Part shown: one piece after another, positions 1 through 64,000 of the stretch
Layout: every line of letters begins with the position of its first letter
How positions within the stretch are numbered: position 1 is the first letter of the stretch
Assembly (NCBI GenBank): GCA_019058365.1
Contig: JAHPZE010000001.1
Span: 1-64,000, forward strand
Length of the DNA: 64,000 nt
Reading direction: 5' to 3'
Source: Promethearchaeota archaeon
GTDB lineage: Archaea; Asgardarchaeota; Lokiarchaeia; Sigyniarchaeales; SOKP01
The notes under the pieces: generated by a model
The model's database searches: none
Told to the model about the DNA's origin: nothing
The model's input: the letters and a program-made list of their open reading frames with translations, nothing else
Position numbers and translations under genes: made by a program

Positions 1-149
1 TAAAAAGTCAATGTTCAATAGGATTTAGAGATCTACTTCCTTTGGTACTGTTTATATTTTATAAAAATCAGACTAAAGTTAATTTAAATACTGGTTAAAA
101 CTAAATTAACTTAAAAAATAGGTTAAAATTACACAAGAAAGTGATTTGA

Positions 150-1235
150 TTGAAAAAGAAAACTAATATTGTTTTGATGATTGTGGCTGCGTGTATAGTT
201 ACTGGAGGGACGGCATTTGGAGTTGTAATAGCTACTACATGGGGAGAATATGAATATGCAGATTCTTACTACTATAAACCCGGAGCTCCTTTGCCAATAG
301 AGAAATTAAATCTAATCTGTGATATCGGAAAAATAAATGTTAAATATAATACTACACCAACTGACTATTATGTGCAAGTTGATTTAGATATTAAAATTGT
401 AGGTGGTTTTGTTGAGGGTAAAATATTTTCAGATTTTTTTTATCCTATTGAATGGATAAATATTAGTACTCCAATATCATTCGAACTTGATGCGAAGGCC
501 AATCCAGTGTTCATTTTTGGACTTTCACACCGAATTACATTAAATGTTACTCTTAGAACTGATGTAGTTTATGATATAAATGCATTTAGTAGTACAGGAG
601 CGATAGATATGAATGTGCCAGATAATATAATTATTAATAATACTTCTTTAGGTACATCTACGGGATCATTAGTACTAAACTCTGCGAAAAATGCAACTTT
701 TCAAGGAACTCTAGGAGTAAGTACTAGTACGGGATCAATTAAAATTTATGCTCGACAAGCCAATTTTACTCATGGCTTAACTGCCTACACATCAACAGGG
801 TCTCTTATTTTAAACTTTTCGCAATGCATTATTGGTGATAAATTAATAGGAACTGCATCAACTGGTTCAATAACAGTTAAAAGTTATAACATGAGATACG
901 TGAAAGATTGTAATTGGAATATTCATACAAATACGGGAAGTATTGATATCGAAATTTTACAATATATAGAAATGAATGCAAGCATTACAGGAACAATAGG
1001 GGCATCTACGGGGAGTATTGATATAGTGTACGATGATTCTTTAAGTAGTGTAGGAGCAGAATTTACATGTTCTGTGAGCACAGGCTCTATCTCATACAAT
1101 TCCTTAGGTTCCGGAGGAATGAGTAAGGCGAGCGGAGTTATATCTTCTAATGATTATCATGATGCAATTAATAAGTATACCTTTGGGGTTTCTACATCAA
1201 CTGGTAGTATAGAAGTACTAGGCCAAAGTTTATAA
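150..1235 (+). CDS. DUF4097/adhesin-like beta-strand repeat protein, N-terminal membrane anchor
   Basis: N-terminal K-rich then hydrophobic helix; many (S)TSTGS(I/L) repeats typical of DUF4097-type beta-helix proteins. Confidence 0.7.
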   Translation: MKKKTNIVLMIVAACIVTGGTAFGVVIATTWGEYEYADSYYYKPGAPLPIEKLNLICDIGKINVKYNTTPTDYYVQVDLDIKIVGGFVEGKIFSDFFYPIEWINISTPISFELDAKANPVFIFGLSHRITLNVTLRTDVVYDINAFSSTGAIDMNVPDNIIINNTSLGTSTGSLVLNSAKNATFQGTLGVSTSTGSIKIYARQANFTHGLTAYTSTGSLILNFSQCIIGDKLIGTASTGSITVKSYNMRYVKDCNWNIHTNTGSIDIEILQYIEMNASITGTIGASTGSIDIVYDDSLSSVGAEFTCSVSTGSISYNSLGSGGMSKASGVISSNDYHDAINKYTFGVSTSTGSIEVLGQSL

Positions 1236-1451
1236 CCTTAAAATCTTCATTTTTATTTTTTTCTACTAATCCTTATATTTAATCAGATTATTATTAAAAA
1301 AGGATAATCTCTCTCTTGGGTCAATCTCTAGTGTTGAATAACGCAAATAAAGGGTTGTTGAATAAATAAAAACTTTTAAAATATTCCAAATATAATTAAT
1401 TATCTTTTAATTAAAGATGTTAGAAAATATAAAAAAAAAGTGGTTTTAAAA

Positions 1452-1880
1452 ATGGTTAGTGATGACTTACTTAAAAAGTTAAAAGATATGAGAGATGGGA
1501 CTGGTGAAAGAAATCCTTCTGATGCTCTTTTGTTGTGTGAAGCCTTTAAACAACTTGCTGTTGAAAATGAAGATATAAAAGAAGAAGTAGAAGATATGGA
1601 TCTAACTCTTGTTCAATTTGTATGGACTGATGTTGGTTATAAATATTGGGTAAAATTTGGAGAAGGGCAAGTAGAGTATGCTGAAGGTGAAGCTGAAGAC
1701 CCAAGTGTTACCATGAAAGCAACAAGTGCTACTTGGGCGGGTATGGGTTCTGGTGAGATTGATGCTACTAGTGCTTATATGAGTGGAGACTTGCAGATTG
1801 AAGGCAATCTTCAAGATGCAATAGCATATGGAGAAATTAATGGAATGGTTGGAGATGTTTTAAAAGAACTTGGAGAGTAA
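1452..1880 (+). CDS. SCP2 sterol/lipid-binding domain protein
   Basis: C-terminal GEIDATSAYMSGDLQIEGNLQDA matches SCP2 signature; ATG 1452 preferred over GTG 1440. Confidence 0.85.
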   Translation: MVSDDLLKKLKDMRDGTGERNPSDALLLCEAFKQLAVENEDIKEEVEDMDLTLVQFVWTDVGYKYWVKFGEGQVEYAEGEAEDPSVTMKATSATWAGMGSGEIDATSAYMSGDLQIEGNLQDAIAYGEINGMVGDVLKELGE

Positions 1881-2036
1881 TAATCTTTTAAATAAAAAAC
1901 TATAATCTAAACATTAAACTATAAATTTTTTATTAATTTTTCTATTTTTAAATCTAAATAATAGCAATAGATGAATATCGGAAATTTAGAATTGTTATTA
2001 AATTAGGAAATGCTAAATAGAAGAATAAAATTATTT

Positions 2037-3287
2037 TTAAGGAAATATTCCTCTAAGTTCAATCGCTCTAGCAATCCTACTGACGGCAATAATGTAAGCA
2101 GCTGTACGAAGAGAGATTTTTCTTTCTTTCGAAAGCATATATACTTCTTCAAAAGCCCTTAAAATTATCTTTTTTAATTCCTTGTTAATTCTATCTAATT
2201 CCCAGAAATAAGCTCTGATATCCTGAACATATTCAAAATAAGAAACACAAACACCACCAGCATTAGCAAGAATGTCTGGTAATACACGAATCCCTTTTTC
2301 AAACAGAATTCTATCTGCTTCAGGGGTAACGGGGCCATTAGCTCCTTCCAATATAATTTTACATTTGATATTATCAGCATTTTTATATGTTATTTGATTT
2401 TCAAGAGCAGCTGGAATCAAAATATCGCATTCTAAAGCAAGTAATTCTTCATTTGTAATTAATTTATATCTCTTATCTTTATAATCTTTTAAATACTTTC
2501 CTTGTTGAGTCCATTCTAGTAATTTGTTAATTTCCAATCCTTCAGAAAAATATAGAGCACCAGATATGTCCGAAATAGCCATTACTTTGCATCCTTCATT
2601 ATATAATAATCCAGCAATGGTTCCCCCTACATTACCAGAGCCTTGGATTACTATATTTTGTGATTTCAAGTCTATACTTAATTTTTCACATAGAGCTTCT
2701 AATACGAAAAATAATCCCATTCCCGTAGCAGGTTCTCTACCAACAGAACCTCCTATTTCAATAGGTTTACCAGTAACAACTCCCGGTATAGACCTTCCCT
2801 TATTCATTGAGTAGGTATCCATAATCCAAGCCATAACTTGAGCATTAGTATTAACATCTGGAGCGGGGATGTCAATATCAGGGCCAATTATATTAATTAT
2901 TTCAGAAGTATACCTCCTCGTAAGGCGTTCTAATTCATTTTTAGATAATTTTCTTGGGTCTACACAAACACCTCCTTTAGCACCTCCCAATGGTAAACCT
3001 AAAAGGCTACATTTCCAAGTCATCCATGTAGCTAATGCCTTAACTTCATCTAAATTGACTTCTGGAGAATATCTTATACCCCCTTTTCCAGGACCTCTAA
3101 CAGTACTATGATGAACTCTATACCCTTCGAAAATTTCAATAGATCCATCATCCATTCTTACAGGGATAGTAACTATTAAGGCTCTCTCAACTCTTTTAAG
3201 ATATTTTGCTAAATTAAGATCTAATCCTATTTTTTCGGCAGCAATATCGATTTGCTTTTTTGCTATTTCAAATGGAGTCAATGCCAT
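2037..3287 (-). CDS. gdhA: Glutamate dehydrogenase (Glu/Leu/Phe/Val dehydrogenase family)
   Basis: GPGKGGIRY, GGAKGG, DIPAPDVNT, GSGNVG, EGANGP, PDILANAGGV motifs. Confidence 0.95.
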   Translation of the reverse strand: MALTPFEIAKKQIDIAAEKIGLDLNLAKYLKRVERALIVTIPVRMDDGSIEIFEGYRVHHSTVRGPGKGGIRYSPEVNLDEVKALATWMTWKCSLLGLPLGGAKGGVCVDPRKLSKNELERLTRRYTSEIINIIGPDIDIPAPDVNTNAQVMAWIMDTYSMNKGRSIPGVVTGKPIEIGGSVGREPATGMGLFFVLEALCEKLSIDLKSQNIVIQGSGNVGGTIAGLLYNEGCKVMAISDISGALYFSEGLEINKLLEWTQQGKYLKDYKDKRYKLITNEELLALECDILIPAALENQITYKNADNIKCKIILEGANGPVTPEADRILFEKGIRVLPDILANAGGVCVSYFEYVQDIRAYFWELDRINKELKKIILRAFEEVYMLSKERKISLRTAAYIIAVSRIARAIELRGIFP

Positions 3288-3389
3288 AATTATTTACCTT
3301 TTTAAAATTCTATTTTTAAGTTAGATTTGAATATGATATATAATTTGTATTATTATTTTTTAACATTTAAAAAATTTCTAAAAAGATTG

Positions 3390-4427
3390 TTATAAATTAA
3401 CAAGACAATACTGAACAAATTTCAATGCATCGTTTGCACATCCCCCCGAATCTAATCCTCCTAATTGATCTAATACTTTCTGAGGAATTAGATTGTCTGC
3501 TAACCACAAATCCTTTAAACTCATTAGAGCTTCTAATCCTTTAATCTGAATTATACGATTTTGACCTAAATCGAGAGTTTCCAACTTAGATAGCGTTTCA
3601 AGACCTTTAATTTCTCCAATATTATTCTCTGAAAGAAAGAGATTTTCTAATCCATTTAAAGAATATAATCCTTTTATCTGGGTTATATTGTTTTGCTTTA
3701 AATTTAGAATTCTTAAAGCTTTACAATTGTCTAATCCTCCAATTTTTGAAATTTGGTTAGTGTTAAGCCATAGTGTCTCCATGTTTTCCAAAGTATTTAG
3801 ACCACGGATATCTTGAATTAAATTATTATTTAAATAAAGAGATTTGAGACTCTTTAGGTTCTCCAACCCTTCAATACTCTTAATCTGATTTCCAGCAAGA
3901 TTTAATACTTCAAGTTTCTCTAACTTTTCAAAATTTTTGATTTTTTCCACTTTATTTCCCGCAATCCATACTACTTCAAGATTTGTTAAAGTTTCCAAAC
4001 CTTTGATTTCTGTTATGTCATTCCAAGAAAGATCAAGCCTTTTTAATGAGGTTAAATTATCTAAACCTTTTAACTCTGCTATCTGATTTCCCCTTAAATA
4101 TAATTCTTCTAAATTTCTTAAATTATCTAAACCTTTTATCTCTGTTAACTGGTTACTTATAAGATGTAGAATTTTGAGGTTTTCTAAATTCTCTAATCCT
4201 TTTATTTCAACTATTTTATTATTCCCTAAATTTAAGACTTCTAACTCAGTTAAGTTATCTAACCCTCTAATTACCGTAATTTCATTTGAGCTTAATTCTA
4301 AATTCTTTAAATCTTTTAGTTTTGATAATCCTTGTATTTCATTAATATCCTTTATTTCTAAAAGAACTAAATCAAGAAATCCATTTTTAACTTCAAATCT
4401 AGTACCCGCTACTTCAACAAACTTCAT
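3390..4427 (-). CDS. Leucine-rich repeat protein (SDS22-like 22-aa repeats)
   Basis: About 13 regular LxxLxLxxNxIxxIxGL repeats. Confidence 0.92.
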   Translation of the reverse strand: MKFVEVAGTRFEVKNGFLDLVLLEIKDINEIQGLSKLKDLKNLELSSNEITVIRGLDNLTELEVLNLGNNKIVEIKGLENLENLKILHLISNQLTEIKGLDNLRNLEELYLRGNQIAELKGLDNLTSLKRLDLSWNDITEIKGLETLTNLEVVWIAGNKVEKIKNFEKLEKLEVLNLAGNQIKSIEGLENLKSLKSLYLNNNLIQDIRGLNTLENMETLWLNTNQISKIGGLDNCKALRILNLKQNNITQIKGLYSLNGLENLFLSENNIGEIKGLETLSKLETLDLGQNRIIQIKGLEALMSLKDLWLADNLIPQKVLDQLGGLDSGGCANDALKFVQYCLVNL

Positions 4428-4610
4428 ATATTTTCCCTTATTTAACTTTCTAAATTTACGAAGTTATACTAAATCCGTATAAATAATTATATAAGACTTA
4501 TTATTTATTCATTTTTTTTACGATAGACCTATTATAAATTTAACTAATATTTATCCAGTATCTAATTCATAATAAGAATTTTTTAAAAATTTATTAAAGT
4601 AATTTATAGT

Positions 4611-4763
4611 ATGAAAGCAGTAGTATGCAAAGATTGTGGATATTCCTTCGAAATTAAGGAATCTGGGAAATATTTTTGTCCTAATTGCTCCAAAGAAGTG
4701 ATGTTTATTAAGTTTGAAGCTTTTTGTGGTGCTAAGCCTAATGAACTTTATGAAATAAATTAA
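4611..4763 (+). CDS. Small zinc-ribbon protein (50 aa), paralog 1; below ORF-track cutoff
   Basis: Manual translation MKAVVCKDCGYSFEIKESGKYFCPNCSKEVMFIKFEAFCGAKPNELYEIN*; CxxC..CxxC; paralog follows. Confidence 0.8.
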   Translation: MKAVVCKDCGYSFEIKESGKYFCPNCSKEVMFIKFEAFCGAKPNELYEIN

Positions 4764-4789
4764 ATACTAAATTAAATTTTCTTTATTAT

Positions 4790-4942
4790 ATGTTTTACGC
4801 TGTTTGTAAAGAATGTGGATTTCATTTTGAAAATAAGGAACCAGGATATTACCATTGCCCTCAATGTAATAAAAAGGTTAAATTTTTAAAATTAGAATTA
4901 TTTGATGGCGCAAAACCTTCTGAAATTCATGAAAAGGATTAA
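4790..4942 (+). CDS. Small zinc-ribbon protein (50 aa), paralog 2
   Basis: MFYAVCKECGFHFENKEPGYYHCPQCNKKVKFLKLELFDGAKPSEIHEKD*; same length and motifs as upstream ORF. Confidence 0.8.
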   Translation: MFYAVCKECGFHFENKEPGYYHCPQCNKKVKFLKLELFDGAKPSEIHEKD

Positions 4943-4973
4943 AGTTATAAGGTAAAGTATTCTTTTTCTTTTT

Positions 4974-5681
4974 ATGGCTAGATCACTCTATATGGATGAT
5001 TCTTACCTTAAAAGCTGGAATGCAAAAGTTCTAAATGTCACAGATGATAAATATATCGTTCTTGATAATACTGCCTTTTATCCTAAAGGAGGTGGTCAAC
5101 CATGGGACGAAGGCTTTATTATAAAAGATAATCAAAAATTTAAAGTAGTTTACGTTGGAAAGTTCTCAGGAAAAATAAGTCATGAAGTAGATAAACCAGG
5201 GTTGAAGGAGGGTTATGCTGTTAGTTGTGAACTTGATTGGAAACGACGATATACATTTATGCGATACCATACCGCTTCGCATCTAATTAGTAATATCCTC
5301 TATAAAAGAGCTGATGCCAAAATTACGGGAAATCAAATCGAATTAGATAAAACAAGAATGGATTTCTCAATGCTAGATTATTCTCCTGAAAAATTGCGAG
5401 ATTTTGTGGAGGAGGCAAATAATATCATTGAGAAGGATTTACCAGTTACTATTGATTACATGACTAAAGATGAAGTTTTAGGAAAACCAGAATTAGCACG
5501 CTTAGCTGTAGGATTACCCAAGAATATTAAGGAATTTCGTATTGTTAGAATAGGAGATATCGACGAGCAAGTAGATGGTGGTACTCATGTCAATCATCTA
5601 AAAGAAATTGGTAAAATCGAAGTGACTAAGACCGTTAATAAAGGAAAAAGTAATAGAAGAATGTATTTTATTTTAACATAA
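4974..5681 (+). CDS. alaX: Alanyl-tRNA editing protein AlaX-M type
   Basis: LYMDDSY, TAFYPKGGGQPWD, HTASH, DGGTHV motifs. Confidence 0.9.
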   Translation: MARSLYMDDSYLKSWNAKVLNVTDDKYIVLDNTAFYPKGGGQPWDEGFIIKDNQKFKVVYVGKFSGKISHEVDKPGLKEGYAVSCELDWKRRYTFMRYHTASHLISNILYKRADAKITGNQIELDKTRMDFSMLDYSPEKLRDFVEEANNIIEKDLPVTIDYMTKDEVLGKPELARLAVGLPKNIKEFRIVRIGDIDEQVDGGTHVNHLKEIGKIEVTKTVNKGKSNRRMYFILT

Positions 5682-5720
5682 AATAAGGATGCTAAATTAA
5701 CTGAAATATAATAATTTTTG

Positions 5721-6671
5721 TTAAATATTGAATCCATCGTCAAATTCTTCCCATTCATCAGCCGCATAGTCAAATCTCTTCTTTTCCTCTTCTTTCTTTT
5801 CTCTCTTTAACTCACGACGCTCTTTAAGTTTCATTTTATCATATCTTTTAGTGTAAATCTGTTCATATTTTTCTCTTAACGCCTCAACATCCTCAACATG
5901 ACCTATCTTATTTTCCAACCCATCCTCAAAAAAATAGTTCCTTTTAAACTTTTTTGCAGGAATACCAGCATAAACGTATCCTCTTTCTAAAACCTGTCCT
6001 ACCGTAGTTACAGAATTAGCAGCTAAAATACAATTATGTTCAATATGGGTACCTGGCATAATTATGGCATGTGAACCTATTCTAACATCATCTCCGATAA
6101 TTGTTTTCCTAATTATTAAGAGATTACCTATAATTACAGCAGATTGAACAATTGCTCCTTGTCCAATAACTACATCTCTACCAAAATCGATGAACTCAGT
6201 ATCCACCCAACCCTCAAATAAGGAATTCGAAATTTTGGTTTTCACTCCAAACATTTTAAAACAAACATTATCTAAAAATCCAGGGAAAGGAAATCTGTGA
6301 GCAAGCCAAGTTGGCCACCTTTTTATAGTATTCCGAAGACTCCAATATCTATAATCTCGATCTTCAGGAATTCGTAAAAAAACTCCCTCTCGAGGTTTAT
6401 GGATTACATTAACAATAATTAATAAGATTTTAGCAAAAATTATGGAGGAAAAAACAAGTGTAACATACATCAGAAAAGCCAAAAGTGGAAGAAATGTATA
6501 AAAATGGATTGGTCTAATTGGATTCCATAAAAAACGCCAATAAATCCAAAATTCTAAGAGTATTGGAATTACACTTGCCCAAATAAGCAAGATATAAAAA
6601 ATCAAATATCGTTTTTTTACAAGAACCGATGCCGTGAAAGGACCAACTCGCATTGTATTAGGTACACTCAT
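5721..6671 (-). CDS. Membrane-bound LbH (hexapeptide repeat) acyltransferase-like protein, type C
   Basis: Two N-terminal TM helices, KPREGVF..DYRYW, IDFGRDVVIG..TIIGDDVRIG..YAGIPAK; overlaps upstream gene by 4 nt. Confidence 0.8.
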   Translation of the reverse strand: MSVPNTMRVGPFTASVLVKKRYLIFYILLIWASVIPILLEFWIYWRFLWNPIRPIHFYTFLPLLAFLMYVTLVFSSIIFAKILLIIVNVIHKPREGVFLRIPEDRDYRYWSLRNTIKRWPTWLAHRFPFPGFLDNVCFKMFGVKTKISNSLFEGWVDTEFIDFGRDVVIGQGAIVQSAVIIGNLLIIRKTIIGDDVRIGSHAIIMPGTHIEHNCILAANSVTTVGQVLERGYVYAGIPAKKFKRNYFFEDGLENKIGHVEDVEALREKYEQIYTKRYDKMKLKERRELKREKKEEEKKRFDYAADEWEEFDDGFNI

Positions 6672-8554
6672 TTCTCGCGCTCATCTTTTTTTATTTTAAC
6701 TAACTTTTTTTTATCTTCATCAATATTAACTTCATACGACATTTCAAATTTTTTTGCTTCAGCTACTTGACGTTTTATTATTATATCTCTTCTTTCTTCA
6801 GCATACTTATTCTCTTTCAATTTCCTCGCGGGGATTCCTAAATAAATCCAAGCGGGCTTTAAAGCTTGATCAAAGGTAGTTGAACTTATCGCCCCAATAA
6901 TAGATTCTTTTCCTATTATTGTTCCCGGAGAAATTGTAGTATGTCCTCCGACCATAACATAATCATCAAAAAACACTTTTTTAATTAGTAAGTATTTTCC
7001 GACGACCATTGAAGACATAATAGTCGCTCCTTGCCCGATCATTACTTTACGACCAAATTTAATAAAATCAGAATCACACCAAGCATCAGCTAAATGACTT
7101 GAAAAATCCATGTTAACTCCTAATTGTTTAAAAGCAAAAACATCTGTCCATGGAAATGGAGAATTTCGAAAAAGCCATAATGCAATTTTCTTTAATTCAG
7201 TTCTCAGCATCCAAAATTCAAAATTAGTATCTCTTTTCTCTGCTTTAAACACACCCTCCTTGGGTTTATGAATTAAATTTATTATAATCAAAAATAGTTT
7301 AGTAAAAAGAAGACATCCTGCAATAAAGATATATATTAGTCCAAACAAAGCAAACGGGAAGAAAAAGAAAAATGCCCATTGAAAGTTTGATGAAACTTGA
7401 GCTCTAGAATACCAATACCAAATTATGGTTACAATTAACCCCGAAAGCCAAAAAATAGGTAAATATACAATTAAAAACTTAATATTTACCCTACTTATTG
7501 CGGAACTTGTAGTGAAATCAATCGCTAAATCATCTGGTGATAAGTTATCAGTTATTATTTTATCTTCTTGGAGATCCCCCAGAATTTGGTCTCTATCAAG
7601 ACTTTCGGCCTCATTTTTCGGATAACGCTTCTTCTTTTTTATTTCTTTTAACAATTTTTCATCTTTATACCCTTCAATATTCTCATTCATCTCCAAATCT
7701 TTTGGGGTGACATCAAGATATTTTATAATTTTTTTTCTAAAGATTTTTCTCATAGGAAGTCCAAAATAGTAATTATTCTCTTTGATCTCACTATGTTTTG
7801 GGGTTGAAGCTAATGGTAATAGAAAAGCATTATCATATATCTCTGATCCTGGACCAATTCCACACATTGAAGCTAAAGTAACATTATTACCAACATTAAT
7901 TTTAAAATAAGAGATGTTTCCAAAGATTCCTTGAATTAGGTGACTAGCTAAAGTAGAATTTACACCAATATAACAGTTCTCTCCGATGTTAATAAATTTA
8001 TCATTTCCTACAGATTCCTCCAACGTTGTTCCTTTACCAATATTGTTTGACCCAACAAAATTAAAAAACCAATTAGATAACCATGGAAACATACCTTTTG
8101 TAAATGTATTTTTTCCATATTTTATCATAAAACTTCTTATATGATAGTAATTTGCTGTCCTACTTCTAATATTTCTTGGAATGATACCTGATTTTGATGG
8201 TGAAGTTTTTTCTGTAATTCCCCAAATAAACCATGTTGTTAATCCAATCAGAATTAAATGGAGTAAATAACAGCCAATTATGACTAATGGCATAATTATT
8301 AACGTTATTAGAGAACTTAAATTAGTAAAAAGAGATAAAAAACCAATATTTTGTAAAAAGAATATTCGAAAAGGGAAGAAAAAATATAGCCAAAATACAA
8401 ATCCTGGTATAACCCATGAAATATAATAGATAATAGCGAAAATAATAATATATAAATGAAATTGAAGACTTACTTCTTCTTTTATAACTTCATCATTAGG
8501 TTCACAGGAATCAGATGGTTTAATTTTTTTTATTTCTTCACTCATTTTTACCAT
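6668..8554 (-). CDS. Membrane-bound LbH acyltransferase-like protein, fused type A+B
   Basis: Two (2TM + hexapeptide-repeat) units; IGENCYIG..ASH in unit A; FGRKVMIG..YLGIPA in unit B. Confidence 0.8.
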   Translation of the reverse strand: MVKMSEEIKKIKPSDSCEPNDEVIKEEVSLQFHLYIIIFAIIYYISWVIPGFVFWLYFFFPFRIFFLQNIGFLSLFTNLSSLITLIIMPLVIIGCYLLHLILIGLTTWFIWGITEKTSPSKSGIIPRNIRSRTANYYHIRSFMIKYGKNTFTKGMFPWLSNWFFNFVGSNNIGKGTTLEESVGNDKFINIGENCYIGVNSTLASHLIQGIFGNISYFKINVGNNVTLASMCGIGPGSEIYDNAFLLPLASTPKHSEIKENNYYFGLPMRKIFRKKIIKYLDVTPKDLEMNENIEGYKDEKLLKEIKKKKRYPKNEAESLDRDQILGDLQEDKIITDNLSPDDLAIDFTTSSAISRVNIKFLIVYLPIFWLSGLIVTIIWYWYSRAQVSSNFQWAFFFFFPFALFGLIYIFIAGCLLFTKLFLIIINLIHKPKEGVFKAEKRDTNFEFWMLRTELKKIALWLFRNSPFPWTDVFAFKQLGVNMDFSSHLADAWCDSDFIKFGRKVMIGQGATIMSSMVVGKYLLIKKVFFDDYVMVGGHTTISPGTIIGKESIIGAISSTTFDQALKPAWIYLGIPARKLKENKYAEERRDIIIKRQVAEAKKFEMSYEVNIDEDKKKLVKIKKDEREK

Positions 8555-8655
8555 TGATTCTTATTACGAGGTATATATTTCGGTAATTTTTTCTTCATTA
8601 AAAAACAATTAATACTTATTATACTTTAATAGATATTTTTTTTTCTTTTAAAGTT

Positions 8656-9081
8656 ATGAGTCGTAGGCAAAAAGAAAAAACAACCATGTCAAATGATTGC
8701 GAAAATTGTGGAAAGTGTTGTATAGAGACAGAGATGATTCTTTCCGAATATGATATTGATTTGATAATAAGAAAATCTCAAGATCATGTAATAAAGCAAG
8801 ATTTTTGCTTTAAAAACAAGGATGAACATCATCAACTAAAAAATATTAAAGGACATTGTGTTTTTTTTGACTATCCATCAAAATTTTGTACGATTTATGA
8901 ATACCGTCCTCAAGGTTGCAGATTTTATCCATTAATTTTTGATATAAATGAATTAAAATGTAAACTTGATGAAGATTGCCCTAGAAATAATCTTTTCTAT
9001 CAAAATAAACAGGTTTTGAAAGTAAAGTGTGATCACTTAAAGAGATTTTTAAAGGAACAATTGAAAATAACTATAATTTAA
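8656..9081 (+). CDS. YkgJ family (CxxCxxCC) Fe-S/Zn cluster protein
   Basis: CENCGKCC, CVFF, CTIYEYRPQGCRFYP. Confidence 0.9.
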   Translation: MSRRQKEKTTMSNDCENCGKCCIETEMILSEYDIDLIIRKSQDHVIKQDFCFKNKDEHHQLKNIKGHCVFFDYPSKFCTIYEYRPQGCRFYPLIFDINELKCKLDEDCPRNNLFYQNKQVLKVKCDHLKRFLKEQLKITII

Positions 9082-9096
9082 AATATTAATGTTTTT

Positions 9097-10926
9097 TTAT
9101 GCGAATTCCTTTTTATCTTCATCAATATTGACTTCATGTTCAATTTCAAATTTCTTTTCTTCATCAACGTCCCGTTTCATAAGTATATCTCGACGTTCTT
9201 CGGAATATTTATTTTTTTTTAATTGAATGACAGGAATTCCAAAATAAATCCATCCAGGCTCAAGGATCTGATCATAGGTAGTCGTACTAAGAGCACCAAC
9301 TACTGAGTCCTTACCAACGATAGTTCCTGGGGCTACGATACTCTGACCTCCAATAACTACATAATCATCCAGAATGGTTTTTTTAATAATTAAATATTTC
9401 CCGACGACCATAGAGGACATAACAGTAGCACCTTGCCCTACAATTATTCTTCGTCCAAATTTAATAAATTCACCATCGCACCATGAGTCCCATAACGTAC
9501 TTGATAAATTCATTGTGATTCCGAACCATTTAAAAGCCAAAATGTCCATCCAAGGGAGAGGCCAATTTCGAATAAGCCAAAAAACTACTTTTTTTAATTC
9601 AGTCCGCAAACACCAAAACTCAAAATCAGAATCTCCTTTTTCAGCTTTAAATATTCCTTCTTTTGGTTTATGTATTAATTTAATTAATATTAAGAAAAGT
9701 TTGCTAAAGAAAAAACACCCTACAATGAATATAAACCACATAAAAATTAATATCGCTGGTAGAAAAAATGCCATTAAAACCCAGTTTTGAACATAATGCG
9801 TGAAAATGTGAAAGATTACGGTATCTAACATCCCAGAAAGCCAAAAAATTGGGAGATAGACAACTAAAAATTTTATATTTACTCTTGAAATTGCACTACT
9901 AGTAGTAAAATCAATTTTTAAATCTTTTTCATCTAAATTATTTAAATTAATATTTTCCTTCCTTAAGTCTCCGTTATCTAATACTGTCTTGGGTTTAGCT
10001 TCAGATTGCTTCGAAAGTTTCTGAGCTCTCAATTTTTTAAACAATTTTTTATCTTTGTAACTTCCAATACTTTCACCTTTCTCTAAATCATTTGGTGATA
10101 TTCTTAAAAAATTCATAATCTTCTTCCTGAAAATTTTTCTTAATGGCATGCCCCAGTAATAATTATTTCCTTTAATTACGCTATGTTTGGTAGTTGAGGC
10201 TAAAGGAAGTAAATAAGAATTATCATACGCTTCAGAACCGGGGCCTAAAACATTACTAGCTGCGGCAGTAAAATTATCTCCAGTTTTTACTTTAAAATAG
10301 GAGATGTTTCCAAAAATTCCCTCAATAACATGGCTAGCTAAAGCAGAATTAACTCCTATATAACAATTTCGCCCCACTTCAATAAATTTGTCACTAGTGA
10401 CAGATTCCTCCAAGGTAGTACCCTTTCCAATTTTGCTTGCGCCTATAAAATTAAAATACCAGTTGTTAAGCCATGGAAATGGTCCTTTCATAAACGCATT
10501 TTTTCCATATTTAATCATGAAACCTCTAATTTGATAATAATTTAATGTTTTACTTGGAAAATTTCTTGGTATAATCCCATCTTTACTGGGGGATCTTTTT
10601 TCAGTTAGATACCAAAAACCACGTGTAATTAAACCTATAAAAAATAGTCGAATAAGATAACAACCAATGAGGACTAAAGGCATAGAGATCAATGCTATCA
10701 TAGGTTTAAATTCAGTAAAAAGAGTTAAAAAACTTGAAGTTTCTAAAAAATTAGGTAAAAAAAAGAAAAATACATACACTAGAAAAACAATTGCTGGAAT
10801 AACTAATGAAGCCAGAAATATTGTGAAAAGCACAATAAGATACCAAAAATATTGAGTTTTAATTTCTTCCCTGATTTTATTCTTCTCTGGAACACTTTCA
10901 ATCGATGGTAATTCTGTAGTATCCAT
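9097..10926 (-). CDS. Membrane-bound LbH acyltransferase-like protein, fused type A+B (paralog of 6668..8554)
   Basis: Long shared blocks (SPSK.GIIPRN, IDFTTSSAISRVNIKFL, MSSMVVGKYL). Confidence 0.8.
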   Translation of the reverse strand: MDTTELPSIESVPEKNKIREEIKTQYFWYLIVLFTIFLASLVIPAIVFLVYVFFFFLPNFLETSSFLTLFTEFKPMIALISMPLVLIGCYLIRLFFIGLITRGFWYLTEKRSPSKDGIIPRNFPSKTLNYYQIRGFMIKYGKNAFMKGPFPWLNNWYFNFIGASKIGKGTTLEESVTSDKFIEVGRNCYIGVNSALASHVIEGIFGNISYFKVKTGDNFTAAASNVLGPGSEAYDNSYLLPLASTTKHSVIKGNNYYWGMPLRKIFRKKIMNFLRISPNDLEKGESIGSYKDKKLFKKLRAQKLSKQSEAKPKTVLDNGDLRKENINLNNLDEKDLKIDFTTSSAISRVNIKFLVVYLPIFWLSGMLDTVIFHIFTHYVQNWVLMAFFLPAILIFMWFIFIVGCFFFSKLFLILIKLIHKPKEGIFKAEKGDSDFEFWCLRTELKKVVFWLIRNWPLPWMDILAFKWFGITMNLSSTLWDSWCDGEFIKFGRRIIVGQGATVMSSMVVGKYLIIKKTILDDYVVIGGQSIVAPGTIVGKDSVVGALSTTTYDQILEPGWIYFGIPVIQLKKNKYSEERRDILMKRDVDEEKKFEIEHEVNIDEDKKEFA

Positions 10927-11058
10927 AAATATTTTTCCTTAAAAGAAACAATTTATAATTTTAAAGGTATAGGTATTAATTAAAATTTATTTTCTAAAAT
11001 ATTCATTGTTTTTTGAAAATATCTTATTTATTTTTGAGTTTTGATAAATAAAACAGCT

Positions 11059-12078
11059 CTATATTTGAACTATAGTTTTAATATGATCATTACTCATTTT
11101 ATAAGAGTTAAAAGCTTCAGTTATTTCATCTAATTTGAACTTCTTCGAAATTAATTGCCTAACTTGTATATTACCAGATTTTAAACCATCAATTGCTTTT
11201 TCAAATGGTCCACATCTACTGCTATAAAGCGTTAGTTCGCGAACAACAATATCAGTGAGATTAATTGGTGTTTCAAGTCCATGAGTGCTCTTTACATGAA
11301 TTTTTCCTCTAGTTCTGCAAGAAGCAACAATCTCCCTCAGTGCATTAGGATTACCAGTTGTATCAATTACAATATCAGCGCCTAAATTATTAGTCAGATT
11401 TATGATCTCATCGGAAACATCTTTACATGTCACCCTATTGATTAGATGATGAGCCCCAAATTGTTTTGCAAGATTAAGTTTTTTATCTGAACCATCTATA
11501 GCTATTAATGTTAATCCTTTAGATATTACTATTTGAGTTATTAATAATCCTAACTTTCCAAGACCAAATAATGCGATATTTTTATCATCTTTATCAATTG
11601 GCATCATTTCAAATGTTTGATAAGCTGCAGCGAGAGGTTCGATAAATGTAGCCTCATCGTAAGGGATTGTATCAGGAATTTCATGCAATAAATAAGAATC
11701 TAATGCAATATATTCTGCTAAAGCTCCATTTATATCAATCCCAATAGCTTTACGAGATACACATTGAGTATATAGCCCTTTTTTACAATAATAACAATTA
11801 AAATCAATATTGCTATTAATTTCTGAAGTGACTCTCTTATTTAACCAAGAATGACTAATTTTTGCACCTACTTTTACAACGTCTCCAGCAAATTCATGAC
11901 CTAGAATAATTGGAGTAGGCGTTGGCAAATGTCCGTTTGCGATTGCTAAATCTGTTCCACAAATTCCTACCGTTTTAACGCGAATTAAGGCTTGAGATTC
12001 TTTTATTTCTGGATCGAGTACATTTTTTATCGTTATTTTATTTCCATCATATACAGCTGCTTTCATATCAAACCACAA
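11059..12078 (-). CDS. Zinc-dependent alcohol dehydrogenase (MDR family)
   Basis: GICGTD, GHEFAG, EPLAA, GLGKLG, SRCGPF. Confidence 0.9.
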   Translation of the reverse strand: MWFDMKAAVYDGNKITIKNVLDPEIKESQALIRVKTVGICGTDLAIANGHLPTPTPIILGHEFAGDVVKVGAKISHSWLNKRVTSEINSNIDFNCYYCKKGLYTQCVSRKAIGIDINGALAEYIALDSYLLHEIPDTIPYDEATFIEPLAAAYQTFEMMPIDKDDKNIALFGLGKLGLLITQIVISKGLTLIAIDGSDKKLNLAKQFGAHHLINRVTCKDVSDEIINLTNNLGADIVIDTTGNPNALREIVASCRTRGKIHVKSTHGLETPINLTDIVVRELTLYSSRCGPFEKAIDGLKSGNIQVRQLISKKFKLDEITEAFNSYKMSNDHIKTIVQI

Positions 12079-12320
12079 AAGTTATTTATTGATACTTATT
12101 AATTGATACTTACTAATAACAAATTTCAATCTAGAAATAATAAAGAAATTAATATAAGTTCTAATAAAGATAAGTTACAGTTTAGAATAAATTTATAGAA
12201 TCTAAACAGAACTATTTTTTAATTAAATCTATTATATAATACAGAAATATGCACTTTTTTATATTTTCTATTTAACCAAAATTAAGTAGATTACATTTTT
12301 AAAGATTTAAAGGTGAAAAG

Positions 12321-12860
12321 ATGCAAAATAAACTATTACAATGGGAAATTTTGGGTATGGTTTTTGTTATTATCGTTGGATCTTTATTCCACTTTGTATT
12401 TGAATGGCTTTTTTCTTGGCCTCCTGTTGGGGCAATTACTGCAGTTAATGAAAGTGTGTGGGAACATCTAAAACTCCCCTATTGGCCGCTAGTAATATTT
12501 TCTTTAATCGAATATAAGTTTATAAAAGAAAAAGCAAATAATATTATCATTGCAAAAAGTCTCTCTGCTATAATAAGCATTGCTACCATTTTAATTATTT
12601 TTTACTCATATACAGCTATTCTTAGCACAGAAATTCTTATAATAGATATTTTAAGTTTCTATTTTGGTGTAATTATTGGTCAAGTAGTTAGCTATAAGAT
12701 TTTAACATTAAATAAGTTACCAAGATGGATAAGTATTATGTCGTGGATAATTATTTTAGGATTCGGACTTTCTTTAATAATATTTACCTATTTGCCACCA
12801 CACTTGCCCATATTTCAAGATTCTGAGTCTGGGTTATATGGTATTTTCCATTATATTTAA
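12321..12860 (+). CDS. Membrane protein, DUF6512-like
   Basis: GSLFHF, VNESVWEHLKL, TYLPPHLPIFQD; about 5 TM helices. Confidence 0.65.
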   Translation: MQNKLLQWEILGMVFVIIVGSLFHFVFEWLFSWPPVGAITAVNESVWEHLKLPYWPLVIFSLIEYKFIKEKANNIIIAKSLSAIISIATILIIFYSYTAILSTEILIIDILSFYFGVIIGQVVSYKILTLNKLPRWISIMSWIIILGFGLSLIIFTYLPPHLPIFQDSESGLYGIFHYI

Positions 12861-12988
12861 AACAAATAAATATTTTCGAAAAATAATATAATTCAATTTT
12901 TCCTTATTTATTCTAATTGGATTTTGAAAATATCGTTACTTTTAACCATTAATGTATTAAAATAGAACTTACAATGTAGGAGAATATT

Positions 12989-14629
12989 TTGGAATCTCAT
13001 GATTTTGATGAAAATGTTCAAAATAACTTCAATAAATCTTTTTCAGATATAAAAAGGACAAATTGGAAACATTGGCTTGAAATAGATTCTCGAGAGGAAT
13101 ATGAAGAATTATCATTAAAACTTTCGGGACTATCATCTATTGAAGATCTTTTCGATAGGATAAAATCTGAAACAACTGATTCTAGAAGTTTCTCAATAGA
13201 TTTAAATGATTTTCTAAATAGTGATAAAGCTTCTGAGCCATTAATTTTTTGTCATACGTCAGGAACTACAAACAGTAAATTATCGATGCTAAAATGGTTT
13301 CATATGTCAGAAGATATTGTTAAAAGACAATGGGTACCTGGCATGCAGGCAATTTTTGAATCGAGTGGTTTAGATTTAAATTCTTCTGCAATTATTTTTG
13401 TTCCTTCTAGATTGAAATTCGATGGGATTCAAAAACAGGGAGGAAAAGAATTTATTTCACTTTACTCGTCGGAATTTTCTCAAAGAATCATGCTATCCGT
13501 TATTAAACCAAAAGTATATCTGTTTTATGAATATAAAAATTCAAGAAACTTAGATATAATATCTAAAATTCTAACAATGGATAATATCTCAGTTATTTCT
13601 GCACCAGCATTAACAATTTTAGGATGGGCAGATATTATTAGACTTCAAGATGGGATAAAAAGGTCACTTGATTTAATAAATAAAATTCAAAATCCAAAAC
13701 TTGAAGACCTTCTATTAAAAATTGAAAAAAATGGATTAGTTAGTGCTTCAAAAGAAATTCAAAAAGAATTATCTCAAAAGATCTCAAAAGCAACTTTAGT
13801 ATTTAGTATAAGTTCACTATCAAAATCAGATTGGCAATTAATTCGTAAATTTATGAAATGGGAGGAGGGTAAAGAAAAATTTACAAATCTTTATGTTGCT
13901 TCTGAAATTGGTCCATTTGCCGCAAGTATAAGCAAGGGAGATTATGAACTTTCTCGATTAAATAAAATGTATATTTTTCCATTAACTCTTCCCGTAATAG
14001 ATCATAAAGGAAATAAAGAAGCAGTATCAAGAACGAAAAATAACATAGGTAAACTTTATGTTTCTCGACTTAATAAATCAGATGTTCTAATTAATATTGA
14101 CTTGGGTGATGTTATTTCTATTAAGAATCAGGAAGGTCTTCCCAAAATAGAAGGAAAAATTTTACGTTCAAGTTTTCAATTAAAATATCCAATAAACTTA
14201 TCAAAAAAAGTCTTAATAGACTCGCATTATAGAGTATTTGCTGGTGAATATTTTACTTTTTCTAATTTTGAAATTCAAAATCCACGATTTTTATTAAATT
14301 GTTTAAAAGAGAAATGTGACTTGAATATTGATTCTCTTTTATTAGTTAGAAAAAGCCAAGGTCCAGATAATTCGTGCAGGCTGTTTCTTTATTCCAATGA
14401 CAAGAGTAATTGTTATAATTTGAAGAATTATAGGAAAAAATTACTTGATTGCATTGCAAATGATAATTTTAAAGAAGCTATCTTAAATAATGAAATTAAA
14501 ATCGAATTAATTAATGAGAATCCAGTAGATTTTTTAGTGATGCGTTCAGAAGTCTTAGAAAAAGTTCGAAATGGTAAAAATCCTAAAGGAATTTTAAAAA
14601 AATGGCCATTTTATATAATAGAAGCATAA
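12989..14629 (+). CDS. Stand-alone adenylate-forming enzyme, GH3/LuxE/PaaK-like (ANL superfamily)
   Basis: P-loop HTSGTT, YVASEIG (YxxSE), IDLGDVI (GD) motifs in correct order. Confidence 0.65.
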   Translation: MESHDFDENVQNNFNKSFSDIKRTNWKHWLEIDSREEYEELSLKLSGLSSIEDLFDRIKSETTDSRSFSIDLNDFLNSDKASEPLIFCHTSGTTNSKLSMLKWFHMSEDIVKRQWVPGMQAIFESSGLDLNSSAIIFVPSRLKFDGIQKQGGKEFISLYSSEFSQRIMLSVIKPKVYLFYEYKNSRNLDIISKILTMDNISVISAPALTILGWADIIRLQDGIKRSLDLINKIQNPKLEDLLLKIEKNGLVSASKEIQKELSQKISKATLVFSISSLSKSDWQLIRKFMKWEEGKEKFTNLYVASEIGPFAASISKGDYELSRLNKMYIFPLTLPVIDHKGNKEAVSRTKNNIGKLYVSRLNKSDVLINIDLGDVISIKNQEGLPKIEGKILRSSFQLKYPINLSKKVLIDSHYRVFAGEYFTFSNFEIQNPRFLLNCLKEKCDLNIDSLLLVRKSQGPDNSCRLFLYSNDKSNCYNLKNYRKKLLDCIANDNFKEAILNNEIKIELINENPVDFLVMRSEVLEKVRNGKNPKGILKKWPFYIIEA

Positions 14630-14681
14630 TTATAAAAAAAAATAAAAAAAAATAATCTTTTTTCTATATTATTTTGGTTAA

Positions 14682-15521
14682 TTAAGCTGGACTAAATACT
14701 CCTGCGAATACTAACCATGCTAGAAAAGTTTTAGATACAAGACTCAAAAGTTGATATACTCTTTCACCGTACAGATAATCTTTCCACTTTCCTACTCCTT
14801 TATATTGCAATATCATGTTGATAGCGAATGTATTAAAGAAGAACAATTCAATTCCGTATATTAGGTAGACAAATAGTGGTACTTCTCCTCCAATGGTTTC
14901 AGTACTTATAAAATACGCAGTAATAACAATCCAAGGAACGGCTCCAGCAATAACACCTAAATAATATGGACCCCATTTAACTTTTTCACCTTTTTCTCTC
15001 GTATATACATTGTATGATTCCATCATTAAACCAAACATATTCATCAGAGCATTTAAGACAAAAATCATAAACAATGACCAGAAATCCCACACTCCAAAAA
15101 AAATAGCGATTAAGAAAATCATCACGGAACTTGAAAAAGCGTACTCAAACCAACGTACCTTATTTATTCCTCTTTTTAAATTTCTAATATAACTTTTATT
15201 GAGCGGGTAAGCAATTAACAGATGAGCAATAGCAGACATTAATAAAAAGGATCCAACAAATGCCCCTAAAGCGCTAAAAACAAAGAGTATTGTAGGGTTA
15301 GGCGAAATAACAAAGTCTGGTCCAACAAGTTCAAACTTAAGGTAAAAAGTGTAAATGTCCCTAGAAAAAGCTAGTTGAGGTAAAAAGCCAAAAAGCACCA
15401 TTAGTAAACCTTGCACTAAATGTAAAATACCCATATTACGATTGAATCTTTTTAGATATTCAAATGATATTGGAGATTTTGGTATTAACCAACCTTCTTC
15501 TGATTTTTCTATAGAGTTCAT
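14682..15521 (-). CDS. heR: Heliorhodopsin
   Basis: 7 TM; LHLVQG, SAIAH, RWFEYAFSSSVM (R-E counterion), GERVY..LSLVSK with retinal-binding Lys. Confidence 0.93.
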   Translation of the reverse strand: MNSIEKSEEGWLIPKSPISFEYLKRFNRNMGILHLVQGLLMVLFGFLPQLAFSRDIYTFYLKFELVGPDFVISPNPTILFVFSALGAFVGSFLLMSAIAHLLIAYPLNKSYIRNLKRGINKVRWFEYAFSSSVMIFLIAIFFGVWDFWSLFMIFVLNALMNMFGLMMESYNVYTREKGEKVKWGPYYLGVIAGAVPWIVITAYFISTETIGGEVPLFVYLIYGIELFFFNTFAINMILQYKGVGKWKDYLYGERVYQLLSLVSKTFLAWLVFAGVFSPA

Positions 15522-15645
15522 AGGTTAAAATATTATAAATTAGTTTTTAACTTGTATGTCTAAAAATTATAAGTTCATTAAATAAATACATTAAATGGAA
15601 GAAAAAAAAATTTGTTAATTAATAAAATATAGATAAATTAGGAGA

Positions 15646-16047
15646 TTATATCCAAACTGCTAATATTAATCCAGCAATTATAAAACCTACAAGATAAAAA
15701 CTGTATTCCATTAGAAAAAGTTTAAATCCTCTATCATTAAAATTAGTTTGGTTTATAGCGATTGTAGCTACAAATCCAATCCATAAAAGTAGGTTAAGTA
15801 GCAATGCAGAAACGATATCGTTCATGCCCGTTAATTCCATCATTATCGTGATGAAAAGAACAGTTATAAAACTAGTTGGAATCATTATTATAGTATCTCG
15901 AATAATTTTAGATTTAGGTTCACTTTCTTTTCCAACTAATTTAAGCCATAAATTACCGAATGCTGAAGGAAAGTACCAAAAAAAATGGATTGCAAAATAT
16001 GTCAATGTAACAACTACAACGGCTAACCAATTTATGTCAAGAGCCAT
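15646..16047 (-). CDS. DUF1761-like small membrane protein
   Basis: INWLAVVV..WY..FGNLW N-terminus, 4 TM. Confidence 0.75.
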   Translation of the reverse strand: MALDINWLAVVVVTLTYFAIHFFWYFPSAFGNLWLKLVGKESEPKSKIIRDTIIMIPTSFITVLFITIMMELTGMNDIVSALLLNLLLWIGFVATIAINQTNFNDRGFKLFLMEYSFYLVGFIIAGLILAVWI

Positions 16048-16164
16048 TTCATCACCATTAAATTGATTTTCAAATTGAAATTATAATTTTAAAGAACTAA
16101 ATAATTAAACAATATTTATTTATTTTTTATTTAAAATATAAATAAAAATTAAAGTGAAATCAAA

Positions 16165-16641
16165 TTGAAAGATAAATTCAATTTAGTTGGTACTAAGATC
16201 GCTGAGTTTAGTTTACCAAACTCTAGAGGTGAAACAATCAACATCAGAGATTTTGAAAATAAAAAAAATGTAATAATTGTGCTATTTAGAGATATCAATT
16301 GACCTTTCTGTCGATGGCATGCTGCTAGATTAAGAAGAGACATTGAAAAATTTGAAAAATTAGATGGGTTTTTGTATCCAATCTTAGTAGATAATGAAAA
16401 AAATGCTCAAAAAATGGAACAAAAATATGCAAGAAAGTACGCTGTTTTTTATGATGAATCAAAAAAAGTCGCTGCTATGTTAAAGCAAGAAATAAAGTTG
16501 GTTAAACTGGGTCGTATGCCTGGATTATTAGTAATTGACAAGGAAGGAATAATTAAATACGCATATTACGGGAAAAATATGCATGACATTCCAGAAAACG
16601 ATGAAATTTTACAAGTTCTTGAAAAGATTAATAAAAAATAA
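16165..16641 (+). CDS. Peroxiredoxin-like (AhpC/TSA, thioredoxin fold) selenoprotein, UxxC motif, 158 aa
   Basis: TTG 16165 in frame with ORF 16372..16641; in-frame TGA 16300-16302 gives VIIVLFRDIN-U-PFC; EFSLPNSRGETI and LVIDKEGIIKYAY are Prx/redoxin motifs. Confidence 0.88.
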
Positions 16642-16752
16642 TGATTTGGTGGGAATAAAATAAAAAAAATGAGATTTTATTCTTTAAAGTTAGCCACACT
16701 TTTCCAAATCAAAATTGTTTTCATATAGATTTCATATAATTAAAAAGATTCT

Positions 16753-17553
16753 TCATTTTAATTTTACAATGGGATTATAAAATTCTACACGTCGGTTCTC
16801 AAATAGATCATTGAACTCATTGAGTTTTTTATCTCTAGCTTTTTGAATATCAATATCGATTATAACGACATAATTTTTATCCTCTGGAGCTGATGATAAA
16901 ATTTCTCCATCATAAGAGGTTATTTGACTTTTACCAGTAAATTTAAAACGGTCATCTCCTCTTTTTTCTTCACCTATTCTATTTGAAGTTATTGCAAATA
17001 CCCGATTTTCTATACATCTCGTAATCATTGCCTTTTGACAATACGGAAGGACTAGATTTGCAGGATGAGCAATAATATCTGCACCTAAAAGAGCAAGGAT
17101 TCGCGTTGTTTCTGGAAAAATCCAGTCAAAACAAATCATAATTCCTACTTTTACTCCATCTACATTAAACACTTTTAAGGGTTTGTTTCCCGGTGAAAAC
17201 CACAGTTTTTCTTTATAATATAAATGTATTTTCCGGTATGAACCGATCACTCCTTTATTTGAAACCATTATTCCAGCATTGTATACTTTTTCTCCTTCTT
17301 TTTCGATAAATCCGCCAATAACTATTGCTCCAGTCGATTGAGCAATATTTATGAGAAATTGAGCAGTTTCACCCTCTTGACTTTCTGCTAATGATACTGC
17401 TTCTTTTTTAGAAACAAAAGTATAACCCGTCGCAAATAATTCTGGTAATACTAGTAAATCTGCTTTTATGCCAGATATCAGTTTTTCAATTTCTTCAAAA
17501 TTATATTTTTTATCCCCAAATAGTGGAGATGTTTGGATATATCCAATTTTCAC
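16753..17553 (-). CDS. Carbon-nitrogen hydrolase (nitrilase/amidase superfamily)
   Basis: E-K-C triad: LPELF, YRKIHL, ICFDW; directly downstream of the LbH operon. Confidence 0.92.
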   Translation of the reverse strand: MKIGYIQTSPLFGDKKYNFEEIEKLISGIKADLLVLPELFATGYTFVSKKEAVSLAESQEGETAQFLINIAQSTGAIVIGGFIEKEGEKVYNAGIMVSNKGVIGSYRKIHLYYKEKLWFSPGNKPLKVFNVDGVKVGIMICFDWIFPETTRILALLGADIIAHPANLVLPYCQKAMITRCIENRVFAITSNRIGEEKRGDDRFKFTGKSQITSYDGEILSSAPEDKNYVVIIDIDIQKARDKKLNEFNDLFENRRVEFYNPIVKLK

Positions 17554-17555
17554 TT

Positions 17556-18431
17556 TTAATCACTTTTGATCTCTTTATCCTTACGCACAGTATATAATCC
17601 TTCAAATCTTGCTTCTGTTTTAATTTCACCTATTCCTTGATTTTTAATAATCTCTTCCAATCCATCTTCAGAGAATACATTTTTTTTAAACTTTTTGGCT
17701 GGAGCCCCTAAATAAATCCAATTCTCTTCTAATTCTTGCCCTACGGTGGTCATTGAATGACCCCCTAAAATACAATTTTTTTTCATATACGTTCCAGGCA
17801 TAACAACACTTTGGGTACCAATCATAACATTATCTTCAATGATGGTTTTTCTTATGATAAATAAATTTCCAAAAATAACGGATGACTGGACTATTGCCCC
17901 CTGTCCAACTACAACATTTTTTCCAAAATCAATGAATTCTGTATCAACCCATCCTTCAAATAAAGAGTTGGAGTAGTTAGTTTTTATACCAAACATTTTA
18001 AAACATATATTATTCATAAAAGGAAAAGGAAACTTGTGTGATAGCCATAAGGGCCATTTTTTTATAGTACTTCTAAGACTCCAATATCTATAATCTTTAT
18101 CTGAGTGATGTCTTAAGAACACTCCTTCTCGTGGTTTATGAATAAGATTAATGATTACTAAAATCATTTTGGCAAAGAATAATGATACTAAAATTGATGT
18201 TAGATACATTACAAAAACTAAAAAAGGTAATAAAAGTAAGAAATGAATGAATACTTTCGGTTCAGTAAGTGTAGGACCGTACAGCCAATTCCAATACAAC
18301 CAAAATTCAAACTGTATTGTAAAAATGCTAATCCAAATTAAAAAGATATAAAAGATTAAATATCTTTTCTTGGCTAAGATAAGAGTTGTATTTGGTCCTA
18401 CTTTTAAACTCGAAGGTACTGACATAATCAT
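17556..18431 (-). CDS. Membrane-bound LbH acyltransferase-like protein, type C
   Basis: Paralog of 5721..6671 (MSVP..VGP, SNSLFEGWVDTEFIDFG). Confidence 0.8.
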   Translation of the reverse strand: MIMSVPSSLKVGPNTTLILAKKRYLIFYIFLIWISIFTIQFEFWLYWNWLYGPTLTEPKVFIHFLLLLPFLVFVMYLTSILVSLFFAKMILVIINLIHKPREGVFLRHHSDKDYRYWSLRSTIKKWPLWLSHKFPFPFMNNICFKMFGIKTNYSNSLFEGWVDTEFIDFGKNVVVGQGAIVQSSVIFGNLFIIRKTIIEDNVMIGTQSVVMPGTYMKKNCILGGHSMTTVGQELEENWIYLGAPAKKFKKNVFSEDGLEEIIKNQGIGEIKTEARFEGLYTVRKDKEIKSD

Positions 18432-19336
18432 TAATCCTCTATATTATTATTCAAGAGTTTTTTCTTATCTTCATCTATATTGACTTCTTGTTTAATTTCA
18501 TATTTTATTTCATCATCTACACGGACTTCATATATAACATCGCGTCTTTGTTCTGCATATTTATTTGGTTTTAATTTCCTAGCAAAATGTGGGCCTAAAT
18601 AAATCCAACCAGGTTCTATTTTTTGGTTTGGAATTGTCGCAGAAAATGCTCCAATCACAGATTCCTTACCCATAATTGTGCCGGGAGATATAAGTGATAA
18701 CCCACCTACAACCGTGTGATCTCCAAGAAAAATCTTTTTGATTATCAAATATTTCCCGACGATCTGAGAGCTCATTACAACAGCTCCTTGGCCTACAGTA
18801 ACATTTCTCCCAAATTCAATAAATCTTTCATCCACCCAAGAATCTTGAGCATGGCTTGAAAAATCTACCTTAATACCCATCCATCTGAAGCCCCACATTA
18901 CTATCCATGTTAAAGGGCCATTATTCATAAACCAAAAAACTATCTTTTTCAACTCTACTCTTAATCTCCAAAATTCATAGTCTCGATCCCCTTCTTCGGC
19001 TCTGAAGACTCCCTCTTTTGGCTTATGAAGCATATTTACTATAAGAATAAATGCTTTTGTAAAAATTGCGATTCCAAATACGAAAATAAAATATAATACA
19101 AATAACCATACAGGGATTAAAAACATATTTATATACCACGGAATATAACTTGATACATCAAAGAATACAGCAACAGTCATATATCCGGAAAGCCACAGAA
19201 TTGGGAGATATAAAACAAGAAATTTATAACCAATTTTACTTATTGCACTCGTAGTTACAAAATCGATTGTATAATCTACTTTGCTATCATCAAATCTTTC
19301 TTTTTCAGGATTAGAATTCATTTGCTTTTTTAACAC
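18431..19336 (-). CDS. Membrane-bound LbH acyltransferase-like protein, stand-alone type B
   Basis: Matches C-terminal half of the AB fusions (IDFVTTSAIS, HKPKEGVF..EFW.LR.ELKK, EVNIDEDKKK). Confidence 0.8.
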   Translation of the reverse strand: MLKKQMNSNPEKERFDDSKVDYTIDFVTTSAISKIGYKFLVLYLPILWLSGYMTVAVFFDVSSYIPWYINMFLIPVWLFVLYFIFVFGIAIFTKAFILIVNMLHKPKEGVFRAEEGDRDYEFWRLRVELKKIVFWFMNNGPLTWIVMWGFRWMGIKVDFSSHAQDSWVDERFIEFGRNVTVGQGAVVMSSQIVGKYLIIKKIFLGDHTVVGGLSLISPGTIMGKESVIGAFSATIPNQKIEPGWIYLGPHFARKLKPNKYAEQRRDVIYEVRVDDEIKYEIKQEVNIDEDKKKLLNNNIED

Positions 19337-20246
19337 TTGTTTCTTTTTTATTTTTTTTTTTTATATTCAGTTTTTTATTAAGTTCTTCTGCTCTTTTTAA
19401 ATCTTCTTCTGAGATTTTTAAATATTCTATTACTTTTTTTTTAAAAATCTTTCTAAGGGGTGTACCGTAATAAAAGGAATTCCCTTTCAAAATATTATAT
19501 TTAGTTGCTCCTGTCATAGGTAACCACCATGAATTATCTCCAATATCAATACCAGGGGCAAAACAATTAAATCCCGCAGCAGTAACATTGTTTCCGATTT
19601 TTATTTTTGCAAACGATATATTACCGAAAACACCTTCTACAGAATGTGAACTGATGCCTGGATTTGTTCCTATATAAGAATTTTTTCCAACTTCTACAAA
19701 TCGATCTCCCGCAAGTTGTTCCTCAATGACAGACCCTTTTCCTATTTTATTCGTCCCTATGAAGTTATACATCCAATTTAATAACCAGGGAAATGGACCA
19801 CGAGAAAAGGCATTTTTTGGATACTTGATAATAAAACTACGAAAATGATAATAATTTAACGTCTTGCTAGGTATATTTCTTGGTATGATCCCAGATTTAG
19901 AAGGAGATTTTTTTTCTGAGTATCTCCAAAACCATCGAGTTATTATAGCTACAATAAATAGATGTATCAAATAGCAAATAATAATTACAATGGGTATCGA
20001 TATTGAAGCAATAAGAGAGGGTAAATTAGTAAAAAGTGAAATAAAGTTTGATACTTCTAAGAAATTTGGTAGATAAAAAAACATTATAAAAAGCATGAAA
20101 ATAATACTTGGTATTAAAAATGAACAGTAATAAATGACGTAGAACAAAGGCAGCCATAAACGTAAATTTAAACTAATCTCTTCTTTAATAATATTGTTTT
20201 CAGAATCCTTTTTTTGCTCTGAATTTAATACAGCCAAGTTTTTCAC
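19311..20246 (-). CDS. Membrane-bound LbH acyltransferase-like protein, stand-alone type A
   Basis: Matches N-terminal half of the AB fusions (SPSKSGIIPRN, SSHSVEGVFGNIS, YYGTPLRKIF). Confidence 0.8.
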   Translation of the reverse strand: MKNLAVLNSEQKKDSENNIIKEEISLNLRLWLPLFYVIYYCSFLIPSIIFMLFIMFFYLPNFLEVSNFISLFTNLPSLIASISIPIVIIICYLIHLFIVAIITRWFWRYSEKKSPSKSGIIPRNIPSKTLNYYHFRSFIIKYPKNAFSRGPFPWLLNWMYNFIGTNKIGKGSVIEEQLAGDRFVEVGKNSYIGTNPGISSHSVEGVFGNISFAKIKIGNNVTAAGFNCFAPGIDIGDNSWWLPMTGATKYNILKGNSFYYGTPLRKIFKKKVIEYLKISEEDLKRAEELNKKLNIKKKNKKETSVKKANEF

Positions 20247-20376
20247 AGAAGAGTTATAATTTTCTTTATTTAGCGGTTTTCTTTAATATTTCTTTTTTAT
20301 ATACTCATAACTATTTAAAAATTTTCAGATTTAAAATCATAGGATAAGTGGAAAAATATAAAAATGAATTAATTTA

Positions 20377-21201
20377 TTATCTATTCTTTTTTGGAAACCA
20401 TGGGAAAAGCAAACTTGTTCTTCTTTTATAATCAGCATAGACATCATCACCTTCATAATGTTTATCAAGCAGTTTTATACCTGAGACTTTTATTATCATA
20501 TAAGTAATGAATATCGGTCCAAAAATTGAAATCCAACCAAAAGGTACAGCTAGAACAATGATATAAATTCCCCACCATTGAGTGACTTCACCAAAATAGT
20601 TTGGATGCTGCGTATATTTCCATAATCCTAGATCTAATACTTTCCCTTTATTATTTGGATCTTGTTTGAATTTATAGAGCTGATAATCTCCAAATGTTTC
20701 AAATAAGAATCCTATTAACCATACTATTAAGCCAATCCATAAAGTAAGTCCAATAAAATCTAATAAGCTCACCAATACAGGGTTTGGACTCATATTGACA
20801 AACCAAACGGGGAAAGCTACTATAAAAATCACAATACCTTGAAAAATGTAGATTCTTATCAAACTTTTCAGAAAGATATTAGTTTTCCATCTTTCTCTCA
20901 TTTCTCTATATCTGTAATCTTCTGGTTTCCCTCGGTTTCTAATGAATACATATGAAGCAAGTCTTATTGACCATATGATTACTAAAACCGTAACTACTAT
21001 TTGGCGAACATTTACAGCATTATTTAAAATAATAAAGTAAATTATGCTTGTCAAGGCAACTACAGAATATCCAGGCCCATAGAAGATATCCATAATACCA
21101 TTATTTTTTTTTATTATACCAACTATAAAAGCTATTATAAGATATACTAAAAGAAACAAAGCAGAGTTTCCAATGATAACGAACATATTTACTATTGTCA
21201 T
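20377..21201 (-). CDS. DUF1295 family membrane protein (steroid 5-alpha-reductase-like)
   Basis: EDYRY, GDYQL, GLWKYTQHPNYFGE, RTSLLFPWFP. Confidence 0.9.
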   Translation of the reverse strand: MTIVNMFVIIGNSALFLLVYLIIAFIVGIIKKNNGIMDIFYGPGYSVVALTSIIYFIILNNAVNVRQIVVTVLVIIWSIRLASYVFIRNRGKPEDYRYREMRERWKTNIFLKSLIRIYIFQGIVIFIVAFPVWFVNMSPNPVLVSLLDFIGLTLWIGLIVWLIGFLFETFGDYQLYKFKQDPNNKGKVLDLGLWKYTQHPNYFGEVTQWWGIYIIVLAVPFGWISIFGPIFITYMIIKVSGIKLLDKHYEGDDVYADYKRRTSLLFPWFPKKNR

Positions 21202-21283
21202 TTTTTATCTTATATATTTAATTTGCAATTTTATTAATTGAATAGTCTTTTTATTGTTTTATCTTATAAAAATAAAATGAACT

Positions 21284-21321
21284 AAAAATTAGTAATTCAA
21301 ATCTGAATTTTCGTTTAAGTA
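21284..21321. repeat. 38-bp imperfect direct repeat, left copy
   Basis: aaaaattagtaattcaaatctgaattttcgtttaagta; 35/38 identical to 22307..22344. Confidence 0.8.
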
Positions 21322-21785
21322 GAATTTTCTTTGTTCGAATTTCCTAATAAATTATTTTTGAATTTTCTCAATATTGCTTCTTTAAAAGAATCAAAATCTT
21401 TCAAATTGTTCTGTAAGATATTGTAGATAATCTTATTATCAATTTCTAAATAAAATTGCCCTAATAAATTACGGAATCTTACCATTTTAATAAAGTGAGT
21501 TTTTAATTCATTACTTATAATTTCATGCTTAGCTAAGATTTCTATTATATCAGTAAATGTTTCAGGTTTTTCTTTATTATTGAGTGTCACAATATGATTT
21601 CCAATGTCAATACATATATTTATAGAAATTTCTAAGGCTCTCTGTGCCGTGAAATAATTTTTATAGTTAGAAAGGAAGTCTTCTTTTCCGATCTCTTTAA
21701 GTTCGCGTAGATTTTCCATTAATTGATCTAATTTATTAAATCTAGTTAAAATTAAATCCCTATTTACTTTAATCCTTAAGCACAT
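21315..21785 (-). CDS. hepT: HepT-like HEPN ribonuclease toxin (DUF86), catalytic His substituted
   Basis: AQRALEISINICIDIGNH, FRNLLGQFY (canonical RNxxxHxY). Confidence 0.85.
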   Translation of the reverse strand: MCLRIKVNRDLILTRFNKLDQLMENLRELKEIGKEDFLSNYKNYFTAQRALEISINICIDIGNHIVTLNNKEKPETFTDIIEILAKHEIISNELKTHFIKMVRFRNLLGQFYLEIDNKIIYNILQNNLKDFDSFKEAILRKFKNNLLGNSNKENST

Positions 21786-22209
21786 CCATTACTGTCATTT
21801 TATCATACATATCTAAAATTGGTTTTATCTCTAAATAATCGTATAAAACTTTTATTTCAAACTCATGCTGCAGCGTTTCATTTTTGGAATGAATAACACT
21901 TCCTGTTTTTATAACATTATATAAAAATCGAGGTGTAACGCTGTTTAAAATACATAAATCTATCTCGATTTTATGTTCAAATTCTTTCTCTATTTCCAAA
22001 CTTAAATCAACTAGATATAAATAATGTTTTTTAAATGTACTATCTAAAAGAATTCCAAGATCTACGTCACTAAATTCAGATCTGTTACCTAATACATAAG
22101 ACCCAAACAAATAACACAGTAGAATTTCATCTCGATTATTAAACACAATATTTATTATCTTTTCCAGTTCAGTTATCGATATTATTCTATGTCTTTCTCG
22201 TTCTATCAT
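21769..22209 (-). CDS. mntA: MntA-like minimal nucleotidyltransferase antitoxin
   Basis: YLFGS-x10-DVD motif; overlaps HEPN gene. Confidence 0.88.
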   Translation of the reverse strand: MIERERHRIISITELEKIINIVFNNRDEILLCYLFGSYVLGNRSEFSDVDLGILLDSTFKKHYLYLVDLSLEIEKEFEHKIEIDLCILNSVTPRFLYNVIKTGSVIHSKNETLQHEFEIKVLYDYLEIKPILDMYDKMTVMDVLKD

Positions 22210-22306
22210 AATTTACAAATATTATTTCACATTCATAATTAACTAATTATAAATATAGCATTACAGTCTAATAATTTTTTATCTCTATCTAATTTAGCAA
22301 TTATTC

Positions 22307-22344
22307 AAAAATTAATAATTCAAATCTGAATTTTTGTTTAAATA
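22307..22344. repeat. 38-bp imperfect direct repeat, right copy
   Basis: aaaaattaataattcaaatctgaatttttgtttaaata. Confidence 0.8.
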
Positions 22345-22636
22345 TAACAGTATATTCTATTTATAAAGAAACAGCGACATAATTTCGACGAAAAATTATC
22401 AAGGATCTTATTAAACAAAATCAATAAAAATATATGTACAAATTTGTGTATATTCCATAGATTTATCAAGCAATAAATAAGCAAACATTAAAGAGCTTAA
22501 TCAATAGCTTAATACAAAGTAAGCATTAATTTTAAATTAAAAGAAATCATAAGTTTATAGGACGGTTAAGGCATTATAAATTAGTAAATAATTTATTTAG
22601 CCGATAAAATTACAAATTGAATATTTTATACATATA

Positions 22637-24883
22637 TTGAGGAAGAAAATGCCCAACAATTCGTTTTCGTTAATAGATTTATATCCTAAACATGTTATTA
22701 ATTCTAAAGGAGAGAAGAAAAAATTTGATGAAAATAGTATCGCTAAAATTTTGAACAAAGAAACTGGGTTGGATATACACATAGCGGAAAAAGTTGCTGA
22801 AGATGTTATACGAAAGATAATTGGTCTAGGAATCAAAGAGATTACAACAAATTACATACGTGAATTAGTATGTGTTGAGTTAACTCAAAGACACTTAAAC
22901 AAATATAGGAATTTATTTGCACGTGCAATTAATTTAGAGAATATTTCATTTAAACTTGAGGAAGAGTTTTTAAAGAACTTCAAAGGAAAACAACCAGATT
23001 GGGGCCCTTTAGGATATATAACCTATAAGCGTACATACGCGAGAATCATTGAAAAAGAAAATAGAAAAGAAGAATTTTGGGAAACAATTAGAAGGGTCGT
23101 AGAAGGATGCTATTCAATTCAGAAAGAACATTGCATAAAATTGAGTTTACCTTGGAGTGATGAGAAAGCCCAAAAATCAGCACAGATAATGTTTGAAAAA
23201 ATATGGAATTTTAAATTTCTACCTCCTGGGCGAGGTTTATGGATGATGGGTACAGAATTCATAGCTCGACATGGGTCAATGTCGCTCAATAACTGTGGTT
23301 TCGCATCTACAGAAGATATTGATTTAAAATATTCGAAAGCCTTTGAATTTGTAATGGATGCATTGATGCTTGGAGTAGGAGTTGGTTTTGATACTAAGGG
23401 TGCTGAAAAAATTATAATAAAGCAACCTAAAGAAGGACATTTCGAATTTCAATTACCTGATAGTAGAGAAGGATGGGTTGAATCATTAAAATTAATGTTA
23501 GAAGCATTCTTTTTAGGGAAACAACTACCCCATTATGATTTTAGCTTAATCAGATCTGCTGGAAAGCCAATAAGAGGATTCGGAGGGATTGCCTCTGGGC
23601 CTGAGCCTTTAAAGCAAATGTTAGAAGATGTTCAAAAGATTTTAAAATCTCGAATAGGTCAAAAGATTACTTCTGTTGACATTGTAGATATTATGAATTA
23701 TATAGGGAAATGTGTAGTAGCTGGGAATGTACGTAGGAGTGCTGAGATCGCTTTAGGTGATCCTACAGACTTGGATTTTGTAACTTGTAAACAAAACGAA
23801 GAAGCATTATATTCGCATAGATGGGCAAGTAATAATTCAGTTTTCGCGGTTAAGGGTTTGGATTATTCATTTATTGCAAACCAAATCGCTGTTAATGGAG
23901 AACCAGGAGTATTTTGGCTAGAAAATGCTAAAGCTTATTCAAGAATGGGAGATTCACCTGATTTTAAAGATAAAAAGGCAGCAGGAGTAAACCCTTGTGG
24001 GGAACAAACTTTAGAGTCTTTTGAATTATGTTGTCTTGTGGAGACATTTCCTTCTCGACACGAATCATATGAAGAGTTTCAAGAAACATTAAAATTTGCT
24101 TATCTCTATTCAAAATCAGTTACTTTAGTGAACACTCATTGGCAAGAAACTAATGCTGTAATGTTAAAAAACAGACGGATGGGTATTTCACAAACAGGAA
24201 TAATTGAAGCTTTCGTGAGACATGGAAGACGGAAGGTGTTAGAATGGTGTAGCAAAGGTTATAATTATCTGCAAGAACTGGATGAACAATATTCAGGGTG
24301 GCTTTGCATTCCACGTTCAATTAAAATAACAACGGTAAAGCCAAGCGGTACAGTGAGCTTACTTCCTGGAGTTCCACCTGGAATTCACTACCCCCATTCA
24401 GAATATTATATTAGGAGAATACGTTTATCCAAGAATTCTGATCTTATCCAACATATTAAGAATGCGGGATATAAAATTGAAAATGATTTGTATTCACCCA
24501 ATACAGTAGTAGCAGAATTTCCAATTCATGAGAAATATTTTGATCGTTCTAAAAATGATGTTTCAATATGGGAACAAGCTGAGAATGCTGCTGCATACCA
24601 GAAATATTGGTCGGACAATCAAGTATCAATAACTATTACATTTACAGAAGAAGAAGCAGATCAAATTAAACATGTTCTTGAATGTTATGAAGATAAGCTT
24701 AAAAGTGTAAGTTTCCTTCCCAATAAGACCCATGGATATAAACAAGCTCCTTATGAAGAAATTACTAAAGAACAATATGAAGAAATAACGAATAGACTTA
24801 AATCATTTAATTTAGATAAAACAAGGGATAGAGCTATTGGAGAAAAGTTTTGCGATTCTGACAGATGTGAAGTTCGATTTTAA
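22637..24883 (+). CDS. nrdJ: Class II (B12-dependent) ribonucleotide reductase, RTPR-like, with N-terminal ATP-cone
   Basis: RTYAR, PPGRGLW, LNNC, VAGNVRRSAEI, NPCGEQ, VKPSGT, C-terminal CDSDRC. Confidence 0.92.
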   Translation: MRKKMPNNSFSLIDLYPKHVINSKGEKKKFDENSIAKILNKETGLDIHIAEKVAEDVIRKIIGLGIKEITTNYIRELVCVELTQRHLNKYRNLFARAINLENISFKLEEEFLKNFKGKQPDWGPLGYITYKRTYARIIEKENRKEEFWETIRRVVEGCYSIQKEHCIKLSLPWSDEKAQKSAQIMFEKIWNFKFLPPGRGLWMMGTEFIARHGSMSLNNCGFASTEDIDLKYSKAFEFVMDALMLGVGVGFDTKGAEKIIIKQPKEGHFEFQLPDSREGWVESLKLMLEAFFLGKQLPHYDFSLIRSAGKPIRGFGGIASGPEPLKQMLEDVQKILKSRIGQKITSVDIVDIMNYIGKCVVAGNVRRSAEIALGDPTDLDFVTCKQNEEALYSHRWASNNSVFAVKGLDYSFIANQIAVNGEPGVFWLENAKAYSRMGDSPDFKDKKAAGVNPCGEQTLESFELCCLVETFPSRHESYEEFQETLKFAYLYSKSVTLVNTHWQETNAVMLKNRRMGISQTGIIEAFVRHGRRKVLEWCSKGYNYLQELDEQYSGWLCIPRSIKITTVKPSGTVSLLPGVPPGIHYPHSEYYIRRIRLSKNSDLIQHIKNAGYKIENDLYSPNTVVAEFPIHEKYFDRSKNDVSIWEQAENAAAYQKYWSDNQVSITITFTEEEADQIKHVLECYEDKLKSVSFLPNKTHGYKQAPYEEITKEQYEEITNRLKSFNLDKTRDRAIGEKFCDSDRCEVRF

Positions 24884-25111
24884 ATCGACCTTTATTCTCT
24901 TGAACATCGAATGAAATGGGAAATTGATCTCCTAAAATTAAGACAAAGATAATTTAAGAATAATTAAATAATACTCAAAAATCTTTTAAATAAGAATTTG
25001 TATATATGATTTTGTAAAACAATTCTTTAACGTAAAAAATATTAATAATCCAAATGAAAATTAATTTAACAAATAATTATTTTAAAAATTAAATGAAAGA
25101 TGTGATTTTAT

Positions 25112-26056
25112 ATGTCAGAAGAAGATCCTATTGAAGAAATCGAAAAGACTGCAGAAAAAGCAGCAAAAAAACCTCGAACAATCACACGAACAACCCCAAC
25201 AAAAAAGAAAGTATCGAGACCATCTAAAAAAGAATCTACACCAGAAAAACCCGTAACACCAGCAAAAAAGGTTTCTAAAAAACTGAAAGTAAATTTTTGG
25301 CGAACTCGATTGCATGACGAAGAGTTAGGAATACATCAACAACTCAAATATCAAGCAAAGACTCGTTGGTTTAGTAAGAACTATGATATTGAAGGAGTTA
25401 TAGAAGAAGATGGTGAGAAGAAATATATTATTGCTTTCAATAAAGAGCAATGGGAAGAAAGCCCTCTCGAGGAAAAAAGATTATCATGCCGTATATTTAC
25501 AATTATGGAAGAGAAAATTACTGATGCGAAAACAGCTAGCGGTGGTAATTTCAAAGGCGGTGTTGAATTAAGTATTGCCCATTCATTGGTTCAGAGTTAT
25601 GAAATTAGAACACCCGCTCCCGTGTTTTTCTTTCAAATCCCAAGAACAATATACTTAGCGCGATGTGTGAGAGGGTGGAGGTTAGTTGGCACACGTTGGT
25701 CATGGCCTTTACTTCCAGAACAGAGTGATGATAAACTACAGATAGTTTCAGCTAAGGGAATTGTAGGACCAGGAAGAAACTACTGGATCTACATCGGAGA
25801 CCAGAAGATCGCGAGAATCGACGGTCAGAGAGTTCAGAAAAACTTTGAAATTCAAATTCTTGATGAGACTTATGCAAAAGATAAAATGTTTGTTACATAC
25901 ATGATATTATTCGGATGTGCGTGTAATTTTATGAGAGTTGCTGAGAAGTTGGTTAAACAGCTCTATAAAAAGATGAAGAAAACAGCAACCACAGATTATA
26001 AAATACCAAATCAAGAGTTAATGTTGTTTAGGAACCCTAGAATGATGAGACGTTAA
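25112..26056 (+). CDS. Hypothetical protein, K/P/T-rich disordered N-terminus
   Basis: Long ORF with SD-like GTGA upstream; no motif securely recognised. Confidence 0.75.
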   Translation: MSEEDPIEEIEKTAEKAAKKPRTITRTTPTKKKVSRPSKKESTPEKPVTPAKKVSKKLKVNFWRTRLHDEELGIHQQLKYQAKTRWFSKNYDIEGVIEEDGEKKYIIAFNKEQWEESPLEEKRLSCRIFTIMEEKITDAKTASGGNFKGGVELSIAHSLVQSYEIRTPAPVFFFQIPRTIYLARCVRGWRLVGTRWSWPLLPEQSDDKLQIVSAKGIVGPGRNYWIYIGDQKIARIDGQRVQKNFEIQILDETYAKDKMFVTYMILFGCACNFMRVAEKLVKQLYKKMKKTATTDYKIPNQELMLFRNPRMMRR

Positions 26057-26159
26057 AAATTAATATTTTTTCTCTTTTATTCTTTTTTTTCTAATAATTT
26101 GATAAGTTAAACACCTATTTATTAATATAAAATTGTAATCCCTAAGTCAAAATTACTTT

Positions 26160-26349
26160 ATTAAAGAATTTATTGATACTTCTATAATAACTAATGAAAC
26201 AGCTTCAATCAATATACCAAGTGTAATAGCCCATATTAAATCCATCTAGCAACCCGTCCCTGTACAATTAAGACCAATTATGCTGAAAATATTGCACCCA
26301 AAATGCCTCCAATTGAAGCTAAAAACCAAATCAATCCTGCTTTGCCCAT
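26160..26349 (-). pseudogene. Degraded small membrane-protein gene
   Basis: AAGGAG then ATG MGKAGLIWFLASIGGILGAIFSA*, continues hydrophobic in another frame (IIGLNCTGTGC*MDLIWAITLGILIEAVSLVII). Confidence 0.4.
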
Positions 26350-26435
26350 TATCTTCTCCTTTCTTTTTAATATGGTTTTTTATATAATTAGTTTAAGATT
26401 AACAAAAAAAAAGAATTAAAAAAAAATACTTAGAT

Positions 26436-27209
26436 TTATCCACCCAGTTCTTTCTTTTTCCACTCAATATAGCCTCTTGTCTCTTTTCCTCTGTGTATTG
26501 CTTTCTTACCAGTTTCTTTTTTATAGACTGATTGCAGTGTTCTATCATCCATTTCTTTCAAAGCTTCTTTCTTTATACGTTCATCAACTTCCATTTCATC
26601 TTCAATCGTTTTTACATGTTTTAAAACCCAAAATACTCCATGATTCCAGAGAACAAAACCTACAAATATAATTCCTACTATTAAAAATATCATACCCCCT
26701 ACCCATAAGATCCATAGACCAGGTCCCCAATTATGTATCATTGTTTGCCAGAGGCTCCAAAGTGCATTCCAAAATGTAGCTGGGAGTAATCCTATTAAAA
26801 GTGCAAGTATGGTAATATATAGGCCAAATAAAGCTACACCAATAAGAAGTCTCAAGGTACTATAATCTTCCCATTTTTTCGCTAATCGACGGTCTTTAAA
26901 CAAAACATTGCATAATTTTACCATACCTCCTCGAAATAACGTATAAAAAAGAACTAGTAGAAATAAGTGGCCAGTAACAGCACCGGCTATAATCGCTATT
27001 TGGAAACCAAGTTCTAAACCTATAAAAAATTCCCACGCACCACCTGCGAATAAAAAGGTGAGGATTACTGCCCAAATTCCAAGTACAAGAACTGCAGTAG
27101 CAAGAATAAGGCCGTAATAAATAACTTTTGCAATTCTAAGATCCCAAGTGGAATATGCATCTAAAGGATCGGGTAATCTATCCGGAGCTTTGCGAGCACC
27201 ACGCGGCAT
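26436..27209 (-). CDS. Hypothetical membrane protein (4 TM, internal repeat)
   Basis: Four hydrophobic helices, charged C-terminus. Confidence 0.75.
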   Translation of the reverse strand: MPRGARKAPDRLPDPLDAYSTWDLRIAKVIYYGLILATAVLVLGIWAVILTFLFAGGAWEFFIGLELGFQIAIIAGAVTGHLFLLVLFYTLFRGGMVKLCNVLFKDRRLAKKWEDYSTLRLLIGVALFGLYITILALLIGLLPATFWNALWSLWQTMIHNWGPGLWILWVGGMIFLIVGIIFVGFVLWNHGVFWVLKHVKTIEDEMEVDERIKKEALKEMDDRTLQSVYKKETGKKAIHRGKETRGYIEWKKKELGG

Positions 27210-27349
27210 AATTATATCATCTTATTATTTTTTAAATTTTATTTATATGGTATTCAAATTTCTATATTTTAATTATTAAGTTTACTATTATTTATTTTTA
27301 TTAGTTTATTGATAAGAAAATGAATTATTTTGTGAGATTTTTAAAAAAA

Positions 27350-27808
27350 TTAAGATTTGAGGGCAGCTTGACAGAAAGGGCAAGATGCATAATCTTCATC
27401 TAATTCTTCTCCACAATATGAGCAAATTATTTTTTGCTTCTTATCTTTTTTCTCTCTTTTCTTAACATTTGATTTCTTAGCAATAGGAACTTTTTCTTCA
27501 ACTTCTACTTCTAAACCTGCTTTATCAAGTATTCTTTCTTTAGGCGTCATATCTTCGCTCTTCTTTTTTGGTTTTTCAAACGGTTTTTCTGAATATTCCA
27601 ATTTTGTAAAGCATATAGGGCAATAGGATTTTGGTCTGTTGGATAAATATATTCCATAAGCAATTGCCGCGAGTCCTATAGTACCAACAATAACAATACC
27701 CCACACTACTTTTTGCATCATTTCCAATGGTTTTCTACGCGATTCTTCAACTTCCTGTTTGCATACTGAGCAGTAAGCATATCGGATTTTCTTCGACATT
27801 TTAACCAA
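27350..27808 (-). CDS. Zinc-ribbon protein with LITAF-like CxxC-hydrophobic-CxxC domain and C-terminal zinc ribbon
   Basis: CSVC..hydrophobic 22 aa..CPIC; CSYC..CPFC. Confidence 0.7.
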   Translation of the reverse strand: MVKMSKKIRYAYCSVCKQEVEESRRKPLEMMQKVVWGIVIVGTIGLAAIAYGIYLSNRPKSYCPICFTKLEYSEKPFEKPKKKSEDMTPKERILDKAGLEVEVEEKVPIAKKSNVKKREKKDKKQKIICSYCGEELDEDYASCPFCQAALKS

Positions 27809-27894
27809 ATTTCATCTTAATAGATTATTTTGATTAAATAAATAATAATCAAGTTCTTTTTATAAATTATTATATTTTTTAAAAATGGACTAAC

Positions 27895-29208
27895 GTGCAA
27901 GAAAATTCATTTTATATTGAAACTTATGGATGCACTTCTAACAAGGCAGATTCATATATTATCTCAAATGTTTTACGAAAATCGAACTATAATGAAACAA
28001 CATTGGAAAATGCCCAATTTATAATAATTAACACATGTGCAGTTAAAGAACAGACAGAAAATAAAGTAAAAGCACGTTTAGAAAAATTACATAGTCAATA
28101 TCATAGAAATCCTAAGAAGTATATTATAGTTGCGGGATGTTTGCCATATATAGCCCCTAATTATATTGGAATTATCAAGAAAATCATTCCTTCATTTGCT
28201 GCAGTAATTGGTTTAAATAATATAGTAGATCTTCCAGAAGTTTTTCAAGAAATTAAGGGTGGAAAGAAAAATATAATATTAAAATCGGGAAAATCGCTTG
28301 ATAAAGCTCATTATTATATAGATCACTATCCTGGGAAAATAACTGGAATAATTCCGATTTCAGAAGGATGTCTAGGGTCCTGCACTTATTGTTGTGTAAA
28401 AAATGCTAGAGGAAAATTGCATTGTTACGATCCTAAAAGTATTGTTCAAAATGTGATATATCAGTTAGACCAAGGGATAAAGCAAATATATTTAACTTCA
28501 CAAGACTGTAGTATATATCAATACAATGGAACTACTTTATCAGATTTAGTAGAGAGAATTGCAAATTTAGATTATGAATTTTTCCTAAGAATAGGTATGA
28601 TAAATCCTAAATTTTTAATTAATCAAACTAATCAATTAGTCTCAATCTTTAATCATAAAAAAGTTTATCAGTTTCTACACATTCCAATTCAATCTGGAAG
28701 TAGTGATATTCTAAAAAGAATGCAAAGAAAGTATTTAATATCTGATATTATTGATAAAATTGATCTAATAAGGGAAGAATTTAAGAATCTAACGATATCT
28801 ACTGATATTATATGTGGTTTTCCCGGGGAAACTGAATATGAATTCCATCGAACCATTAACTTTATAAAGTGGTTAAAACCTGAAATCCTAAATATTTCCA
28901 AATTTACTCCTCGCCCTGGAACTAAAGCAAAGCAAATGGAACAGTTAGATAGTAAAATAATAAAAGAAAGATCTACGAGATTATCAGGAATCTTCCGGAA
29001 TAGTTTATCTGATATGAATAAAAAGTGGAAAGATTGGAAAGGAGAAGTTTTGATTGTACATGAAGGTACCGAGATAAATCAAGCATTTGGAAGAAATTTT
29101 GCATATAAAAATGTATTTATAGAGAATTTTGATGGTGAATTTGGCAAAATCGTTAAGGTAAAAATAGAAAGAATTGATAGATTTAACTTATTTGGAAAAG
29201 TTATTTGA
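27895..29208 (+). CDS. mtaB: tRNA t6A37 methylthiotransferase (e-MtaB/CDKAL1-type radical SAM)
   Basis: ETYGCTSNKADS, INTCAVK, CLGSCTYC, HIPIQSGS, TDIICGFPGET, TRAM-like tail. Confidence 0.88.
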   Translation: MQENSFYIETYGCTSNKADSYIISNVLRKSNYNETTLENAQFIIINTCAVKEQTENKVKARLEKLHSQYHRNPKKYIIVAGCLPYIAPNYIGIIKKIIPSFAAVIGLNNIVDLPEVFQEIKGGKKNIILKSGKSLDKAHYYIDHYPGKITGIIPISEGCLGSCTYCCVKNARGKLHCYDPKSIVQNVIYQLDQGIKQIYLTSQDCSIYQYNGTTLSDLVERIANLDYEFFLRIGMINPKFLINQTNQLVSIFNHKKVYQFLHIPIQSGSSDILKRMQRKYLISDIIDKIDLIREEFKNLTISTDIICGFPGETEYEFHRTINFIKWLKPEILNISKFTPRPGTKAKQMEQLDSKIIKERSTRLSGIFRNSLSDMNKKWKDWKGEVLIVHEGTEINQAFGRNFAYKNVFIENFDGEFGKIVKVKIERIDRFNLFGKVI

Positions 29209-29324
29209 TTATAGTGTATAGAATTATAATTAGACTGAAAAAATGTGAATTAGCTTGATAATTGATTGATATAATTTCATATTTATTTTATTCAAAAAGA
29301 GAGAATATCGAAGAAGATAATTTT

Positions 29325-30494
29325 ATGACTAAAAAATTATATTGGGAAAATGCTTATGAAACCAAGTTTACTGCTCAAGTATTAGGGATTAAAGAAGAGG
29401 GGATTGTTCTTGATAAAACTCTATTTTATCCCGAAAGTGGAAATCAAGCGAGCGATCAGGGAGAATTAATAATTGGAGATCTCAAATTTAAAATTAATAA
29501 AGTGTCTAAAGAAGGAGAAAAAATATTGCACCATATTTCCTCTAATCTTAAAAATAAAATTAATATTGGCGATATTGTTGATGGAGAAATTGATTGGGAT
29601 TATCGTTATGGAATAATGAAAGCTCACACTTCTCAGCATATTTTTTCTGCAGTCTTTAAAAATAAATTTAATATTGATACTATTCGAGCCAATCTTGCTT
29701 TTGAAGAGGTTTTTCTTAGTATATCTCAAAAAATAGGTTATAACCAATTAAAAGAAATATTAATTGATGTTAACAAGATATGCTCCTCAAATAATTTAAA
29801 AGTTATCGGAAATATAGTTTCAGATAAAGAAGCAAGAAAGAGTTCTGAGAAAATAAGAAGCGCAATCCCAGATGAATCTAAAATACGATTAATAGAAATT
29901 AAAGGCTTAGATTTAGTGTGTTGTGGAGGAACTCATATTAAAAATACTACTGAAATAGGAAAGATATATATTTATGAATTTAAAAAAAGAAATGAGATTA
30001 GATATTTTGTTGGAAACAAAGCTTTATTGATGAGTTCAAAAGATAATGTAGATATTATAAAGCTAGCTAACAAATTAAATTCACCTTTAGAAAAGACCAG
30101 AGATCTCATTGAAAAGCGTTTGGAACTCCTTGAAAATATTCAAGAGCAACAGAAAGACTTATCAATCAAATTTTTAGAAACATTATCTAGATCACCTATT
30201 AAAATAATTGATAATATTCCACTCTTTTTTATCGATTTTAATATTGATATAAAGATTTTAAATAAATCATTAGAAATATTCCCTCCAAATTCACTAATTA
30301 TTGTAAAATTTGAAAGTAATAAAATAAGATTATTATCATTAAGTGAGATTATCGATTCTGGTAAACTTATAGAAAAATTAATTAGTAAATATGGTGGAAA
30401 AGGTGGAGGAAATCCTAAATCCTCGCAAGGTTTTATAGAAAATATACCAGAAGACTTATTATCTGAGATTGAATCACTTATTCTTATCGAATAA
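29325..30494 (+). CDS. alaX: Alanyl-tRNA editing protein AlaX-L (with DHHA1 domain)
   Basis: MTKKLYWENAY start, HTSQH, CCGGTH, GGKGGG. Confidence 0.85.
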   Translation: MTKKLYWENAYETKFTAQVLGIKEEGIVLDKTLFYPESGNQASDQGELIIGDLKFKINKVSKEGEKILHHISSNLKNKINIGDIVDGEIDWDYRYGIMKAHTSQHIFSAVFKNKFNIDTIRANLAFEEVFLSISQKIGYNQLKEILIDVNKICSSNNLKVIGNIVSDKEARKSSEKIRSAIPDESKIRLIEIKGLDLVCCGGTHIKNTTEIGKIYIYEFKKRNEIRYFVGNKALLMSSKDNVDIIKLANKLNSPLEKTRDLIEKRLELLENIQEQQKDLSIKFLETLSRSPIKIIDNIPLFFIDFNIDIKILNKSLEIFPPNSLIIVKFESNKIRLLSLSEIIDSGKLIEKLISKYGGKGGGNPKSSQGFIENIPEDLLSEIESLILIE

Positions 30495-30543
30495 AAAATT
30501 AATAAATGAAAAAGTAGTTTTTGATAAAAATTTATGAGTTTTT

Positions 30544-31434
30544 TTAAGGTTCCTTGAAACCATATTTGTCTAAAAACTTTGTTAATCTGGTTCGATGGAA
30601 TTTTAATCCAATATCATCGGGAGTTTCCCCAAAAACAAGAGCGAGTAATTCAGTCACATATAAAACTGGAATATCAAATGTTTTTCCCCCAATTTCTCCC
30701 GCTTTTTTCTGATTATTATCAAATTGTTGGAAACAAGCAGGGCAATTGACAATCATAGCTTCTGCTCCAGCATTCATAGCACTTGTTAACTTATTAGATA
30801 AGATTTGCATTGCAGGTTCTTCTTCTGTGTTGCCTGTTCCAGTACCACAGCAAAGCATTTCCTCTTCATAATCTACTGGAGTTGCTCCAGCTGCAGCTAC
30901 AATTTCTCTTAATTTAACAGGATTCATTGGATCATCTGTTTGAATCTTTTCTGATGGTCTGTTATAGTGACATCCAGTGTGGCAAGCGACCTTCAATCCA
31001 CTTAGTTCTTTTGTTATGTTCTCTTTTATTTTATCTAAATATTCGTGTAATACTTCAACGAAATGTTTCACATTAATTGTACCTTTAAACTCTTTCCCAA
31101 TTGTTTTTAATATTTTATTTATGTGTTCCTTTTCGTGGTCGTCATGCTTTAATTCCTCATTCACAAGTTTTAAGGTTTGAAAACATCCATTGCATAAAGA
31201 AATGATGCTTTTTCCTTCTGCTTCAGCAATGGTAAGATTTCTTGCACCCATTGCCATCCAACTTAGATGATCAGTACTGTTAAATCCCACTGGATCCGGA
31301 CAACATGCAAATGCAGCATCTGAAGTTTTTATTCCGAGTTTATCAAACACTTTTCGTGCAGATGCTTCAATAAAAGGAATTCTGTTACCTATGACACATC
31401 CTTGAAACATTTTGTAGTCTTCTGCTTTAGCCAT
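30544..31434 (-). CDS. hdrB: Heterodisulfide reductase subunit B
   Basis: FQGC, CCP, LCNGC, HTGCH..RP, CCG, NCPACFQQFD. Confidence 0.9.
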   Translation of the reverse strand: MAKAEDYKMFQGCVIGNRIPFIEASARKVFDKLGIKTSDAAFACCPDPVGFNSTDHLSWMAMGARNLTIAEAEGKSIISLCNGCFQTLKLVNEELKHDDHEKEHINKILKTIGKEFKGTINVKHFVEVLHEYLDKIKENITKELSGLKVACHTGCHYNRPSEKIQTDDPMNPVKLREIVAAAGATPVDYEEEMLCCGTGTGNTEEEPAMQILSNKLTSAMNAGAEAMIVNCPACFQQFDNNQKKAGEIGGKTFDIPVLYVTELLALVFGETPDDIGLKFHRTRLTKFLDKYGFKEP

Positions 31435-31596
31435 TATCTTTTCCTCTTTCTATTATCTTATATTAGATGACATATATTTTCATTTAATAATATTTAGATT
31501 TATTAATATTAAATTAAAAAATTTGTTAAATAACTCAAAAAGTACTATGTTATCATAAATTAAAAAAATATTATTGAAGTTATTAGAATTCTACTT

Positions 31597-32040
31597 TTAT
31601 GAGTATTTAGGTTTCTTCAATTTCAATCTAGCAATTATTGTCAAAATAATACCTATGAATCCATAGCTTCCATGGGCTATTTCTGTTATGAGTCCTACAA
31701 TATCTGCATAAATCGACCCTTCAATAATACTTGTAATGAAAAAAATTATTAGCCCAATTAAGCCCATACCAGCACCAAGAGCAATAATAATTTTTCCTAT
31801 TATATAGTGATTCATTACGACAATTAAAGCACCAATAATAACAACTATTCCTCCAACCATAGAAATATAACCTAAGATTTGTATAACTACAGATACGATT
31901 GTTGCTACTATTGGATCGACATCAGCAGCTATCAAACCAAATAATCTATCAAAAAATGTAAAACTCCTTACAGTAGAACTAATAATTAATAAAATTCCAC
32001 CAATTATACATACTAAAATCCAAATCCACTTTTTTTCCAT
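31597..32040 (-). CDS. Hypothetical 4-TM membrane protein (paralog of 33167..33790)
   Basis: IIGGILLIISS..GG..VIIGA shared with paralog. Confidence 0.7.
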   Translation of the reverse strand: MEKKWIWILVCIIGGILLIISSTVRSFTFFDRLFGLIAADVDPIVATIVSVVIQILGYISMVGGIVVIIGALIVVMNHYIIGKIIIALGAGMGLIGLIIFFITSIIEGSIYADIVGLITEIAHGSYGFIGIILTIIARLKLKKPKYS

Positions 32041-32216
32041 TATTTTAATCTCTTTACATATAATTTAATATTCAATAGGTTCAGTTTAGTCAATAGGAAT
32101 TTATAATTATTATTTTTTTAATTTAATTTAGTAATAAAAAATAGAATAACTTGAATATTTTTATTGAATATGATCAATATTCAATATTAATTATAGAATA
32201 ATCTATGAAGAAGTAT

Positions 32217-33050
32217 TTAAAGTTCAATTCTATCTGGATGAGTATAAATATTCATTCTTGAACCACGTACAAAACCTATTAGAGTAATCCCATAAGCAAA
32301 GGCTAATCTAATACCAGATTCAATAGCTGCGGAAAGAGAAGCAACAATAGGAATTTTCGCTTTTATGACTTTCAAAATTGAATCACCTGTCAATCGCCCT
32401 GTTGAAGTTAGAAACACATTTTCAAAATCATGCTCCTTTAATAACATTTCTCCAATAACTTTATCAATTGCGTTATGTCGACCTATATCTTCTTTCACAC
32501 TTAATAGATCTCCATTAATATCAAATATTGCTGCTCCATGGCAACCACCTGTTTCTCGATAAAGAGGTGTTTTAATTTGCATTTCTTTTATAGCAGAGAA
32601 TATAGTGCTAGCATTAATTCTCATATTATCTTTTGCATTAATTGCTGCTTTTATATTGGTTTTATCCAAACATTCCTTAATCACGTTTCGCCATGGAGAT
32701 GATATACCACATGTAGTATCAACAACACGACTTACGGGATTAATATCGAGTTTTTCAATATCGAATTTACTGTTTTCTCTAAGATTCACAAAAATAGAGT
32801 TTTCTAATTCATTCACATTAATTTCTTTAATATCTTTAATCGATTCGATTATTCCTATTGAAAATAAAAAACCAACAGATAATTCTTTTAAATCCTTGGC
32901 AAGACAAATAATATTTACTAATTGTTTCGAATTTACGTACAAATCAATAGGCGTTTCATAAAGAACAATATCTTCTACTTCTTCTTGTTTATCTTTCTTT
33001 ATTTTAAAGATTTTTACTTTTCTTTTAAACAATGTTAATCCTTTAAACAA
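32217..33050 (-). CDS. fdhD: Formate dehydrogenase accessory sulfurtransferase FdhD
   Basis: TTCG, TGGCHGAA, EDIGRHNAIDK, TGRL, LIGFVRG. Confidence 0.93.
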   Translation of the reverse strand: MFKGLTLFKRKVKIFKIKKDKQEEVEDIVLYETPIDLYVNSKQLVNIICLAKDLKELSVGFLFSIGIIESIKDIKEINVNELENSIFVNLRENSKFDIEKLDINPVSRVVDTTCGISSPWRNVIKECLDKTNIKAAINAKDNMRINASTIFSAIKEMQIKTPLYRETGGCHGAAIFDINGDLLSVKEDIGRHNAIDKVIGEMLLKEHDFENVFLTSTGRLTGDSILKVIKAKIPIVASLSAAIESGIRLAFAYGITLIGFVRGSRMNIYTHPDRIEL

Positions 33051-33166
33051 ATAGGTTTAAATTTTATTAACTTAAATAATATTTATTATTTTCCGTAAAA
33101 TCAGATAATAAAAATATATCTATTTAAAAAACCACTAAGTCCTATTTTAAATAAAGAAAAATTTTA

Positions 33167-33790
33167 TTATTTTTCAATGATATGTCCACATTCACTACAG
33201 AACTCCGCATTAAATGGTAAAGATATTCCACAATTTGGACAGTGTATATTTTGAAATGGTAAAGGTGTTGTTGATTCAATTTCTTCCTTTTCCTCGATTT
33301 CTTCTTCTATTTTTTTAGGTTTCTTAATGAAATTTCGTCCAATAATCGCAAGTGTAACCCCCCCAAATTGTAACCCCGTATTATACGTAAAAAAACCTTC
33401 AAGCCTCGCTAAATAACCTAAAATCTGAGGGTCAGTAATAAAATTTGTAGCATTTACTATTTGTGAAATTACCCAGATAATTAAAGCAAGTGTGCCAAAA
33501 GTAAGCCCAATGCTAACTAGCCACTTTCCAAATCGAAAACTACCCAGAGCTATAAAAATAGCACCTACTATCACTGCTCCTCCTCCTATGTTAGCAATCC
33601 ACCTTAAAATTTCAACTAAAAAATTAAAAACTTGTTTAATCCATTCTATGTTAATCTGACCATTAACATAATCTCGAAGAAATTCATAGATTCCAATGCT
33701 ACCTATGGCAGAACTAATGATCATTAATATTCCACCAATAATCAACAAAATTATTCCAATTCTATTTCTAATTACCTTATTGCTCATCAA
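33167..33790 (-). CDS. 4-TM membrane protein with C-terminal zinc ribbon
   Basis: Hydrophobic helices; CPNCG..FCSECG. Confidence 0.75.
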   Translation of the reverse strand: MMSNKVIRNRIGIILLIIGGILMIISSAIGSIGIYEFLRDYVNGQINIEWIKQVFNFLVEILRWIANIGGGAVIVGAIFIALGSFRFGKWLVSIGLTFGTLALIIWVISQIVNATNFITDPQILGYLARLEGFFTYNTGLQFGGVTLAIIGRNFIKKPKKIEEEIEEKEEIESTTPLPFQNIHCPNCGISLPFNAEFCSECGHIIEK

Positions 33791-33836
33791 TTTAACACTC
33801 TGTCTTATTTATAATACTAAAAGTAATTTGAGATAC

Positions 33837-34688
33837 TTAAGTTGCAACATATAATCTCCCATTGGAGCTGTTTGAAATCTTTCCTGTTTTTTTATCTATT
33901 TTAGAATGATTTTTTTCAACAGAATGGTCTCCGCTATATTCAATAAACTTTCCTTGAATTTTTTCTCCACTCATCAATTCAATTTCATTTACTTCACCAA
34001 TCTTCTTATAAGAGGGAAGAATTCTTGATATTTTTCCTTTCACTACAATTGTTCCACGTACTTGGTCTGCTCCAATACATCTATCACAATCACCCTCCAC
34101 AATAATTGTGCCTCCATGACTATGAATTCCTAAGAATGAGCCAGCACGACCACACATTAGTGTAGGAAACCGTTTAGCTGGTTTTGAGCCAGTTACCCAT
34201 GTTAATGCTTCGTTACCTATCTTTCCATGAATCTTAATCAATCCATTTTCCATTCCTTTCCAAAATCCTCTATATGCTGCACCAACGTAATGGCCAGCGT
34301 CACCTGTAATCTCTAATTCACCACCCTTTAACATAGCTCCTGCCCAATCATCAGCATTACCATTCACTAATATCTTTCCTCCTGACATATTATTTCCTAT
34401 ATGCATTCCAACATTACCATTGACCACTATTTCTCCTCCAGTCATTTTTTCTCCAATTCTTTTAACATTGGAGAGATCTCCATCAAGTAAAATCTTAGTA
34501 TCATTCACTTCTCCTCCAGTTCCAGTGACATTAAAAAAATCTCCAATTGTTTTTTCTTCATTTCCATAATACACAATTAATTTTTTAATTTCTGCTACTG
34601 ATTTCCCAGCAAATTTATCTGGTGTTATAGTTTCAACTTCTAATGGAAAATCAGGTTTTTTTTTTAGCTTTAATTTAACTTCCGCCAT
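33837..34688 (-). CDS. fwdC: Formylmethanofuran dehydrogenase subunit C
   Basis: PLEVETITPD, GxxMxGG beta-helix repeats, GAAYRG..GM. Confidence 0.92.
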   Translation of the reverse strand: MAEVKLKLKKKPDFPLEVETITPDKFAGKSVAEIKKLIVYYGNEEKTIGDFFNVTGTGGEVNDTKILLDGDLSNVKRIGEKMTGGEIVVNGNVGMHIGNNMSGGKILVNGNADDWAGAMLKGGELEITGDAGHYVGAAYRGFWKGMENGLIKIHGKIGNEALTWVTGSKPAKRFPTLMCGRAGSFLGIHSHGGTIIVEGDCDRCIGADQVRGTIVVKGKISRILPSYKKIGEVNEIELMSGEKIQGKFIEYSGDHSVEKNHSKIDKKTGKISNSSNGRLYVAT

Positions 34689-34692
34689 AAAT

Positions 34693-36021
34693 TTACTCCC
34701 CCTTTTTGCTTTTTACAGCTTTTACTAAACTTTCTAAAATTTCCTTATCTGTTAAACATTTACCAGGTGCTTCTTTAACCTTTCTTAGTCGTAATGGTAC
34801 GCTATCCATTCGATATGCTGTACCTTCACATTCTATTCCAGCAATTGCAGGTGGTAAAATTATATCTGAATTCACAGTTGTTGGAGTATGGTGAGGTTCT
34901 ATAGTAATTATTGGATGTTTAAACATATTCTTCACTGCTGCTGCGGGAAAATTGCTAGCGGGATCAGATGCAACAATTAGAGAGGCATCCACTTCATCCC
35001 TCATTAGAAGATCTACAGAGGAAAATTCTCCAGGATTATAACGAGGATATCCTTTAGAAAAGTCTATAGAGTAAGAATAGCCGGTTTGCCATGCAAAAAC
35101 TTGATTTGCCCCAGCGACATTATAATGTCCACGCATGGGAGTTAATAAAAATTTAGTATGATCATTTAATTCTCGAGTAAGACAAATTGCAGCATCAATG
35201 TTCCTATGATGTGCTAAAGTTTGGGTTAGTCCCATTCCGAAAAAGATAACACCAAAATTACATGATTTTAACGCATTGACTAATTCTATAATCTTATTTT
35301 TTGGAACTCCTGAAATCTCATCAGCATCTAATTCAACACCCCTTAATATTGCTCTAATTGCATTTAATAGTTCATAATCCTCATTAGGATTTATTTGAAT
35401 ATGCATATCAGCTAGTTGGGCAGTATTTGTATTTCTAGGATCAACAACTACTATAAATCTGTCATTTGTGCCGTCTTTTCTAAAGTAACCACGTATAAAG
35501 TCGCTATATCTTCCAAGATGCCGAGGATGCGCATGAACAGGATTACTACCCCAAAATACTACAAGATCTGCCCTATTTTTATATTCACCTAAGGTTGAAG
35601 TAGGAGCACCAACATCTTGAATTGCAAGTAATGAAGGTCCATGACATACTGAAGCAGTATTATCTAAAACCCCTCCTAACAACTCTGCTAATTCTACAGC
35701 TTGGCCTTGAGCTTCACACTCAGTACTTGAAAAGCCATAAAGTAAAGGTCTTTTAGCCTTCACTAAAATGTCAGCAGCCTTATCAATTGCCTTATTCCAA
35801 GATATTTCCTTATAGGCTCCATTATCCTTAATGAGGGGTTTATCATATCTATGTTCGCTTGGATTTGAAGAGAAGAACTTCCTTGTTCCTATCTGACATC
35901 CATTGCGTACTTCAATAACTTTTTGTTCTTTTGTATCAATATCTATCTCAAGGTCATCACATAAAGTTCCACAAAATGGGCAAATAACGTCTGTAACAGT
36001 TCGAATATTTTTATCAGCCAT
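34693..36021 (-). CDS. fwdB: Formylmethanofuran dehydrogenase subunit B (Cys form)
   Basis: CPFCGTLCDD, ASVCHGP, HAHPRH, MRGHYNV, EGTAYRMD. Confidence 0.95.
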   Translation of the reverse strand: MADKNIRTVTDVICPFCGTLCDDLEIDIDTKEQKVIEVRNGCQIGTRKFFSSNPSEHRYDKPLIKDNGAYKEISWNKAIDKAADILVKAKRPLLYGFSSTECEAQGQAVELAELLGGVLDNTASVCHGPSLLAIQDVGAPTSTLGEYKNRADLVVFWGSNPVHAHPRHLGRYSDFIRGYFRKDGTNDRFIVVVDPRNTNTAQLADMHIQINPNEDYELLNAIRAILRGVELDADEISGVPKNKIIELVNALKSCNFGVIFFGMGLTQTLAHHRNIDAAICLTRELNDHTKFLLTPMRGHYNVAGANQVFAWQTGYSYSIDFSKGYPRYNPGEFSSVDLLMRDEVDASLIVASDPASNFPAAAVKNMFKHPIITIEPHHTPTTVNSDIILPPAIAGIECEGTAYRMDSVPLRLRKVKEAPGKCLTDKEILESLVKAVKSKKGE

Positions 36022-36023
36022 AA

Positions 36024-36443
36024 TTATGCCTCCCTCAATAATTTAATTAAATTTACAGCACTTAAAACTTTACCACTTGGTATTGCTTCAACCCGTGCTT
36101 TCATTCCTTTATAGGTTGGAGTACCGCATGCTTGTGAATCGGGATTGACCACTTGATTAGCCCAAGGGCCCATTGGTATGAAAATAATTCCTGGATGGGG
36201 GCCTTCTTCGGAAATCGTTGAATAAACAACAACTTCTCCATGATCAGTAATTACTTTGACTGGAGTTCCGACTAAACAATCTAATTTTTTAAAATCTTCT
36301 TTATCAAACGCACAAATTCCCGCTGCTCTAACATTTTCTTTTGTATTTTTACCGCCTTCAAGTGCAACTCCTTGATTAATTGTCCGGCAAGTTATTAAAA
36401 TTAAATTATTAATACTCATATTATTATTCCTCCTCCTGTTCAC
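36024..36443 (-). CDS. fwdD: Formylmethanofuran dehydrogenase subunit D
   Basis: TCRTINQG, FIPMGPWAN, GTPTYKG; true start probably the MSINN ATG. Confidence 0.92.
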   Translation of the reverse strand: MNRRRNNNMSINNLILITCRTINQGVALEGGKNTKENVRAAGICAFDKEDFKKLDCLVGTPVKVITDHGEVVVYSTISEEGPHPGIIFIPMGPWANQVVNPDSQACGTPTYKGMKARVEAIPSGKVLSAVNLIKLLREA

Positions 36444-37167
36444 TCCACCTTAAAGTCTTTATTCTATCTAAGAGAGGCTCCCAAAATAGTTCACTAAATT
36501 CTCCGGAAGTTTTAATATCCGTTACTTTTAACTTGATAGCTCCTGTAGGACATGCATTATCACAAGAACCACAGAAAATGCATTTTTCTTTGTCTACAAC
36601 TACATTTGGTACAGTTTCCCAACCTTTATCTGATTTTTCTGGGACAGTTATAGCACTACTTGGGCATACATCTGCACAGGCTTCACAACCCCCAGCGCAT
36701 TCCTCATCAACAATGCTAACTTCACCATCAACGTATAATTTAGCAATTCTTTCAATTCCAGCATTATCCGTTATTTTTTTTGCTTCAAATTCAATTTTAG
36801 GAACCACGTTTTCTTTAACAATCTGAATATCATTTAATTCAATAATTTCTCCGTCTTTTTTGAGAGTAAGCGCACTAAATGGACACATTACTACACAAGT
36901 TCCACAAAAAACACATTTCTTAGGATCATATATCTCTGGGATAATATCTTCCATACTAGGGAAACGACGAGCTGCTGCAACTGGACCTCGCGAGATGGCT
37001 TCTTTTGGGCAAACTCTCGAACATGTTCCGCAGCCTACGCATTTTTTCCTGTCTAATATTAATTCTAAACTTTCCGTAAGAAACTGTACTTTTACGTGCT
37101 CAATTTCTTTACTAATTGATCTTGATATTTTAGGAAATGACATATTTTTTACCTCATTTGACTTCAA
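36424..37167 (-). CDS. fwdF: Polyferredoxin FwdF-like (4 Fe-S motifs)
   Basis: Four CxxCxxCxxxCP-type motifs; operon position. Confidence 0.78.
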   Translation of the reverse strand: MKSNEVKNMSFPKISRSISKEIEHVKVQFLTESLELILDRKKCVGCGTCSRVCPKEAISRGPVAAARRFPSMEDIIPEIYDPKKCVFCGTCVVMCPFSALTLKKDGEIIELNDIQIVKENVVPKIEFEAKKITDNAGIERIAKLYVDGEVSIVDEECAGGCEACADVCPSSAITVPEKSDKGWETVPNVVVDKEKCIFCGSCDNACPTGAIKLKVTDIKTSGEFSELFWEPLLDRIKTLRWSEQEEE

Positions 37168-37411
37168 CTAAATGTAAGTCAATCGCAGAAACGGGGCAAT
37201 ATTTCAAACAAACACCGCATCCATCACAGTTTATATCTCTCCCCTCAATATATATATCGTATGCACAACCATTCTTAACTAATACAACTGCATTTTCTTT
37301 AGTTAAATAGCCTTTCTCTTTCAATTGTTGAAAATTTAAAGGGCAACTTACAACACAGTCATTACATCCGATACATAAGTTCTTATTTATTTTTAAGCGG
37401 TAAATTTGCAT
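37154..37411 (-). CDS. fwdG: 2x[4Fe-4S] ferredoxin FwdG-like
   Basis: CIGCNDCVVSCPLN and CDGCGVCLKYCP; first gene of fwd operon. Confidence 0.75.
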   Translation of the reverse strand: MQIYRLKINKNLCIGCNDCVVSCPLNFQQLKEKGYLTKENAVVLVKNGCAYDIYIEGRDINCDGCGVCLKYCPVSAIDLHLVEVK

Positions 37412-37687
37412 TTTATTCCCTCACTGTTAAATGAAACGATTTTTGACGTTTACATCAGCGTAAAATATTTGTAGATGTTTAAACGTTTAATAATATCCTT
37501 CGATATTTTAACTTAACTTAAGTTGTAGAAAGTATATTTTTATAAAAAATTTCGTGTAAGAATACAAAAGTTCCGATAATAAAAAGCGATCTGAAAGAAA
37601 TTTATAATACAAATTCAATCTTTAGTTTCTATAGATATTTTTTAAAGAGACATTTATAATCTAAAAAAAAATTTAATTTTCACCTAG

Positions 37688-37723
37688 ACTTATTAATTTT
37701 CCCACGAAATTTATATTAGATAA
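37688..37723 (+). promoter_or_regulatory. BRE-TATA promoter duplicated with the vWA gene
   Basis: acttattaat..cacgaaatttatatta also at 38989..39024, similar distance from the ATG. Confidence 0.65.
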
Positions 37724-37765
37724 GGATAAAGTTTCAAAATTAATCTAATTTATATAGTTTAAATC

Positions 37766-38932
37766 ATGGAACTCAAAGTTACCAAGAGTGAAGATTGTTT
37801 AATTTTTTATGGGTTAACTCCTGAGATAACTAAAGTTAAGGATGTCTATAATTCAATTTCAGAGTTTATGGAAAAAAAACAGGCTACTGATCCTTCTGAT
37901 AGGTTTAATTTGATTTTATATCTACCTGATGGTCCAAATTATTTAGATCATTTTACTTTTAACGTAAATAATATTTTATCAATGCTAAAGTCAGTGGAAA
38001 AAGATATTGCAAGAGCAAATATTGCGGGTGGCGTGTTTGTAGCAACTACATTCGTTATAGACATATATAAAAAGATTTCAGAGAAGATATTTCGTCTTTT
38101 AATCATAGTAGATGATAGAGCTTATGCAATTCCATCTCAATATCTTCCAGCTTTAGAGGAATTAATTAATAAAGTTAAAGATATGCCATTTTTCATCGAT
38201 GTTATATATATAGGACACCCAAATTATGAAGAACGTAATAATTTAACCAAATTAGTGAACTTAACAAAAGGAAATTTTTATGAGATAAGTGATATTAAAG
38301 ATCTAAAGCCATTGTTAATGGAACTTTCATATAAAAAAAAAATAACAAAACCGGCATTTGGCAAGCAAGAAATTCGTATGATTCATGAGGAAAATCAACC
38401 GTTTTATATTAATTTAGCAGATGACCCTGAAAGAGTGAGTGAAGTATCAACTTGTTCTATTTGTTTTCAGCAAGATAATGAAGGTATTGTGAGGTGTCCT
38501 TCATGTCATACAGTAGCTCATGAAGTATGTTGGGCACAATGGGCAGAAGCATCTAATATTGGAATTCCACACGTATATCGATGCCATAATTGTTTTAATA
38601 TCTTGAAATTAGATAAGAATTATATTATCGATGTGCAAACTGGTAAAATTCCTACTATTGCTGAATTAAATAAGATGAAAAAGAAAAATGTAGTTGAATA
38701 TTTACGCGAAATAGAAGCTCAAATCAAACCTCAAGTAGTACAAACTGAAGATCCATTCGCAGCTGATATTAGAGCAATGATTGACGTAAAGAGAGAAGAA
38801 ACTAAAGTTCCAGAAACGAAAAAAAAAAAGAAAAAAAAGAAAAAGGCTTTTATCAGTATATGTCCTAATTGTAGTAAGATTATAATAGGCGATAAGAAAA
38901 AATGCCCTAAATGTGGTTTTAACTTATTCTAA
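37766..38932 (+). CDS. vWA-like domain + C4HC3 (PHD/RING-like) finger + C-terminal zinc ribbon, paralog 1
   Basis: DPSDRFNLI, RLLIIVD, FFIDVIYIG, TKGNFY (vWA pattern); CSIC..CPSC..H..C..CHNC; CPNC..CPKC. Confidence 0.7.
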   Translation: MELKVTKSEDCLIFYGLTPEITKVKDVYNSISEFMEKKQATDPSDRFNLILYLPDGPNYLDHFTFNVNNILSMLKSVEKDIARANIAGGVFVATTFVIDIYKKISEKIFRLLIIVDDRAYAIPSQYLPALEELINKVKDMPFFIDVIYIGHPNYEERNNLTKLVNLTKGNFYEISDIKDLKPLLMELSYKKKITKPAFGKQEIRMIHEENQPFYINLADDPERVSEVSTCSICFQQDNEGIVRCPSCHTVAHEVCWAQWAEASNIGIPHVYRCHNCFNILKLDKNYIIDVQTGKIPTIAELNKMKKKNVVEYLREIEAQIKPQVVQTEDPFAADIRAMIDVKREETKVPETKKKKKKKKKAFISICPNCSKIIIGDKKKCPKCGFNLF

Positions 38933-38988
38933 ATTTACAATTTTTAAGTCTTATATCAGAAGTGAATAAAAATTTAGATTTCCCTTAA

Positions 38989-39024
38989 ACTTATTAATCT
39001 TTACACGAAATTTATATTAAATAA
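38989..39024 (+). promoter_or_regulatory. BRE-TATA promoter of paralog 2
   Basis: Copy of 37688..37723. Confidence 0.65.
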
Positions 39025-39063
39025 ATCGTAATTTTATTAATACTTATATTCTCTTCAAAAAAC

Positions 39064-40206
39064 ATGGAATCCACGAAGAGTGAAGATTGTCTTATATTTT
39101 ATGGTTTCACTCCAGAAATTACTAAAATGCGTCAAGTTTTCAGTTCAATCGCAGATTTTATGAAAAATAAACAATTAACAGATCCCTCTGATAGATTTAA
39201 CCTTATTGTGTTTCAGCATGATGGACCAAATTATTTAGATCATTTCACTTTTGATCAAGAACTTATTCTTAAAACATTGAAATCTATGAGTGGGGATATT
39301 ACTAATGCAAATATCGCTGGTGGAATTTTTATTGCAATAACCTTCATAATTGAAGTATATAAGAAAATTTCTGAAAAGATATTTCGATTATTAATATTGA
39401 TAGATGAAGGAGCATATGATATCCCCTCTGATTATCTTCCTCCCATAGAGGAGTTAATTAAAGTTGTTAAAGATATGCCTTTCTTTATTGACGTTGTGCG
39501 TATTGGACTGCCAAACTCAGAAATAAGTACAAAATTAATGAAATTAACAAAATTGTGTAATGGTGAATTCTACGAGATTGCTACTATTCGAGAATTAGAT
39601 CCCATATTAACAACCTTATCAGAGAAGAAGTATGTCTCAGAACCATCATTTATTAAACAAAGAATACGAATGATTTTACCAGATAATCAACCTTTTTATA
39701 TAAATTTAGCTGATGCACCCGAAAGTATTGATGATACAGTGACATGCTCGATATGTTTTAAAACTGATAATAAGAATATAGTTATGTGTCCATCCTGTGA
39801 AAGTGTTGCCCATAAAGTATGTTGGGCTCAATGGGCTGAAACATCTAATATTGGGATACCTTATGTGTTTCGATGCCATAATTGTTTTAATATTTTAAAA
39901 CTTGAGAAAGAGTTTGTGCAGGATGTTAAATTGGGTAAAATTCCTACCATTGCAGAATTAAGTAAAGTTAAGAAAAAGAATATTATTGAATATATGCATG
40001 AATTAGAAGCTAAAAGAAAACCTAAGATAATTCATGCTGATGATCCAATAGCGGTTTCGATTAGAGCAAAATTATCAGCTGAAGAAGTAAAAACTCAACC
40101 AAAAAAAACTAAAAAGAGAGCGGATGTCAAAATTTGCCCCAATTGCAGTAAAATTATAAAGGGCTCGCGAAAAAGTTGCCCATCTTGCGGTTTTGTATTA
40201 TTTTAG
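39064..40206 (+). CDS. vWA-like + PHD/RING-like + zinc-ribbon protein, paralog 2
   Basis: Collinear with paralog 1 over the full length. Confidence 0.7.
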   Translation: MESTKSEDCLIFYGFTPEITKMRQVFSSIADFMKNKQLTDPSDRFNLIVFQHDGPNYLDHFTFDQELILKTLKSMSGDITNANIAGGIFIAITFIIEVYKKISEKIFRLLILIDEGAYDIPSDYLPPIEELIKVVKDMPFFIDVVRIGLPNSEISTKLMKLTKLCNGEFYEIATIRELDPILTTLSEKKYVSEPSFIKQRIRMILPDNQPFYINLADAPESIDDTVTCSICFKTDNKNIVMCPSCESVAHKVCWAQWAETSNIGIPYVFRCHNCFNILKLEKEFVQDVKLGKIPTIAELSKVKKKNIIEYMHELEAKRKPKIIHADDPIAVSIRAKLSAEEVKTQPKKTKKRADVKICPNCSKIIKGSRKSCPSCGFVLF

Positions 40207-40229
40207 AAATTGAAAGTTTAAGGATTCTT

Positions 40230-41099
40230 CTAGGAGTGTAACTTTTTCTCTATTATATCATATATATTTTTAATATTTTTTTTAAGATTAAAAACATCAA
40301 ATTTCACGCCGATTCTCGCTCTCAGAAGTGTTGGGATATGGTCTCTATTTATAAAGACAGGAATAATTGGTTTTTTAATTGCATGGGCAGCCATCCATTC
40401 ATCTTCGACAAATTCAGACCTTAATGCATTTGGAGAGCAAAATAAGATTATTACATCACATCTACTAATATTTCTATCCATATACTTGATAAAATTATCT
40501 TGTGTATCTTCTTCAAAATAGAGAATATCCTCTATTTTATCATATTTAGTCAATTCTTCGGCAATTTTTCTAATGTTGAAAAGTTGACTATCTGCCATTG
40601 CGTAACTAATAAATCCGATGAGGTTGTTTCTATCTTCTAATTTTCCTTTTTTTTTTAACACTCTTTCCTCATATATGGGCTTAGGTTTACCAATTGTAAT
40701 AAGAGATTTCAACTTTTCTTTTTCATACTTAGATAATAATATAATTATCCAAATATACACACAACATGAGATAAATCCCAGATAAAAACCAAATCCAAAA
40801 ATTGTCGGTTCTCTATTTAACACGGGGACTATGTCAACATAGAGAAGAAATATTAAAAATATAATATCAATAATTCCTATTATTATAGCTCCTCGGATTG
40901 CCCTAGTTATTATAATGTTTGAAATAATTATAAATATTAAAGCAATTAAACGCCAAGTAATATAATAAACAGTCAAATAAGGGTCATAATAAGGTTCACC
41001 ATTATATAAAATTAGATAAGGAAAGAATTGAGAAAGGAAAAAAACAAGAACAGAAGAAAGATAAATAATTCTGATTATTAATATTCACTGCTTTAGTAT
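40230..41099 (-). CDS. Membrane-anchored TIR-domain protein, 5' end possibly degraded
   Basis: GFISYA, CDVIILFCSPNALRSEFVEDEW, KPIIPVF; N-terminal TM helices; frame open to 41084, in-frame TGA 41085-41087, ATA 41099 after AGGTG. Confidence 0.8.
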
Positions 41100-41297
41100 A
41101 AACTACACCTTTAAATCAAAACTATGTATCTTTAAGCCTTCTGGGTATTTAAATCGTAAAGATATTTCTTGATTTATATATGCATTTACTTACATTTTCA
41201 AAATTTATGTACTGAACTTTTATAAACCAAATATTTAAATAATTTATAGCTAAATCAAATAATAACTTGAACTAGATCTTTTTTTAAACTGATCTTA

Positions 41298-41501
41298 ATA
41301 GAAGATAAAAACAAACCGAGAATTATTCAAGCTGAAGATCCAATGGTAGTTATGATTAGGGTAAAAATTGATGAAGAAAAAGTAAAATCCAAAAGCAGAC
41401 AAGATAAAAAAAATTAATACGTAAATATCTGCCCTAATTGTAGCAAAATTATAATAGGTGCGAAAAAGCAATGTCCTTCGTGTGGTTTTTTCTTGTTTTA
41501 A
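41298..41501 (+). pseudogene. 3' remnant of a third vWA-zinc-finger paralog
   Basis: IEDKNKPRIIQAEDP..KKN*YVNICPNCSKIIIGAKKQCPSCGFFLF*; matches C-termini of both paralogs; internal TAA 41415-41417; no 5' part. Confidence 0.88.
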
Positions 41502-41618
41502 TAAAGATAATGTAGAATTTTTGAAATAAAATAATATAAGCCATATATTTAAATAATTTAGGGCAAAACAATTAATAAGATAATTTGTAGATCTTTTTAA
41601 AATAGAATTAAATTAAAG

Positions 41619-43289
41619 TTGAAAACAATGGATTCAGATTTATTTACATTTATTGTTGGCGGTAAAGCTGGAGAAGGGGTAAAAAAAGCAGGCTCTGTTG
41701 CTGCTCATATATTTTCAAGCATGGGGCGACATGTATTTCAAATGGATGATTATATGAGTTTAATAAGGGGTGGACATAACTTTTCGGTTGTAAGTACAAC
41801 ACCAAGATGGATAAGTAGTCATTATATGAAAGCAAATCTTGTGGTAAATTTTGACAAAAGAAGCTGTGAAACACATACCAATGATATTGCAGAAAATGGG
41901 ATTATGGTTTATGATTCAGACGAACAAGAACTTGAGAATGGTATTGGTATCCCCTTAACAAATGAAGCAGAAAAATATCCAATGAAAAAATTGATGTTAG
42001 GTGTTGGTGCGGTAGCAATATTAGCAGCAACAATTGGATTTGAAGGAGAAGAAATGAATCAAATTATTAAAGAGGAATATCCAACAGGAATTGAAGAAAA
42101 TATCGCCTTTGCAGATACAATTTATAATATGGTATACCCTTATTGTGGAAAGAAATTTACCTTAGAGAATGGTGACAAAAAGAGACCAATTATCACAGGA
42201 AATGAAGCAATCAGCTTAGGAGCAATTGCTGGGGGTTTAAACGTTTACTATGGATATCCTATGACTCCTGCATCATCAATTTTACACTTTCTTGCTCAAC
42301 AAGCTGAAAATTTTGGCTTAGCTGTGGTTCATGCTGAAAGTGAAATAGCAGTTATTAATATGGCAATTGGTTCAGCTTTTACAGGAGCAAGAGCAATGGT
42401 TGGGACAAGCGGTGGAGGATTTGCACTTATGACAGAAGGATTTTCTTTAGCAGGTATCATAGAAGCCCCAATATTAGTTGTATTATCTCAAAGACCTGGA
42501 CCTGCTACAGGAGTTCCCACTTATACAGAACAAGCTGATTTAGCTTTTGCTTTATCTGCAGGTCATGGAGATTTCTTAAGAATAGTTGCCTCCCCTAGAA
42601 CCGTTAGAGAGGCATATTTTCTAACTGCCGAAATGTTAGATTTGGTATGGAAATTTCAGACTCCAGGGATATTACTTACTGAAAAACATCTCTCAGAAAG
42701 TAGTATGACAGTCGAAATTGATTTAGAAAAGGCGAAATGGGCTGAGCCTAAAATGCATGAAAATGGTGAGTATAAACGATATTTAGATACTGACAATGGA
42801 ATTTCACCTATGGTGTTTCCCCCGTCAAAAAAAGTAATTAAATGGAATAGTTATGAACATGATGAATTTGGGATAACAACAGAAAATGCTGAAAAGATAT
42901 CTTTCATGCATGATAAAAGAAATAAAAAGTTGGAAGCACTTATAAAATATTTAAAGGGACAAGATACTGTTAGAATAATTCGTGGGGAAAATCCTACTAA
43001 TATTTTCACATATGGTTCATCATACATGAGTGTTTTAGAGGCTCTCAAGTATGGAAGAATTAATCCTACCATTATTGCACCAATATATTTAAGTCCTTTA
43101 CCTATTTGGGAATTGGAAGAATTCAAAGATCAAGAGAATATAGTTATAGAACAGAGTTCTACAGGGCAGTTTACTAAGCTACTAAACGAAAAAGCAGGAT
43201 TAAAGGTAAGAAACACAATTAAACAGTATGATGGACGTCCATTTGATCCAGTTGAATTATCAAAAAAAATAAAGGAGGTGCTTCAATAA
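41619..43289 (+). CDS. korA: 2-oxoacid:ferredoxin oxidoreductase, fused gamma/alpha subunit
   Basis: GGKAGEG, IRGGHN, YPMTPAS, ESEIA, TSGGGF, QRPGPATG. Confidence 0.92.
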   Translation: MKTMDSDLFTFIVGGKAGEGVKKAGSVAAHIFSSMGRHVFQMDDYMSLIRGGHNFSVVSTTPRWISSHYMKANLVVNFDKRSCETHTNDIAENGIMVYDSDEQELENGIGIPLTNEAEKYPMKKLMLGVGAVAILAATIGFEGEEMNQIIKEEYPTGIEENIAFADTIYNMVYPYCGKKFTLENGDKKRPIITGNEAISLGAIAGGLNVYYGYPMTPASSILHFLAQQAENFGLAVVHAESEIAVINMAIGSAFTGARAMVGTSGGGFALMTEGFSLAGIIEAPILVVLSQRPGPATGVPTYTEQADLAFALSAGHGDFLRIVASPRTVREAYFLTAEMLDLVWKFQTPGILLTEKHLSESSMTVEIDLEKAKWAEPKMHENGEYKRYLDTDNGISPMVFPPSKKVIKWNSYEHDEFGITTENAEKISFMHDKRNKKLEALIKYLKGQDTVRIIRGENPTNIFTYGSSYMSVLEALKYGRINPTIIAPIYLSPLPIWELEEFKDQENIVIEQSSTGQFTKLLNEKAGLKVRNTIKQYDGRPFDPVELSKKIKEVLQ

Positions 43290-43290
43290 G

Positions 43291-44130
43291 ATGGAAGATC
43301 TTAAAACTTATGCTGAAATTACATGGTGTCCAGGATGTGGAAATTTTGGAATTTTTACTGCGATAAGAAATGCAATCCCTCTATTAGAGCAAAAAGATAT
43401 CAAAAGAGAGAGTATAGTTATGACTGCTGGAATAGGGTGTCATGCAAAAATTTTTGATTATCTTAATTTAAGTGGAATTTATGGATTGCATGGACGTAAT
43501 TGTTCAAATTCTGAAGGTATCAAAATAGCAAATCCCGATTTAAAAGTAATTAACTTTTCGGGAGACGCAAATGGATTAGCGGAAGGTTTGGCACATACTA
43601 TGTTCGCAGCAAAAAGGAACCAAGATATAATGTTTATTTTACATAATAATAGCGTGTATGCTCTTACAACAGGCCAATTCTCTCCTTCAGCAGAAAAAGG
43701 TTGGAAGGGCCCCTCTACTCCCAGAGGTAGCTACGAAGAACCATTTAACCCCATATCGTTGATGATTGAAGCAGGTGCTACTTTTGTTGCAAGAGGTTTT
43801 TCTGGAGATATTAAACATCTCACTGATCTTATAGTACAAGGAGTAGAACATGAAGGTTTCACTTTCATAGAAGTCTTGCAACCAGCTGTTCCCTACCATA
43901 CTTGGGCTGAATACAGAGAACAAATTGAATATCTCAAAAAAGAACCAGATACACAGTTCGAAGCTATTAAAGCTGCTAAAGAGAAACATAAGTTTACAAT
44001 AGGAGTATTTTATAGAACGACAAGACCACTTTATCATAAAGAGTTATATGGAGATCACAACCCTATTACTAAAAGGCTGTCGAGAGATGAAAGATTATAT
44101 AAAATTCGCAAAATACTTGAATCTAAATAA
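43291..44130 (+). CDS. korB: 2-oxoacid:ferredoxin oxidoreductase beta subunit
   Basis: WCPGCGN, GIGC, LHGR, GDA..NNSVYALTTGQ. Confidence 0.92.
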   Translation: MEDLKTYAEITWCPGCGNFGIFTAIRNAIPLLEQKDIKRESIVMTAGIGCHAKIFDYLNLSGIYGLHGRNCSNSEGIKIANPDLKVINFSGDANGLAEGLAHTMFAAKRNQDIMFILHNNSVYALTTGQFSPSAEKGWKGPSTPRGSYEEPFNPISLMIEAGATFVARGFSGDIKHLTDLIVQGVEHEGFTFIEVLQPAVPYHTWAEYREQIEYLKKEPDTQFEAIKAAKEKHKFTIGVFYRTTRPLYHKELYGDHNPITKRLSRDERLYKIRKILESK

Positions 44131-44162
44131 AGAAATTTATGGATTTTGAAAATATTGAGTAT

Positions 44163-44507
44163 TCAGTTTAATTTATCGTTATTTTTTTCAATTTCTTTAA
44201 GGATTTTTGAATAAAGAGCAGAGGATATCCTCAAAGTAGTATTTTCTACGAGATTATGAAGAAAATTTTTACACTTTTCTACATTAATAAATTTTAAGCG
44301 CGTTGCTTTGATAAGGGCACCTATAGGACCAGTGACTTTTAAGCCTAATGTCCTAGCAATCTCCCATGCTGCTAAATCATCAATATTAATAACACTTTCA
44401 CCAGTATTATCTTGAAATTTCTTTGCAAAGGCTAATACAGATGCTTCTCCAGCACTAATATGTAATTCAATGATATTAACAATAAAATTCGATATGCTTT
44501 CAATAAA
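44163..44507 (-). pseudogene. 5'-truncated PIN-domain (DUF3368-like) gene
   Basis: GEASVLA..IDDLAA..ARTLGLKVTGPIGAL; the ORF N-terminus is just the antisense of the MCP fragment. Confidence 0.7.
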
Positions 44508-44714
44508 GTGGAAGACATAAGCGCATCTGCAGAAGGACAAACTGCTTCTATGGAAAAGATTACCTCTACGGCGCATAAATTGAGGGTAAAAGCAGAGGAA
44601 TTAATGAGATTATTAAATGCAAAAGAAACCTCTGTTGTAAAAAAGAAAATGTTCAAATCTAAGAAAATAAAATTGAAAAAAAAAAGAGATATAAATGAAA
44701 ATGATGATAATTAA
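44508..44714 (+). pseudogene. 3' remnant of methyl-accepting chemotaxis protein
   Basis: EDISASAEGQTASMEKITSTAHKL matches the MCP C-terminal methylation helix (SAEEQTASMEEI). Confidence 0.75.
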
Positions 44715-44884
44715 TACTTTCTTAGAAGAGCTTCCCGAAAGTTTCAAATTACTTTTTTTTCCTTAATTTCCCCTTATATTTAGGAGTAAAAGGAAATTCT
44801 TGTAAATTTTCGTATCAGTTTTTAGGCGTTCTTAACTTTTTAAGCATATACTTCACTAATGTATTAAATTACCATTCGATAATT

Positions 44885-45817
44885 TTATTTATTGCCACTC
44901 TTATTTTTCTGCTCTTCTAAACAGAATTCACATTCCTCAACACCAGCTTTATCACAGACTTTACACATATGCTTGTATCCTATATCCTTACCTGCTCTCC
45001 TTTTTGGTGAAAAAATTATAGAAATTACAAAAATAACACTTATAGTTATGGTGATTGTAGAACCAGATGGTAAGTTAAGGATATAAGATAGATACAGCCC
45101 TACAAAGGATGAAACCGCTCCGAATAGTATTGAAAGTAATAAGATCCGATTTATCTTATAGCTCCATTGGTATGCAGCAGCAGCAGGAGTTGTAATCATT
45201 GCAAAGACCAAGATTGCCCCTATTGCCTTTAAGGAGACTACAATAGCTAATGAAATTAATATAAGAAATATGTAAGAAATAAACCTTACAGGTAACCCTG
45301 TTGCACTGGCCATTTCATCATCGAAAGTTATAAAAAATAGTTCCTTTTTCATGAAAAAAATGATCATAATGATTATGATACTAATAGAGATTAATAACAG
45401 TAAATCTTCAGTTGTGACTATCAAAACATTTCCAAATAGAATAGCAGTAACAGCAGCATTATATGTTTTAATCAAACTTATAAATAATACTGCTAGAGCC
45501 ATTGTTAGAGAAAAAATAATCCCTACAGCAACATTATTATCCTCTATATAACCCTTCTCATTTATGAAACCAATTGTCATTGCTGCCCCAGTACTAAAAA
45601 GGAAGATTGTAACAAACGGATTTATTCCCAAGAGTATTCCCAAAGCTCCTCCTGCAAATGAAGAATGTGCAATTCCTGCTCCCATAAAAACTAAACCTCG
45701 TAGTATTATAAAAACACCCACAAGACCGCAAATAATTCCTACTATTATTGATGTGATCAACGCACGTTGGAGGAATGTATACTTTAATAAAACTTCGAAA
45801 AAATTTTCAAATAACAT
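44885..45817 (-). CDS. Mn/Zn ABC transporter permease (ZnuB/MntB)
   Basis: FLQRAL, GIAHSSFAG, LFGNVL, FDDEMA..G, TPAAAA; Cys-rich tail. Confidence 0.92.
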   Translation of the reverse strand: MLFENFFEVLLKYTFLQRALITSIIVGIICGLVGVFIILRGLVFMGAGIAHSSFAGGALGILLGINPFVTIFLFSTGAAMTIGFINEKGYIEDNNVAVGIIFSLTMALAVLFISLIKTYNAAVTAILFGNVLIVTTEDLLLLISISIIIIMIIFFMKKELFFITFDDEMASATGLPVRFISYIFLILISLAIVVSLKAIGAILVFAMITTPAAAAYQWSYKINRILLLSILFGAVSSFVGLYLSYILNLPSGSTITITISVIFVISIIFSPKRRAGKDIGYKHMCKVCDKAGVEECEFCLEEQKNKSGNK

Positions 45818-45965
45818 GATAAATCTATACTTTTCTAATAATATTTTGAATAAAATTATGGAAAACTCCTTTAAATTTCTTTTTATAGATTTACTATCTA
45901 AAAGTTTAAATTAAATTATATACGAATGATCGTAGATACGAACCATCATAAAATTAAGAATAATT

Positions 45966-47027
45966 TTGATTATGAAAAATATGAAAAACATGAAAAGAAG
46001 TAAAAGAGTAGCATTTGTTATCTTTTTCATCTTTTTATTAGTAGTAAGTATTAGATTAAATACATATCAAATAAATAAGCAAGCTGCCCATCCATTAAAT
46101 TCTTTTAAAGAAGCAAATACTTCACTGAAAATTGTGGCAACAATTACGATAATAGAAGATGCAGTTGAACATATTATTGGACAAGATGTCCCTGTCATTG
46201 TTCCTGGATCAGCAGATCCCCATTCGTACGAGCCAACATCTAATGAAATTTTGGCTCTGGAAAATGCTGATATCATCTTTCGCATGGGACTTGAGGATCT
46301 TGAACCTTGGTGGCGAACTGAATGGGAGGACGCGTATGTTGTTAAATTAATTGATTCAAATATGCTTAGAGTAGACCCTTTACTTGGGTTTGTTAATCCC
46401 CATGTTTGGATGGATCCGAATAATATGAAAAATTTTGCACAAAATATTAATCAGACTCTATGGATTAAAGACCCCTTACTCTCAAATAAGTGGATTTTTT
46501 CAAATAACACTTTGAATTATTTAACTATCCTTGATAACTTATTAATTACAATTCAGAATGCCAAAATCACTTTTAATGGAATGAAAGTTGTTGTTAATCA
46601 TCCCGCTTATTTCTATTTGTTCCAAGAAAATCTTTTAAATTTAACCCGATTAGGAACCATTGAAAAAGGGGAAGATCAAGAACCTTCTGCTATCGAGATC
46701 ACAGATATTATAAAAATAATGAGGGAAGAAGGATGTCATCTTATTGTTACAGATCCCCAACATAGAACTGAGAATGTTTATGAAATAGCTAGAGAAACGC
46801 AATCCAAAATTGCCTTACTCACTCCCCTTTTGAATGTAGAAGTCAATTGGAATAAAGAACAGGTATTAATCTCAAATTATACCCAGATGATCGAGTATGA
46901 TATATGGGCATTAAGCAATCCAATCAATCCACCAAATTTAATAGATATAATAGGAATTATCGTTACTTTTGGGTTAATAATAATTGCACTCTTAATTTTA
47001 TTTTTTTACATAAGGAGGAGAAAATAA
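45966..47027 (+). CDS. Mn/Zn ABC substrate-binding protein (TroA/ZnuA) with C-terminal TM anchor
   Basis: DPHSYEP, NPHVWMDP, HPAYFY, EPSA. Confidence 0.9.
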   Translation: MIMKNMKNMKRSKRVAFVIFFIFLLVVSIRLNTYQINKQAAHPLNSFKEANTSLKIVATITIIEDAVEHIIGQDVPVIVPGSADPHSYEPTSNEILALENADIIFRMGLEDLEPWWRTEWEDAYVVKLIDSNMLRVDPLLGFVNPHVWMDPNNMKNFAQNINQTLWIKDPLLSNKWIFSNNTLNYLTILDNLLITIQNAKITFNGMKVVVNHPAYFYLFQENLLNLTRLGTIEKGEDQEPSAIEITDIIKIMREEGCHLIVTDPQHRTENVYEIARETQSKIALLTPLLNVEVNWNKEQVLISNYTQMIEYDIWALSNPINPPNLIDIIGIIVTFGLIIIALLILFFYIRRRK

Positions 47028-47066
47028 GTTTAAATCAGCTTTTAAATAAATAAAGGAGGCTATTAA

Positions 47067-47780
47067 ATGGAACCAGTTATAAGTTTTGAAAATGTTTTTG
47101 TTAAATATCAGAATATAATTGCTTTAAGGAACATTAACATCAATATTTATCAAGGAGATTATATTGGCATTTTTGGTCCAAATGGTTCGGGAAAAACTAC
47201 TTTTCTGAAGACTATAATAGGACTTGTTAAACCAGACAACGGGAAGATTACAGTATTAGGCTCTGAAGACATCAAAAAAGTACGGACAAATGTTGGATAT
47301 GTTCCTCAAAATATTTCGGTTAAAAAAACCTTTCCAGCAACAGTATTAGAAGTAGTGGAAATGGGATTATTTGGCAAAATTGGATTTATGAAGCCCTTAA
47401 AACCCGAAGATAAAAAGCAAGCAGAAGAAGCACTTCACATGGTTCACCTTGAAACGTATAAGAATCGTCCCATTGGACATTTATCTGGAGGAGAACTTCA
47501 GAAAGTAATGGTCGCCAGGGCAATCGCCTCAAAACCCAATATTTTACTCCTTGATGAACCCACTAGTGCTTTAGATTTTATGATGGTAAAAGACTTGATG
47601 AAATTATTGGTCGAACTAAATAATAAACTCAATATCACTATTATTGCAATTAATCATCATCTTGATTTGTTGCAACCATATTGTACTAGGTTATTACTTA
47701 TGGATGGAACTATAATATATGATGGAAAGCCAGATAACAATGAAATAGATGATATAATTAAACAAATTTTTAGTTTTTAA
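47067..47780 (+). CDS. Mn/Zn ABC ATPase
   Basis: GPNGSGKTT, GYVPQ, LSGGE, LLDEP. Confidence 0.93.
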   Translation: MEPVISFENVFVKYQNIIALRNININIYQGDYIGIFGPNGSGKTTFLKTIIGLVKPDNGKITVLGSEDIKKVRTNVGYVPQNISVKKTFPATVLEVVEMGLFGKIGFMKPLKPEDKKQAEEALHMVHLETYKNRPIGHLSGGELQKVMVARAIASKPNILLLDEPTSALDFMMVKDLMKLLVELNNKLNITIIAINHHLDLLQPYCTRLLLMDGTIIYDGKPDNNEIDDIIKQIFSF

Positions 47781-47805
47781 ATTAAGTGTAGATTAAGGTT
47801 ATGAA

Positions 47806-48231
47806 TTGATGATAGATTTAGACTATAAAGTATTAAAATTTTTGTATAACATCAAAAAGCCCATCAAGATAAGTCAAATGGCTCGCAAGCTTGAAATAAA
47901 ACATAGCACACTCGGTAGTTGTGTAAAAAGGCTAAAAGCGAATGGATATGTTAATTATGAACCTTTTTACGAAGTAATTTTAACCAATAAAGGTATAGAT
48001 GTTGCAAGAGAATTATTAAGACACGAATGCTTGCTTGAATTACTTTTCTTTAACGAATTAGGAATGACAGCGGAAGAAGCTCATGCTGAAAGCGCAAAAT
48101 TTAATCTTTTAATATCGTGTAATACGATAAATAAGATATGCGAAAAGTATGGGCATCCAAAAAAATGCCCTTGCGGAGACGAAATAATTAATTCGAAAAA
48201 TTGCTCTTGCGAGCTTGAGTTCAAAACCTAA
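47806..48231 (+). CDS. DtxR/MntR family metal-dependent repressor
   Basis: HTH, LTNKG, RHECLLE, GHPKKCPCG. Confidence 0.88.
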   Translation: MMIDLDYKVLKFLYNIKKPIKISQMARKLEIKHSTLGSCVKRLKANGYVNYEPFYEVILTNKGIDVARELLRHECLLELLFFNELGMTAEEAHAESAKFNLLISCNTINKICEKYGHPKKCPCGDEIINSKNCSCELEFKT

Positions 48232-48407
48232 CATTATAACTAAAATAAATACCCTATCTAAATCTCAACCAATTGGAAAAAATTATAGAACTTTTAGTTT
48301 CCATGTTTATTCATTTAATTAAAAATTACATTGATGATTTTATCAAATTTATCAATAATAATAAAAATAAGAATGATTGAAAAATAGAAAAAGTAAAGTT
48401 GTAGAAA

Positions 48408-49061
48408 ATGGAAAAACAAAAAACCATTGAGACTGAAAATTTAAAAAAGTACATTAAAAAGTTAGGAATTGATGTTCATGGTATTGCTGATATGCAACTT
48501 TTAACGGAAATGGAAACCAGTCTTCCCACAGATGTAAAAAGCTTCGTAAATATGTTTCTTTATGCTATTTTATTAGGGGCTCAATGTGGAAAGTTAGGGA
48601 AAAAAAGCTTCTGGAAACGACACCTCATTAATTTTAGAAGATACTACCTTTTCTATAATGAATTATTTAGAAGGTAAGGGGTATAGGCAACTTATTATTC
48701 ATAAGGAAGATGAGTTTGATCCTATTAAACGATTATAATTTATATCTCTTAAAATCTTTAGCAAAAACAGCTGGTCTTGGCTGCAAGGTAGGTTAATATT
48801 AATTATTTCTCCGAAATACGGTTCTCTACATCGCTTAATAGCAATTTTAACAGACATGCCACTTTAAGTAAATCAAACAATTAAAAGTGAATGTGGTAAT
48901 TGCCGAAAATATATAACGTGTGTCCTAAGCAAGCACTTACTTTTGTTGCCTTTAACGATCATCCCACATGTAGGGAGGATGTTTTAGATATTAAGATTTG
49001 TTTAGGAGATAATGGATGTCTGTCATGTATTTTATCCTGTCATTGGTTAAAAAAGTCGTAA
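48408..49061 (+). pseudogene. QueG-like Fe-S protein pseudogene
   Basis: GIDVHGIAD start; after frameshifts and stops AKTAGLG, ISPKYG..RLIAILTDMPL, CGNC, VCP, CLSCILSC. Confidence 0.82.
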
Positions 49062-49064
49062 TAT

Positions 49065-49229
49065 TTCAAAGCTGCCAATTAAAAATATAAATTTATAACT
49101 GGAGTATTTTATAGAACTTCGAAAATAGTTTATTATGAAGAGTTATATGGAGATCATAACCCAGTATTAAAAAAGATATCTAGATTGAAGAGGTTAGAAA
49201 TAATTATAGACATTCTTAAGATTAAATGA
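49065..49229 (+). pseudogene. korB: Diverged 3' remnant of korB
   Basis: Gapless 165-nt match to 43966..44130: KAAN*KYKFITGVFYRT..ELYGDHNP; 30/54 aa identical by manual count. Confidence 0.88.
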
Positions 49230-49514
49230 ACAAATAAAGTCATATTAATTAGTTTTTTATCATGTGACTTAACTTCCGTCCCTCTTTATATATTAGAATA
49301 ATTAAAAATCTAATCAAACAAAAATAAAAAAAAGTAGGGTTATTTTTAATGGAATTGGATTTTAATATTAAGGTAATTTCTAAAAGTGCAACTCATTTCG
49401 AGGTTTAAAATAAAATCAAGAATTATGAAAATTTCTCAAAAAATTTATATACTAAATCTTGTACTTTTGTTTTAGATTTTAAATTTAAATTGGTATAAAA
49501 ATCCTTCCAGAAAA

Positions 49515-52500
49515 ATGTTTGAAGAAAAGAGAGAACTGAACGAGAAGGATAAGGAGGAGAGCTTTATTACAAAGGTATCAGATGGTCTGGAATTCCCAAT
49601 TATTGGTATTGGCGCATCTGCGGGAGGTTTAGAAGCATTTGAGCAATTTTTTACAAATATGCCTTCAGATACTGGAATGGCTTTTGTTTTAGTAACTCAT
49701 TTAGATCCTACTCATAAAAGTATTTTGAGTGATTTAATAAAGAGATATACTCAAATGACAGTTGTTCAAGCAGAAGACAAAGAGTATATTAAGCCTAATT
49801 GGGCATATATAATACCTCCTAATCAAAATATAACTATAAAAGAAGGTAAACTCCATCTCACTGAACGTTCAGAATTTAGGGGTAGGAGATTGCCGATAGA
49901 TGAGTTTTTCCGCTCTTTGGCTGAAGAAAAGCAAGAAAAAAGTATAGGTATTGTGCTATCTGGAACTGGAACAGATGCAACCCTTGGGTTAAGGGAAATA
50001 AAGGGTGTTGGGGGGATGGTAATGGTTCAAGACCCCAAAACAGCTAAATACGATGGAATGCCAAGAAGTGCAATAGACAATGTTATAGTTGATTTTATTT
50101 TATCTCCAAATGATATGCCTGAATATCTAATAAAATATGTCAAACATTTACCCTCGGATATCGAACAATTAGAAGCACCTATAAAAATTAAAGATACAAT
50201 AGAAGAAATATTTACTCTCTTGCACAACAAAGTTGGACATGATTTTTCTGCTTATAAATTAAACACGCTTTTTCGACGAATTGAAAGACGTATGACTGTA
50301 TGTCATATTACTCAATATAAAGATTATATACAATATTTAAAGGATTATCCAGAGGAAATAGATAACCTTTTTCGAGAACTTTTAATTGGAGTTACTAATT
50401 TTTTCCGAGACAAAGAAGCATTTAAATCTTTCAACGAACAAGCTATCCCAAAGCTTTTTGAAAATAAAAATCTTAAAGATGCTGTTCGTATTTGGATCCT
50501 TGGCTGTTCAACTGGAGAAGAGGCTTATTCAATCGCAATGCTATTAAAAGAAAAAATGGATTTGCTAAAGAAAGAAATTAAAATCCAGATATTTGCTACT
50601 GATATTGATATTAGGGCTATAGATAAAGCACGACAAGGAATTTTTCCTGATAATATTGTCGTTGATGTTCCTCCTAATTTAATCACTAAATATTTTTCGA
50701 TGGAAAATGGCTTTTATCAAATTAAGAAAAATATTCGAGATATGATTGTATTTGCTGTACAGAATGCTATCACTGATCCTCCATTTTCGAATGTTAATTT
50801 AATTTGTTGTAGAAATCTTTTAATTTATTTAACAGCTGAAATTCAAAAAAAGTTATTATTACTTTTTCATTATTCATTAAACCACAATGGTTATCTCTTT
50901 TTAGGGAATTCAGAATCATTAAATGGTTTTGCCAAATATTTCAATGTAATTGATAAAAAATGGAAAATCTTTCAAAAAAAGGAAGTAAATTTAATAGATA
51001 GAGAATTTCCAAGACCTTTCCCTCCCTTGGTTGATTACAATTATAAACGAAAACCTCTTGAGAAAATAAAGATACCCGAAAAAATTAATTATCGTGATTT
51101 AATAGAACAATTATTAATTGAGAAGTATGCCCCTACGAGTGTTATTATTAACGAAAATTTTAATGTTTTATATATATATGGACATACTTACAAATTTTTA
51201 GAATTACCTTCTGGGGAAATAAACCTAAATATCTTAAATATGGCTCGGGAAAGTTATAAAATAAAATTAATAACGGGATTAAGAAAATTAGCCTTAACTA
51301 AAAAAGAAATACGTTTCGATAATTTAAAAATTGACGAGAATGGAAAGAACTTATTATTTAATATGATTCTTAGCCCAATAGTAAAACCTAAAACTATGGA
51401 AGATTTAATTTTAATTCAATTTGAAGAAATTTACCCTAAAAAAGATGAAAAAGAAAAGATCATAACAGAAAAAACTGAAGATATTAGTGAACTGCGTATC
51501 AAACAACTTGAAATGGAATTAAGTTCAACTAAACAGTATTTACAAACTACTATTGAAGAATTAGAAACTTCAAATGAAGAACTGAAATCTACAAATGAGG
51601 AATTACAATCTTCAAATGAAGAACTTCAAAGTACAAACGAAGAATTACAAACATCCAAAGAAGAATTACAATCTATAAATGAGGAATTAGTTACTGTAAA
51701 TACAGAATTAGATGCAAAAATTGTTGAAGTTACTAAAACCAATAATGATATGAACAATTTATTGAGTACAATTAACGTTGGAACTTTATTCTTAGATGAT
51801 AATCTGAATATAAATCGTTTTACTCCTCCGACTTCGAATATTTTTAATTTAATTCAAACTGATATTGGACGACCAATAAGTGATATATCGTCTAATTTAG
51901 AATATAAGGATATTGTGGAGAATGCAAAAAAAGTACTTAAAACCTTAATTCCATTTGAAATAGATGTAAAGAATATCAATAACACTTGGTATACAATGCG
52001 AATAGTTCCTTATCGAACAGCTGATAATAAAATTGAGGGTATTGTAATTTCATTTATAGATATTACCAATCGAAAACTTATGGAAGAAAAATTACGATTG
52101 AATAGTAATATTTTAACACATTTGTCTGAGGGTGTAGCTCTTATAAGAGTTGATGATGGGAAAGTAGTGTATACAAATCCCACATTTGAGGAGATGTTTG
52201 GCTATAAACCTGGTGAAATTATTGGAGAATACGGGTCTATTATAACTGCGCCAACCGATAAGAGTCCTGATGAAATAAATGAAGAAATTATGGGAATCTT
52301 GTTAAAATTAGGAGAATGGCATGGGGAACTTATGAACATAAGGAAGAATGGGACAACATTTTGGTGTTATGTTAATATTTCACTATTCAATGACCCTGAA
52401 TATGGAAAGGTCATTGTTTCAATTCATTCTGACATTACGGAGAAAAAGGAAAAAGATAATGAAATTCAAAATTTAGCAAAATTCCCTTCTGAAGACCCAA

Positions 52501-53462
52501 ATCCCGTTTTAAGAGTAAATAATGAGCGTGTAATCTATACCAATAAAACTGGTGAGACTTTATTTAATATTGATGAGAAAAGATTAGTCCCAAAAGTATT
52601 GGAAGAATCTATCAGTCAAGTTCTTATAAATAACGAAATTCAGGAGTTAGAACTTTTGTTAAATAGAAGAACATATACTCTAGCAATTACTCCAGTCGAA
52701 AACATGAATTATGTTAATATTTATGGAATGGATATAACAGAATGTAAAAAAGCAGAGGAGAAATTATCACATTTAATCTCAATGGTTTCGCATGAATTAA
52801 GGACACCAATCGCGGTTTTATTAATGTCAATAGAGTATATTAATCAAAATAAAAATAATCTTACTGAGGAATCAGAAAATGAGCTGATGGATGGTATCTC
52901 AAGAAACATTCGATTATTAGATAAGTTAGTAGAAGACATCTTAGTAATTTCTAGGATTGATGAAAAAAAGTTAAAATTAGATATGAAAGAATTTAGTCCC
53001 TTAGATATTATTAATGATATTCTATATCTCATGGAGCCTATAAGGACGCAAAAGAAAATAGATTTTATTGTTAATGTGGATAAAGACATTCGATTAAATG
53101 GTGATCCGAATAGAATCGATCAAGCTTTTCGAGTAATTATTGATAACGCAATAAAATATTCAAAGGAAAATTCGAAAGTGGAAATTCGGGTAATAAAAAA
53201 TTATCGAGGTAAATATAATTTAGATGATACTCCAGGAGTCCTCTTTCAATTCAAAGATTCTGGGCGTGGTATACCCAAAGAAGATCAACCTAATATCTTT
53301 GAACGTTTCTTCCGCTCAAGTAATGTGAATGATGTATCTGGGACGGGATTAGGGTTAGCCATCGCTAAAGATTTAATTGAGGCTCATAAGGGAAAAATTT
53401 TTATGGAGAGCAAATTAGAGAAAGGGACAACATTTCATCTCTTTTACCCTCAAATTGAATGA
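49515..53462 (+). CDS. CheB-CheR-coiled coil-PAS-histidine kinase fusion
   Basis: IGASAGG, VLSGTGTD, GCSTGEEAYS, CRNLLIY, EELQSTNEE repeats, PAS, SHELRTP, GTGLGL. Confidence 0.92.
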   Translation: MFEEKRELNEKDKEESFITKVSDGLEFPIIGIGASAGGLEAFEQFFTNMPSDTGMAFVLVTHLDPTHKSILSDLIKRYTQMTVVQAEDKEYIKPNWAYIIPPNQNITIKEGKLHLTERSEFRGRRLPIDEFFRSLAEEKQEKSIGIVLSGTGTDATLGLREIKGVGGMVMVQDPKTAKYDGMPRSAIDNVIVDFILSPNDMPEYLIKYVKHLPSDIEQLEAPIKIKDTIEEIFTLLHNKVGHDFSAYKLNTLFRRIERRMTVCHITQYKDYIQYLKDYPEEIDNLFRELLIGVTNFFRDKEAFKSFNEQAIPKLFENKNLKDAVRIWILGCSTGEEAYSIAMLLKEKMDLLKKEIKIQIFATDIDIRAIDKARQGIFPDNIVVDVPPNLITKYFSMENGFYQIKKNIRDMIVFAVQNAITDPPFSNVNLICCRNLLIYLTAEIQKKLLLLFHYSLNHNGYLFLGNSESLNGFAKYFNVIDKKWKIFQKKEVNLIDREFPRPFPPLVDYNYKRKPLEKIKIPEKINYRDLIEQLLIEKYAPTSVIINENFNVLYIYGHTYKFLELPSGEINLNILNMARESYKIKLITGLRKLALTKKEIRFDNLKIDENGKNLLFNMILSPIVKPKTMEDLILIQFEEIYPKKDEKEKIITEKTEDISELRIKQLEMELSSTKQYLQTTIEELETSNEELKSTNEELQSSNEELQSTNEELQTSKEELQSINEELVTVNTELDAKIVEVTKTNNDMNNLLSTINVGTLFLDDNLNINRFTPPTSNIFNLIQTDIGRPISDISSNLEYKDIVENAKKVLKTLIPFEIDVKNINNTWYTMRIVPYRTADNKIEGIVISFIDITNRKLMEEKLRLNSNILTHLSEGVALIRVDDGKVVYTNPTFEEMFGYKPGEIIGEYGSIITAPTDKSPDEINEEIMGILLKLGEWHGELMNIRKNGTTFWCYVNISLFNDPEYGKVIVSIHSDITEKKEKDNEIQNLAKFPSEDPNPVLRVNNERVIYTNKTGETLFNIDEKRLVPKVLEESISQVLINNEIQELELLLNRRTYTLAITPVENMNYVNIYGMDITECKKAEEKLSHLISMVSHELRTPIAVLLMSIEYINQNKNNLTEESENELMDGISRNIRLLDKLVEDILVISRIDEKKLKLDMKEFSPLDIINDILYLMEPIRTQKKIDFIVNVDKDIRLNGDPNRIDQAFRVIIDNAIKYSKENSKVEIRVIKNYRGKYNLDDTPGVLFQFKDSGRGIPKEDQPNIFERFFRSSNVNDVSGTGLGLAIAKDLIEAHKGKIFMESKLEKGTTFHLFYPQIE

Positions 53463-53519
53463 TTTAGGAAAAATGATAAACCGTAATAGGATTATTACTT
53501 TTTATCACTCCTCAAAATT

Positions 53520-53717
53520 ATACTAAATTACCAAAATCAAAGAATTGGATTAAAGTTAATTAAAGATTTATTAATAAAAGCAGGAGAATATTATAAATTA
53601 GTTTGTTCACAAGTACTAAAAGTTAATGAAAAAGCTATAAAATTATACAAACATCTTGTCTTTTTAATTAAAGAAGAAACTAAGATACATTTTAAAATGA
53701 TTAATAGATATATTTGA
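53520..53717 (+). pseudogene. 3' remnant of GNAT acetyltransferase
   Basis: NYQNQRIG (motif A QxxGIG decayed), QVLKVNEKAIKLYKHLVF (motif B LGF decayed); no start. Confidence 0.7.
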
Positions 53718-55071
53718 GATTAATCCTACCTATTGCTCTAAATGGTATAGCACCATTAAATTTATCATAATTATATAATCTTCTTCCATCTACTAAATTG
53801 GGTGTTTTCATCAATCGCCTAAAATCGTCTGGGGTTAGGGTTTTAAACTCATCCCATTCAGTAATCAATAGTGCACATTCAGAACCTTTTAAAGCGTCTT
53901 CTATAGAGTCAATGTATTTAACCTTATCCCCCATTTCCTCTTCTGCCGTCTTAAGAGCTTTAGGATCATATCCAATTATATCAGTCACTCCCCTTTTTCT
54001 TAATTCATTAACAACTCTGATACTTGCAGCTTCTCGCATGTCGTCTGTACCCGGTTTAAAAGCAAGACCTAGCAAAGTAACTTTTTTACCAGCTAATTTT
54101 CCAACTAATTCTTCTGCAATATCTACTATATGAATAGCTTGATCATCATTTATTTCTAAAACTGCCTTTAATAATCTTGAAGTATATCCTTTAGATTTCG
54201 ACCATACTTTTATTGCATTCACATCTTTATGAAAGCAAGAGCCTCCAAAGCCTGCACCTGCTCGTAAAAATCTCGGATTTATTCTATAATCAAACCCTAC
54301 ACCTTTCATAACTTGCAATACATCTACATTTGGTACTAATTCTGCAAAATTAGCGAATTCATTAGCATAGCTTATTTTTGTAGATAATAAGCAATTATTC
54401 CCATATTTAACTAATTCAGCACTTTCCAAATTCATTCGTAAAATAGGACATGTTTTTAAGTGATCTCCATAAAAATATTCATAAAATTCTTGGAGCATTG
54501 CACCGCTTTTTTCATCGAATTCACCAATAACAATCCTATCAGGATGTAGGGTATCTGAAACAGACGATCCTTCAGCCAAAAACTCGGGTTGCATACATAA
54601 TCCGAAATCTTTTCCCGGTATTTTTCCTGAAACTTCGGTTATTAGCTTTCCTACAAGATTTCTAGTAGTACCGGGAACTACAGTCGATCTCACAACCACT
54701 AGGTGGTAGGAATCTTTTTGTTTAAGAGCCTCACCAATTTCCCGAGCAGTACTCTCGATATAACCTAAATTAATGCTTCTATCTTCTCGCATTGGCGTGC
54801 CTTGAGTAATCATGGATATATCCGTTTCAAGAACAGATTTCACTGGATCAAGGAGACATTGTAATAACTCAGGCTTCGTGGCCTTTATATTGTCCATCAT
54901 TTCTTGTAAATTTGCTTCATAGAAGGGAGCTTTTCCCTCGTTAATCATATTAGCTTTTTTCTCGTTATGCGTAGATGCTAAAACTTTGATATCCTTATTA
55001 GCAAAACAAGCAGCACTGCATAATCCAATGAATCCCGTACCTAAAATGCTCACGGAATATTTATATACCAT
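53701..55071 (-). CDS. ugd: UDP-glucose/GDP-mannose dehydrogenase
   Basis: GTGFIG, RSTVVPGT, PEFLAEG, GFGGSCFHKD, GLAFKPGTDDMR; ATG 55071. Confidence 0.92.
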   Translation of the reverse strand: MVYKYSVSILGTGFIGLCSAACFANKDIKVLASTHNEKKANMINEGKAPFYEANLQEMMDNIKATKPELLQCLLDPVKSVLETDISMITQGTPMREDRSINLGYIESTAREIGEALKQKDSYHLVVVRSTVVPGTTRNLVGKLITEVSGKIPGKDFGLCMQPEFLAEGSSVSDTLHPDRIVIGEFDEKSGAMLQEFYEYFYGDHLKTCPILRMNLESAELVKYGNNCLLSTKISYANEFANFAELVPNVDVLQVMKGVGFDYRINPRFLRAGAGFGGSCFHKDVNAIKVWSKSKGYTSRLLKAVLEINDDQAIHIVDIAEELVGKLAGKKVTLLGLAFKPGTDDMREAASIRVVNELRKRGVTDIIGYDPKALKTAEEEMGDKVKYIDSIEDALKGSECALLITEWDEFKTLTPDDFRRLMKTPNLVDGRRLYNYDKFNGAIPFRAIGRINLKYIY

Positions 55072-55255
55072 TATTAAATTCACTTTTCGTTAATTCTAAT
55101 GATAATGCAAAATAAAGAATTCCAATTAAAACTTTTTTAAATAATTTCTCAAAATAAATTGATAAAACAGACTACAAAAAAAAGGTTTCAATATTTAATA
55201 AATTACAAAATTCAATATTCTTGATTTATTTTATTATAAAGAATTTTTAAAAAAA

Positions 55256-56896
55256 TTATCCTTCAAATTTTTTCCCATCAGTGTAATTTCTTGGATCTGA
55301 AGCATTATTTGGATCAAATTCGTATTTGATTGCTTTCATCCACGTGTGGTAATTACATGTAATCGGTCCAAATAGATCGCATTGATGTACGCTTCCTTCC
55401 ATATCCCCTATGCCCAAACCAATTCCGAGAGGATTTATCTTATTTGCCTCTATTACCGAATTAAGGTAATGAGTCGCAGCTTTACGAGAAGTTTCGTCTG
55501 TAATATCATACATAAATAACTCTTCTAAATGAGAAAACGTTCCCCCTTCATAAGGATTCCCCCAAACATTATCTGCTCCATCATCAACTAATCCCCCAAA
55601 ATCAATCGCTTTTTGTTTTAATCTCTCTCCGATTTTAGCGCCTTCAACGCACCAATCCCAGCTTCCCAGAGCGCCTAAAGATGTATGAAAACCTCCGCCT
55701 GCTCTAAATACTCCTCTCGTTGTATTGCATTGCCTTACTATTGCCATAAAAGCTAATGCTTTCATCGGCTTAAGCTGTGTAATGGGATTATATTCGCCAT
55801 TTGTTTTTTCGACTATATGATTCAACACTTTTTGCCGGTATTCGAATTCTTTTTCATTATCAGCCACAATAATTATCATCAATTCGTGGCCTCCTCTATG
55901 GGCTAAATCTTGAAAAATCTTTTCCGTATACATTGTAGTATTATTGGGAGCAGCAGCCAAGGCTAGATCGAAACCTTGTATTCTACAGAGACCCCAACAT
56001 ATTTCTGAATAGGCTAATAAGTATCCTGCATCCTTGAAATCTTCCCAATCGTCCCAAATAATGTGAAAAGCCTCGCAATTATCTGGCATCTTATTTTTAA
56101 CTAAACTGTAATTTGGAGAGCGACCTTGAATTTTCAGTACCTTTGGTCCTGGCCAATCGTAAAGTTTTATGGCCGCCTTTGTAAAAATACCCATACCTCC
56201 AAATGCTCCAAAATAACCTCTATATACTCCGCGTATGCTTGGTCCTGGACCGTCAGCAAAAAACCATTCAGAAGCGTCAATTTCTTTATTATGATCCTCA
56301 GCGCCCTCAAACGAACCCCAAGAACCTATCCTGCACACAATGCCTTCGGGCATGACCCATTCTGCTCCGACAATATTTCTATTAGAAAATCCTGTTGAAA
56401 TTCCGGTCCAACCTTGCCCACACATACTTGTGACCGTAACTAATTGGGATCCATTCGCACCACATCCAGCAATGTGACAGTTTAAACCTAATTTAAAAAG
56501 TTCCGTTTGAAGCTGACCGCTAATTACGTAAGGTTCAACCACTGCAATCATATTTTTTGTATCTACATCTAAAATTTTATTCATTCTTCGACAGTCTAAT
56601 ATTATCACCTTGTTCTCCTGTCCGGCACAATTATGAGCTCCCCAACCAGTACTTTGTGCTTTAAATTGCAACCCATTTTCGTTGCAGTATTTTACAATTT
56701 TCACGATTTCGTCTGTAGTAGAAGGTAAAACAACGCATATCGGACGATTCGTAAATTTAGATTTTCCCTCAGTCGCAAGATCTGCAAGATATTGATATGC
56801 ATAGTTGTCTAATAAGTAGTCATCAGAATTAGCAAATTTATTACCTACAATACTTTGCATTGCGATTAAAACTTCATTTCTATCTATTCTACTCAT
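55256..56896 (-). CDS. FAD-binding oxidoreductase (VAO/PCMH, GlcD-like)
   Basis: VVLPSTTDEI, LDCRRMNKI, VEPYV, GPGP, MGIFTK, FDPN. Confidence 0.85.
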   Translation of the reverse strand: MSRIDRNEVLIAMQSIVGNKFANSDDYLLDNYAYQYLADLATEGKSKFTNRPICVVLPSTTDEIVKIVKYCNENGLQFKAQSTGWGAHNCAGQENKVIILDCRRMNKILDVDTKNMIAVVEPYVISGQLQTELFKLGLNCHIAGCGANGSQLVTVTSMCGQGWTGISTGFSNRNIVGAEWVMPEGIVCRIGSWGSFEGAEDHNKEIDASEWFFADGPGPSIRGVYRGYFGAFGGMGIFTKAAIKLYDWPGPKVLKIQGRSPNYSLVKNKMPDNCEAFHIIWDDWEDFKDAGYLLAYSEICWGLCRIQGFDLALAAAPNNTTMYTEKIFQDLAHRGGHELMIIIVADNEKEFEYRQKVLNHIVEKTNGEYNPITQLKPMKALAFMAIVRQCNTTRGVFRAGGGFHTSLGALGSWDWCVEGAKIGERLKQKAIDFGGLVDDGADNVWGNPYEGGTFSHLEELFMYDITDETSRKAATHYLNSVIEANKINPLGIGLGIGDMEGSVHQCDLFGPITCNYHTWMKAIKYEFDPNNASDPRNYTDGKKFEG

Positions 56897-58236
56897 TTTT
56901 TCATCAACTCCAATACTAATTGATTGATATCTCTATATTGAAGATCTTTCCCCATGTCTGAGATTGCATCTTCAAAATTAGTTTTACAAAATGGACAGGC
57001 ACTAACTATAAATTTCTCAGTATCTCTTTCTTTTGAAGCTTTTTTTAGAACAAATTCCGCCTCTTCAAGACGATTTTTTGCCGTAAGTATTGCCATTTCT
57101 GGATATGCCGCTTTCACACCGCCTCCTGAGCCGCAACAGTAAGTATACTCATTAATTCGAAACATTTCAACGAACTCTATTGCTTTTTTCATTCTTTTAA
57201 ATATCTCTCTTGGAACATCATAAACACCTTTAGCTCCTCGTCTATAAATTTTCGGCGGATCATATATAGTAATTTGATTGTACACTTTCTTTTTAGTTCC
57301 CTTCCATTCAGAAACATATGGTTCGGCACCTCTTCCTAAATGACATGGATCATGATAGGTTATTATCGGTTTTTTCTCCGTTTCATCAAATAGGATCTTC
57401 TTTTTCCGAATAGCTTCTTCAATTATTTCAACCATATGACGGAATTTGATTTTTTTCCACAACTTAATGTGGTCTTCATCTAATTGATGGGGATATTCTG
57501 CTACAAACATGGCATAACATCCAGGACACGCAGTTATTACTTCTTCGACTCCTAATCTATTGAACAACTCGATATTAGATTGCATGTATTTTTTAGAAGT
57601 TTCTACTTGACCAGATCTATAAATTGGAGAACCGCAGCAAATTTCGTCTTTAGAGACCTGGAACTCATAATCAATAGCATTTAGTATTTCCACACTAGCT
57701 TGGGCCATATCTTGCTGCCGATATGAAGCGGTACATCCCGTAAAAAATAATGTTTTTGAATTTGGATTTGATTTGGCGCCCGTCTTGCCGATCCAATCTT
57801 GTCGATTCTCATGGGGTTCGCCGTAAGGATTATTGTATTTCTCAGCAGCATCTGCGTATTTTCTATGAGAAGGATGAGGACCAATCCTCTCAACTATATA
57901 TCTTCTTACATCGAAAATGGTATCAAGAACTTCTAGGTCCGTAGAGTATTTGCAGGATGTATCACATGCCCCACATAGAGTGCATTGTAATACAGCATCC
58001 CTCATAGCCTCCGTAACTGCTATTCTATCATAATAAAGAGATGCTCCTACTACAATTTTTCCACCGCCAGACCAAGGGTGAAAATAGCCATAATCCATAG
58101 AGCAGCATACCGAGGAAAATTCGGCGGATTTTATTTGAGCCAATGGAGGCCATTTGCATAAACTACAGCGAGCACACCTCCAATATTCATCAGTATGTTT
58201 ATCTAGTAATTTTTTACTTTCTTCCATTTTTATCAC
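56893..58236 (-). CDS. Fe-S oxidoreductase with CCG domains (GlcF/HdrD-like)
   Basis: CARCSLC, CTLCGAC, CCGSP, CPGC, YHDPCHLGR, CCGSGGG, ACPFC. Confidence 0.9.
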   Translation of the reverse strand: MIKMEESKKLLDKHTDEYWRCARCSLCKWPPLAQIKSAEFSSVCCSMDYGYFHPWSGGGKIVVGASLYYDRIAVTEAMRDAVLQCTLCGACDTSCKYSTDLEVLDTIFDVRRYIVERIGPHPSHRKYADAAEKYNNPYGEPHENRQDWIGKTGAKSNPNSKTLFFTGCTASYRQQDMAQASVEILNAIDYEFQVSKDEICCGSPIYRSGQVETSKKYMQSNIELFNRLGVEEVITACPGCYAMFVAEYPHQLDEDHIKLWKKIKFRHMVEIIEEAIRKKKILFDETEKKPIITYHDPCHLGRGAEPYVSEWKGTKKKVYNQITIYDPPKIYRRGAKGVYDVPREIFKRMKKAIEFVEMFRINEYTYCCGSGGGVKAAYPEMAILTAKNRLEEAEFVLKKASKERDTEKFIVSACPFCKTNFEDAISDMGKDLQYRDINQLVLELMKK

Positions 58237-58243
58237 CTTTAGA

Positions 58244-59710
58244 TTAAAAAATTAATTGCCCTTTATTGAGAATCATGTCAGGATCAAAAATTCTTTTCAA
58301 TTTTCTCAGCCCCTCTTGAAAAACTTGATTTTTATCTGTAAAAGCTAAGTCATTTATAAGTTCATATGAACGGGAGAAAAATCCCCCATGTAAATCCGCA
58401 AATTGACCTATTTCCTTAGCTATTGCTCTAACTTTTTCAAGTGAATATTCAATTTTATTAGAATCAGGTCTATCTGATATAATTGAAAATTCTAAATTTA
58501 CAGCTCTTGCTTGAATCAAGGGTTGCATATAGATATTCACCCGGTCCATTGGAAAACTACGCTTGTTAAGAATGTTTTCGACTGCATTAAGATGAGTTTG
58601 CACTCGATCTAGGGTTGTATTATAAAATATATCTATTGCTATGGATGTTTCGGAAAACTTAGGATGTGGATCAATTGTATTGCCATCAAGAAGAGGTTCG
58701 ATCTCATTTTGGGTTATCCCTGAGATATTATCACTTGCTTCAAAGCCAAGTTCACTAAGAATTTCGTTGCAACATTCCATCTGGTAAGAGATTTTATCAT
58801 CAGGGAATAATTCATAGCCGTTTATAGCAAATATCAAAATGTATTTCTTAATATTTCCATTTATAGATGGAAAAATAGCTTTCATTAAGTTATCATTAAT
58901 GATAAAAATTTCATCAATCCATCGTTTTCTTACTGCGGAGTATATAAATTCGGTGAGTGGTTTAATTGAATCTGAATTGATAAATCTGATTTTTCTTTTA
59001 GCAGGGATAAAATCACATTGCATAGAAATCCACGATACAATACCATAAGTACCTTTAGAAGCTTGTATTATTCTAAAAATATCTGTTTGACCAGGGCCTA
59101 GGGGACTAGTTAGAGCAGCCCCAAATTTTCTATTTGTTTCGATATCCAATGGACCTGCCGCTTCTCCCGTTCTGAATATTTCTCCATTACCAAATACAAC
59201 CTCCATACATAACAATGGATCTGAAATATCCCATTGCTTTTTAGCAATTAAATGAGGTTCTCGATCTAAAACGGAAGCGAGAACTGATTTTCCTGGTCTC
59301 GGGAGAAAAGGTGCTAATGGCCTAAGACCATGCTCTTTAAGTTTGGGAATTAGTTCCGCCCATGTTACCCCTGGCTCTATAACACAAACTCTATTTCTTT
59401 TATTAATAAAAGGAACTTGTTTCATATCATGTAAATCTAAAATTATAGTTTTATCATGACAGACTGTGTCGTTTAGGAATTTAGGGGAAGTCGTGCTGCT
59501 TATAATCACTACATTAATATTAATTAAAGTTCTGAAATATTGAATTAGTTTTGATATCTGGTCAGAATTCTCTGGTAAAATACTTATAATTGGAGTATCA
59601 CTTGTTTTTTCTAATATTGGTTTACAATAAAGTTCTCTAAGTAAATCTGAATCAGTAATTACTTTTTCTTTATTGATAATTTCATATAGTTTTTCAAAAT
59701 TAATTGACAT
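58244..59710 (-). CDS. FAD-binding oxidoreductase (VAO/PCMH fold)
   Basis: LDLHDM, IEPGVT, MEVVFGNGEIFRTG, GPG, GTYGIV, FDPDMILNKG. Confidence 0.85.
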   Translation of the reverse strand: MSINFEKLYEIINKEKVITDSDLLRELYCKPILEKTSDTPIISILPENSDQISKLIQYFRTLININVVIISSTTSPKFLNDTVCHDKTIILDLHDMKQVPFINKRNRVCVIEPGVTWAELIPKLKEHGLRPLAPFLPRPGKSVLASVLDREPHLIAKKQWDISDPLLCMEVVFGNGEIFRTGEAAGPLDIETNRKFGAALTSPLGPGQTDIFRIIQASKGTYGIVSWISMQCDFIPAKRKIRFINSDSIKPLTEFIYSAVRKRWIDEIFIINDNLMKAIFPSINGNIKKYILIFAINGYELFPDDKISYQMECCNEILSELGFEASDNISGITQNEIEPLLDGNTIDPHPKFSETSIAIDIFYNTTLDRVQTHLNAVENILNKRSFPMDRVNIYMQPLIQARAVNLEFSIISDRPDSNKIEYSLEKVRAIAKEIGQFADLHGGFFSRSYELINDLAFTDKNQVFQEGLRKLKRIFDPDMILNKGQLIF

Positions 59711-59768
59711 TTTAACTCATTCTCTTAATTTTCCAATAAGTATTAATTTAATTTATATGATTCATTTA

Positions 59769-59797
59769 TATATGCATCGTCGCATATAAATATGCAT
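59769..59797. promoter_or_regulatory. Candidate operator between divergent oxidoreductase operon and regulator
   Basis: Inverted repeat TATATGC-N6-GCATATA (59769..59788); TATGCAT repeated at 20-bp spacing. Confidence 0.4.
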
Positions 59798-59818
59798 TAA
59801 AGTATATTTATCATAATT

Positions 59819-60706
59819 TTGTATTTAAAGATATTGGTTACAAAATTGAGCTCTAACGATTATAATGAAAGAATTATGGATTGCCTTAACCAAAATAATT
59901 TTGGAATGACAATAACACAAATTTCAGAAGAGATAAATGGTAATAGAAATACAGTTTCTAAATACCTCAATAGACTAGAATCAAAAGATATTGTGTATAA
60001 AAAGGAGATAGGAAAAGCTTGTTTATATTTCATTAAAGACATTGAGTCAAAAGTATTAAATTTTATAAATGAAAACCCATCAGGGGTTACGATAAAAGAC
60101 ATCTCATATGAATTAAAGCTAACAAGAGACTCGGTGAAAAAACATCTTATAACTCTTGAAAAACAAGATAAAATCTTTAGCACAAAATTAGGAGCATATA
60201 CACTGTTTAAAAGTTCAGAAGCGAAATTTGTGCCAAAAAAATTTATGGTTTCATTCTATAAGGCTCTCCTTAAAGATTTAAAGATAAAATTTCCGAATAA
60301 AGAAAGAATATTTAAAGAAATTGGACGTAATATGTTTGGTGATATAAAATTTCCAATAAGTAAACTAATAATAAAAAAATTGGAGGATTTTAAGACATCT
60401 CCTCTCAAACAATTACATTTTGAAGTATTCAAAGATGTATTTCCCTCTTATTATATTTTTGAACCAATCCAAATTTCAGATCCAAAAATTGACAGCTCAG
60501 GTAAGAAAGGTATTTTTAGATTGAAAAATTCAGAATTTTTAAATAATTCTGATTCTCTCTATCACTTTTATTTAATATCAGGAATGATTGAAACAAAGAT
60601 GTCAAATGATCTAGGGGTACCAATTAAATGCAATATCGAAAAAATTCACATATCAGACAAAATAGAAGATTCTTATTCAGATATTTCAATAGAGTTTAAA
60701 AATTAA
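59819..60706 (+). CDS. Transcription regulator, two tandem wHTH domains plus V4R-like C-terminus
   Basis: GMTITQIS..RNTVSKYL and GVTIKDIS..RDSVKKHL; HFYLISGMIE. Confidence 0.8.
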   Translation: MYLKILVTKLSSNDYNERIMDCLNQNNFGMTITQISEEINGNRNTVSKYLNRLESKDIVYKKEIGKACLYFIKDIESKVLNFINENPSGVTIKDISYELKLTRDSVKKHLITLEKQDKIFSTKLGAYTLFKSSEAKFVPKKFMVSFYKALLKDLKIKFPNKERIFKEIGRNMFGDIKFPISKLIIKKLEDFKTSPLKQLHFEVFKDVFPSYYIFEPIQISDPKIDSSGKKGIFRLKNSEFLNNSDSLYHFYLISGMIETKMSNDLGVPIKCNIEKIHISDKIEDSYSDISIEFKN

Positions 60707-60744
60707 TTTCTTATTTAGATTTTGACGAGTTATAATCTAAAAAT

Positions 60745-60927
60745 AATCTTATTCATAATTTCTTATAAGTTTTCTTCATAAAAAGGAGCTATTCCCTCAT
60801 TAATTATGGCTGCTTTTTTCGTATTGTGCGTCGATGCTAAGACTTTTATATCTTTTTGGGCAAAAAAAGCTGCAGAACAGAGGCCAATAAAGCCCGTCCC
60901 GAGGATTGATACACTATATTTATACAT
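60745..60927 (-). pseudogene. ugd: Diverged 5' remnant of ugd
   Basis: MYKYSVSILGTGFIGLCSAAFFAQKDIKVLASTHN..APFYEENL*; 46/53 aa identical to the N-terminus of 53701..55071. Confidence 0.92.
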
Positions 60928-61089
60928 TTTTATTCTTTTTCTTAGTTTTTAATAATAACAGAAATATTAGATTTAAGTTTAAACCTTTCGATTCTCTTAA
61001 TTCCGTATATTTTGAAAAAATTCAAAGAAAAATTTATTACTATAAGAAAATAGATAAATCTATAAAATTTTAAAAGAGAATTTTAAAAA

Positions 61090-62370
61090 ATGAATGAATT
61101 GAGAAACAAACTTAAAATTACAAATAAGGCGCTAGAAGCAATAAATAAATTTCTTACTGATGATAATAATGTTATAATAAATGAATTATTTAAGGTAATT
61201 GATAAATACGGTGGAGTGAATGAAATAAATAAAAAAGCTAGAGATGCAAGAAATTTTAATAATTTACTAGAAAGACTTAGAACTAAAAAACCAGAATTTG
61301 CAGCAGATATCGAATGGTTAATCGAACAAAGAGATAATAATGCTTTTATAAGTATATCAGATTATAGGAAAAAGATCCTTGGCGACAAATTATCAGAAAT
61401 GGAATTTGATAAAGATTATGCAGTAACCTTGGAACTTTCTGCTTGTCAATATTTTCCTTTCTTTATTGATATAGCTAAAGCTGCGATTAATGATAAAAAT
61501 TTAATGCCAGGAAGAATAATTCGTGTAAGAAAAATGAAAGAACAAGAAGAAGATGGTGATCTATTAGCAATGGCCGCTGCTATGCAAGTCATTGGAGCAA
61601 CCTATGTTGAGACACTTGATACAAAAGGTACTGCTCCTGGTCCTGATGGTATGCCTGTAAATGTCCATTTAGGAGGTCCTGAAACTATTACAGGATATTT
61701 TGGAGGAGTTGGGCAACCAAATGATTTTGCTTTAAAGTGGATTGATGAATATCTTTATTATTATACTAACTATGGGATTAAGCAAGTTCTAAATGTTAAT
61801 CCTGGAACTGTTCTTTTGGGGTATTTCATGCATAAACTAGGAATTGATAACGAATTCAAAATTTCAGTATATATGGGCAATGATAATCCTTATGCGTGTC
61901 TTTGGACTTTATTAACTGCTAAATTGTTTGCTCGTGAAGATGGAACAAGTCCTTTAATTGGGTTTAATCTTGCTAATTCAATTAATAATGAAACTCTTGA
62001 ACTCTCCGCATATATTAGAAAAGATTTTGGATTTGAGGATGTTGTGAGATTCGAACATCATGTAATTGAAACTCAAAAAAGTATAGTAAGGCAACCGTAT
62101 GATAAAAGAGATGAATTAGTGGAAGTTGCTAAGAAAGTGAAAAATATTAGTGCTAAACATGAAGGTGGTGATGTGGAATTAGATAAGAATAGAGAGCATC
62201 CTTCAGATATATTGGATTATTTCAGAGATAAGCAGGAAATAATAGATTCAGGTCATTGGGAATTTATGCGAAGAAATCATCTTGATAGATATATTGCAAT
62301 AAATACCACCGCCAGGATACTGACTGAAAATGGTATTGATATTATTGCAGCTCAAAATTTACATAAATAA
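61090..62370 (+). CDS. Hypothetical protein, probably an enzyme; cotranscribed with dapA-fae
   Basis: Long ORF with Gly/His motifs (NVHLGGPETITGYFGG, AKHEGG); 28-bp gap to next gene. Confidence 0.75.
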   Translation: MNELRNKLKITNKALEAINKFLTDDNNVIINELFKVIDKYGGVNEINKKARDARNFNNLLERLRTKKPEFAADIEWLIEQRDNNAFISISDYRKKILGDKLSEMEFDKDYAVTLELSACQYFPFFIDIAKAAINDKNLMPGRIIRVRKMKEQEEDGDLLAMAAAMQVIGATYVETLDTKGTAPGPDGMPVNVHLGGPETITGYFGGVGQPNDFALKWIDEYLYYYTNYGIKQVLNVNPGTVLLGYFMHKLGIDNEFKISVYMGNDNPYACLWTLLTAKLFAREDGTSPLIGFNLANSINNETLELSAYIRKDFGFEDVVRFEHHVIETQKSIVRQPYDKRDELVEVAKKVKNISAKHEGGDVELDKNREHPSDILDYFRDKQEIIDSGHWEFMRRNHLDRYIAINTTARILTENGIDIIAAQNLHK

Positions 62371-62398
62371 GAATTAATAAGGATGAGTGTAAGAAAAA

Positions 62399-63886
62399 AT
62401 GGGTAAATTCGATTTTCGGCCTTCTGGAGTTATGCCCGCAATGGTAACTCCATTTAATAAGGATGAATCAATAAATGAAGAGAACTTAAGAAATTTAGTG
62501 AATCATCTTATAGATCAAGGAGTAACTGGATTAGTTCCAGTAGGAACCACTGGAGAATTTGTTAACATGACCTTCGATGAACGATTAAAGGTGATTGAAA
62601 TTGTTGTTGATGAAGTAAATGGTAGGGTTCCTGTAATAGCAGGGACAGGAGAAACAGGAACTAAATTGGTAATTGATGCTACAAATAGTGCAACTGACAT
62701 CGGTGCTGATGCTGTATTAATAGTTACACCATATTTTTTAAAACCAAAAGCGAAAGGATTATATGATCATTATTTTACAATTGCAGAAAAAACAGATATT
62801 CCTATAGTACTGTATAATATACCTGTTTGTACAGGAGTAGAATTACCTTGGACGGTGGTGGAGGATCTCGTGGATATTGAAAATATTGTCGGAATTAAAG
62901 ATTCGAGTGGAGATTATAAATATTTTTCAGCATTACTAGAAAAGGTAAGTGATAAAATTTCAGTTCTTATCGGATGGGATGAAAATGTGTTGGGAGCTTT
63001 AGCTGGGGGTGCTGCTGGATGTATTCTAGGTTCAGCAAATGTTTTTCCTAAAATTTGGCTTGAAATATATGAACATGTGAAGAATAATCGATTACAAGAA
63101 GCTCAAGCACTTCAGAAAAAAATTCAAAAGTTAGCTAGACTTTTGATAAATTCTGGAGCTTTAGGTGCAAAATCTTGTCTAAATATGATGAAAATACCAG
63201 TAGGTAAAACCCGTCAACCCATTATTGTAGGTGATACACTTTCATATGAAATAAAGGATGAATTACGAGTCGAGCTTGAAAAGTTGGGACTAATTGAAAA
63301 AACAGAAATACAGTTTCAATTGGGAGATAAGCCACTCACAAGTCGTTTTTATGCAATTGGAATAACACCTCAGAAAATTACTGATTTTGAATTGAAAGTC
63401 GGAGAATCTCTTGTAGGTGACCGAGCAGAACTTGCCCATATTGATCTTCTAATCGGTAAAAAGAACGGACCTGTTGGAAATGCTTATGCTCAAGCTTTAA
63501 CTAATCCAGAAGAGGGACGTGAAGGGCTTCAAGTTATACTTGAGCCTAATATGCAAGTAAAGCCAGCCACAATAATGATCCCTACTATCAAACCAATATC
63601 TCTTCGCCATGCTAGTTTAACTTATGGCCCCGCTCAAGCCGCTATCGCCAAGGCAGTGATGCAATCCGTTGAAGATGGAATCCTTCCGAAAAAATTAGCA
63701 GAAGATATCGTACTAATTGTAAATGTTTTTGTTCATCCTAGTGCTAGTGCAAGAAAAAGAATATTTATCAATAATTATAAAGCAACACGTAATTCAATAA
63801 GAAAAGCAATGGAAGGATTACCAACAGTAGATGATGCTATTGAGAATGTTGAAAGCGCACGGCATCCCTTTCGGAACGATCCTTAA
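62399..63886 (+). CDS. DapA/NAL-family aldolase fused to formaldehyde-activating enzyme (Fae)
   Basis: N-terminal GTTGE, TPYF, LYNIP, GIKDSSG; C-terminal VGESLVG..AHIDLLIG, GPAQAAIAKAV, VFVHP, NNYKAT, HPF. Confidence 0.9.
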   Translation: MGKFDFRPSGVMPAMVTPFNKDESINEENLRNLVNHLIDQGVTGLVPVGTTGEFVNMTFDERLKVIEIVVDEVNGRVPVIAGTGETGTKLVIDATNSATDIGADAVLIVTPYFLKPKAKGLYDHYFTIAEKTDIPIVLYNIPVCTGVELPWTVVEDLVDIENIVGIKDSSGDYKYFSALLEKVSDKISVLIGWDENVLGALAGGAAGCILGSANVFPKIWLEIYEHVKNNRLQEAQALQKKIQKLARLLINSGALGAKSCLNMMKIPVGKTRQPIIVGDTLSYEIKDELRVELEKLGLIEKTEIQFQLGDKPLTSRFYAIGITPQKITDFELKVGESLVGDRAELAHIDLLIGKKNGPVGNAYAQALTNPEEGREGLQVILEPNMQVKPATIMIPTIKPISLRHASLTYGPAQAAIAKAVMQSVEDGILPKKLAEDIVLIVNVFVHPSASARKRIFINNYKATRNSIRKAMEGLPTVDDAIENVESARHPFRNDP

Positions 63887-63921
63887 TAGAAATTAATTAA
63901 TAGACAATAAAAAGAGTATTA

Positions 63922-64000
63922 ATGATAAAATTCCCGAATAAATGTATAAAATGTAAAAAAGAAGATCTTCACTTAAATGATTTTATTTATACAAGAATTT
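63922..64000 (+). CDS. Partial CDS running off the window (CxxC near start)
   Basis: MIKFPNKCIKCKKEDL.. open to the edge. Confidence 0.45.
   Translation, partial: MIKFPNKCIKCKKEDLHLNDFIYTRI

Follow-up and report, generated by a model that had tools for sequence, protein, structure and literature searches.

Epsilon-poly-L-lysine synthetase (Pls) and delta-poly-L-ornithine synthetase (PosA) are single-module NRPSs whose C-terminal domain makes industrially used antimicrobial polycations. This domain of ~700 amino acids, described by the TIGR02353 model, is composed of three non-identical units (TM1-2/C1, TM3-4/C2 and TM5-6/C3), each repeating a transmembrane (TM) hairpin, a strand, two helices and a left-handed beta-helix (LbH). 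To our knowledge, no structure of this domain has been solved and its catalytic residues have not been established; a literature search on a cryo-EM structure of Pls, on TIGR02353 or on Asgard LbH membrane proteins returned nothing relevant. The second group of described relatives is formed by the solved LbH acyltransferases, which are homotrimers as a rule; those of the MAT/LacA and LpxD types are soluble and contain three active sites.

The DNA analysed here is a stretch of 64,000 nucleotides, called the window in the following, from contig JAHPZE010000001.1 of a Promethearchaeota archaeon (assembly GCA_019058365.1). A first-pass annotation had noticed six genes built from units combining two TM helices and a hexapeptide beta-helix, had sorted these units into three types always ordered A-B-C, and had proposed that they form a disassembled Pls-like machine served by an adenylating enzyme and an amidase. 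Its gene coordinates match open reading frames for all listed genes, and the units, types and order were confirmed by these reading frames, BLASTP, profile comparison and gene order. The features concerned are the following.

A3: 19311-20246, minus strand, type-A subunit (2 TM + LbH) with the candidate catalytic histidine H201
B3: 18431-19336, minus strand, type-B subunit (2 TM + LbH) with Ser at the catalytic-His position
C3: 17556-18431, minus strand, type-C subunit (2 TM + LbH) with Ser at the catalytic-His position
AB1: 6668-8554, minus strand, natural fusion of type A and type B, 628 aa
C1: 5721-6671, minus strand, type-C subunit translationally coupled to AB1
AB2: 9097-10926, minus strand, second A+B fusion, 609 aa, without a type-C gene of its own
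C-N hydrolase: 16753-17553, minus strand, nitrilase superfamily, 2 nt downstream of C3
ANL protein: 12989-14629, plus strand, 546 aa, divergent PaaK/GH3/DdaG-like adenylate-forming enzyme
DUF1295 membrane protein: 20377-21201, minus strand, steroid-reductase/ICMT-like clan (PF06966, E 7e-69)

Three types of TM-LbH units and their order

Eight units, each with an extended hydrophobic hairpin ahead of its Hexapep/LbH matches, are distributed over the six genes. BLASTP identities reach 50-59% among A units, 51-61% among B units and 60% between the C units; between types, they amount to 34-42% for B and C and to 19-27%, about 22%, for A compared with B or C. Profile comparison shows homology along the whole unit, TM region included, for A and C (prob 99.7, E 2e-26) as well as for B and C (E 2e-72). 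PF00132 scores at or above the Pfam gathering threshold of 27 bits in AB1, C1 and C3. AB2 (24.6 bits), B3 (23.7 bits) and A3 (17.3 bits) remain below it, and their LbH assignment is based on full-length homology to the other types and, for type A, also on HMMER alignments to LacA and LpxD. With a predicted model as query, Foldseek matches the LbH fold to MAT, GAT and CysE at prob 1.0. The K/R-rich segments that follow TM2 are consistent with a cytoplasmic LbH domain.

The genes of the third set are tightly packed, as A3 and B3 overlap by 26 nt, B3 and C3 by 1 nt, and the nitrilase gene starts 2 nt further on; AB1 and C1 overlap by 4 nt (ATGA). Lone AB genes comparable to AB2 are also present in relatives. 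The 707 homologues retrieved with C3 all originate from Promethearchaeota MAGs, with names that are absent or generic, and the family is without any annotation throughout the sampled Asgard genomes. It is present in 40/40 sampled genomes of one Lokiarchaeia-type family, with 3-4 paralogous sets per genome in addition to divergent pairs and singles (ABC, AB+C, lone AB, CA+B). This spread, the paralogous sets and the missing annotation suggest that this archaeal lineage, the closest to eukaryotes, has an unrecognised way of modifying its membrane or envelope, or makes a secreted product. The family is also found in a sister family, there as two types only (A+X), so that the stoichiometry is not fixed across the group.

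The order A-B-C was observed in 20/20 fetched loci belonging to 8 genera. Besides three separate genes (A,B,C), related genomes show AB,C, B,CA and CA,B, the last of these in 10 genomes; all three units are naturally fused as CAB in P0241 (797 aa) and P0243. A single cyclic order, A-B-C, fits every arrangement in all related genomes examined, and the fusions cross two different junctions, A-B and C-A. Because of this invariant cyclic order and of these two fused junctions, the hetero-trimer postulated in the first-pass annotation is strongly implied. A search for fused forms related to AB1 and longer than 1100 aa, itself rated weak, found none. Structure prediction of the A3+B3+C3 complex with alignments gave 0.85 for partner A versus 0.77 for the control, a result that counts neither way.

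Homology to the Pls/PosA terminal domain

The likeness of the A, B and C units to the terminal domain of Pls and PosA is real homology and not a generic LbH similarity. The TIGR02353 model itself is of little help in this respect. The window proteins score 25-60 bits (59.5 bits in two stretches for AB1), far under the curated cut-off of 423.1 bits, and since ordinary LbH proteins are matched by the model in 14/14 control genomes as well, these raw matches were set aside. The homology rests instead on the reverse profile search and on HHalign. Indeed, a B+C profile run against 1.84 billion proteins finds a true Pls-type NRPS, P0381, at E 1.4e-19 in three stretches (profile positions 20-257); this protein combines AMP-binding and PP-binding with a TIGR02353 score of 471 bits, which exceeds the cut-off of 423. 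HHalign aligns B/C to Pls unit 1 with the TM hairpin included (prob 96.1) and A to Pls unit 3 (prob 96.9) with a conserved His-x-x-Glu. When the Pls units are sorted with the type HMMs, they appear as C-like, C-like and A-like, which is the same cyclic order, the Asgard His-bearing unit corresponding to Pls unit 3.

Two structural comparisons, both between predicted models, extend these alignments. The AF2 model of the CAB fusion is a compact single chain (pTM 0.80) in which each unit comprises two long helices, a strand, two helices and the LbH, and the PosA model follows the same secondary-structure order in each unit (PMC10522769). The non-Asgard ESM Atlas shapes nearest to this fusion are Pls/PosA NRPS clusters, with a TM of 0.46-0.50 over 430-485 residues. 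The resemblance first noticed in the window is upheld by this fold match together with the reverse search and HHalign, even though the curated model, used in the forward direction, falls short of its cut-off.

The Asgard sets differ nevertheless from Pls and PosA in their organisation. Their units are spread over 2-3 genes in the window instead of forming one domain, the ABC proteins contain neither an adenylation nor a thiolation domain, the TIGR02353 scores lie far below the family cut-off and several paralogous sets coexist in one genome. Another parallel is provided by stand-alone bacterial triple-unit proteins (650-683 aa, for example in an Elusimicrobiota MAG), unnamed in databases, which also carry three TM-hairpin+LbH units without A/T domains. 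The Asgard profile finds them at E 1e-20 to 1e-39, and those matched by the B+C profile reach 157-184 bits on TIGR02353. Unlike the Asgard sets, they are fused in one chain and the His is carried by unit 2 or by every unit. Their genes lie in a dTDP-sugar/glycosyltransferase or a FemAB-like/EamA context and not beside NRPS parts. The split, stand-alone version found in the window, with three distinguishable subunits of which one has an acetyltransferase-type His, offers a simple handle on the workings of the module and on which unit is catalytic.

Active site, carrier machinery and the proposed ring

The three types can be compared with MAT/LacA and LpxD-type acyltransferases, with which they share the LbH fold (Foldseek TMt 0.55-0.58). 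Residue H201 of type A is invariant in 22 orthologues and aligns with the catalytic His115 of LacA (1kqa) as well as with the His in unit 3 of the Pls-type NRPS. The expected donor is an acyl thioester, bound where two subunits meet. In types B and C, Ser or Ala occupies the catalytic-His position. In contrast with the soluble homotrimeric enzymes, the Asgard subunits each possess a membrane hairpin, the three differ and only one of them keeps the His, which suggests one active site per trimer. This count could be wrong, because further His residues are conserved in B and C (HKPxEG; H132 in C; H162 in B).

The first-pass annotation had seen no carrier (T) domain in the window. This observation holds and extends to the whole genome, which is 100% complete: no match was obtained for PP-binding (PF00550) in either, nor in the genome for a phosphopantetheinyl transferase (PPTase; ACPS, PF01648). 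A thiotemplate cycle of the Pls kind cannot run as such without carrier domain and PPTase.

On these grounds, the A, B and C sets are probably a carrier-independent, hetero-trimeric membrane acyltransferase related to Pls/PosA. The three paralogous subunits, one of each, would most likely assemble into a pseudo-threefold ring of fixed handedness, in which three left-handed beta-helices, turned towards the cytoplasm, would sit on top of six bent helices in the membrane. Such a ring would be the same module as the C-terminal C1-C2-C3 'polymerisation' domain of Pls/PosA, split into genes and standing alone. Subunit A, with a general-base His of the maltose/galactoside acetyltransferase type, would provide a single active site at its interface, and B and C would act as structural or substrate-shaping subunits. 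Since the genome is devoid of carrier protein and PPTase, the donor would be a diffusible thioester, presumably an acyl-CoA, its pantetheine arm mimicking the one on a T domain. As acceptor, an amine or hydroxyl group may serve, on a molecule that is embedded in the membrane, linked to a lipid or exported; the multiple paralogous sets of a genome could have different specificities. The DUF1295 protein, which resembles lipid enzymes, would be a frequent accessory.

Two other readings bear on the assembly and its catalytic nature. The types could be three independent membrane LbH acetyltransferases, each forming its own homotrimer and modifying one position after another on a shared substrate, for instance a glycan or a lipid head group, the gene order then being the pathway order. 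Homotrimers are the usual state of the solved enzymes and the sister family has two types only; this reading is nonetheless improbable, as B and C lack the catalytic His common to A and LacA, separate homotrimers hardly account for the A-B, C-A and C-A-B fusions, all in a single cyclic order, the Pls/PosA relatives carry three non-identical units in one chain, and the single-chain CAB model is compact.

Alternatively, catalysis might not be the main task of the complex, whose degenerate LbH modules could build a scaffold, a channel or a sensor in the membrane. Gamma-carbonic-anhydrase-like subunits are structural parts of mitochondrial complex I, and gamma-CA-like proteins, some of them subunits of complex I, are among the best PDB sequence matches of C3; the canonical His is moreover lost in two of the three subunits. 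Such a role appears very improbable, given that type A keeps an invariant His-x-x-Glu at the site of a proven catalytic base, that the Zn-ligand His triad is not conserved in the LbH of B or C and that the only characterised relatives are enzymes. A gamma-carbonic-anhydrase function was itself rejected for want of this triad.

Adenylating enzyme, nitrilase and other neighbours

The 546-aa protein encoded between the ABC sets had been described as a GH3/ANL-type adenylating enzyme, and its fold bears this out. Its AF2 model (pLDDT 88.7) matches PaaK1, BT_0428 and GH3 in Foldseek at E 6e-11 to 1e-10 (6e-11 to 8e-11 for PaaK1 and GH3, prob 1.0), its Atlas features are GH3/PaaK/CapK/DdaG-like, and the invariant residues of its family comprise the TSGT P-loop (S91-G92-T93), E306, D374, R393 and a C-terminal K533. 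It shares with PaaK/GH3/DdaG-type enzymes the two-domain ANL fold, the P-loop and the C-terminal Lys. Unlike them, it matches no curated family model: no Pfam or NCBIfam entry, PF00501 and PF03321 included, was found at E <= 0.01, with only chance-level EnY2 matches (E up to 5). The family, restricted to Asgard MAGs and entirely unannotated, defines an ANL family of its own.

The place of this enzyme in an ABC machine was not supported. Its gene lies on the opposite strand as a separate transcription unit, with genes for ADH, DUF6512, heliorhodopsin and DUF1761 between it and the ABC genes. It was found in 26/41 genomes of the family, and the 15 in which it was not found, several of which are 99-100% complete, keep their TM-LbH sets, as do the sister-family genomes, where it was found in 0/14. 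In another family, 4/4 genomes have the ANL gene and none has a TM-LbH unit within 4-9 kb; in one of them, checked genome-wide, such units lie ~2.5 Mb away. Linkage between the ABC sets and this gene is not conserved across these genomes, and the 546-aa ANL enzyme is probably a lineage-specific neighbour rather than a core part.

The nitrilase is likewise a genus-level addition to the operon. It is a clear C-N hydrolase (PF00795 at 159.8 bits against a cut-off of 23.2, E 1e-46) with a Glu-Lys-Cys triad, E38-K108-C141, within canonical motifs, and it reaches 298 bits on the archaeal nitrilase equivalog NF040852, below the cut-off of 500. It follows unit C in 6/6 loci of genus g1 and in 0/14 elsewhere, so that the amidase once assigned to the machine is linked to ABC in one genus only and is probably not a core part.

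These distributions bear directly on a third reading, in which the disassembled Pls-like polymerase is taken literally. An amino acid, activated in trans by the ANL enzyme to an adenylate or a CoA thioester, would be polymerised by the ABC ring into an isopeptide or polyamide that is threaded out through the six-helix bundle, and the amidase would trim or recycle the product. In favor of this scheme, polymerisation is the only characterised function of the homologous module, the adenylation motifs of the ANL fold are intact, the ANL gene lies 1-6 kb from ABC sets in genus g1 and part of g4, and the amidase is translationally coupled to C3. Elsewhere in the genome, a single A-like unit is also directly followed by another ANL enzyme of the classical AMP-binding kind (591 aa), which is unrelated to the first. 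The scheme is unlikely, however, in view of the separate, patchily distributed ANL gene, the amidase restricted to one genus and the absent T domain and PPTase. PaaK/GH3/DdaG-type enzymes can moreover complete CoA-ligase or amide-ligase reactions unaided, the AMP-binding/PIG-L/MFS_2 genes around the single A-like unit are not kept in other genera, and the bacterial triple-unit relatives accompany sugar/glycosyltransferase or FemAB-like/EamA genes. Of the machine initially proposed, the Pls/PosA homology, the implied hetero-trimer and the ANL fold are supported; the links to the ANL enzyme and the amidase are not, and the carrier machinery is missing.

A version of polymerisation adapted to this absence, with little probability as well, would have the ABC rings work as carrier-independent polymerases that receive diffusible aminoacyl or acyl thioesters or adenylates from ANL enzymes such as the 546-aa protein and build an exported surface polyamide or a repeating acyl polymer. 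If so, these rings would represent the Pls/PosA polymerisation machine in a minimal, split form resembling an ancestor, and the module would lead an existence apart from NRPS chemistry in the archaea most closely related to eukaryotes.

The gene neighbourhoods also speak for the hetero-trimeric acyltransferase preferred here. In other genera, no conserved partner gene beyond ABC itself was found among the examined neighbourhoods, which contain UvdE, PNPOx-like, PHP, zf-AN1 and RNR genes; an acyl-CoA dehydrogenase gene adjoins CA+B in some genera only. The other TM-LbH loci of this genome are flanked by MFS_2, metallophosphoesterase, AMP-binding and PIG-L genes, an environment that neither the sister family nor genus g3 shares. 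The DUF1295 protein is the most widely linked accessory neighbour of the ABC sets. The genome has a single full-length copy of its gene, at 20377-21201, and orthologues adjoin an ABC set, at varying positions, in at least 15 of the ~19 family genomes that possess one.

Three types of membrane-LbH unit in a cyclic order

The assembly (4.74 Mb, 30% G+C, 100% complete) that contains the window, as positions 1-64000 of contig C16, carries in this region six genes built from a unit of two transmembrane (TM) helices and an LbH domain. The first-pass annotation had assigned these units to three types, A, B and C. This division stood: the open reading frames (ORFs) are found as follows, and an all-against-all BLASTP comparison splits the eight units into three clean types.

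Features of the window that enter the analysis
5721-6671, minus strand: C1, type C ORF
6668-8554, minus strand: AB1, A-B fusion ORF
9097-10926, minus strand: AB2, A-B fusion ORF
12989-14629, plus strand: ANL-fold ORF, 546 aa
16753-17553, minus strand: C-N hydrolase
17556-18431, minus strand: C3, type C ORF
18431-19336, minus strand: B3, type B ORF
19311-20246, minus strand: A3, type A ORF
20377-21201: DUF1295 membrane protein, steroid-reductase/ICMT-like clan

The identity within types is 50-59% for A, 51-61% for B and 60% for C, as against 34-42% between B and C and 19-27% between A and either of them. In all eight units the first ~100 residues constitute a long hydrophobic hairpin, after which the hexapeptide/LbH matches are found. 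Profile-profile comparison of orthologue alignments demonstrates that homology between the types extends across the entire unit and takes in the membrane part (A vs C, probability 99.7, E 2e-26; B vs C, E 2e-72). The genes A3, B3, C3 and hydrolase are separated by -26, -1 and +2 nt respectively, and an ATGA overlap joins AB1 to C1. A CxxCxxCC protein (PF03692), putatively binding Fe-S or Zn, is encoded between AB1 and AB2 (8656-9081, plus strand) and also adjoins AB genes in three relatives from genera g4 and g6.

For the C3 protein, 707 relatives of comparable length can be detected, all of them from Promethearchaeota (Asgard) MAGs and all bearing a 'hypothetical' or generic database name. 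Among 201 sampled genomes from the phylum, this protein family occurs in 40/40 members of the window's own taxonomic family and 3/3 of the sister family, and three more Asgard families possess weaker TM-LbH relatives. Distant single units occur in Helarchaeota and Thermoplasmata MAGs. Genomes of the window's family contain many copies, and three further loci were detected in the genome under study (G000):

G000:C16:234255-236745: C-A fusion + B (locus L031)
G000:C9:65200-66807: divergent two-unit pair (locus L032)
G000:C46:130848-131648: single A-like unit (locus L033)

The constant A-B-C order noticed at first holds well beyond the window, since 20/20 fetched loci from 8 genera show A, B, C or AB, C. 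Elsewhere C and A are fused, with B encoded either before the fusion or, as a two-gene unit conserved across 7 genera (10 genomes), after it, and two proteins (P0241, 797 aa, and P0243) are full C-A-B fusions. Every one of these is a rotation of the single cyclic order A-B-C-A, as expected of a closed three-membered ring in which the C-terminus of each unit lies beside the N-terminus of the next. In its complete genomes the sister family has only A plus a single B/C-like type (A+X pairs), and B and C therefore look like the products of a later duplication. Cultured Lokiarchaeia, too, possess the A+X form.

Kinship with the Pls/PosA terminal domain

A resemblance to the terminal domain of Pls and PosA, the single-module NRPSs producing poly-lysine and poly-ornithine, had also been proposed. 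Direct comparison with the corresponding NCBIfam model, TIGR02353, is weak and unspecific: the window proteins score 25-60 bits against a cut-off of 423, and ordinary LbH proteins of 14/14 control genomes match the model as well. As such matches prove little alone, a reverse search was run, in which a profile built from 29 B and C units was compared with 1.84 billion representative proteins. This profile finds a true Pls-type NRPS, P0381 (1713 aa; it has AMP-binding and PP-binding domains and scores 471 bits on TIGR02353), with an E value of 1.4e-19 in three stretches, the best of which spans profile positions 20-257 and includes the TM hairpin. It also finds stand-alone bacterial proteins with three units (650-683 aa, TIGR02353 157-184 bits) and no A/T domains, as well as an SDR-fused form. 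By HHalign, the B/C profile falls on unit 1 of P0381, TM helices included (probability 96.1, E 3e-9), and the A profile on unit 3 (probability 96.9, E 1.5e-10). Type-specific HMMs read the three units of P0381 as C-like, C-like and A-like, a cyclic order equal to B-C-A.

Structural comparisons point the same way. The AF2 model of a natural C-A-B fusion is compact (pLDDT 78.9, pTM 0.80) and displays in each unit two long helices, a strand, two helices and the LbH. This order of elements is that of the modelled PosA terminal domain (PMC10522769), in which three packed beta-helices sit above six bent membrane helices. The closest shapes outside the Asgard archaea in the ESM Atlas are Pls/PosA NRPS clusters (TM 0.46-0.50 over 430-485 aligned residues). 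The relatives in the PDB are single soluble LbH domains of the MAT/GAT type only, and our literature search turned up no solved structure of a Pls terminal domain. On the basis of the reverse profile search, HHalign, the type-specific HMMs and these model comparisons, the resemblance to Pls is a whole-module homology that goes beyond generic LbH similarity. The ABC system differs from the known terminal domain as a split, stand-alone form; we found no publication that describes this module on its own or divided among genes.

Two observations concern the matches themselves. The contig of P0381 (L077:3333-8474), the Pls-type NRPS that the Asgard profile ranks highest, is probably eukaryotic, as it also carries DER1 and SNARE genes, and fungal PP-binding+Hexapep clusters are among the matches of the Atlas fold search.

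Active site and probable function

His201 of A3, in the motif S-S-H-x-V-E-G, is invariant in type A and falls, in a HMMER alignment, on His115 of E. coli galactoside acetyltransferase, the catalytic base of that enzyme. At this match state type B has Ser, and type C has either Ser or Ala, a distribution which suggests a single active site per A-B-C ring. In the Pls-type NRPS this position is occupied by His (H-x-x-E) in unit 3, the very unit onto which A aligns, and by Ser in unit 1, and in the bacterial stand-alone triples by His in unit 2 or in all three units. B and C do conserve other His residues (HKPxEG after TM2, H132 in C and H162 in B), so the single-site reading is tentative. The segments following TM2 are rich in K/R and the TM1-TM2 loops nearly uncharged, which, by the positive-inside rule, would fit an in-in topology with cytoplasmic LbH domains.

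The first-pass annotation saw no carrier (T) domain in the window, and this can be extended: neither a PP-binding domain nor a phosphopantetheinyl transferase is detectable in the whole genome. A Pls-like thiotemplate cycle is therefore excluded as such here. The ABC sets are probably carrier-independent, hetero-trimeric membrane acyltransferases with the build of the Pls/PosA terminal domain and one active site, in A. Such an enzyme would rely on a His in subunit A, would probably use an acyl-CoA-type thioester as donor, and would modify an acceptor that resides within the membrane, lies at it or passes out through the six-helix bundle; different specificities would come from the paralogous sets. 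The initial reading of these sets as a polymerase appears unlikely, and no result here demands such an activity. The bacterial stand-alone relatives occur in sugar or FemAB-like contexts: one triple-unit gene (L075:8001-16407) is accompanied by GT1 glycosyltransferase, GMC oxidoreductase, SDR and dTDP-sugar genes, and another (L074:1626-5562) by genes for two EamA half-transporters and a FemAB-like protein. These contexts suggest a range of acyl-transfer roles for the module when it stands alone.

The ANL-fold protein and other neighbours

The 546-aa protein matches no Pfam or NCBIfam model. Its label as a GH3/ANL adenylating enzyme proved sound: the structural model (pLDDT 88.7) has a two-domain ANL fold, for which PaaK1, BT_0428 and GH3 enzymes are the nearest matches (E 6e-11 to 1e-10), its language-model neighbours are GH3/PaaK/CapK/DdaG-like clusters, and the TSGT loop, E306, D374, R393 and K533 are invariant. 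The gene is only weakly linked to ABC. The ANL gene lies on the opposite strand, behind DUF6512, and is separated from the ABC genes by ADH, heliorhodopsin and DUF1761 genes. It was found in 26/41 genomes of the window's family and in 0/14 of the sister family; several of the family genomes in which it was not found are 99-100% complete and retain ABC. In another family it was found in 4/4 genomes, none with a TM-LbH unit in the fetched flanks of 4-9 kb; a whole-genome search of one of them places such units ~2.5 Mb away. Distances of 1-6 kb from ABC sets are limited to genus g1 and part of g4, a pattern compatible with inherited synteny. The intervening heliorhodopsin gene (14682-15521, minus strand; between the ANL gene and DUF1761) is intact (PF18761, E 1.7e-85) and syntenic in several relatives.

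The C-N hydrolase, whose triad E38-K108-C141 is intact, had been counted as the amidase of the system. It follows unit C in 6/6 loci of genus g1 and in 0/14 loci elsewhere. The most persistent neighbour is the DUF1295 protein, the sole full-length copy in the genome. Its orthologue adjoins an ABC set, in varying relative positions, in at least 15 of the ~19 family genomes having one, and is absent from about half of the family. The remaining neighbours are unrelated housekeeping genes.

At the other G000 loci, the MFS_2, AMP-binding, PIG-L and metallophosphoesterase neighbours are not conserved. In L033 (G000:C46:130848-135923) the A-like unit precedes a classical AMP-binding enzyme (591 aa), a PIG-L-family deacetylase and an MFS_2 transporter, a layout that recalls the LpxC/LpxD logic of deacetylation followed by LbH N-acylation and that is not kept in the sister family or genus g3. 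The C-A fusion + B set of L031 is directly upstream of an MFS_2 transporter (G000:C16:232718-236745), and the pair of L032 is followed by a 533-aa metallophosphoesterase (G000:C9:63598-66807).

In the window, a HepT-like RNase and MNT nucleotidyltransferase pair of toxin-antitoxin type (21315-22209, minus strand), found in only some relatives, separates DUF1295 from a class II ribonucleotide reductase (22637-24883, plus strand). The latter has 748 aa here versus 1084-1590 aa in relatives (L042:546-3809, L058:1-4770, L059:7464-12227), where the BLAST match is broken into 2-3 pieces, which suggests intein-like insertions in the longer proteins.

Follow-up and report, generated by a model that had tools for sequence, protein, structure and literature searches.

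Displaced gene ends flank integrase-free cargo blocks in a Promethearchaeota genome, probably as scars of recombination between species

Three cargo blocks between a gene and its own fragment

We examined a window of 64,000 nt from a Promethearchaeota archaeon (GCA_019058365.1, contig JAHPZE010000001.1, positions 1–64,000; genome G000) and compared it with relatives labelled Promethearchaeota (Asgard) MAGs, which carry G numbers here and include the closed genome G006. The window contains three blocks of accessory genes (cargo), each lying between an intact gene and a fragment of one end of the same gene:

37766–38932, plus strand: vwaA, RING/Zn-ribbon protein, a full-length tandem paralogue of vwaB (61% identity)
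39064–40206, plus strand: vwaB, intact; the allele type of its last ~200 nt is unlike that of the fragment
40230–40976, minus strand: cargo 1, TIR-domain protein of 248 aa (PF13676, E 1.8e-14)
41202–41262, plus strand: second, diverged copy of the korA promoter region, just upstream of the vWA fragment
41298–41501, plus strand: vWA/RING 3′ fragment, residues 314–380 of vwaB, with one TAA
41619–44130, plus strand: korA–korB, intact backbone genes (korB 43291–44130; Pfam POR, POR_N, TPP_enzyme_C)
44163–48231: cargo 2, 5′-truncated PIN-like gene, znuB, znuA, znuC and DtxR-type repressor (Pfam)
48408–49058, plus strand: ferredoxin-like pseudogene (217 aa) with two frameshifts and two stops, from tblastn segments
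49068–49229, plus strand: korB 3′ fragment, residue ~226 to the stop codon, with one internal stop
49515–53462, plus strand: CheB–CheR–PAS–histidine kinase (CheBR) fusion gene, 1315 aa (Pfam, synteny)
53701–55083, minus strand: ugd, UDP-glucose/GDP-mannose dehydrogenase family, intact but chimeric
55256–60706: cargo 3, two FAD-binding subunits and a CCG-domain subunit (minus strand) and a double-wHTH regulator (plus strand) (Pfam)
60745–60933, minus strand: ugd 5′ fragment, ugd residues 4–66, with one TAA, adjoining orf426
61090–62370, plus strand: orf426, the ancestral divergent neighbour of ugd, with no Pfam family

The fragments were located by tblastn of the intact proteins against the window, and each lies on the same strand as its intact copy with one in-frame stop, confirming the architecture that an initial annotation had described for all three. 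The vWA fragment (41298–41498, plus strand) matches vwaB residues 314–380 with 57% identity (E 1e-18), the korB fragment (49068–49196, plus strand) matches korB residues 227–269 with 60% identity (E 1.5e-12) and the ugd fragment (60933–60745, minus strand) matches ugd residues 4–66 with 79% identity (E 6e-25). At korB the nucleotide repeat reaches the stop codon (43969–44136 versus 49068–49235, 168 nt, 70% identity). The label 'vWA' is only a label, because Pfam names just RING and Zn-ribbon motifs in these proteins. korA and korB encode the alpha/gamma and beta subunits of a 2-oxoacid:ferredoxin oxidoreductase, and the FAD and CCG genes of cargo 3 form a glycolate-oxidase-like operon.

The cargo blocks measure 1,091 bp (vWA locus), 4,937 bp (korB) and 5,661 bp (ugd). 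At the vWA locus the initial annotation listed vwaB, the TIR gene and the remnant correctly but missed vwaA; at korB its estimate of about 5 kb holds, but two decayed genes had escaped it. One is the PIN-like gene, which covers only residues 68–175 of its 175-aa homologue in G001. The other is the ferredoxin-like pseudogene, recovered as three tblastn segments in frames 3, 1 and 3; intact ferredoxin-like open reading frames of 217–222 aa are present in G015, G014, G011, G001 and G006, and the pseudogene is older cargo. The sequence at 41202–41262 resembles the region upstream of korA in G008, an alignment judged by eye with no identity computed. As the annotation had stated, no integrase or transposase was found among the cargo ORFs of all three blocks (Pfam scan); searches of the window returned no tRNA and no Rfam match. 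A site-specific integrative element was rejected, because the cargo has no integrase and no identical att core: the best repeats, those at korB (168 nt), have 70% identity, and no exact core common to both copies was reported.

Insertion polarity and allelic origin of the fragments

Synteny with cargo-free relatives had been suggested as a check, and one such relative, G002, carries a contiguous vwa–korA–korB–ugd–orf426 backbone. Because this backbone is uninterrupted, all three cargo blocks are insertions. At the empty sites of G002, the vwa 3′ end, korB 3′ end and ugd 5′ end are all single-copy, and both repeats align there. The vwa–korA adjacency is found in at least six further genomes, orf426 adjoins ugd in five relatives (G002, G005, G011, G012 and G014), and the fragments in the window adjoin the ancestral neighbours korA, cheBR and orf426. 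Compared with G002, the CheBR fusion gene, which lies between korB and ugd in G000 and G005 only, is itself an insertion of older date. The cargo of the korB–ugd interval varies across almost all species examined (it includes esterase, beta-lactamase-like, alpha/beta-hydrolase, ADH, MFS, Znu and CheBR genes), with no mobility genes, and no integrase or recombinase was found in the relatives' cargo at these sites.

A genome-wide tblastn check, also proposed initially, revealed 47 same-strand terminal fragments lying 0.15–15 kb from their gene, 40 of which are ordered as 5′ fragment–cargo–gene or gene–cargo–3′ fragment (binomial p ~ 1e-6). Displacement affects 5′ and 3′ ends equally often and involves dozens of different genes. 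Median amino acid identity is 70%, and the lowest pS among the 40 is 0.12. Half of these fragments (20 of 40) have no stop, and some of them may be real small genes. One scar, on contig C48 (17455–17688 and 21969–22262), has fragments on both sides of the cargo and therefore requires two illegitimate joints or two successive events. About ten decayed copies of a 106-aa gene are arrayed on contig C24, a tandem family expansion in this genome. Twenty cargo proteins taken from 17 other scars included no recombinase or endonuclease. Genome-wide, there are two Phage_integrase matches (tyrosine recombinases), on contigs C7 and C46 and none on the contig of the window, and no match to the TnpB/Cas12f-type domain PF07282, the only transposase-type domain searched genome-wide.

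The fragments differ from their intact copies in the manner of alleles. pS is 0.63 for vWA (dN 0.29, dS 1.37, dN/dS 0.21), 0.48 for korB (dN 0.24, dS 0.76, dN/dS 0.32) and 0.75 for ugd (dN 0.18, dN/dS below ~0.1), bearing out the initial reading of the ugd remnant as an old allele strongly diverged at synonymous sites. Differences at codon positions 1, 2 and 3 number 39, 32 and 83 for the three fragments pooled (54% at the third position) and 448, 326 and 773 for the 40 fragments genome-wide; these 40 carry 26 stops versus 92 ± 9 expected under wholly neutral decay, a coding signature inflated to some extent because tblastn detection favours coding-looking fragments. The repeats flanking the vWA and ugd cargo are 68–73% identical, and the vWA and ugd fragments are each closer to the intact gene of another species than to their own neighbour. 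Because synonymous sites are saturated and the changes follow a coding pattern, the repeats began as different alleles; by origin the fragments are allelic, not duplicative, and represent diverged alleles rather than fresh duplicates.

These data bear on two simpler accounts. If tandem paralogues had decayed, or a segment had been duplicated, the fragments would be the remains of once-complete second copies. vwaA and vwaB do form a full tandem pair in G000, also present in G005, G035, G060 and others, and tandem family expansion exists in the genome, as on contig C24. However, no relative examined carries two full korB or ugd genes at these sites, so that an objection raised at the outset was not upheld; each fragment occupies the position of the single ancestral gene, and the vWA fragment is allelic to vwaB. 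Segmental duplication would have repeated the cargo too, which is not repeated, and random truncation predicts a consistent geometry in 50% of cases, compared with 40 of 47 here. This account is largely refuted and very unlikely. The genome is also a MAG of 54 contigs with 6.6% estimated contamination, in which strain variants joined serially could produce false partial duplications. Such an artefact is scarcely credible: the junction between the wHTH gene and the ugd fragment recurs, together with the fragment, in three independent assemblies (G035, G056 and G059), which answers the concern that the junctions might be unsupported; the PIN–znu–dtxR cargo recurs in G005 and the TIR–korA arrangement in G008 and G035; the copies differ by 24–32% (nt), far beyond strain variation, and the fragments carry stops; and a 400-kb sample of the closed genome G006 contains two scars of matching geometry.

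Chimeric genes and the history of the cargo

The ugd locus provides the most detailed record. In 19 genomes of the genus, sequence aligns unbroken from the ugd 5′ end into the upstream spacer, and the homology of these relatives stops at, or within a few bases of, position 60744. The fragment and its spacer are 80–87% identical to the ugd 5′ regions of cargo-free relatives (for G005, 80% over the fragment and 87% over the spacer), and the fragment is the resident-type allele at its ancestral position beside orf426. The intact ugd has a different affinity at its 5′ end. Its upstream spacer is 92% identical to the FAD1–ugd spacer of the cargo-bearing G015, and its nt 0–520 are an outlier, with 69–76% identity to all relatives except for 98% to G035 over nt 198–520, after which, near nt 520, identity along the G000–G035 profile falls from 98% to 85%. 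In a tree of nt 198–520, a long branch is common only to G000 and G035. Over nt 550–1050, G000 groups with G005 and G014 (87%; tree). Trees of remnant and intact copies had been proposed as a check; in the tree of the 5′ 198 nt, the intact ugd ends of G000, G015 and G050 cluster with support of 0.98, accounting for three of the four cargo-linked ugd genes sampled, and the G035 5′ end falls outside. The intact ugd is thus a mosaic, in which the first ~520 nt are foreign and travel with the cargo and the rest is resident-like. Given that the junction is common to G035, G056 and G059, the founding event is old or has spread, and the chimeric boundary may postdate it, having arisen from a later double-crossover exchange. 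Cargo 3 is about 92% identical (nt) to that of G035 overall, and 93–99% identical over wHTH and FAD2.

At the vWA locus, the fragment shares 88.6% nt identity with the intact vwaB 3′ end in G060, against 67.5% with that in G000, and it is the displaced end of vwaB rather than a third paralogue. Along the G000 vwaB, identity to G060 is 96% at the start of the gene but only 67% at its 3′ end, a part that stays 82–89% identical to G005. The switch of allele type begins near nt 900–950, and the duplicated segment starts at nt 939. The korA promoter region is present as a direct repeat (41202–41254 versus 41516–41568, 77% identity). Divergent TIR alleles (53–55% aa identity) adjoin korA at the equivalent place in G008 and G035, and a diverged promoter copy before the vWA fragment is expected if the donor, like these two genomes, had TIR beside korA. 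Homology to relatives ends near 41298 here and at 49068 at korB; no donor sequence without the junction was found for the vWA, korB or ugd locus.

The korB fragment is 66–71% identical to every korB 3′ end sampled, with no close allele found; it is old, and architecture is what carries the korB case. Identity profiles of korA–korB against nine relatives did not resolve a chimera in the G000 korB. A parallel event is seen in G005, where identity to G000 is 88–98% over the first 1.3 kb of korA and 71–79% in korB, with a step at the korA/korB border, followed by an extra alpha/beta-hydrolase gene; after the cargo, a 22-nt korB end and its downstream sequence remain. G014 carries three serial korB 3′ fragments. 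Breakpoints in korB differ between genomes (residues ~163, ~223, 226/227 and 233), the one at 226/227 being common to G000 and G001, and the PIN-like gene adjoins korB in G000, G005, G001 and two further genomes (loci L046 and L052).

The cargo is more similar between species than its surroundings. Identity is 96% with G005 for cargo 2, whose flanks are 87–91% identical, and 93–99% with G035 over wHTH and FAD2 of cargo 3, whereas pS of the flanking core genes is 0.41–0.58. The cargo was therefore recently exchanged between species and has a history unlike that of its flanks. Together with the ugd mosaic and the affinity of the vWA fragment to G060, this agrees with the earlier proposal that DNA from related lineages replaced the resident allele and brought neighbouring genes with it.

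Two other routes to this architecture need to be weighed. In Campbell-type integration, or insertion with long target duplication, a circular cargo molecule with a short copy of a gene end would enter by a single crossover, and the repeats might later excise the cargo as a circle. This gives an identical geometry, for which restriction–modification genes with 30–400-bp target duplications and no mobility genes offer an analogue (PMC2853133). It predicts the two-sided scar on C48 if the homologous segment spans two divergent gene starts, and a circular molecule entering by one crossover would equally well explain why vwaB switches allele type close to where the duplicated segment starts. By contrast, the foreign tract of ugd extends to ~nt 520, past the duplicated 198 nt, which a crossover inside the repeat cannot yield; the repeats, only 68–76% identical, are too diverged for efficient crossover within 130–200 bp; none of the 40 scars has a pS below 0.12, so that no fresh near-identical duplication is seen; and korB also adjoins the PIN-like gene at L046 and L052, an observation limited to this gene pair. 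We consider this route improbable.

Alternatively, a homing-type endonuclease or an integrase acting in trans might cut the gene, with repair copying in an element that bears a resistant end. With every round of homing, WHO elements swap the FBA1 3′ end, and 3′ fragments accumulate in their wake (PMC7282813), and the serial korB fragments of G014, the shared breakpoint at 226/227 and the five occurrences of the PIN-like gene beside korB would fit such a process. However, the three cargo blocks contain no recognisable endonuclease or recombinase, the PIN-like gene is 5′-truncated, korB breakpoints vary, the 20 cargo proteins of other scars include no such enzyme and the only two tyrosine recombinases of the genome are on other contigs. 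Enzyme-driven replacement of gene ends is accordingly quite unlikely.

Gene-end displacement and its known counterparts

Taken together, these data lead us to favour, with a probability of roughly 0.6, the reading that the blocks are scars of recombination with DNA from other species of the same genus, that is, homology-anchored gene-end displacement. The process would be homology-facilitated illegitimate recombination (HFIR), with gene-end displacement as its product. A foreign segment would bring both accessory genes and its own form of the adjacent core gene's end; a homologous crossover would form on one side, inside or beyond the core gene, and a non-homologous joint on the other, falling within the resident gene. 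The working gene would become a hybrid of resident body and foreign end with the accessory genes beside it, and the resident end, severed and shifted to the far side of the cargo, would decay. Once formed, a scarred block would have homology on both sides and could pass between species by ordinary double crossover, and repeated events at one gene would pile up cargo and fragments. This reading is supported by the polarity of insertion as judged against cargo-free relatives, the allelic nature of the fragments, the chimeric structure of ugd, recent cargo sharing, the lack of recombinase genes and the genome-wide geometric bias; what we infer is the illegitimate joint, which way DNA moved in each event and how it entered the cell. 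Of the features expected of HFIR, chimeric anchor genes (ugd and vwaB), foreign inserted DNA and cargo without an element-encoded recombinase are present. More tentatively, Promethearchaeial (Loki-type Asgard) archaea might gain much of their accessory content through routine inter-species exchange with one illegitimate end and no mobile-element enzymes. If so, the dozens of gene-end scars per genome would constitute a countable and datable record of exchange.

HFIR has been shown experimentally, as a rare process, in naturally transformable bacteria (de Vries & Wackernagel 2002; Prudhomme et al. 2002; Meier & Wackernagel 2003, as cited in PMC5361080). Its non-homologous joints typically lie at 3–10 bp of microhomology. 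The one-sided homologous anchor with a non-homologous joint, the absence of an integrase and the trapping of foreign genes beside the anchor fit the chimeric ugd and the recombinase-free cargo. Here, however, HFIR is read from scars in an uncultured Asgard archaeon without a known DNA-uptake system, and the joints lie within the resident gene frequently enough to have left ~40 duplicated gene ends. C-terminal displacement at Rhs, CDI and T6SS effector loci, for which HFIR has been proposed as the mechanism (Kirchberger et al. 2017, PMC5361080; see also Jackson et al. 2009, cited therein), yields the same order of an intact gene with a new 3′ end, cargo and the displaced old 3′ end, and serial arrays comparable to the korB fragments of G014. 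Those loci encode polymorphic toxins and immunity genes under conflict-driven selection, whereas here the targets are ordinary metabolic genes (korB and ugd), 5′ ends are displaced too, and cargo and target gene are unrelated.

Insertion with long target duplication likewise involves few genes, no integrase, direct repeats of 30–400 bp and an empty genome that has only one copy (Furuta et al. 2010, PMC2853133; Nobusato et al. 2000, cited therein), and both flanking repeats here match one copy in the empty genome G002. The published repeats differ very little (44/46 and 417/423 are examples), and no archaeal case was retained in that survey (PMC2853133); the present ones are 68–76% identical, with saturated synonymous sites. 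As a candidate it fits only in part: the single empty-site copy agrees, but pS is 0.48–0.75 here and the changes are of coding type. WHO homing elements at FBA1 of Torulaspora and Lachancea yeasts encode the endonuclease that drives them and have a single target gene (Coughlan et al. 2020, PMC7282813). They share with our scars the replaced 3′ end of a housekeeping gene, the old end stranded downstream and the clusters of fragments, but here dozens of genes are hit, and the three cargo blocks have no nuclease. A WHO-like element fits poorly, the genes beside the replaced ends being TIR, the truncated PIN-like gene and an FAD-binding subunit, with no endonuclease.

The minimal mobile elements of Neisseria are integrase-free hotspots of gene turnover between conserved core genes, where exchange by double homologous crossover leaves no scar. 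The korB–ugd interval resembles them in its varying cargo and lack of mobility genes, but differs in that it retains truncated copies of the flanking genes, as a record of one-sided events.

Three gene-end fragments and the ancestral gene order

The G000 genome comprises 4.74 Mb in 54 contigs (~30% G+C), the window being contig C16:1-64000, and the relatives compared with it are labelled Promethearchaeota MAGs, that is, Asgard. The initial annotation had claimed three gene-end fragments here, and a tblastn search of the window with the intact proteins recovered all of them, each in an arrangement that we call a scar: an intact gene, a cargo block and a dead, diverged fragment of the same gene's end.

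Features of the scar region (genes from the ORF listing and Pfam; fragments from tblastn against the window)
37766-38932: vwaA, RING/Zn-ribbon protein
39064-40206: vwaB, RING/Zn-ribbon protein
40230-40976 (-): TIR gene
41298-41498: vwaB fragment, residues 314-380, 57% identity, E 1e-18
41619-44130: korA and korB
44163-48231: PIN-like gene, znuB, znuA, znuC and DtxR-type repressor
49068-49196: korB fragment, residues 227-269, 60% identity, E 1.5e-12
49515-53462: CheB-CheR-PAS-kinase fusion gene
53701-55083 (-): ugd
55256-59710 (-): FAD/CCG oxidoreductase operon
59819-60706: double-wHTH regulator
60933-60745: ugd fragment, residues 4-66, 79% identity, E 6e-25
After the double-wHTH regulator: orf426, then the DHDPS-Fae fusion gene

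As claimed, all three fragments share the strand of their intact copy and carry a stop (one in frame apiece, with zero frameshifts); compared as nucleotides, the korB fragment reaches the stop codon. The proteins involved all come from known families, and the ORF listing and Pfam bear out the absence of integrases and transposases among the cargo ORFs. Scans of the region for tRNAs and Rfam families gave zero matches, indicating that it holds no tRNA or RNA target, and a search for att-like exact cores flanking the cargo in G000 and its sister genome G005 found none. The three-scar observation is thus well supported. Separately, the 1315-aa protein encoded at 49515-53462 combines CheB methylesterase, CheR methyltransferase, PAS domains and a histidine kinase, and is present at that locus only in G000 and G005.

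The fragments were described as old, diverged alleles rather than fresh duplications, and this reading holds: synonymous divergence is high and changes concentrate at codon position 3 (39, 32 and 83 differences at positions 1, 2 and 3 across the three fragments). Nei-Gojobori dN/dS values against the intact copy are 0.29/1.37 for vWA and 0.24/0.76 for korB; the ugd values are dN 0.18 and, at saturated synonymous sites, a proportion differing (pS) of 0.75. At the flanking core genes, pS against the nearest species sampled is 0.41-0.58, so that donors within the genus would account for the fragment divergence.

Synteny, from a DNA-level search covering 30 relatives, with tblastn used to map the loci obtained, identifies the cargo as inserted. 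In the relative G002, a single vwa, korA, korB, ugd, orf426 and DHDPS-Fae are contiguous, with spacers of 70-200 bp, indicating that all three G000 blocks are extra. At least six further genomes have vwa adjoining korA, ugd and orf426 were directly seen as neighbours in five relatives, and the ugd 5' end aligns continuously into its upstream spacer in 19 genus genomes. Each fragment lies beyond the cargo, against its ancestral neighbour: korA and its promoter, the cheBR upstream region or orf426.

Junctions and allele histories at ugd, vwaB and korB

A recombination event with one homologous and one illegitimate junction would displace a gene end in this way. The data fit such a displacement, for which we consider the mechanistic support moderately good.

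The clearest of the three cases is ugd. The spacer upstream of its fragment resembles the ugd-orf426 spacer of relatives (G005 87%, G014 85%, G011 80%) and is only 59% identical to the spacer preceding the intact G000 ugd; the alignment starts at window position 60744 or a few bases away in the 19 genus genomes. The coding part is 78-80% identical to ugd of the same three relatives, which is their mutual similarity, and 71% identical to its own intact neighbour. Intact ugd has in front of it a spacer that matches the FAD1-ugd spacer of G015 at 92%. Four cargo-linked ugd genes were sampled for a tree of nt 1-198: the intact 5' ends of three (G000, G015 and G050) group together (support 0.98) and stand apart from fragments and cargo-free ugd genes, and that of the fourth (G035) falls beside the G000 fragment instead.

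Further into the intact gene, nt 198-520 form an outlier, 70-76% identical to all relatives but 98% to G035 (branch length 0.37, support 1.0), and nt 550-1050 are nearest to G005 and G014 (87%). Between G000 and G035, identity is mostly 89-99% over the cargo (83-92% in FAD1); within ugd it is 98% at nt ~130-520, drops to 85% and later to 70%. On these profiles and trees, ugd nt 1 to ~520 and the cargo have one history in common and the remainder of the gene has another; ugd alone carries at least three. The homologous junction is accordingly placed, from the alignments, inside ugd, ~320 nt past the duplicated segment. A circle integrating by a single crossover (a Campbell-type event) would cross over inside the repeat, which would not give a junction ~320 nt beyond it. 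Aligning window 53701-60320 with the G035 locus L031 also reveals many abrupt identity steps over 7 kb (99, 89, 83, 95, 68, 98, 85 and 70%), implying many short interspecies recombination tracts.

The junction between the wHTH gene and the ugd fragment is common to G000, G035, G056 and G059, which argues against an assembly artefact. The fragment copies carry different lesions (G035 frameshifts, G056 a single stop, G059 no lesion), indicating that the founding event is old or has spread between species. Among 54 genus genomes, none was found to carry the wHTH-FAD operon without the ugd junction, as a donor would.

At vwaB, the fragment matches the intact 3' end of G060 at 88.6%, that of G005 at 72% and that of G000 itself at 67.5%. 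This closest match identifies it as a displaced vwaB end and rules out a third paralogue. Along G000 vwaB, identity to G060 drops from 96% (5' end) to 67% (3' end). A scar fragment might in principle derive from incoming DNA, as its truncated end; here, the adjoining spacer, promoter and korA start are 99% identical to G005 and only 86% to G060, which favours the fragment being resident. A second copy of the korA promoter, diverged from the first, sits directly in front of the fragment (41202-41262), as expected if displacement involved incoming DNA in which TIR abutted korA, an arrangement found in G008 and G035. A TIR gene lies between vwaB and korA in all three genomes (window 40230-40976; L008:4399-5178; L050:4143-4925), yet the G000 protein is only 53-55% identical to its counterparts, which suggests that a defence-type gene has been replaced repeatedly at this site.

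At korB, placing the fragment among alleles was uninformative, since its identity to each of the sampled korB ends is 66-71%; only the architecture informs. The sister genome G005 records a parallel event. Its identity to G000 is 88-98% over the first 1.3 kb of korA and 71-79% in korB; an additional alpha/beta-hydrolase gene follows korB, and after the shared PIN-znu-dtxR cargo (96% identical, flanks 87-91%) lies a relic of the last 22 nt of korB and ~45 nt of downstream sequence.

The interval between korB and ugd is hypervariable across the genus, holding esterase, beta-lactamase-like, alpha/beta-hydrolase, ADH, MFS, DUF4386 and ferredoxin-like genes, with no mobility genes among those identified there in relatives. 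It also contains korB 3' fragments in G001, G011, G015 and G014. A common korB breakpoint was not accepted as a sign of site specificity, because breakpoints differ between genomes (residues 226/227 in G000 and G001, ~223 in G011, 233 in G015 and G014-C, 163 in G014-A/B). On G014 contig C153, three fragments stand in series (L015:19271-19579, L016:365-712 and L016:2230-2370), beginning at residues ~163, ~164 and ~233, with MFS, beta-lactamase-like and esterase genes interleaved, an array resembling those that displaced Rhs or WHO fragments form. G014 and G015 have the esterase-korB-fragment junction in common. In another species group (L014, L030, L062-L065), vwa lies between korB and ugd rather than upstream of korA, and the vwa-kor-ugd neighbourhood as a whole is rearranged within the genus.

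A 690-bp stretch (48380-49071; ~80% conserved in many genomes) was a candidate for a small mobile element or non-coding RNA but proved to be a pseudogene (48408-49058, two frameshifts, two stops) of a 217-aa ferredoxin-like (Fer4) gene that is intact, with ~80% DNA conservation, in many genus genomes and one sister-family genome (G030). The PIN-like (DUF3368) ORF at 44163-44576 (-) covers only residues 68-175 of its 175-aa G001 homologue; the truncated form also occurs in G005, and at loci L046 and L052, from two further genomes, korB likewise has a PIN-like gene next to it. The truncated PIN-like and frameshifted ferredoxin-like genes fit successive events pushing older cargo outward.

Scars across the G000 genome

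Genome-wide, ORFs of at least 90 aa were called and masked, and all proteins were searched against intergenic DNA. This yielded 219 fragments, 81 with a homologous gene within 15 kb, including 47 same-strand terminal fragments 0.15-15 kb from that gene. Of the 47, 40 are arranged as [5' fragment]-cargo-[gene] or [gene]-cargo-[3' fragment] (against an even split, binomial p 1e-6). Median length is 43 aa and median amino acid identity 70%, with medians of 0.22 for dN/dS and 2 kb for the cargo; pS does not fall below 0.12. These 40 fragments contain 26 stops, against 92 +/- 9 expected from neutral decay of an intact-sequence copy, a deficit due in part to tblastn ascertainment.

Among 20 cargo proteins from 17 other scars, all of ordinary accessory type, we found Ras-like GTPase, GNAT, AMP-binding enzyme, aminotransferase, ABC transporter, PIN, MNT-HEPN and proteins with no Pfam match, and no recombinase or homing nuclease. 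The whole 4.74 Mb has only two Phage_integrase matches (C7:157048-157563 and C46:204041-204526), both off the window contig, and no match to the TnpB/Cas12f-type domain PF07282; on these searches, classical mobility enzymes are few for so much gene turnover.

Three scars in 22 kb exceed the ~0.2 expected from ~47 in 4.74 Mb (Poisson P ~0.0015 for one window), but this is unremarkable across ~215 such windows, and hotspot status is limited to the variable korB-ugd interval. In 400-kb samples of two closed genomes, two terminal fragments each were found (consistent geometry: G006 2/2, G026 1/2), too few for a density comparison. For a scar on contig C17, the aminotransferase cargo is not at the locus in G005 and G038, and a multicopy small-gene family made the comparison unusable.

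On contig C48, a 4.7-kb cargo has scars on both sides (17455-17688 (+) and 21969-22262 (-)); the flanking genes are divergent (22456-23394 and 16098-17240) and the 5' fragment of each adjoins the other gene. Such a scar requires a second illegitimate joint, two events in succession or circle integration. A different kind of gene graveyard, ~ten decayed, stop-riddled copies of a 106-aa gene behind one intact copy (contig C24, 49254-57194), was left out of the scar statistics.

Significance and known systems

Accessory genes abound in the large genomes of Asgard archaea, yet G000, for the enzyme families searched, is nearly without integrases or transposases; recombinase-free gene gain would help to account for the growth of such genomes. 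Each scar keeps two alleles of a gene end, the earlier and the later one, so that scars can serve to date events, trace donor lineages and estimate recombination tract lengths for organisms that can hardly be cultured. Automated annotation, counts of pseudogenes and phylogenies of single genes will also be misled by the fragments and chimeric genes. Two papers about mobile elements of Asgard archaea (PMC8813620, PMC11529989) mention neither homologous recombination nor gene-end fragments. The claim is tempered by the class of mechanism being already well known in bacteria.

Insertion with long target duplication (PMC2853133) has the same architecture as the G000 scars but predicts near-identical repeats, which the scars do not show. 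WHO homing elements (PMC7282813) have serial 3'-end replacement in common with the scars but need a nuclease, and none is present in the window cargo. Gene-end displacement of the kind seen here is the product expected of homology-facilitated illegitimate recombination, as proposed for T6SS and Rhs arrays (PMC5361080).

Follow-up and report, generated by a model that had tools for sequence, protein, structure and literature searches.

In the DNA that we analysed (64,000 nucleotides, hereafter the window), one open reading frame joins a complete class I (Schiff-base) pyruvate aldolase to a complete Fae domain. With a probability of roughly 0.5, we propose that this fusion is a bifunctional enzyme which couples pyruvate and H4MPT-bound C1 to 4-hydroxy-2-oxobutanoate (HOB), in either direction. 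The net reaction would be pyruvate + methylene-H4MPT <-> HOB + H4MPT, with formaldehyde handed between the two domains and not released. The features concerned are the following.

61090..62370, + strand: conserved partner gene P0122, 426 aa, ending 28 nt before the fusion
62371..62398, + strand: spacer between partner and fusion, 28 nt, with the purine-rich stretch AAGGATGAG (sequence inspection)
62399..63886, + strand, stop codon included: aldolase-Fae fusion gene P0001, 495 aa (ORF call, Pfam, NCBIfam, full-length homologues)
62420..63277, + strand: class I (Schiff-base) pyruvate aldolase domain, residues 8-293 (Pfam PF00701, alignments, tree)
63278..63397, + strand: interdomain linker, residues 294-333 (weak conservation among fused homologues in the alignment)
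63398..63871, + strand: Fae domain, residues 334-491 (Pfam, NCBIfam, alignment to PDB 1Y5Y, invariant columns)

Architecture of the fusion and residues of its two domains

The reading frame of P0001 runs from ATG to stop at 62399-63886(+) with 0 internal stops and encodes 495 aa. Pfam PF00701 (DHDPS/NAL superfamily) matched residues 8-293 with 262 bits (cut-off 22.1, E 5e-78) over profile positions 2-286 (285/289), and PF08714 (Fae) matched with 183.5 bits (cut-off 27, E 4e-54) over 158/159 positions. This single frame and the Pfam and NCBIfam domain coverage confirmed the original prediction of a full class I aldolase and a full Fae in one protein; the motifs that it quoted, LYNIPVCTG and GIKDSSG, are present in the translation, and so is GTTGEF. 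Among NCBIfam profiles, one_C_fae (TIGR03126) scored 186.6 bits (cut-off 118), and dapA (TIGR00674) passed its cut-off of 206.15 only marginally with 243.5 bits, from which the database label DapA derives. The Fae-Hps profile NF009833 stayed below its cut-off of 274 (149 bits), as only the Fae half matches and there is no Hps domain.

More than 100 full-length homologues of P0001 (495-496 aa, 83-92% identity) come from independent metagenomes, and a search seeded with five sequences found 542 relatives among species-representative genomes, which rules out an assembly artefact. The fusion is common in Asgard archaea and Bathyarchaeia and is annotated as DapA everywhere. Our literature search did not find a fusion of Fae with a dihydrodipicolinate synthase-type aldolase described. 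The public runs listed for this stretch are all of sediment and salt-marsh DNA, and none of them is an RNA run.

Alignment with E. coli DapA placed Thr50/Thr51 (GTTGEF), Tyr139 (LYNIP) and Lys167 (GIKDSSG) of P0001 on Thr44/Thr45, Tyr133 and Lys161, respectively. Thus P0001 holds the Schiff-base lysine, the catalytic tyrosine and the GxTGE pyruvate-carboxylate-binding motif of the DHDPS/NAL superfamily, and its aldolase domain would bind pyruvate as a Schiff base, as every member of this family does. The difference from DapA lies in the second substrate. Arg138 of DapA binds the carboxylate of aspartate semialdehyde (ASA); its equivalent in P0001 is Cys144, and in 13 of 13 fused forms aligned the position is occupied by Cys, Val, Leu, Tyr or Ala, never by Arg. 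The arginine is kept by E. coli DapA and by the canonical DapA of the host genome (LYNVPSRTG). Also, the GDD motif of DapA has become GWDE in P0001 and G[HW]DE among the fused forms. A change of Tyr107 to Phe was considered as another marker and dropped, as close fused homologues have either Tyr or Phe (P0096 has Tyr). In a quick IQ-TREE run, the aldolase domains of the fusions grouped together in a separate clade (SH-aLRT 98), and E. coli DapA and the canonical DapA of the host fell in another (SH-aLRT 99); YagE and YjhH also fell outside the fused clade.

That P0001 is a true 4-hydroxy-tetrahydrodipicolinate synthase of lysine biosynthesis which happens to carry Fae is therefore very improbable. 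Such an enzyme would account for the TIGR00674 score and for the best PDB sequence matches, which are DHDPS enzymes, but it would have to function without Arg138 and the GDD motif, in a separate clade and fused to Fae. In fold and catalytic core P0001 and DapA are the same, and P0001 is about 31-45% identical to DHDPS enzymes of solved structure. Moreover, the canonical DapA of the host scores far higher against TIGR00674 (340.6 bits), and its gene adjoins dapB on contig C39 (L006), whereas no dapB lies beside P0001. The view that the enzyme is not a normal DHDPS was thus borne out.

Other members of the superfamily resemble P0001 more closely at these positions. YagE/YjhH and NanA, which are pyruvate-dependent 2-keto-3-deoxy-acid and sialic-acid aldolases, also lack Arg at 138 (Leu there; Cys/Val/Leu in fusions) and have an acidic G-x-D-E/D after strand 6 (NanA GYDE, YagE GYDD). 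They share only 25-30% identity with P0001, belong to different clades and have no Fae domain. With respect to HOB as substrate, the G[HW]DE pocket would also suit a larger hydroxylated aldehyde, as in NanA and YagE, which counts against it.

Fae interconverts formaldehyde + H4MPT and methylene-H4MPT. The Fae domain of P0001 aligned end to end with that of Methylorubrum extorquens (PDB 1Y5Y, E 1.5e-32) and keeps the blocks AHIDL (His347, Asp349), FVHP, NNY and RHPF. These blocks, together with VGE, are invariant across 19 type-A fusions, and the domain thus looks as intact as had been supposed. In the solved Fae enzyme (1Y5Y/1Y60), the His and Asp of AHIDL are reported to be the catalytic residues. 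A degenerate "type B" paralogue family without the Fae active-site blocks exists, with no member in the host genome.

The H4MPT/Fwd branch expected of this organism was recovered: the host genome encodes Mch (354 bits) and two Ftr matches (173 and 131 bits), and a fwd-like cluster lies in the window at 33167-37167, so that H4MPT C1 chemistry is available. A canonical Fae-Hps is encoded elsewhere in the genome (contig C51, L007:5856-7136). Archaeal Fae-Hps (NF009833) is a 5,6,7,8-tetrahydromethanopterin hydro-lyase / 3-hexulose-6-phosphate synthase, and it shares with P0001 the joining of Fae to a formaldehyde-handling, aldolase-type TIM-barrel enzyme, an arrangement that links H4MPT to the formaldehyde which such an enzyme makes or uses in breaking or forming C-C bonds. 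In P0001, by contrast, the other domain is a DHDPS-family Schiff-base pyruvate aldolase and not an OMP-decarboxylase-fold Hps, the order is reversed (aldolase N-terminal, Fae C-terminal), and the carbon acceptor would be pyruvate instead of ribulose 5-phosphate.

The conserved partner gene

The spacer between P0122 and the fusion (62371..62398) is short, 28 nt, contains a purine-rich stretch and shows no terminator-like hairpin, which is consistent with co-transcription of the two genes. The partner adjoins the fusion on the same strand in 53/54 Asgard loci, and it is divergent from the fusion in 17 of the 26 Bathyarchaeia loci. In the relatives viewed individually it lies directly upstream, or in one case two genes upstream. 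The two-gene module is conserved without an aminotransferase. In other lineages the position of the partner is taken by a barrel protein of about 312 aa ("cluster 2", class-II-aldolase/U32-like).

The family of P0122 had no match in the Pfam, NCBIfam or PDB profile searches, and a search by features in the ESM Atlas yielded nothing usable. Its alternating beta/alpha pattern indicates that the fold is probably a TIM barrel. The AlphaFold model is poor (pLDDT 58), and Foldseek with VIA-align returned generic TIM-barrel matches at background level only (E > 0.005, Z about 7), among them MetF, the folate domain of MetH, Kce and lysine 5,6-aminomutase. When P0122 was compared with the 312-aa cluster 2 by hhalign, E was 0.015, then 0.002 in greedy local alignment over 290 collinear columns, with a low probability that reflects the shallow alignments. 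Homology between the two families is thus only suggestive.

Proposed reaction and links to homoserine metabolism

On chemical grounds, HOB is the only pyruvate aldol adduct that involves formaldehyde. It would place the fusion one transamination from homoserine, where, together with the upstream 426-aa barrel protein, it would act as an alternative to homoserine dehydrogenase (Hom). Three observations from comparative genomics give indirect support to this tie.

The partner also occurs in two Asgard families that do not have the fusion, f7 and f24, as the first gene of a conserved operon in which it is followed by an aminotransferase, homoserine dehydrogenase and aldehyde:ferredoxin oxidoreductase (AOR). 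Also, the distributions of the fusion and of homoserine dehydrogenase over the Asgard phylum largely complement each other, in a comparison of about a dozen families in which related genomes are non-independent samples. In families f9, f14, f15, f23 and f29 the fusion occurs in about 108/112 genomes and Hom in 3/112; in families f5, f6, f7, f10, f16, f21 and f24 the fusion is absent and Hom occurs in 60/77. Within the family of the host (f1), Hom was found in 16/46 fusion-bearing genomes versus 19/22 fusion-less ones. The host genome itself (100% complete) had no match to homoserine dehydrogenase PF00742. Finally, families without Hom retain ThrC-family genes, and in f9 the partner has a threonine-synthase-like (ThrC-like) gene at a distance of about 2 kb.

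The host genome has no canonical thrB, alternative homoserine kinase or classic ThrC, and thus shows no evident way of turning homoserine into threonine; its sole ThrC-like gene scores 158 bits and has no standard start codon. The cassette is accessory within f1, where 16 genomes carry both the cassette and Hom, and genomes G049 and G195 carry neither fusion nor Hom. These features of the host, of f1 and of G049/G195 count against a homoserine role.

The route from pyruvate + formaldehyde through HOB to homoserine works in engineered E. coli, where HOB is termed non-native (PMC8879981), and the reaction has so far been described only in engineered bacteria. In the account that this review gives of the synthetic homoserine cycle (He et al., reviewed in PMC8879981), E. 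coli RhmA condenses pyruvate and formaldehyde to HOB, which is then transaminated to homoserine. RhmA is an unrelated, metal-dependent class II aldolase which acts promiscuously on free formaldehyde in an engineered strain, whereas the fusion would be a dedicated natural class I enzyme, with C1 taken from or passed to H4MPT.

As to direction, the complementarity with homoserine dehydrogenase and the retention of ThrC-family genes make us lean, tentatively and short of even odds, towards biosynthesis, in which the C4 skeleton of homoserine would be made from pyruvate and a Wood-Ljungdahl C1 unit. The opposite flow, from HOB to pyruvate and methylene-H4MPT, is a lesser possibility. The original prediction led with the latter, as retro-aldol catabolism feeding Fwd, and also allowed the reverse. 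The branch that it presupposed exists in the genome, but the catabolic direction proved no better supported than the reverse one. More speculatively, and we hold this doubtful, the fusion and a barrel partner (426-aa or about 312-aa) may form a natural ASA-independent homoserine/threonine pathway that runs from pyruvate + methylene-H4MPT through HOB to homoserine, and in which the barrel would take the place of canonical homoserine kinase and activate either homoserine or HOB as the substrate of a ThrC-like enzyme.

Alternative readings and significance

The same chemistry could be strictly catabolic. The partner would make HOB from a C4 sugar acid, say, or from some derivative of homoserine; HOB would then be split by the aldolase, and Fae would trap the formaldehyde as methylene-H4MPT, for oxidation through Mch/Ftr/Fwd or for acetyl-CoA. 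We regard this as rather improbable, and its share is already included in the probability given to the main reading. The module without aminotransferase fits a sequence from some precursor to HOB and on to pyruvate + C1, and Fae-Hps, which traps the formaldehyde released by hexulose-phosphate cleavage, offers an analogy. The partner operon of f7/f24 holds an oxidoreductase (AOR) typical of catabolism, and its steps could run HOB -> homoserine -> ASA -> aspartate; the accessory nature of the cassette in f1 and the lack of thrB and classic thrC in the host would also fit. On the other hand, the analysis turned up neither a candidate substrate nor the signature of a transporter or dehydratase, and the near-universal presence of the fusion in Hom-less families which keep ThrC-family genes looks like a core biosynthetic role. 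Nor is HOB a known natural nutrient or intermediate (non-native in PMC8879981).

Other readings change the substrate. The aldolase may cleave a 2-keto-3-deoxy sugar acid to pyruvate and glycolaldehyde or glyceraldehyde, like YagE/YjhH or KDG aldolase, with Fae as an independent formaldehyde detoxifier or a pentameric scaffold. The pocket, with an aliphatic residue or Cys at 138 and G[HW]DE, is indeed nearer to NanA and YagE/YjhH than to DapA, and UxaC, UDP-glucose dehydrogenase or polysaccharide deacetylase genes lie nearby in some relatives. But sugar-acid genes are not conserved neighbours, the fused clade stands apart from YagE/YjhH, and the fusions keep the family-invariant Fae active-site block intact across two phyla at 42-62% identity, which speaks for a coupled reaction. 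This reading, which we consider unlikely, would also leave the links to homoserine dehydrogenase and ThrC unexplained. Still less probable is a PanB-like hydroxymethyl transfer from methylene-H4MPT to 2-oxoisovalerate (giving ketopantoate) or 2-oxobutanoate. PanB performs analogous chemistry with methylene-tetrahydrofolate, and the 312-aa barrel protein adjoins panB on one contig labelled Anaerolineae, but this adjacency is a single case. DHDPS-family enzymes are as a rule pyruvate-specific, and P0001 keeps GTTGE and the tyrosine. A replacement of PanB was rejected as the main reading on account of the strong canonical PanB of the host genome (370 bits).

If the coupling of pyruvate and H4MPT-bound C1 to HOB is correct, hundreds of "DapA" entries which distort lysine-pathway reconstructions would be corrected as a systematic mis-annotation, and a step of synthetic methylotrophy now run on promiscuous side activities would gain a dedicated natural enzyme. 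The two very conserved barrel-protein families would become candidates for the missing neighbouring step. Asgard archaea and Bathyarchaeia are abundant in sediments, and the Asgard lineage is relevant to the origin of eukaryotes. Both groups would link their H4MPT C1 pool directly to pyruvate and to the homoserine/threonine/methionine node, through an intermediate which the literature treats as non-native, and this would account for the absence of homoserine dehydrogenase from most of these genomes. Should the ASA-independent pathway also exist, Wood-Ljungdahl archaea of the Asgard and Bathyarchaeia groups would have a new means of making C4 amino acids from C1 units.

The aldolase-Fae fusion and its distribution

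The original prediction of an aldolase fused to Fae was borne out, both domains being complete in one open reading frame, and the domain-architecture search that it called for showed that the fusion recurs in many independent full-length homologues. The gene follows that of a 426-aa protein, hereafter the partner:

61090-62370, + strand: gene of the 426-aa partner, ending 28 nt upstream of the fusion
62399-63886, + strand: aldolase-Fae fusion gene, single ORF, 495 aa

According to Pfam, residues 8-293 form a complete DHDPS-family domain (E 5e-78) and residues 334-491 a complete Fae domain (158/159 profile positions, E 4e-54). NCBIfam gave 243.5 bits for dapA TIGR00674 (cut-off 206) and 186.6 bits for one_C_fae TIGR03126 (cut-off 118), and all the motifs quoted in the prediction were found in the protein. 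More than 100 of the matches listed were independent homologues spanning the full length, with 83-92% identity, and a search of 1.84 billion representatives revealed another dozen fused clusters with identities of 33-50%; one fused cluster carries a Korarchaeota/Thermoproteota label. The fusion is thus genuine and common. Its homologues are always named '4-hydroxy-tetrahydrodipicolinate synthase' or 'formaldehyde-activating enzyme' in their sources. Our literature search found no published description of this architecture, and the closest known system is the archaeal Fae-Hps.

Species-representative genomes contained 542 relatives, the best 80 of which came from Promethearchaeota (Asgard) and from Bathyarchaeia, the latter (loci L127-L152) at 56-62% identity to the window's protein. 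Fusions of several other Asgard families (L049-L068) were 42-54% identical. That the Bathyarchaeia fusions are the closer ones suggests transfer of the cassette between Asgard and Bathyarchaeia.

The next gene after the fusion, read in the same direction and lying just past the window end (L005:3923-4498, that is C16:63922-64497 in the window's own genome, G000), encodes a protein of 191 aa that bears a zinc ribbon at its C-terminus and is conserved in only a few close relatives. This gene precedes the first terminator-like hairpin downstream of the fusion. Other genes nearby are:

53701-55083: UDP-glucose dehydrogenase
55256-59710, - strand: two FAD-binding-4 oxidase genes (glycolate/D-lactate-oxidase-like) flanking a CCG-domain Fe-S protein gene
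59819-60706, + strand: protein with two winged-helix domains, divergent from the oxidase genes

The two halves of the enzyme

The fusion was aligned with E. coli DapA, NanA, YagE and YjhH (annotated MG1655 record) and with the window genome's canonical DapA. It retains the pyruvate-binding and catalytic core (GTTGE, equivalents of Tyr133 and Lys161). The DapA Arg138 position holds Cys in the fusion and Arg in no fused homologue, and the DapA GDD motif becomes G[HW]DE in the fusions, nearer to NanA (GYDE) and YagE (GYDD). The Tyr107 position was rejected as a diagnostic marker, being Tyr or Phe among close homologues. A quick IQ-TREE run on 66 aldolase domains united the fused ones, without exception, in one clade (SH-aLRT 98); the clade of E. 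coli DapA and the window genome's canonical DapA (99) and YagE/YjhH (98) were separate. The window genome (4.74 Mb, 100% complete; the window is contig C16:1-64000) encodes canonical dapA followed directly by dapB on another contig, and canonical Fae-Hps is also encoded on another contig. Its real DapA reaches 340.6 bits with TIGR00674 versus 206-257 for the fused forms, which are mis-annotated as DapA because they pass the cut-off marginally. The earlier case against lysine biosynthesis is therefore upheld by the Arg138 replacement, the separate clade and the dapA-dapB pair: the fusion is not DapA, a true DapA behind the TIGR00674 match being highly improbable.

The Fae domain can be aligned throughout its length with the Methylorubrum extorquens enzyme of known structure and keeps the VGE, AHIDL, FVHP, NNY and RHPF blocks, invariant in 19 divergent fusions. 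In a 'type B' subfamily, the Fae-like domain is degenerate and C-terminally shortened, with neither the AHIDL His nor RHPF. In several Asgard families it forms a tandem with a second copy, 'type A', whose Fae is intact; 'type B' is upstream and 'type A' downstream:

L049:8271-11151: tandem pair, family f9
L061:8104-11008: tandem pair, family f23
L062:8303-11191: tandem pair, family f11

A hetero-oligomer of the two types is possible; in the window genome, type A was found and type B was not.

This genome also encodes Mch, two Ftr homologues and the following cluster, so that H4MPT one-carbon chemistry is available to it:

32217-37167 (~32.2-37.2 kb), - strand: fwd-like (formylmethanofuran-dehydrogenase-like) cluster (polyferredoxin, molybdopterin-binding small subunit, molybdopterin oxidoreductase subunit, GXGXG subunit), then fdhD

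Conserved neighbours of the fusion

No sequence match to the partner was found in Pfam, NCBIfam or the PDB. Its family, labelled 'hypothetical' throughout, is highly conserved over Asgard and Bathyarchaeia (60-93% identity). In 53/54 Asgard loci the gene is immediately upstream of the fusion and shares its strand, the contig of the 54th beginning inside the fusion gene; in 17/26 Bathyarchaeia loci it is immediately upstream and on the opposite strand. As the linkage recurs in two phyla and in both orientations, a functional tie is a likelier cause than inheritance of an operon. The spacer between the two genes has a run of purines resembling an RBS and no hairpin of terminator type. The AlphaFold model of the partner is poor (pLDDT 58), yet displays alternating strands and helices; structure comparison with it returned generic TIM barrels, with scores no better than background.

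Where the partner is absent (f11, f14, f15, f20, f23, part of f18, one Bathyarchaeia locus), the conserved neighbour is another ~312-aa family, cluster 2, also without Pfam or NCBIfam match. The two are mutually exclusive between families, each fusion-bearing family having one of them. In f11, f14, f20 and the Bathyarchaeia locus, cluster 2 is directly upstream of the fusion and co-oriented with it; in f15 and f23 it is divergent. Examples (alignments A4, A7) are:

L062:7340-8284: cluster 2
L058:10816-11760: cluster 2
L069:6001-6936: cluster 2

It is as conserved as the partner (71-81% identity over Asgard, Bathyarchaeia, Aigarchaeota and Nitrososphaeria). Its predicted model, a good TIM barrel (pLDDT 87), resembles the metal-dependent class II aldolases YdjI, GatY and FBA (Foldseek E ~1e-8, TM 0.47-0.56) as well as the U32 protein Mk0906, and the ESM Atlas groups it with bacterial clusters with Peptidase_U32 in 17-23% of members. 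Profile-profile comparison of both families (E 0.002, 290 collinear columns, strand motifs that match, for example FKISVYMGNDNP / FKVSIFAGHGNP) is only suggestive of homology. On one contig (L071), cluster 2 adjoins panB.

Homoserine metabolism and the proposed reaction

DHDPS-family enzymes add a pyruvate enamine, formed on the Schiff-base Lys, to an aldehyde, and the one aldehyde that Fae produces or uses up is formaldehyde. To our knowledge, 4-hydroxy-2-oxobutanoate (HOB) is the only product of pyruvate and formaldehyde; a single transamination converts it to homoserine. The aldolase domain would thus join its pyruvate enamine to the formaldehyde handled by Fae, giving overall pyruvate + methylene-H4MPT <-> HOB + H4MPT, and would do the job of homoserine dehydrogenase (Hom, PF00742) by another route. 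The sequence from pyruvate plus formaldehyde through HOB to homoserine has been made to run in engineered E. coli, and HOB was described there as a non-native metabolite (PMC8879981).

Among 301 sampled genomes, fusion and Hom are largely complementary. Families f9, f14, f15, f23 and f29 have the fusion in ~108/112 genomes and Hom in 3/112; f5, f6, f7, f10, f16, f21 and f24 lack the fusion and have Hom in 60/77; f11, f18 and f20 possess both. In f1, the window genome's own family, Hom occurs in 16/46 fusion-bearing versus 19/22 fusion-less genomes. ThrC-family genes are present in 267/301 genomes, a ~500-aa ThrC-like gene lying ~2 kb from the partner in f9 and a classic ThrC adjoining Hom in f1. 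Canonical thrB was present only in f5, f12, f16 and 5/21 f24 genomes and was not found in the other partner- or cluster-2-bearing families. As related genomes are not independent, these patterns amount to roughly a dozen family-level observations. The window genome has no PF00742 match (14/14 control genomes have one), and no thrB or alternative homoserine kinase was found in it. Its sole ThrC-like gene is a weak match. The 489-codon frame contains no ATG, GTG or TTG before codon 160; the gene is thus damaged or has a non-standard start. Families f7 and f24, with the partner and no fusion, share a conserved operon headed by the partner, which may connect aspartate/ASA with homoserine/HOB in a ferredoxin-dependent way. 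The window genome's ThrC-like gene and this operon are listed here:

L045:1204-2670 (G000 contig C12), - strand: ThrC-like PLP enzyme, SFKDR motif, N-terminal CxxC...CxxC zinc ribbon, C-terminal winged-helix domain
L153:7304-12759, L157, L158, L159 (f7 and f24): partner, class I/II aminotransferase, Hom, aldehyde:ferredoxin oxidoreductase (AOR)

A sugar-acid aldolase carrying an unrelated Fae module appears unlikely; PanB-like hydroxymethylation of another 2-oxo acid is more doubtful still, as the window genome has a strong PanB. We give the exchange of pyruvate and methylene-H4MPT for HOB, as an alternative to Hom, a probability of about 0.5 from these sequence data. The larger share goes, tentatively, to the biosynthetic direction, because Hom-less families keep the fusion and ThrC-family genes. 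The catabolic direction, with a smaller share, finds support in the f7/f24 operon with its AOR, in the fact that two genes make up a self-contained module and in the cassette being accessory in f1, as well as in the window genome's want of thrB or another homoserine kinase and its weak ThrC-like gene. For the partner, the two candidate roles are HOB formation from a precursor and a step that leads from HOB/homoserine towards ThrC and would stand in for thrB. The genomic links to the homoserine node fit an enzyme that would replace Hom by making HOB from pyruvate and methylene-H4MPT, or by the reverse reaction.
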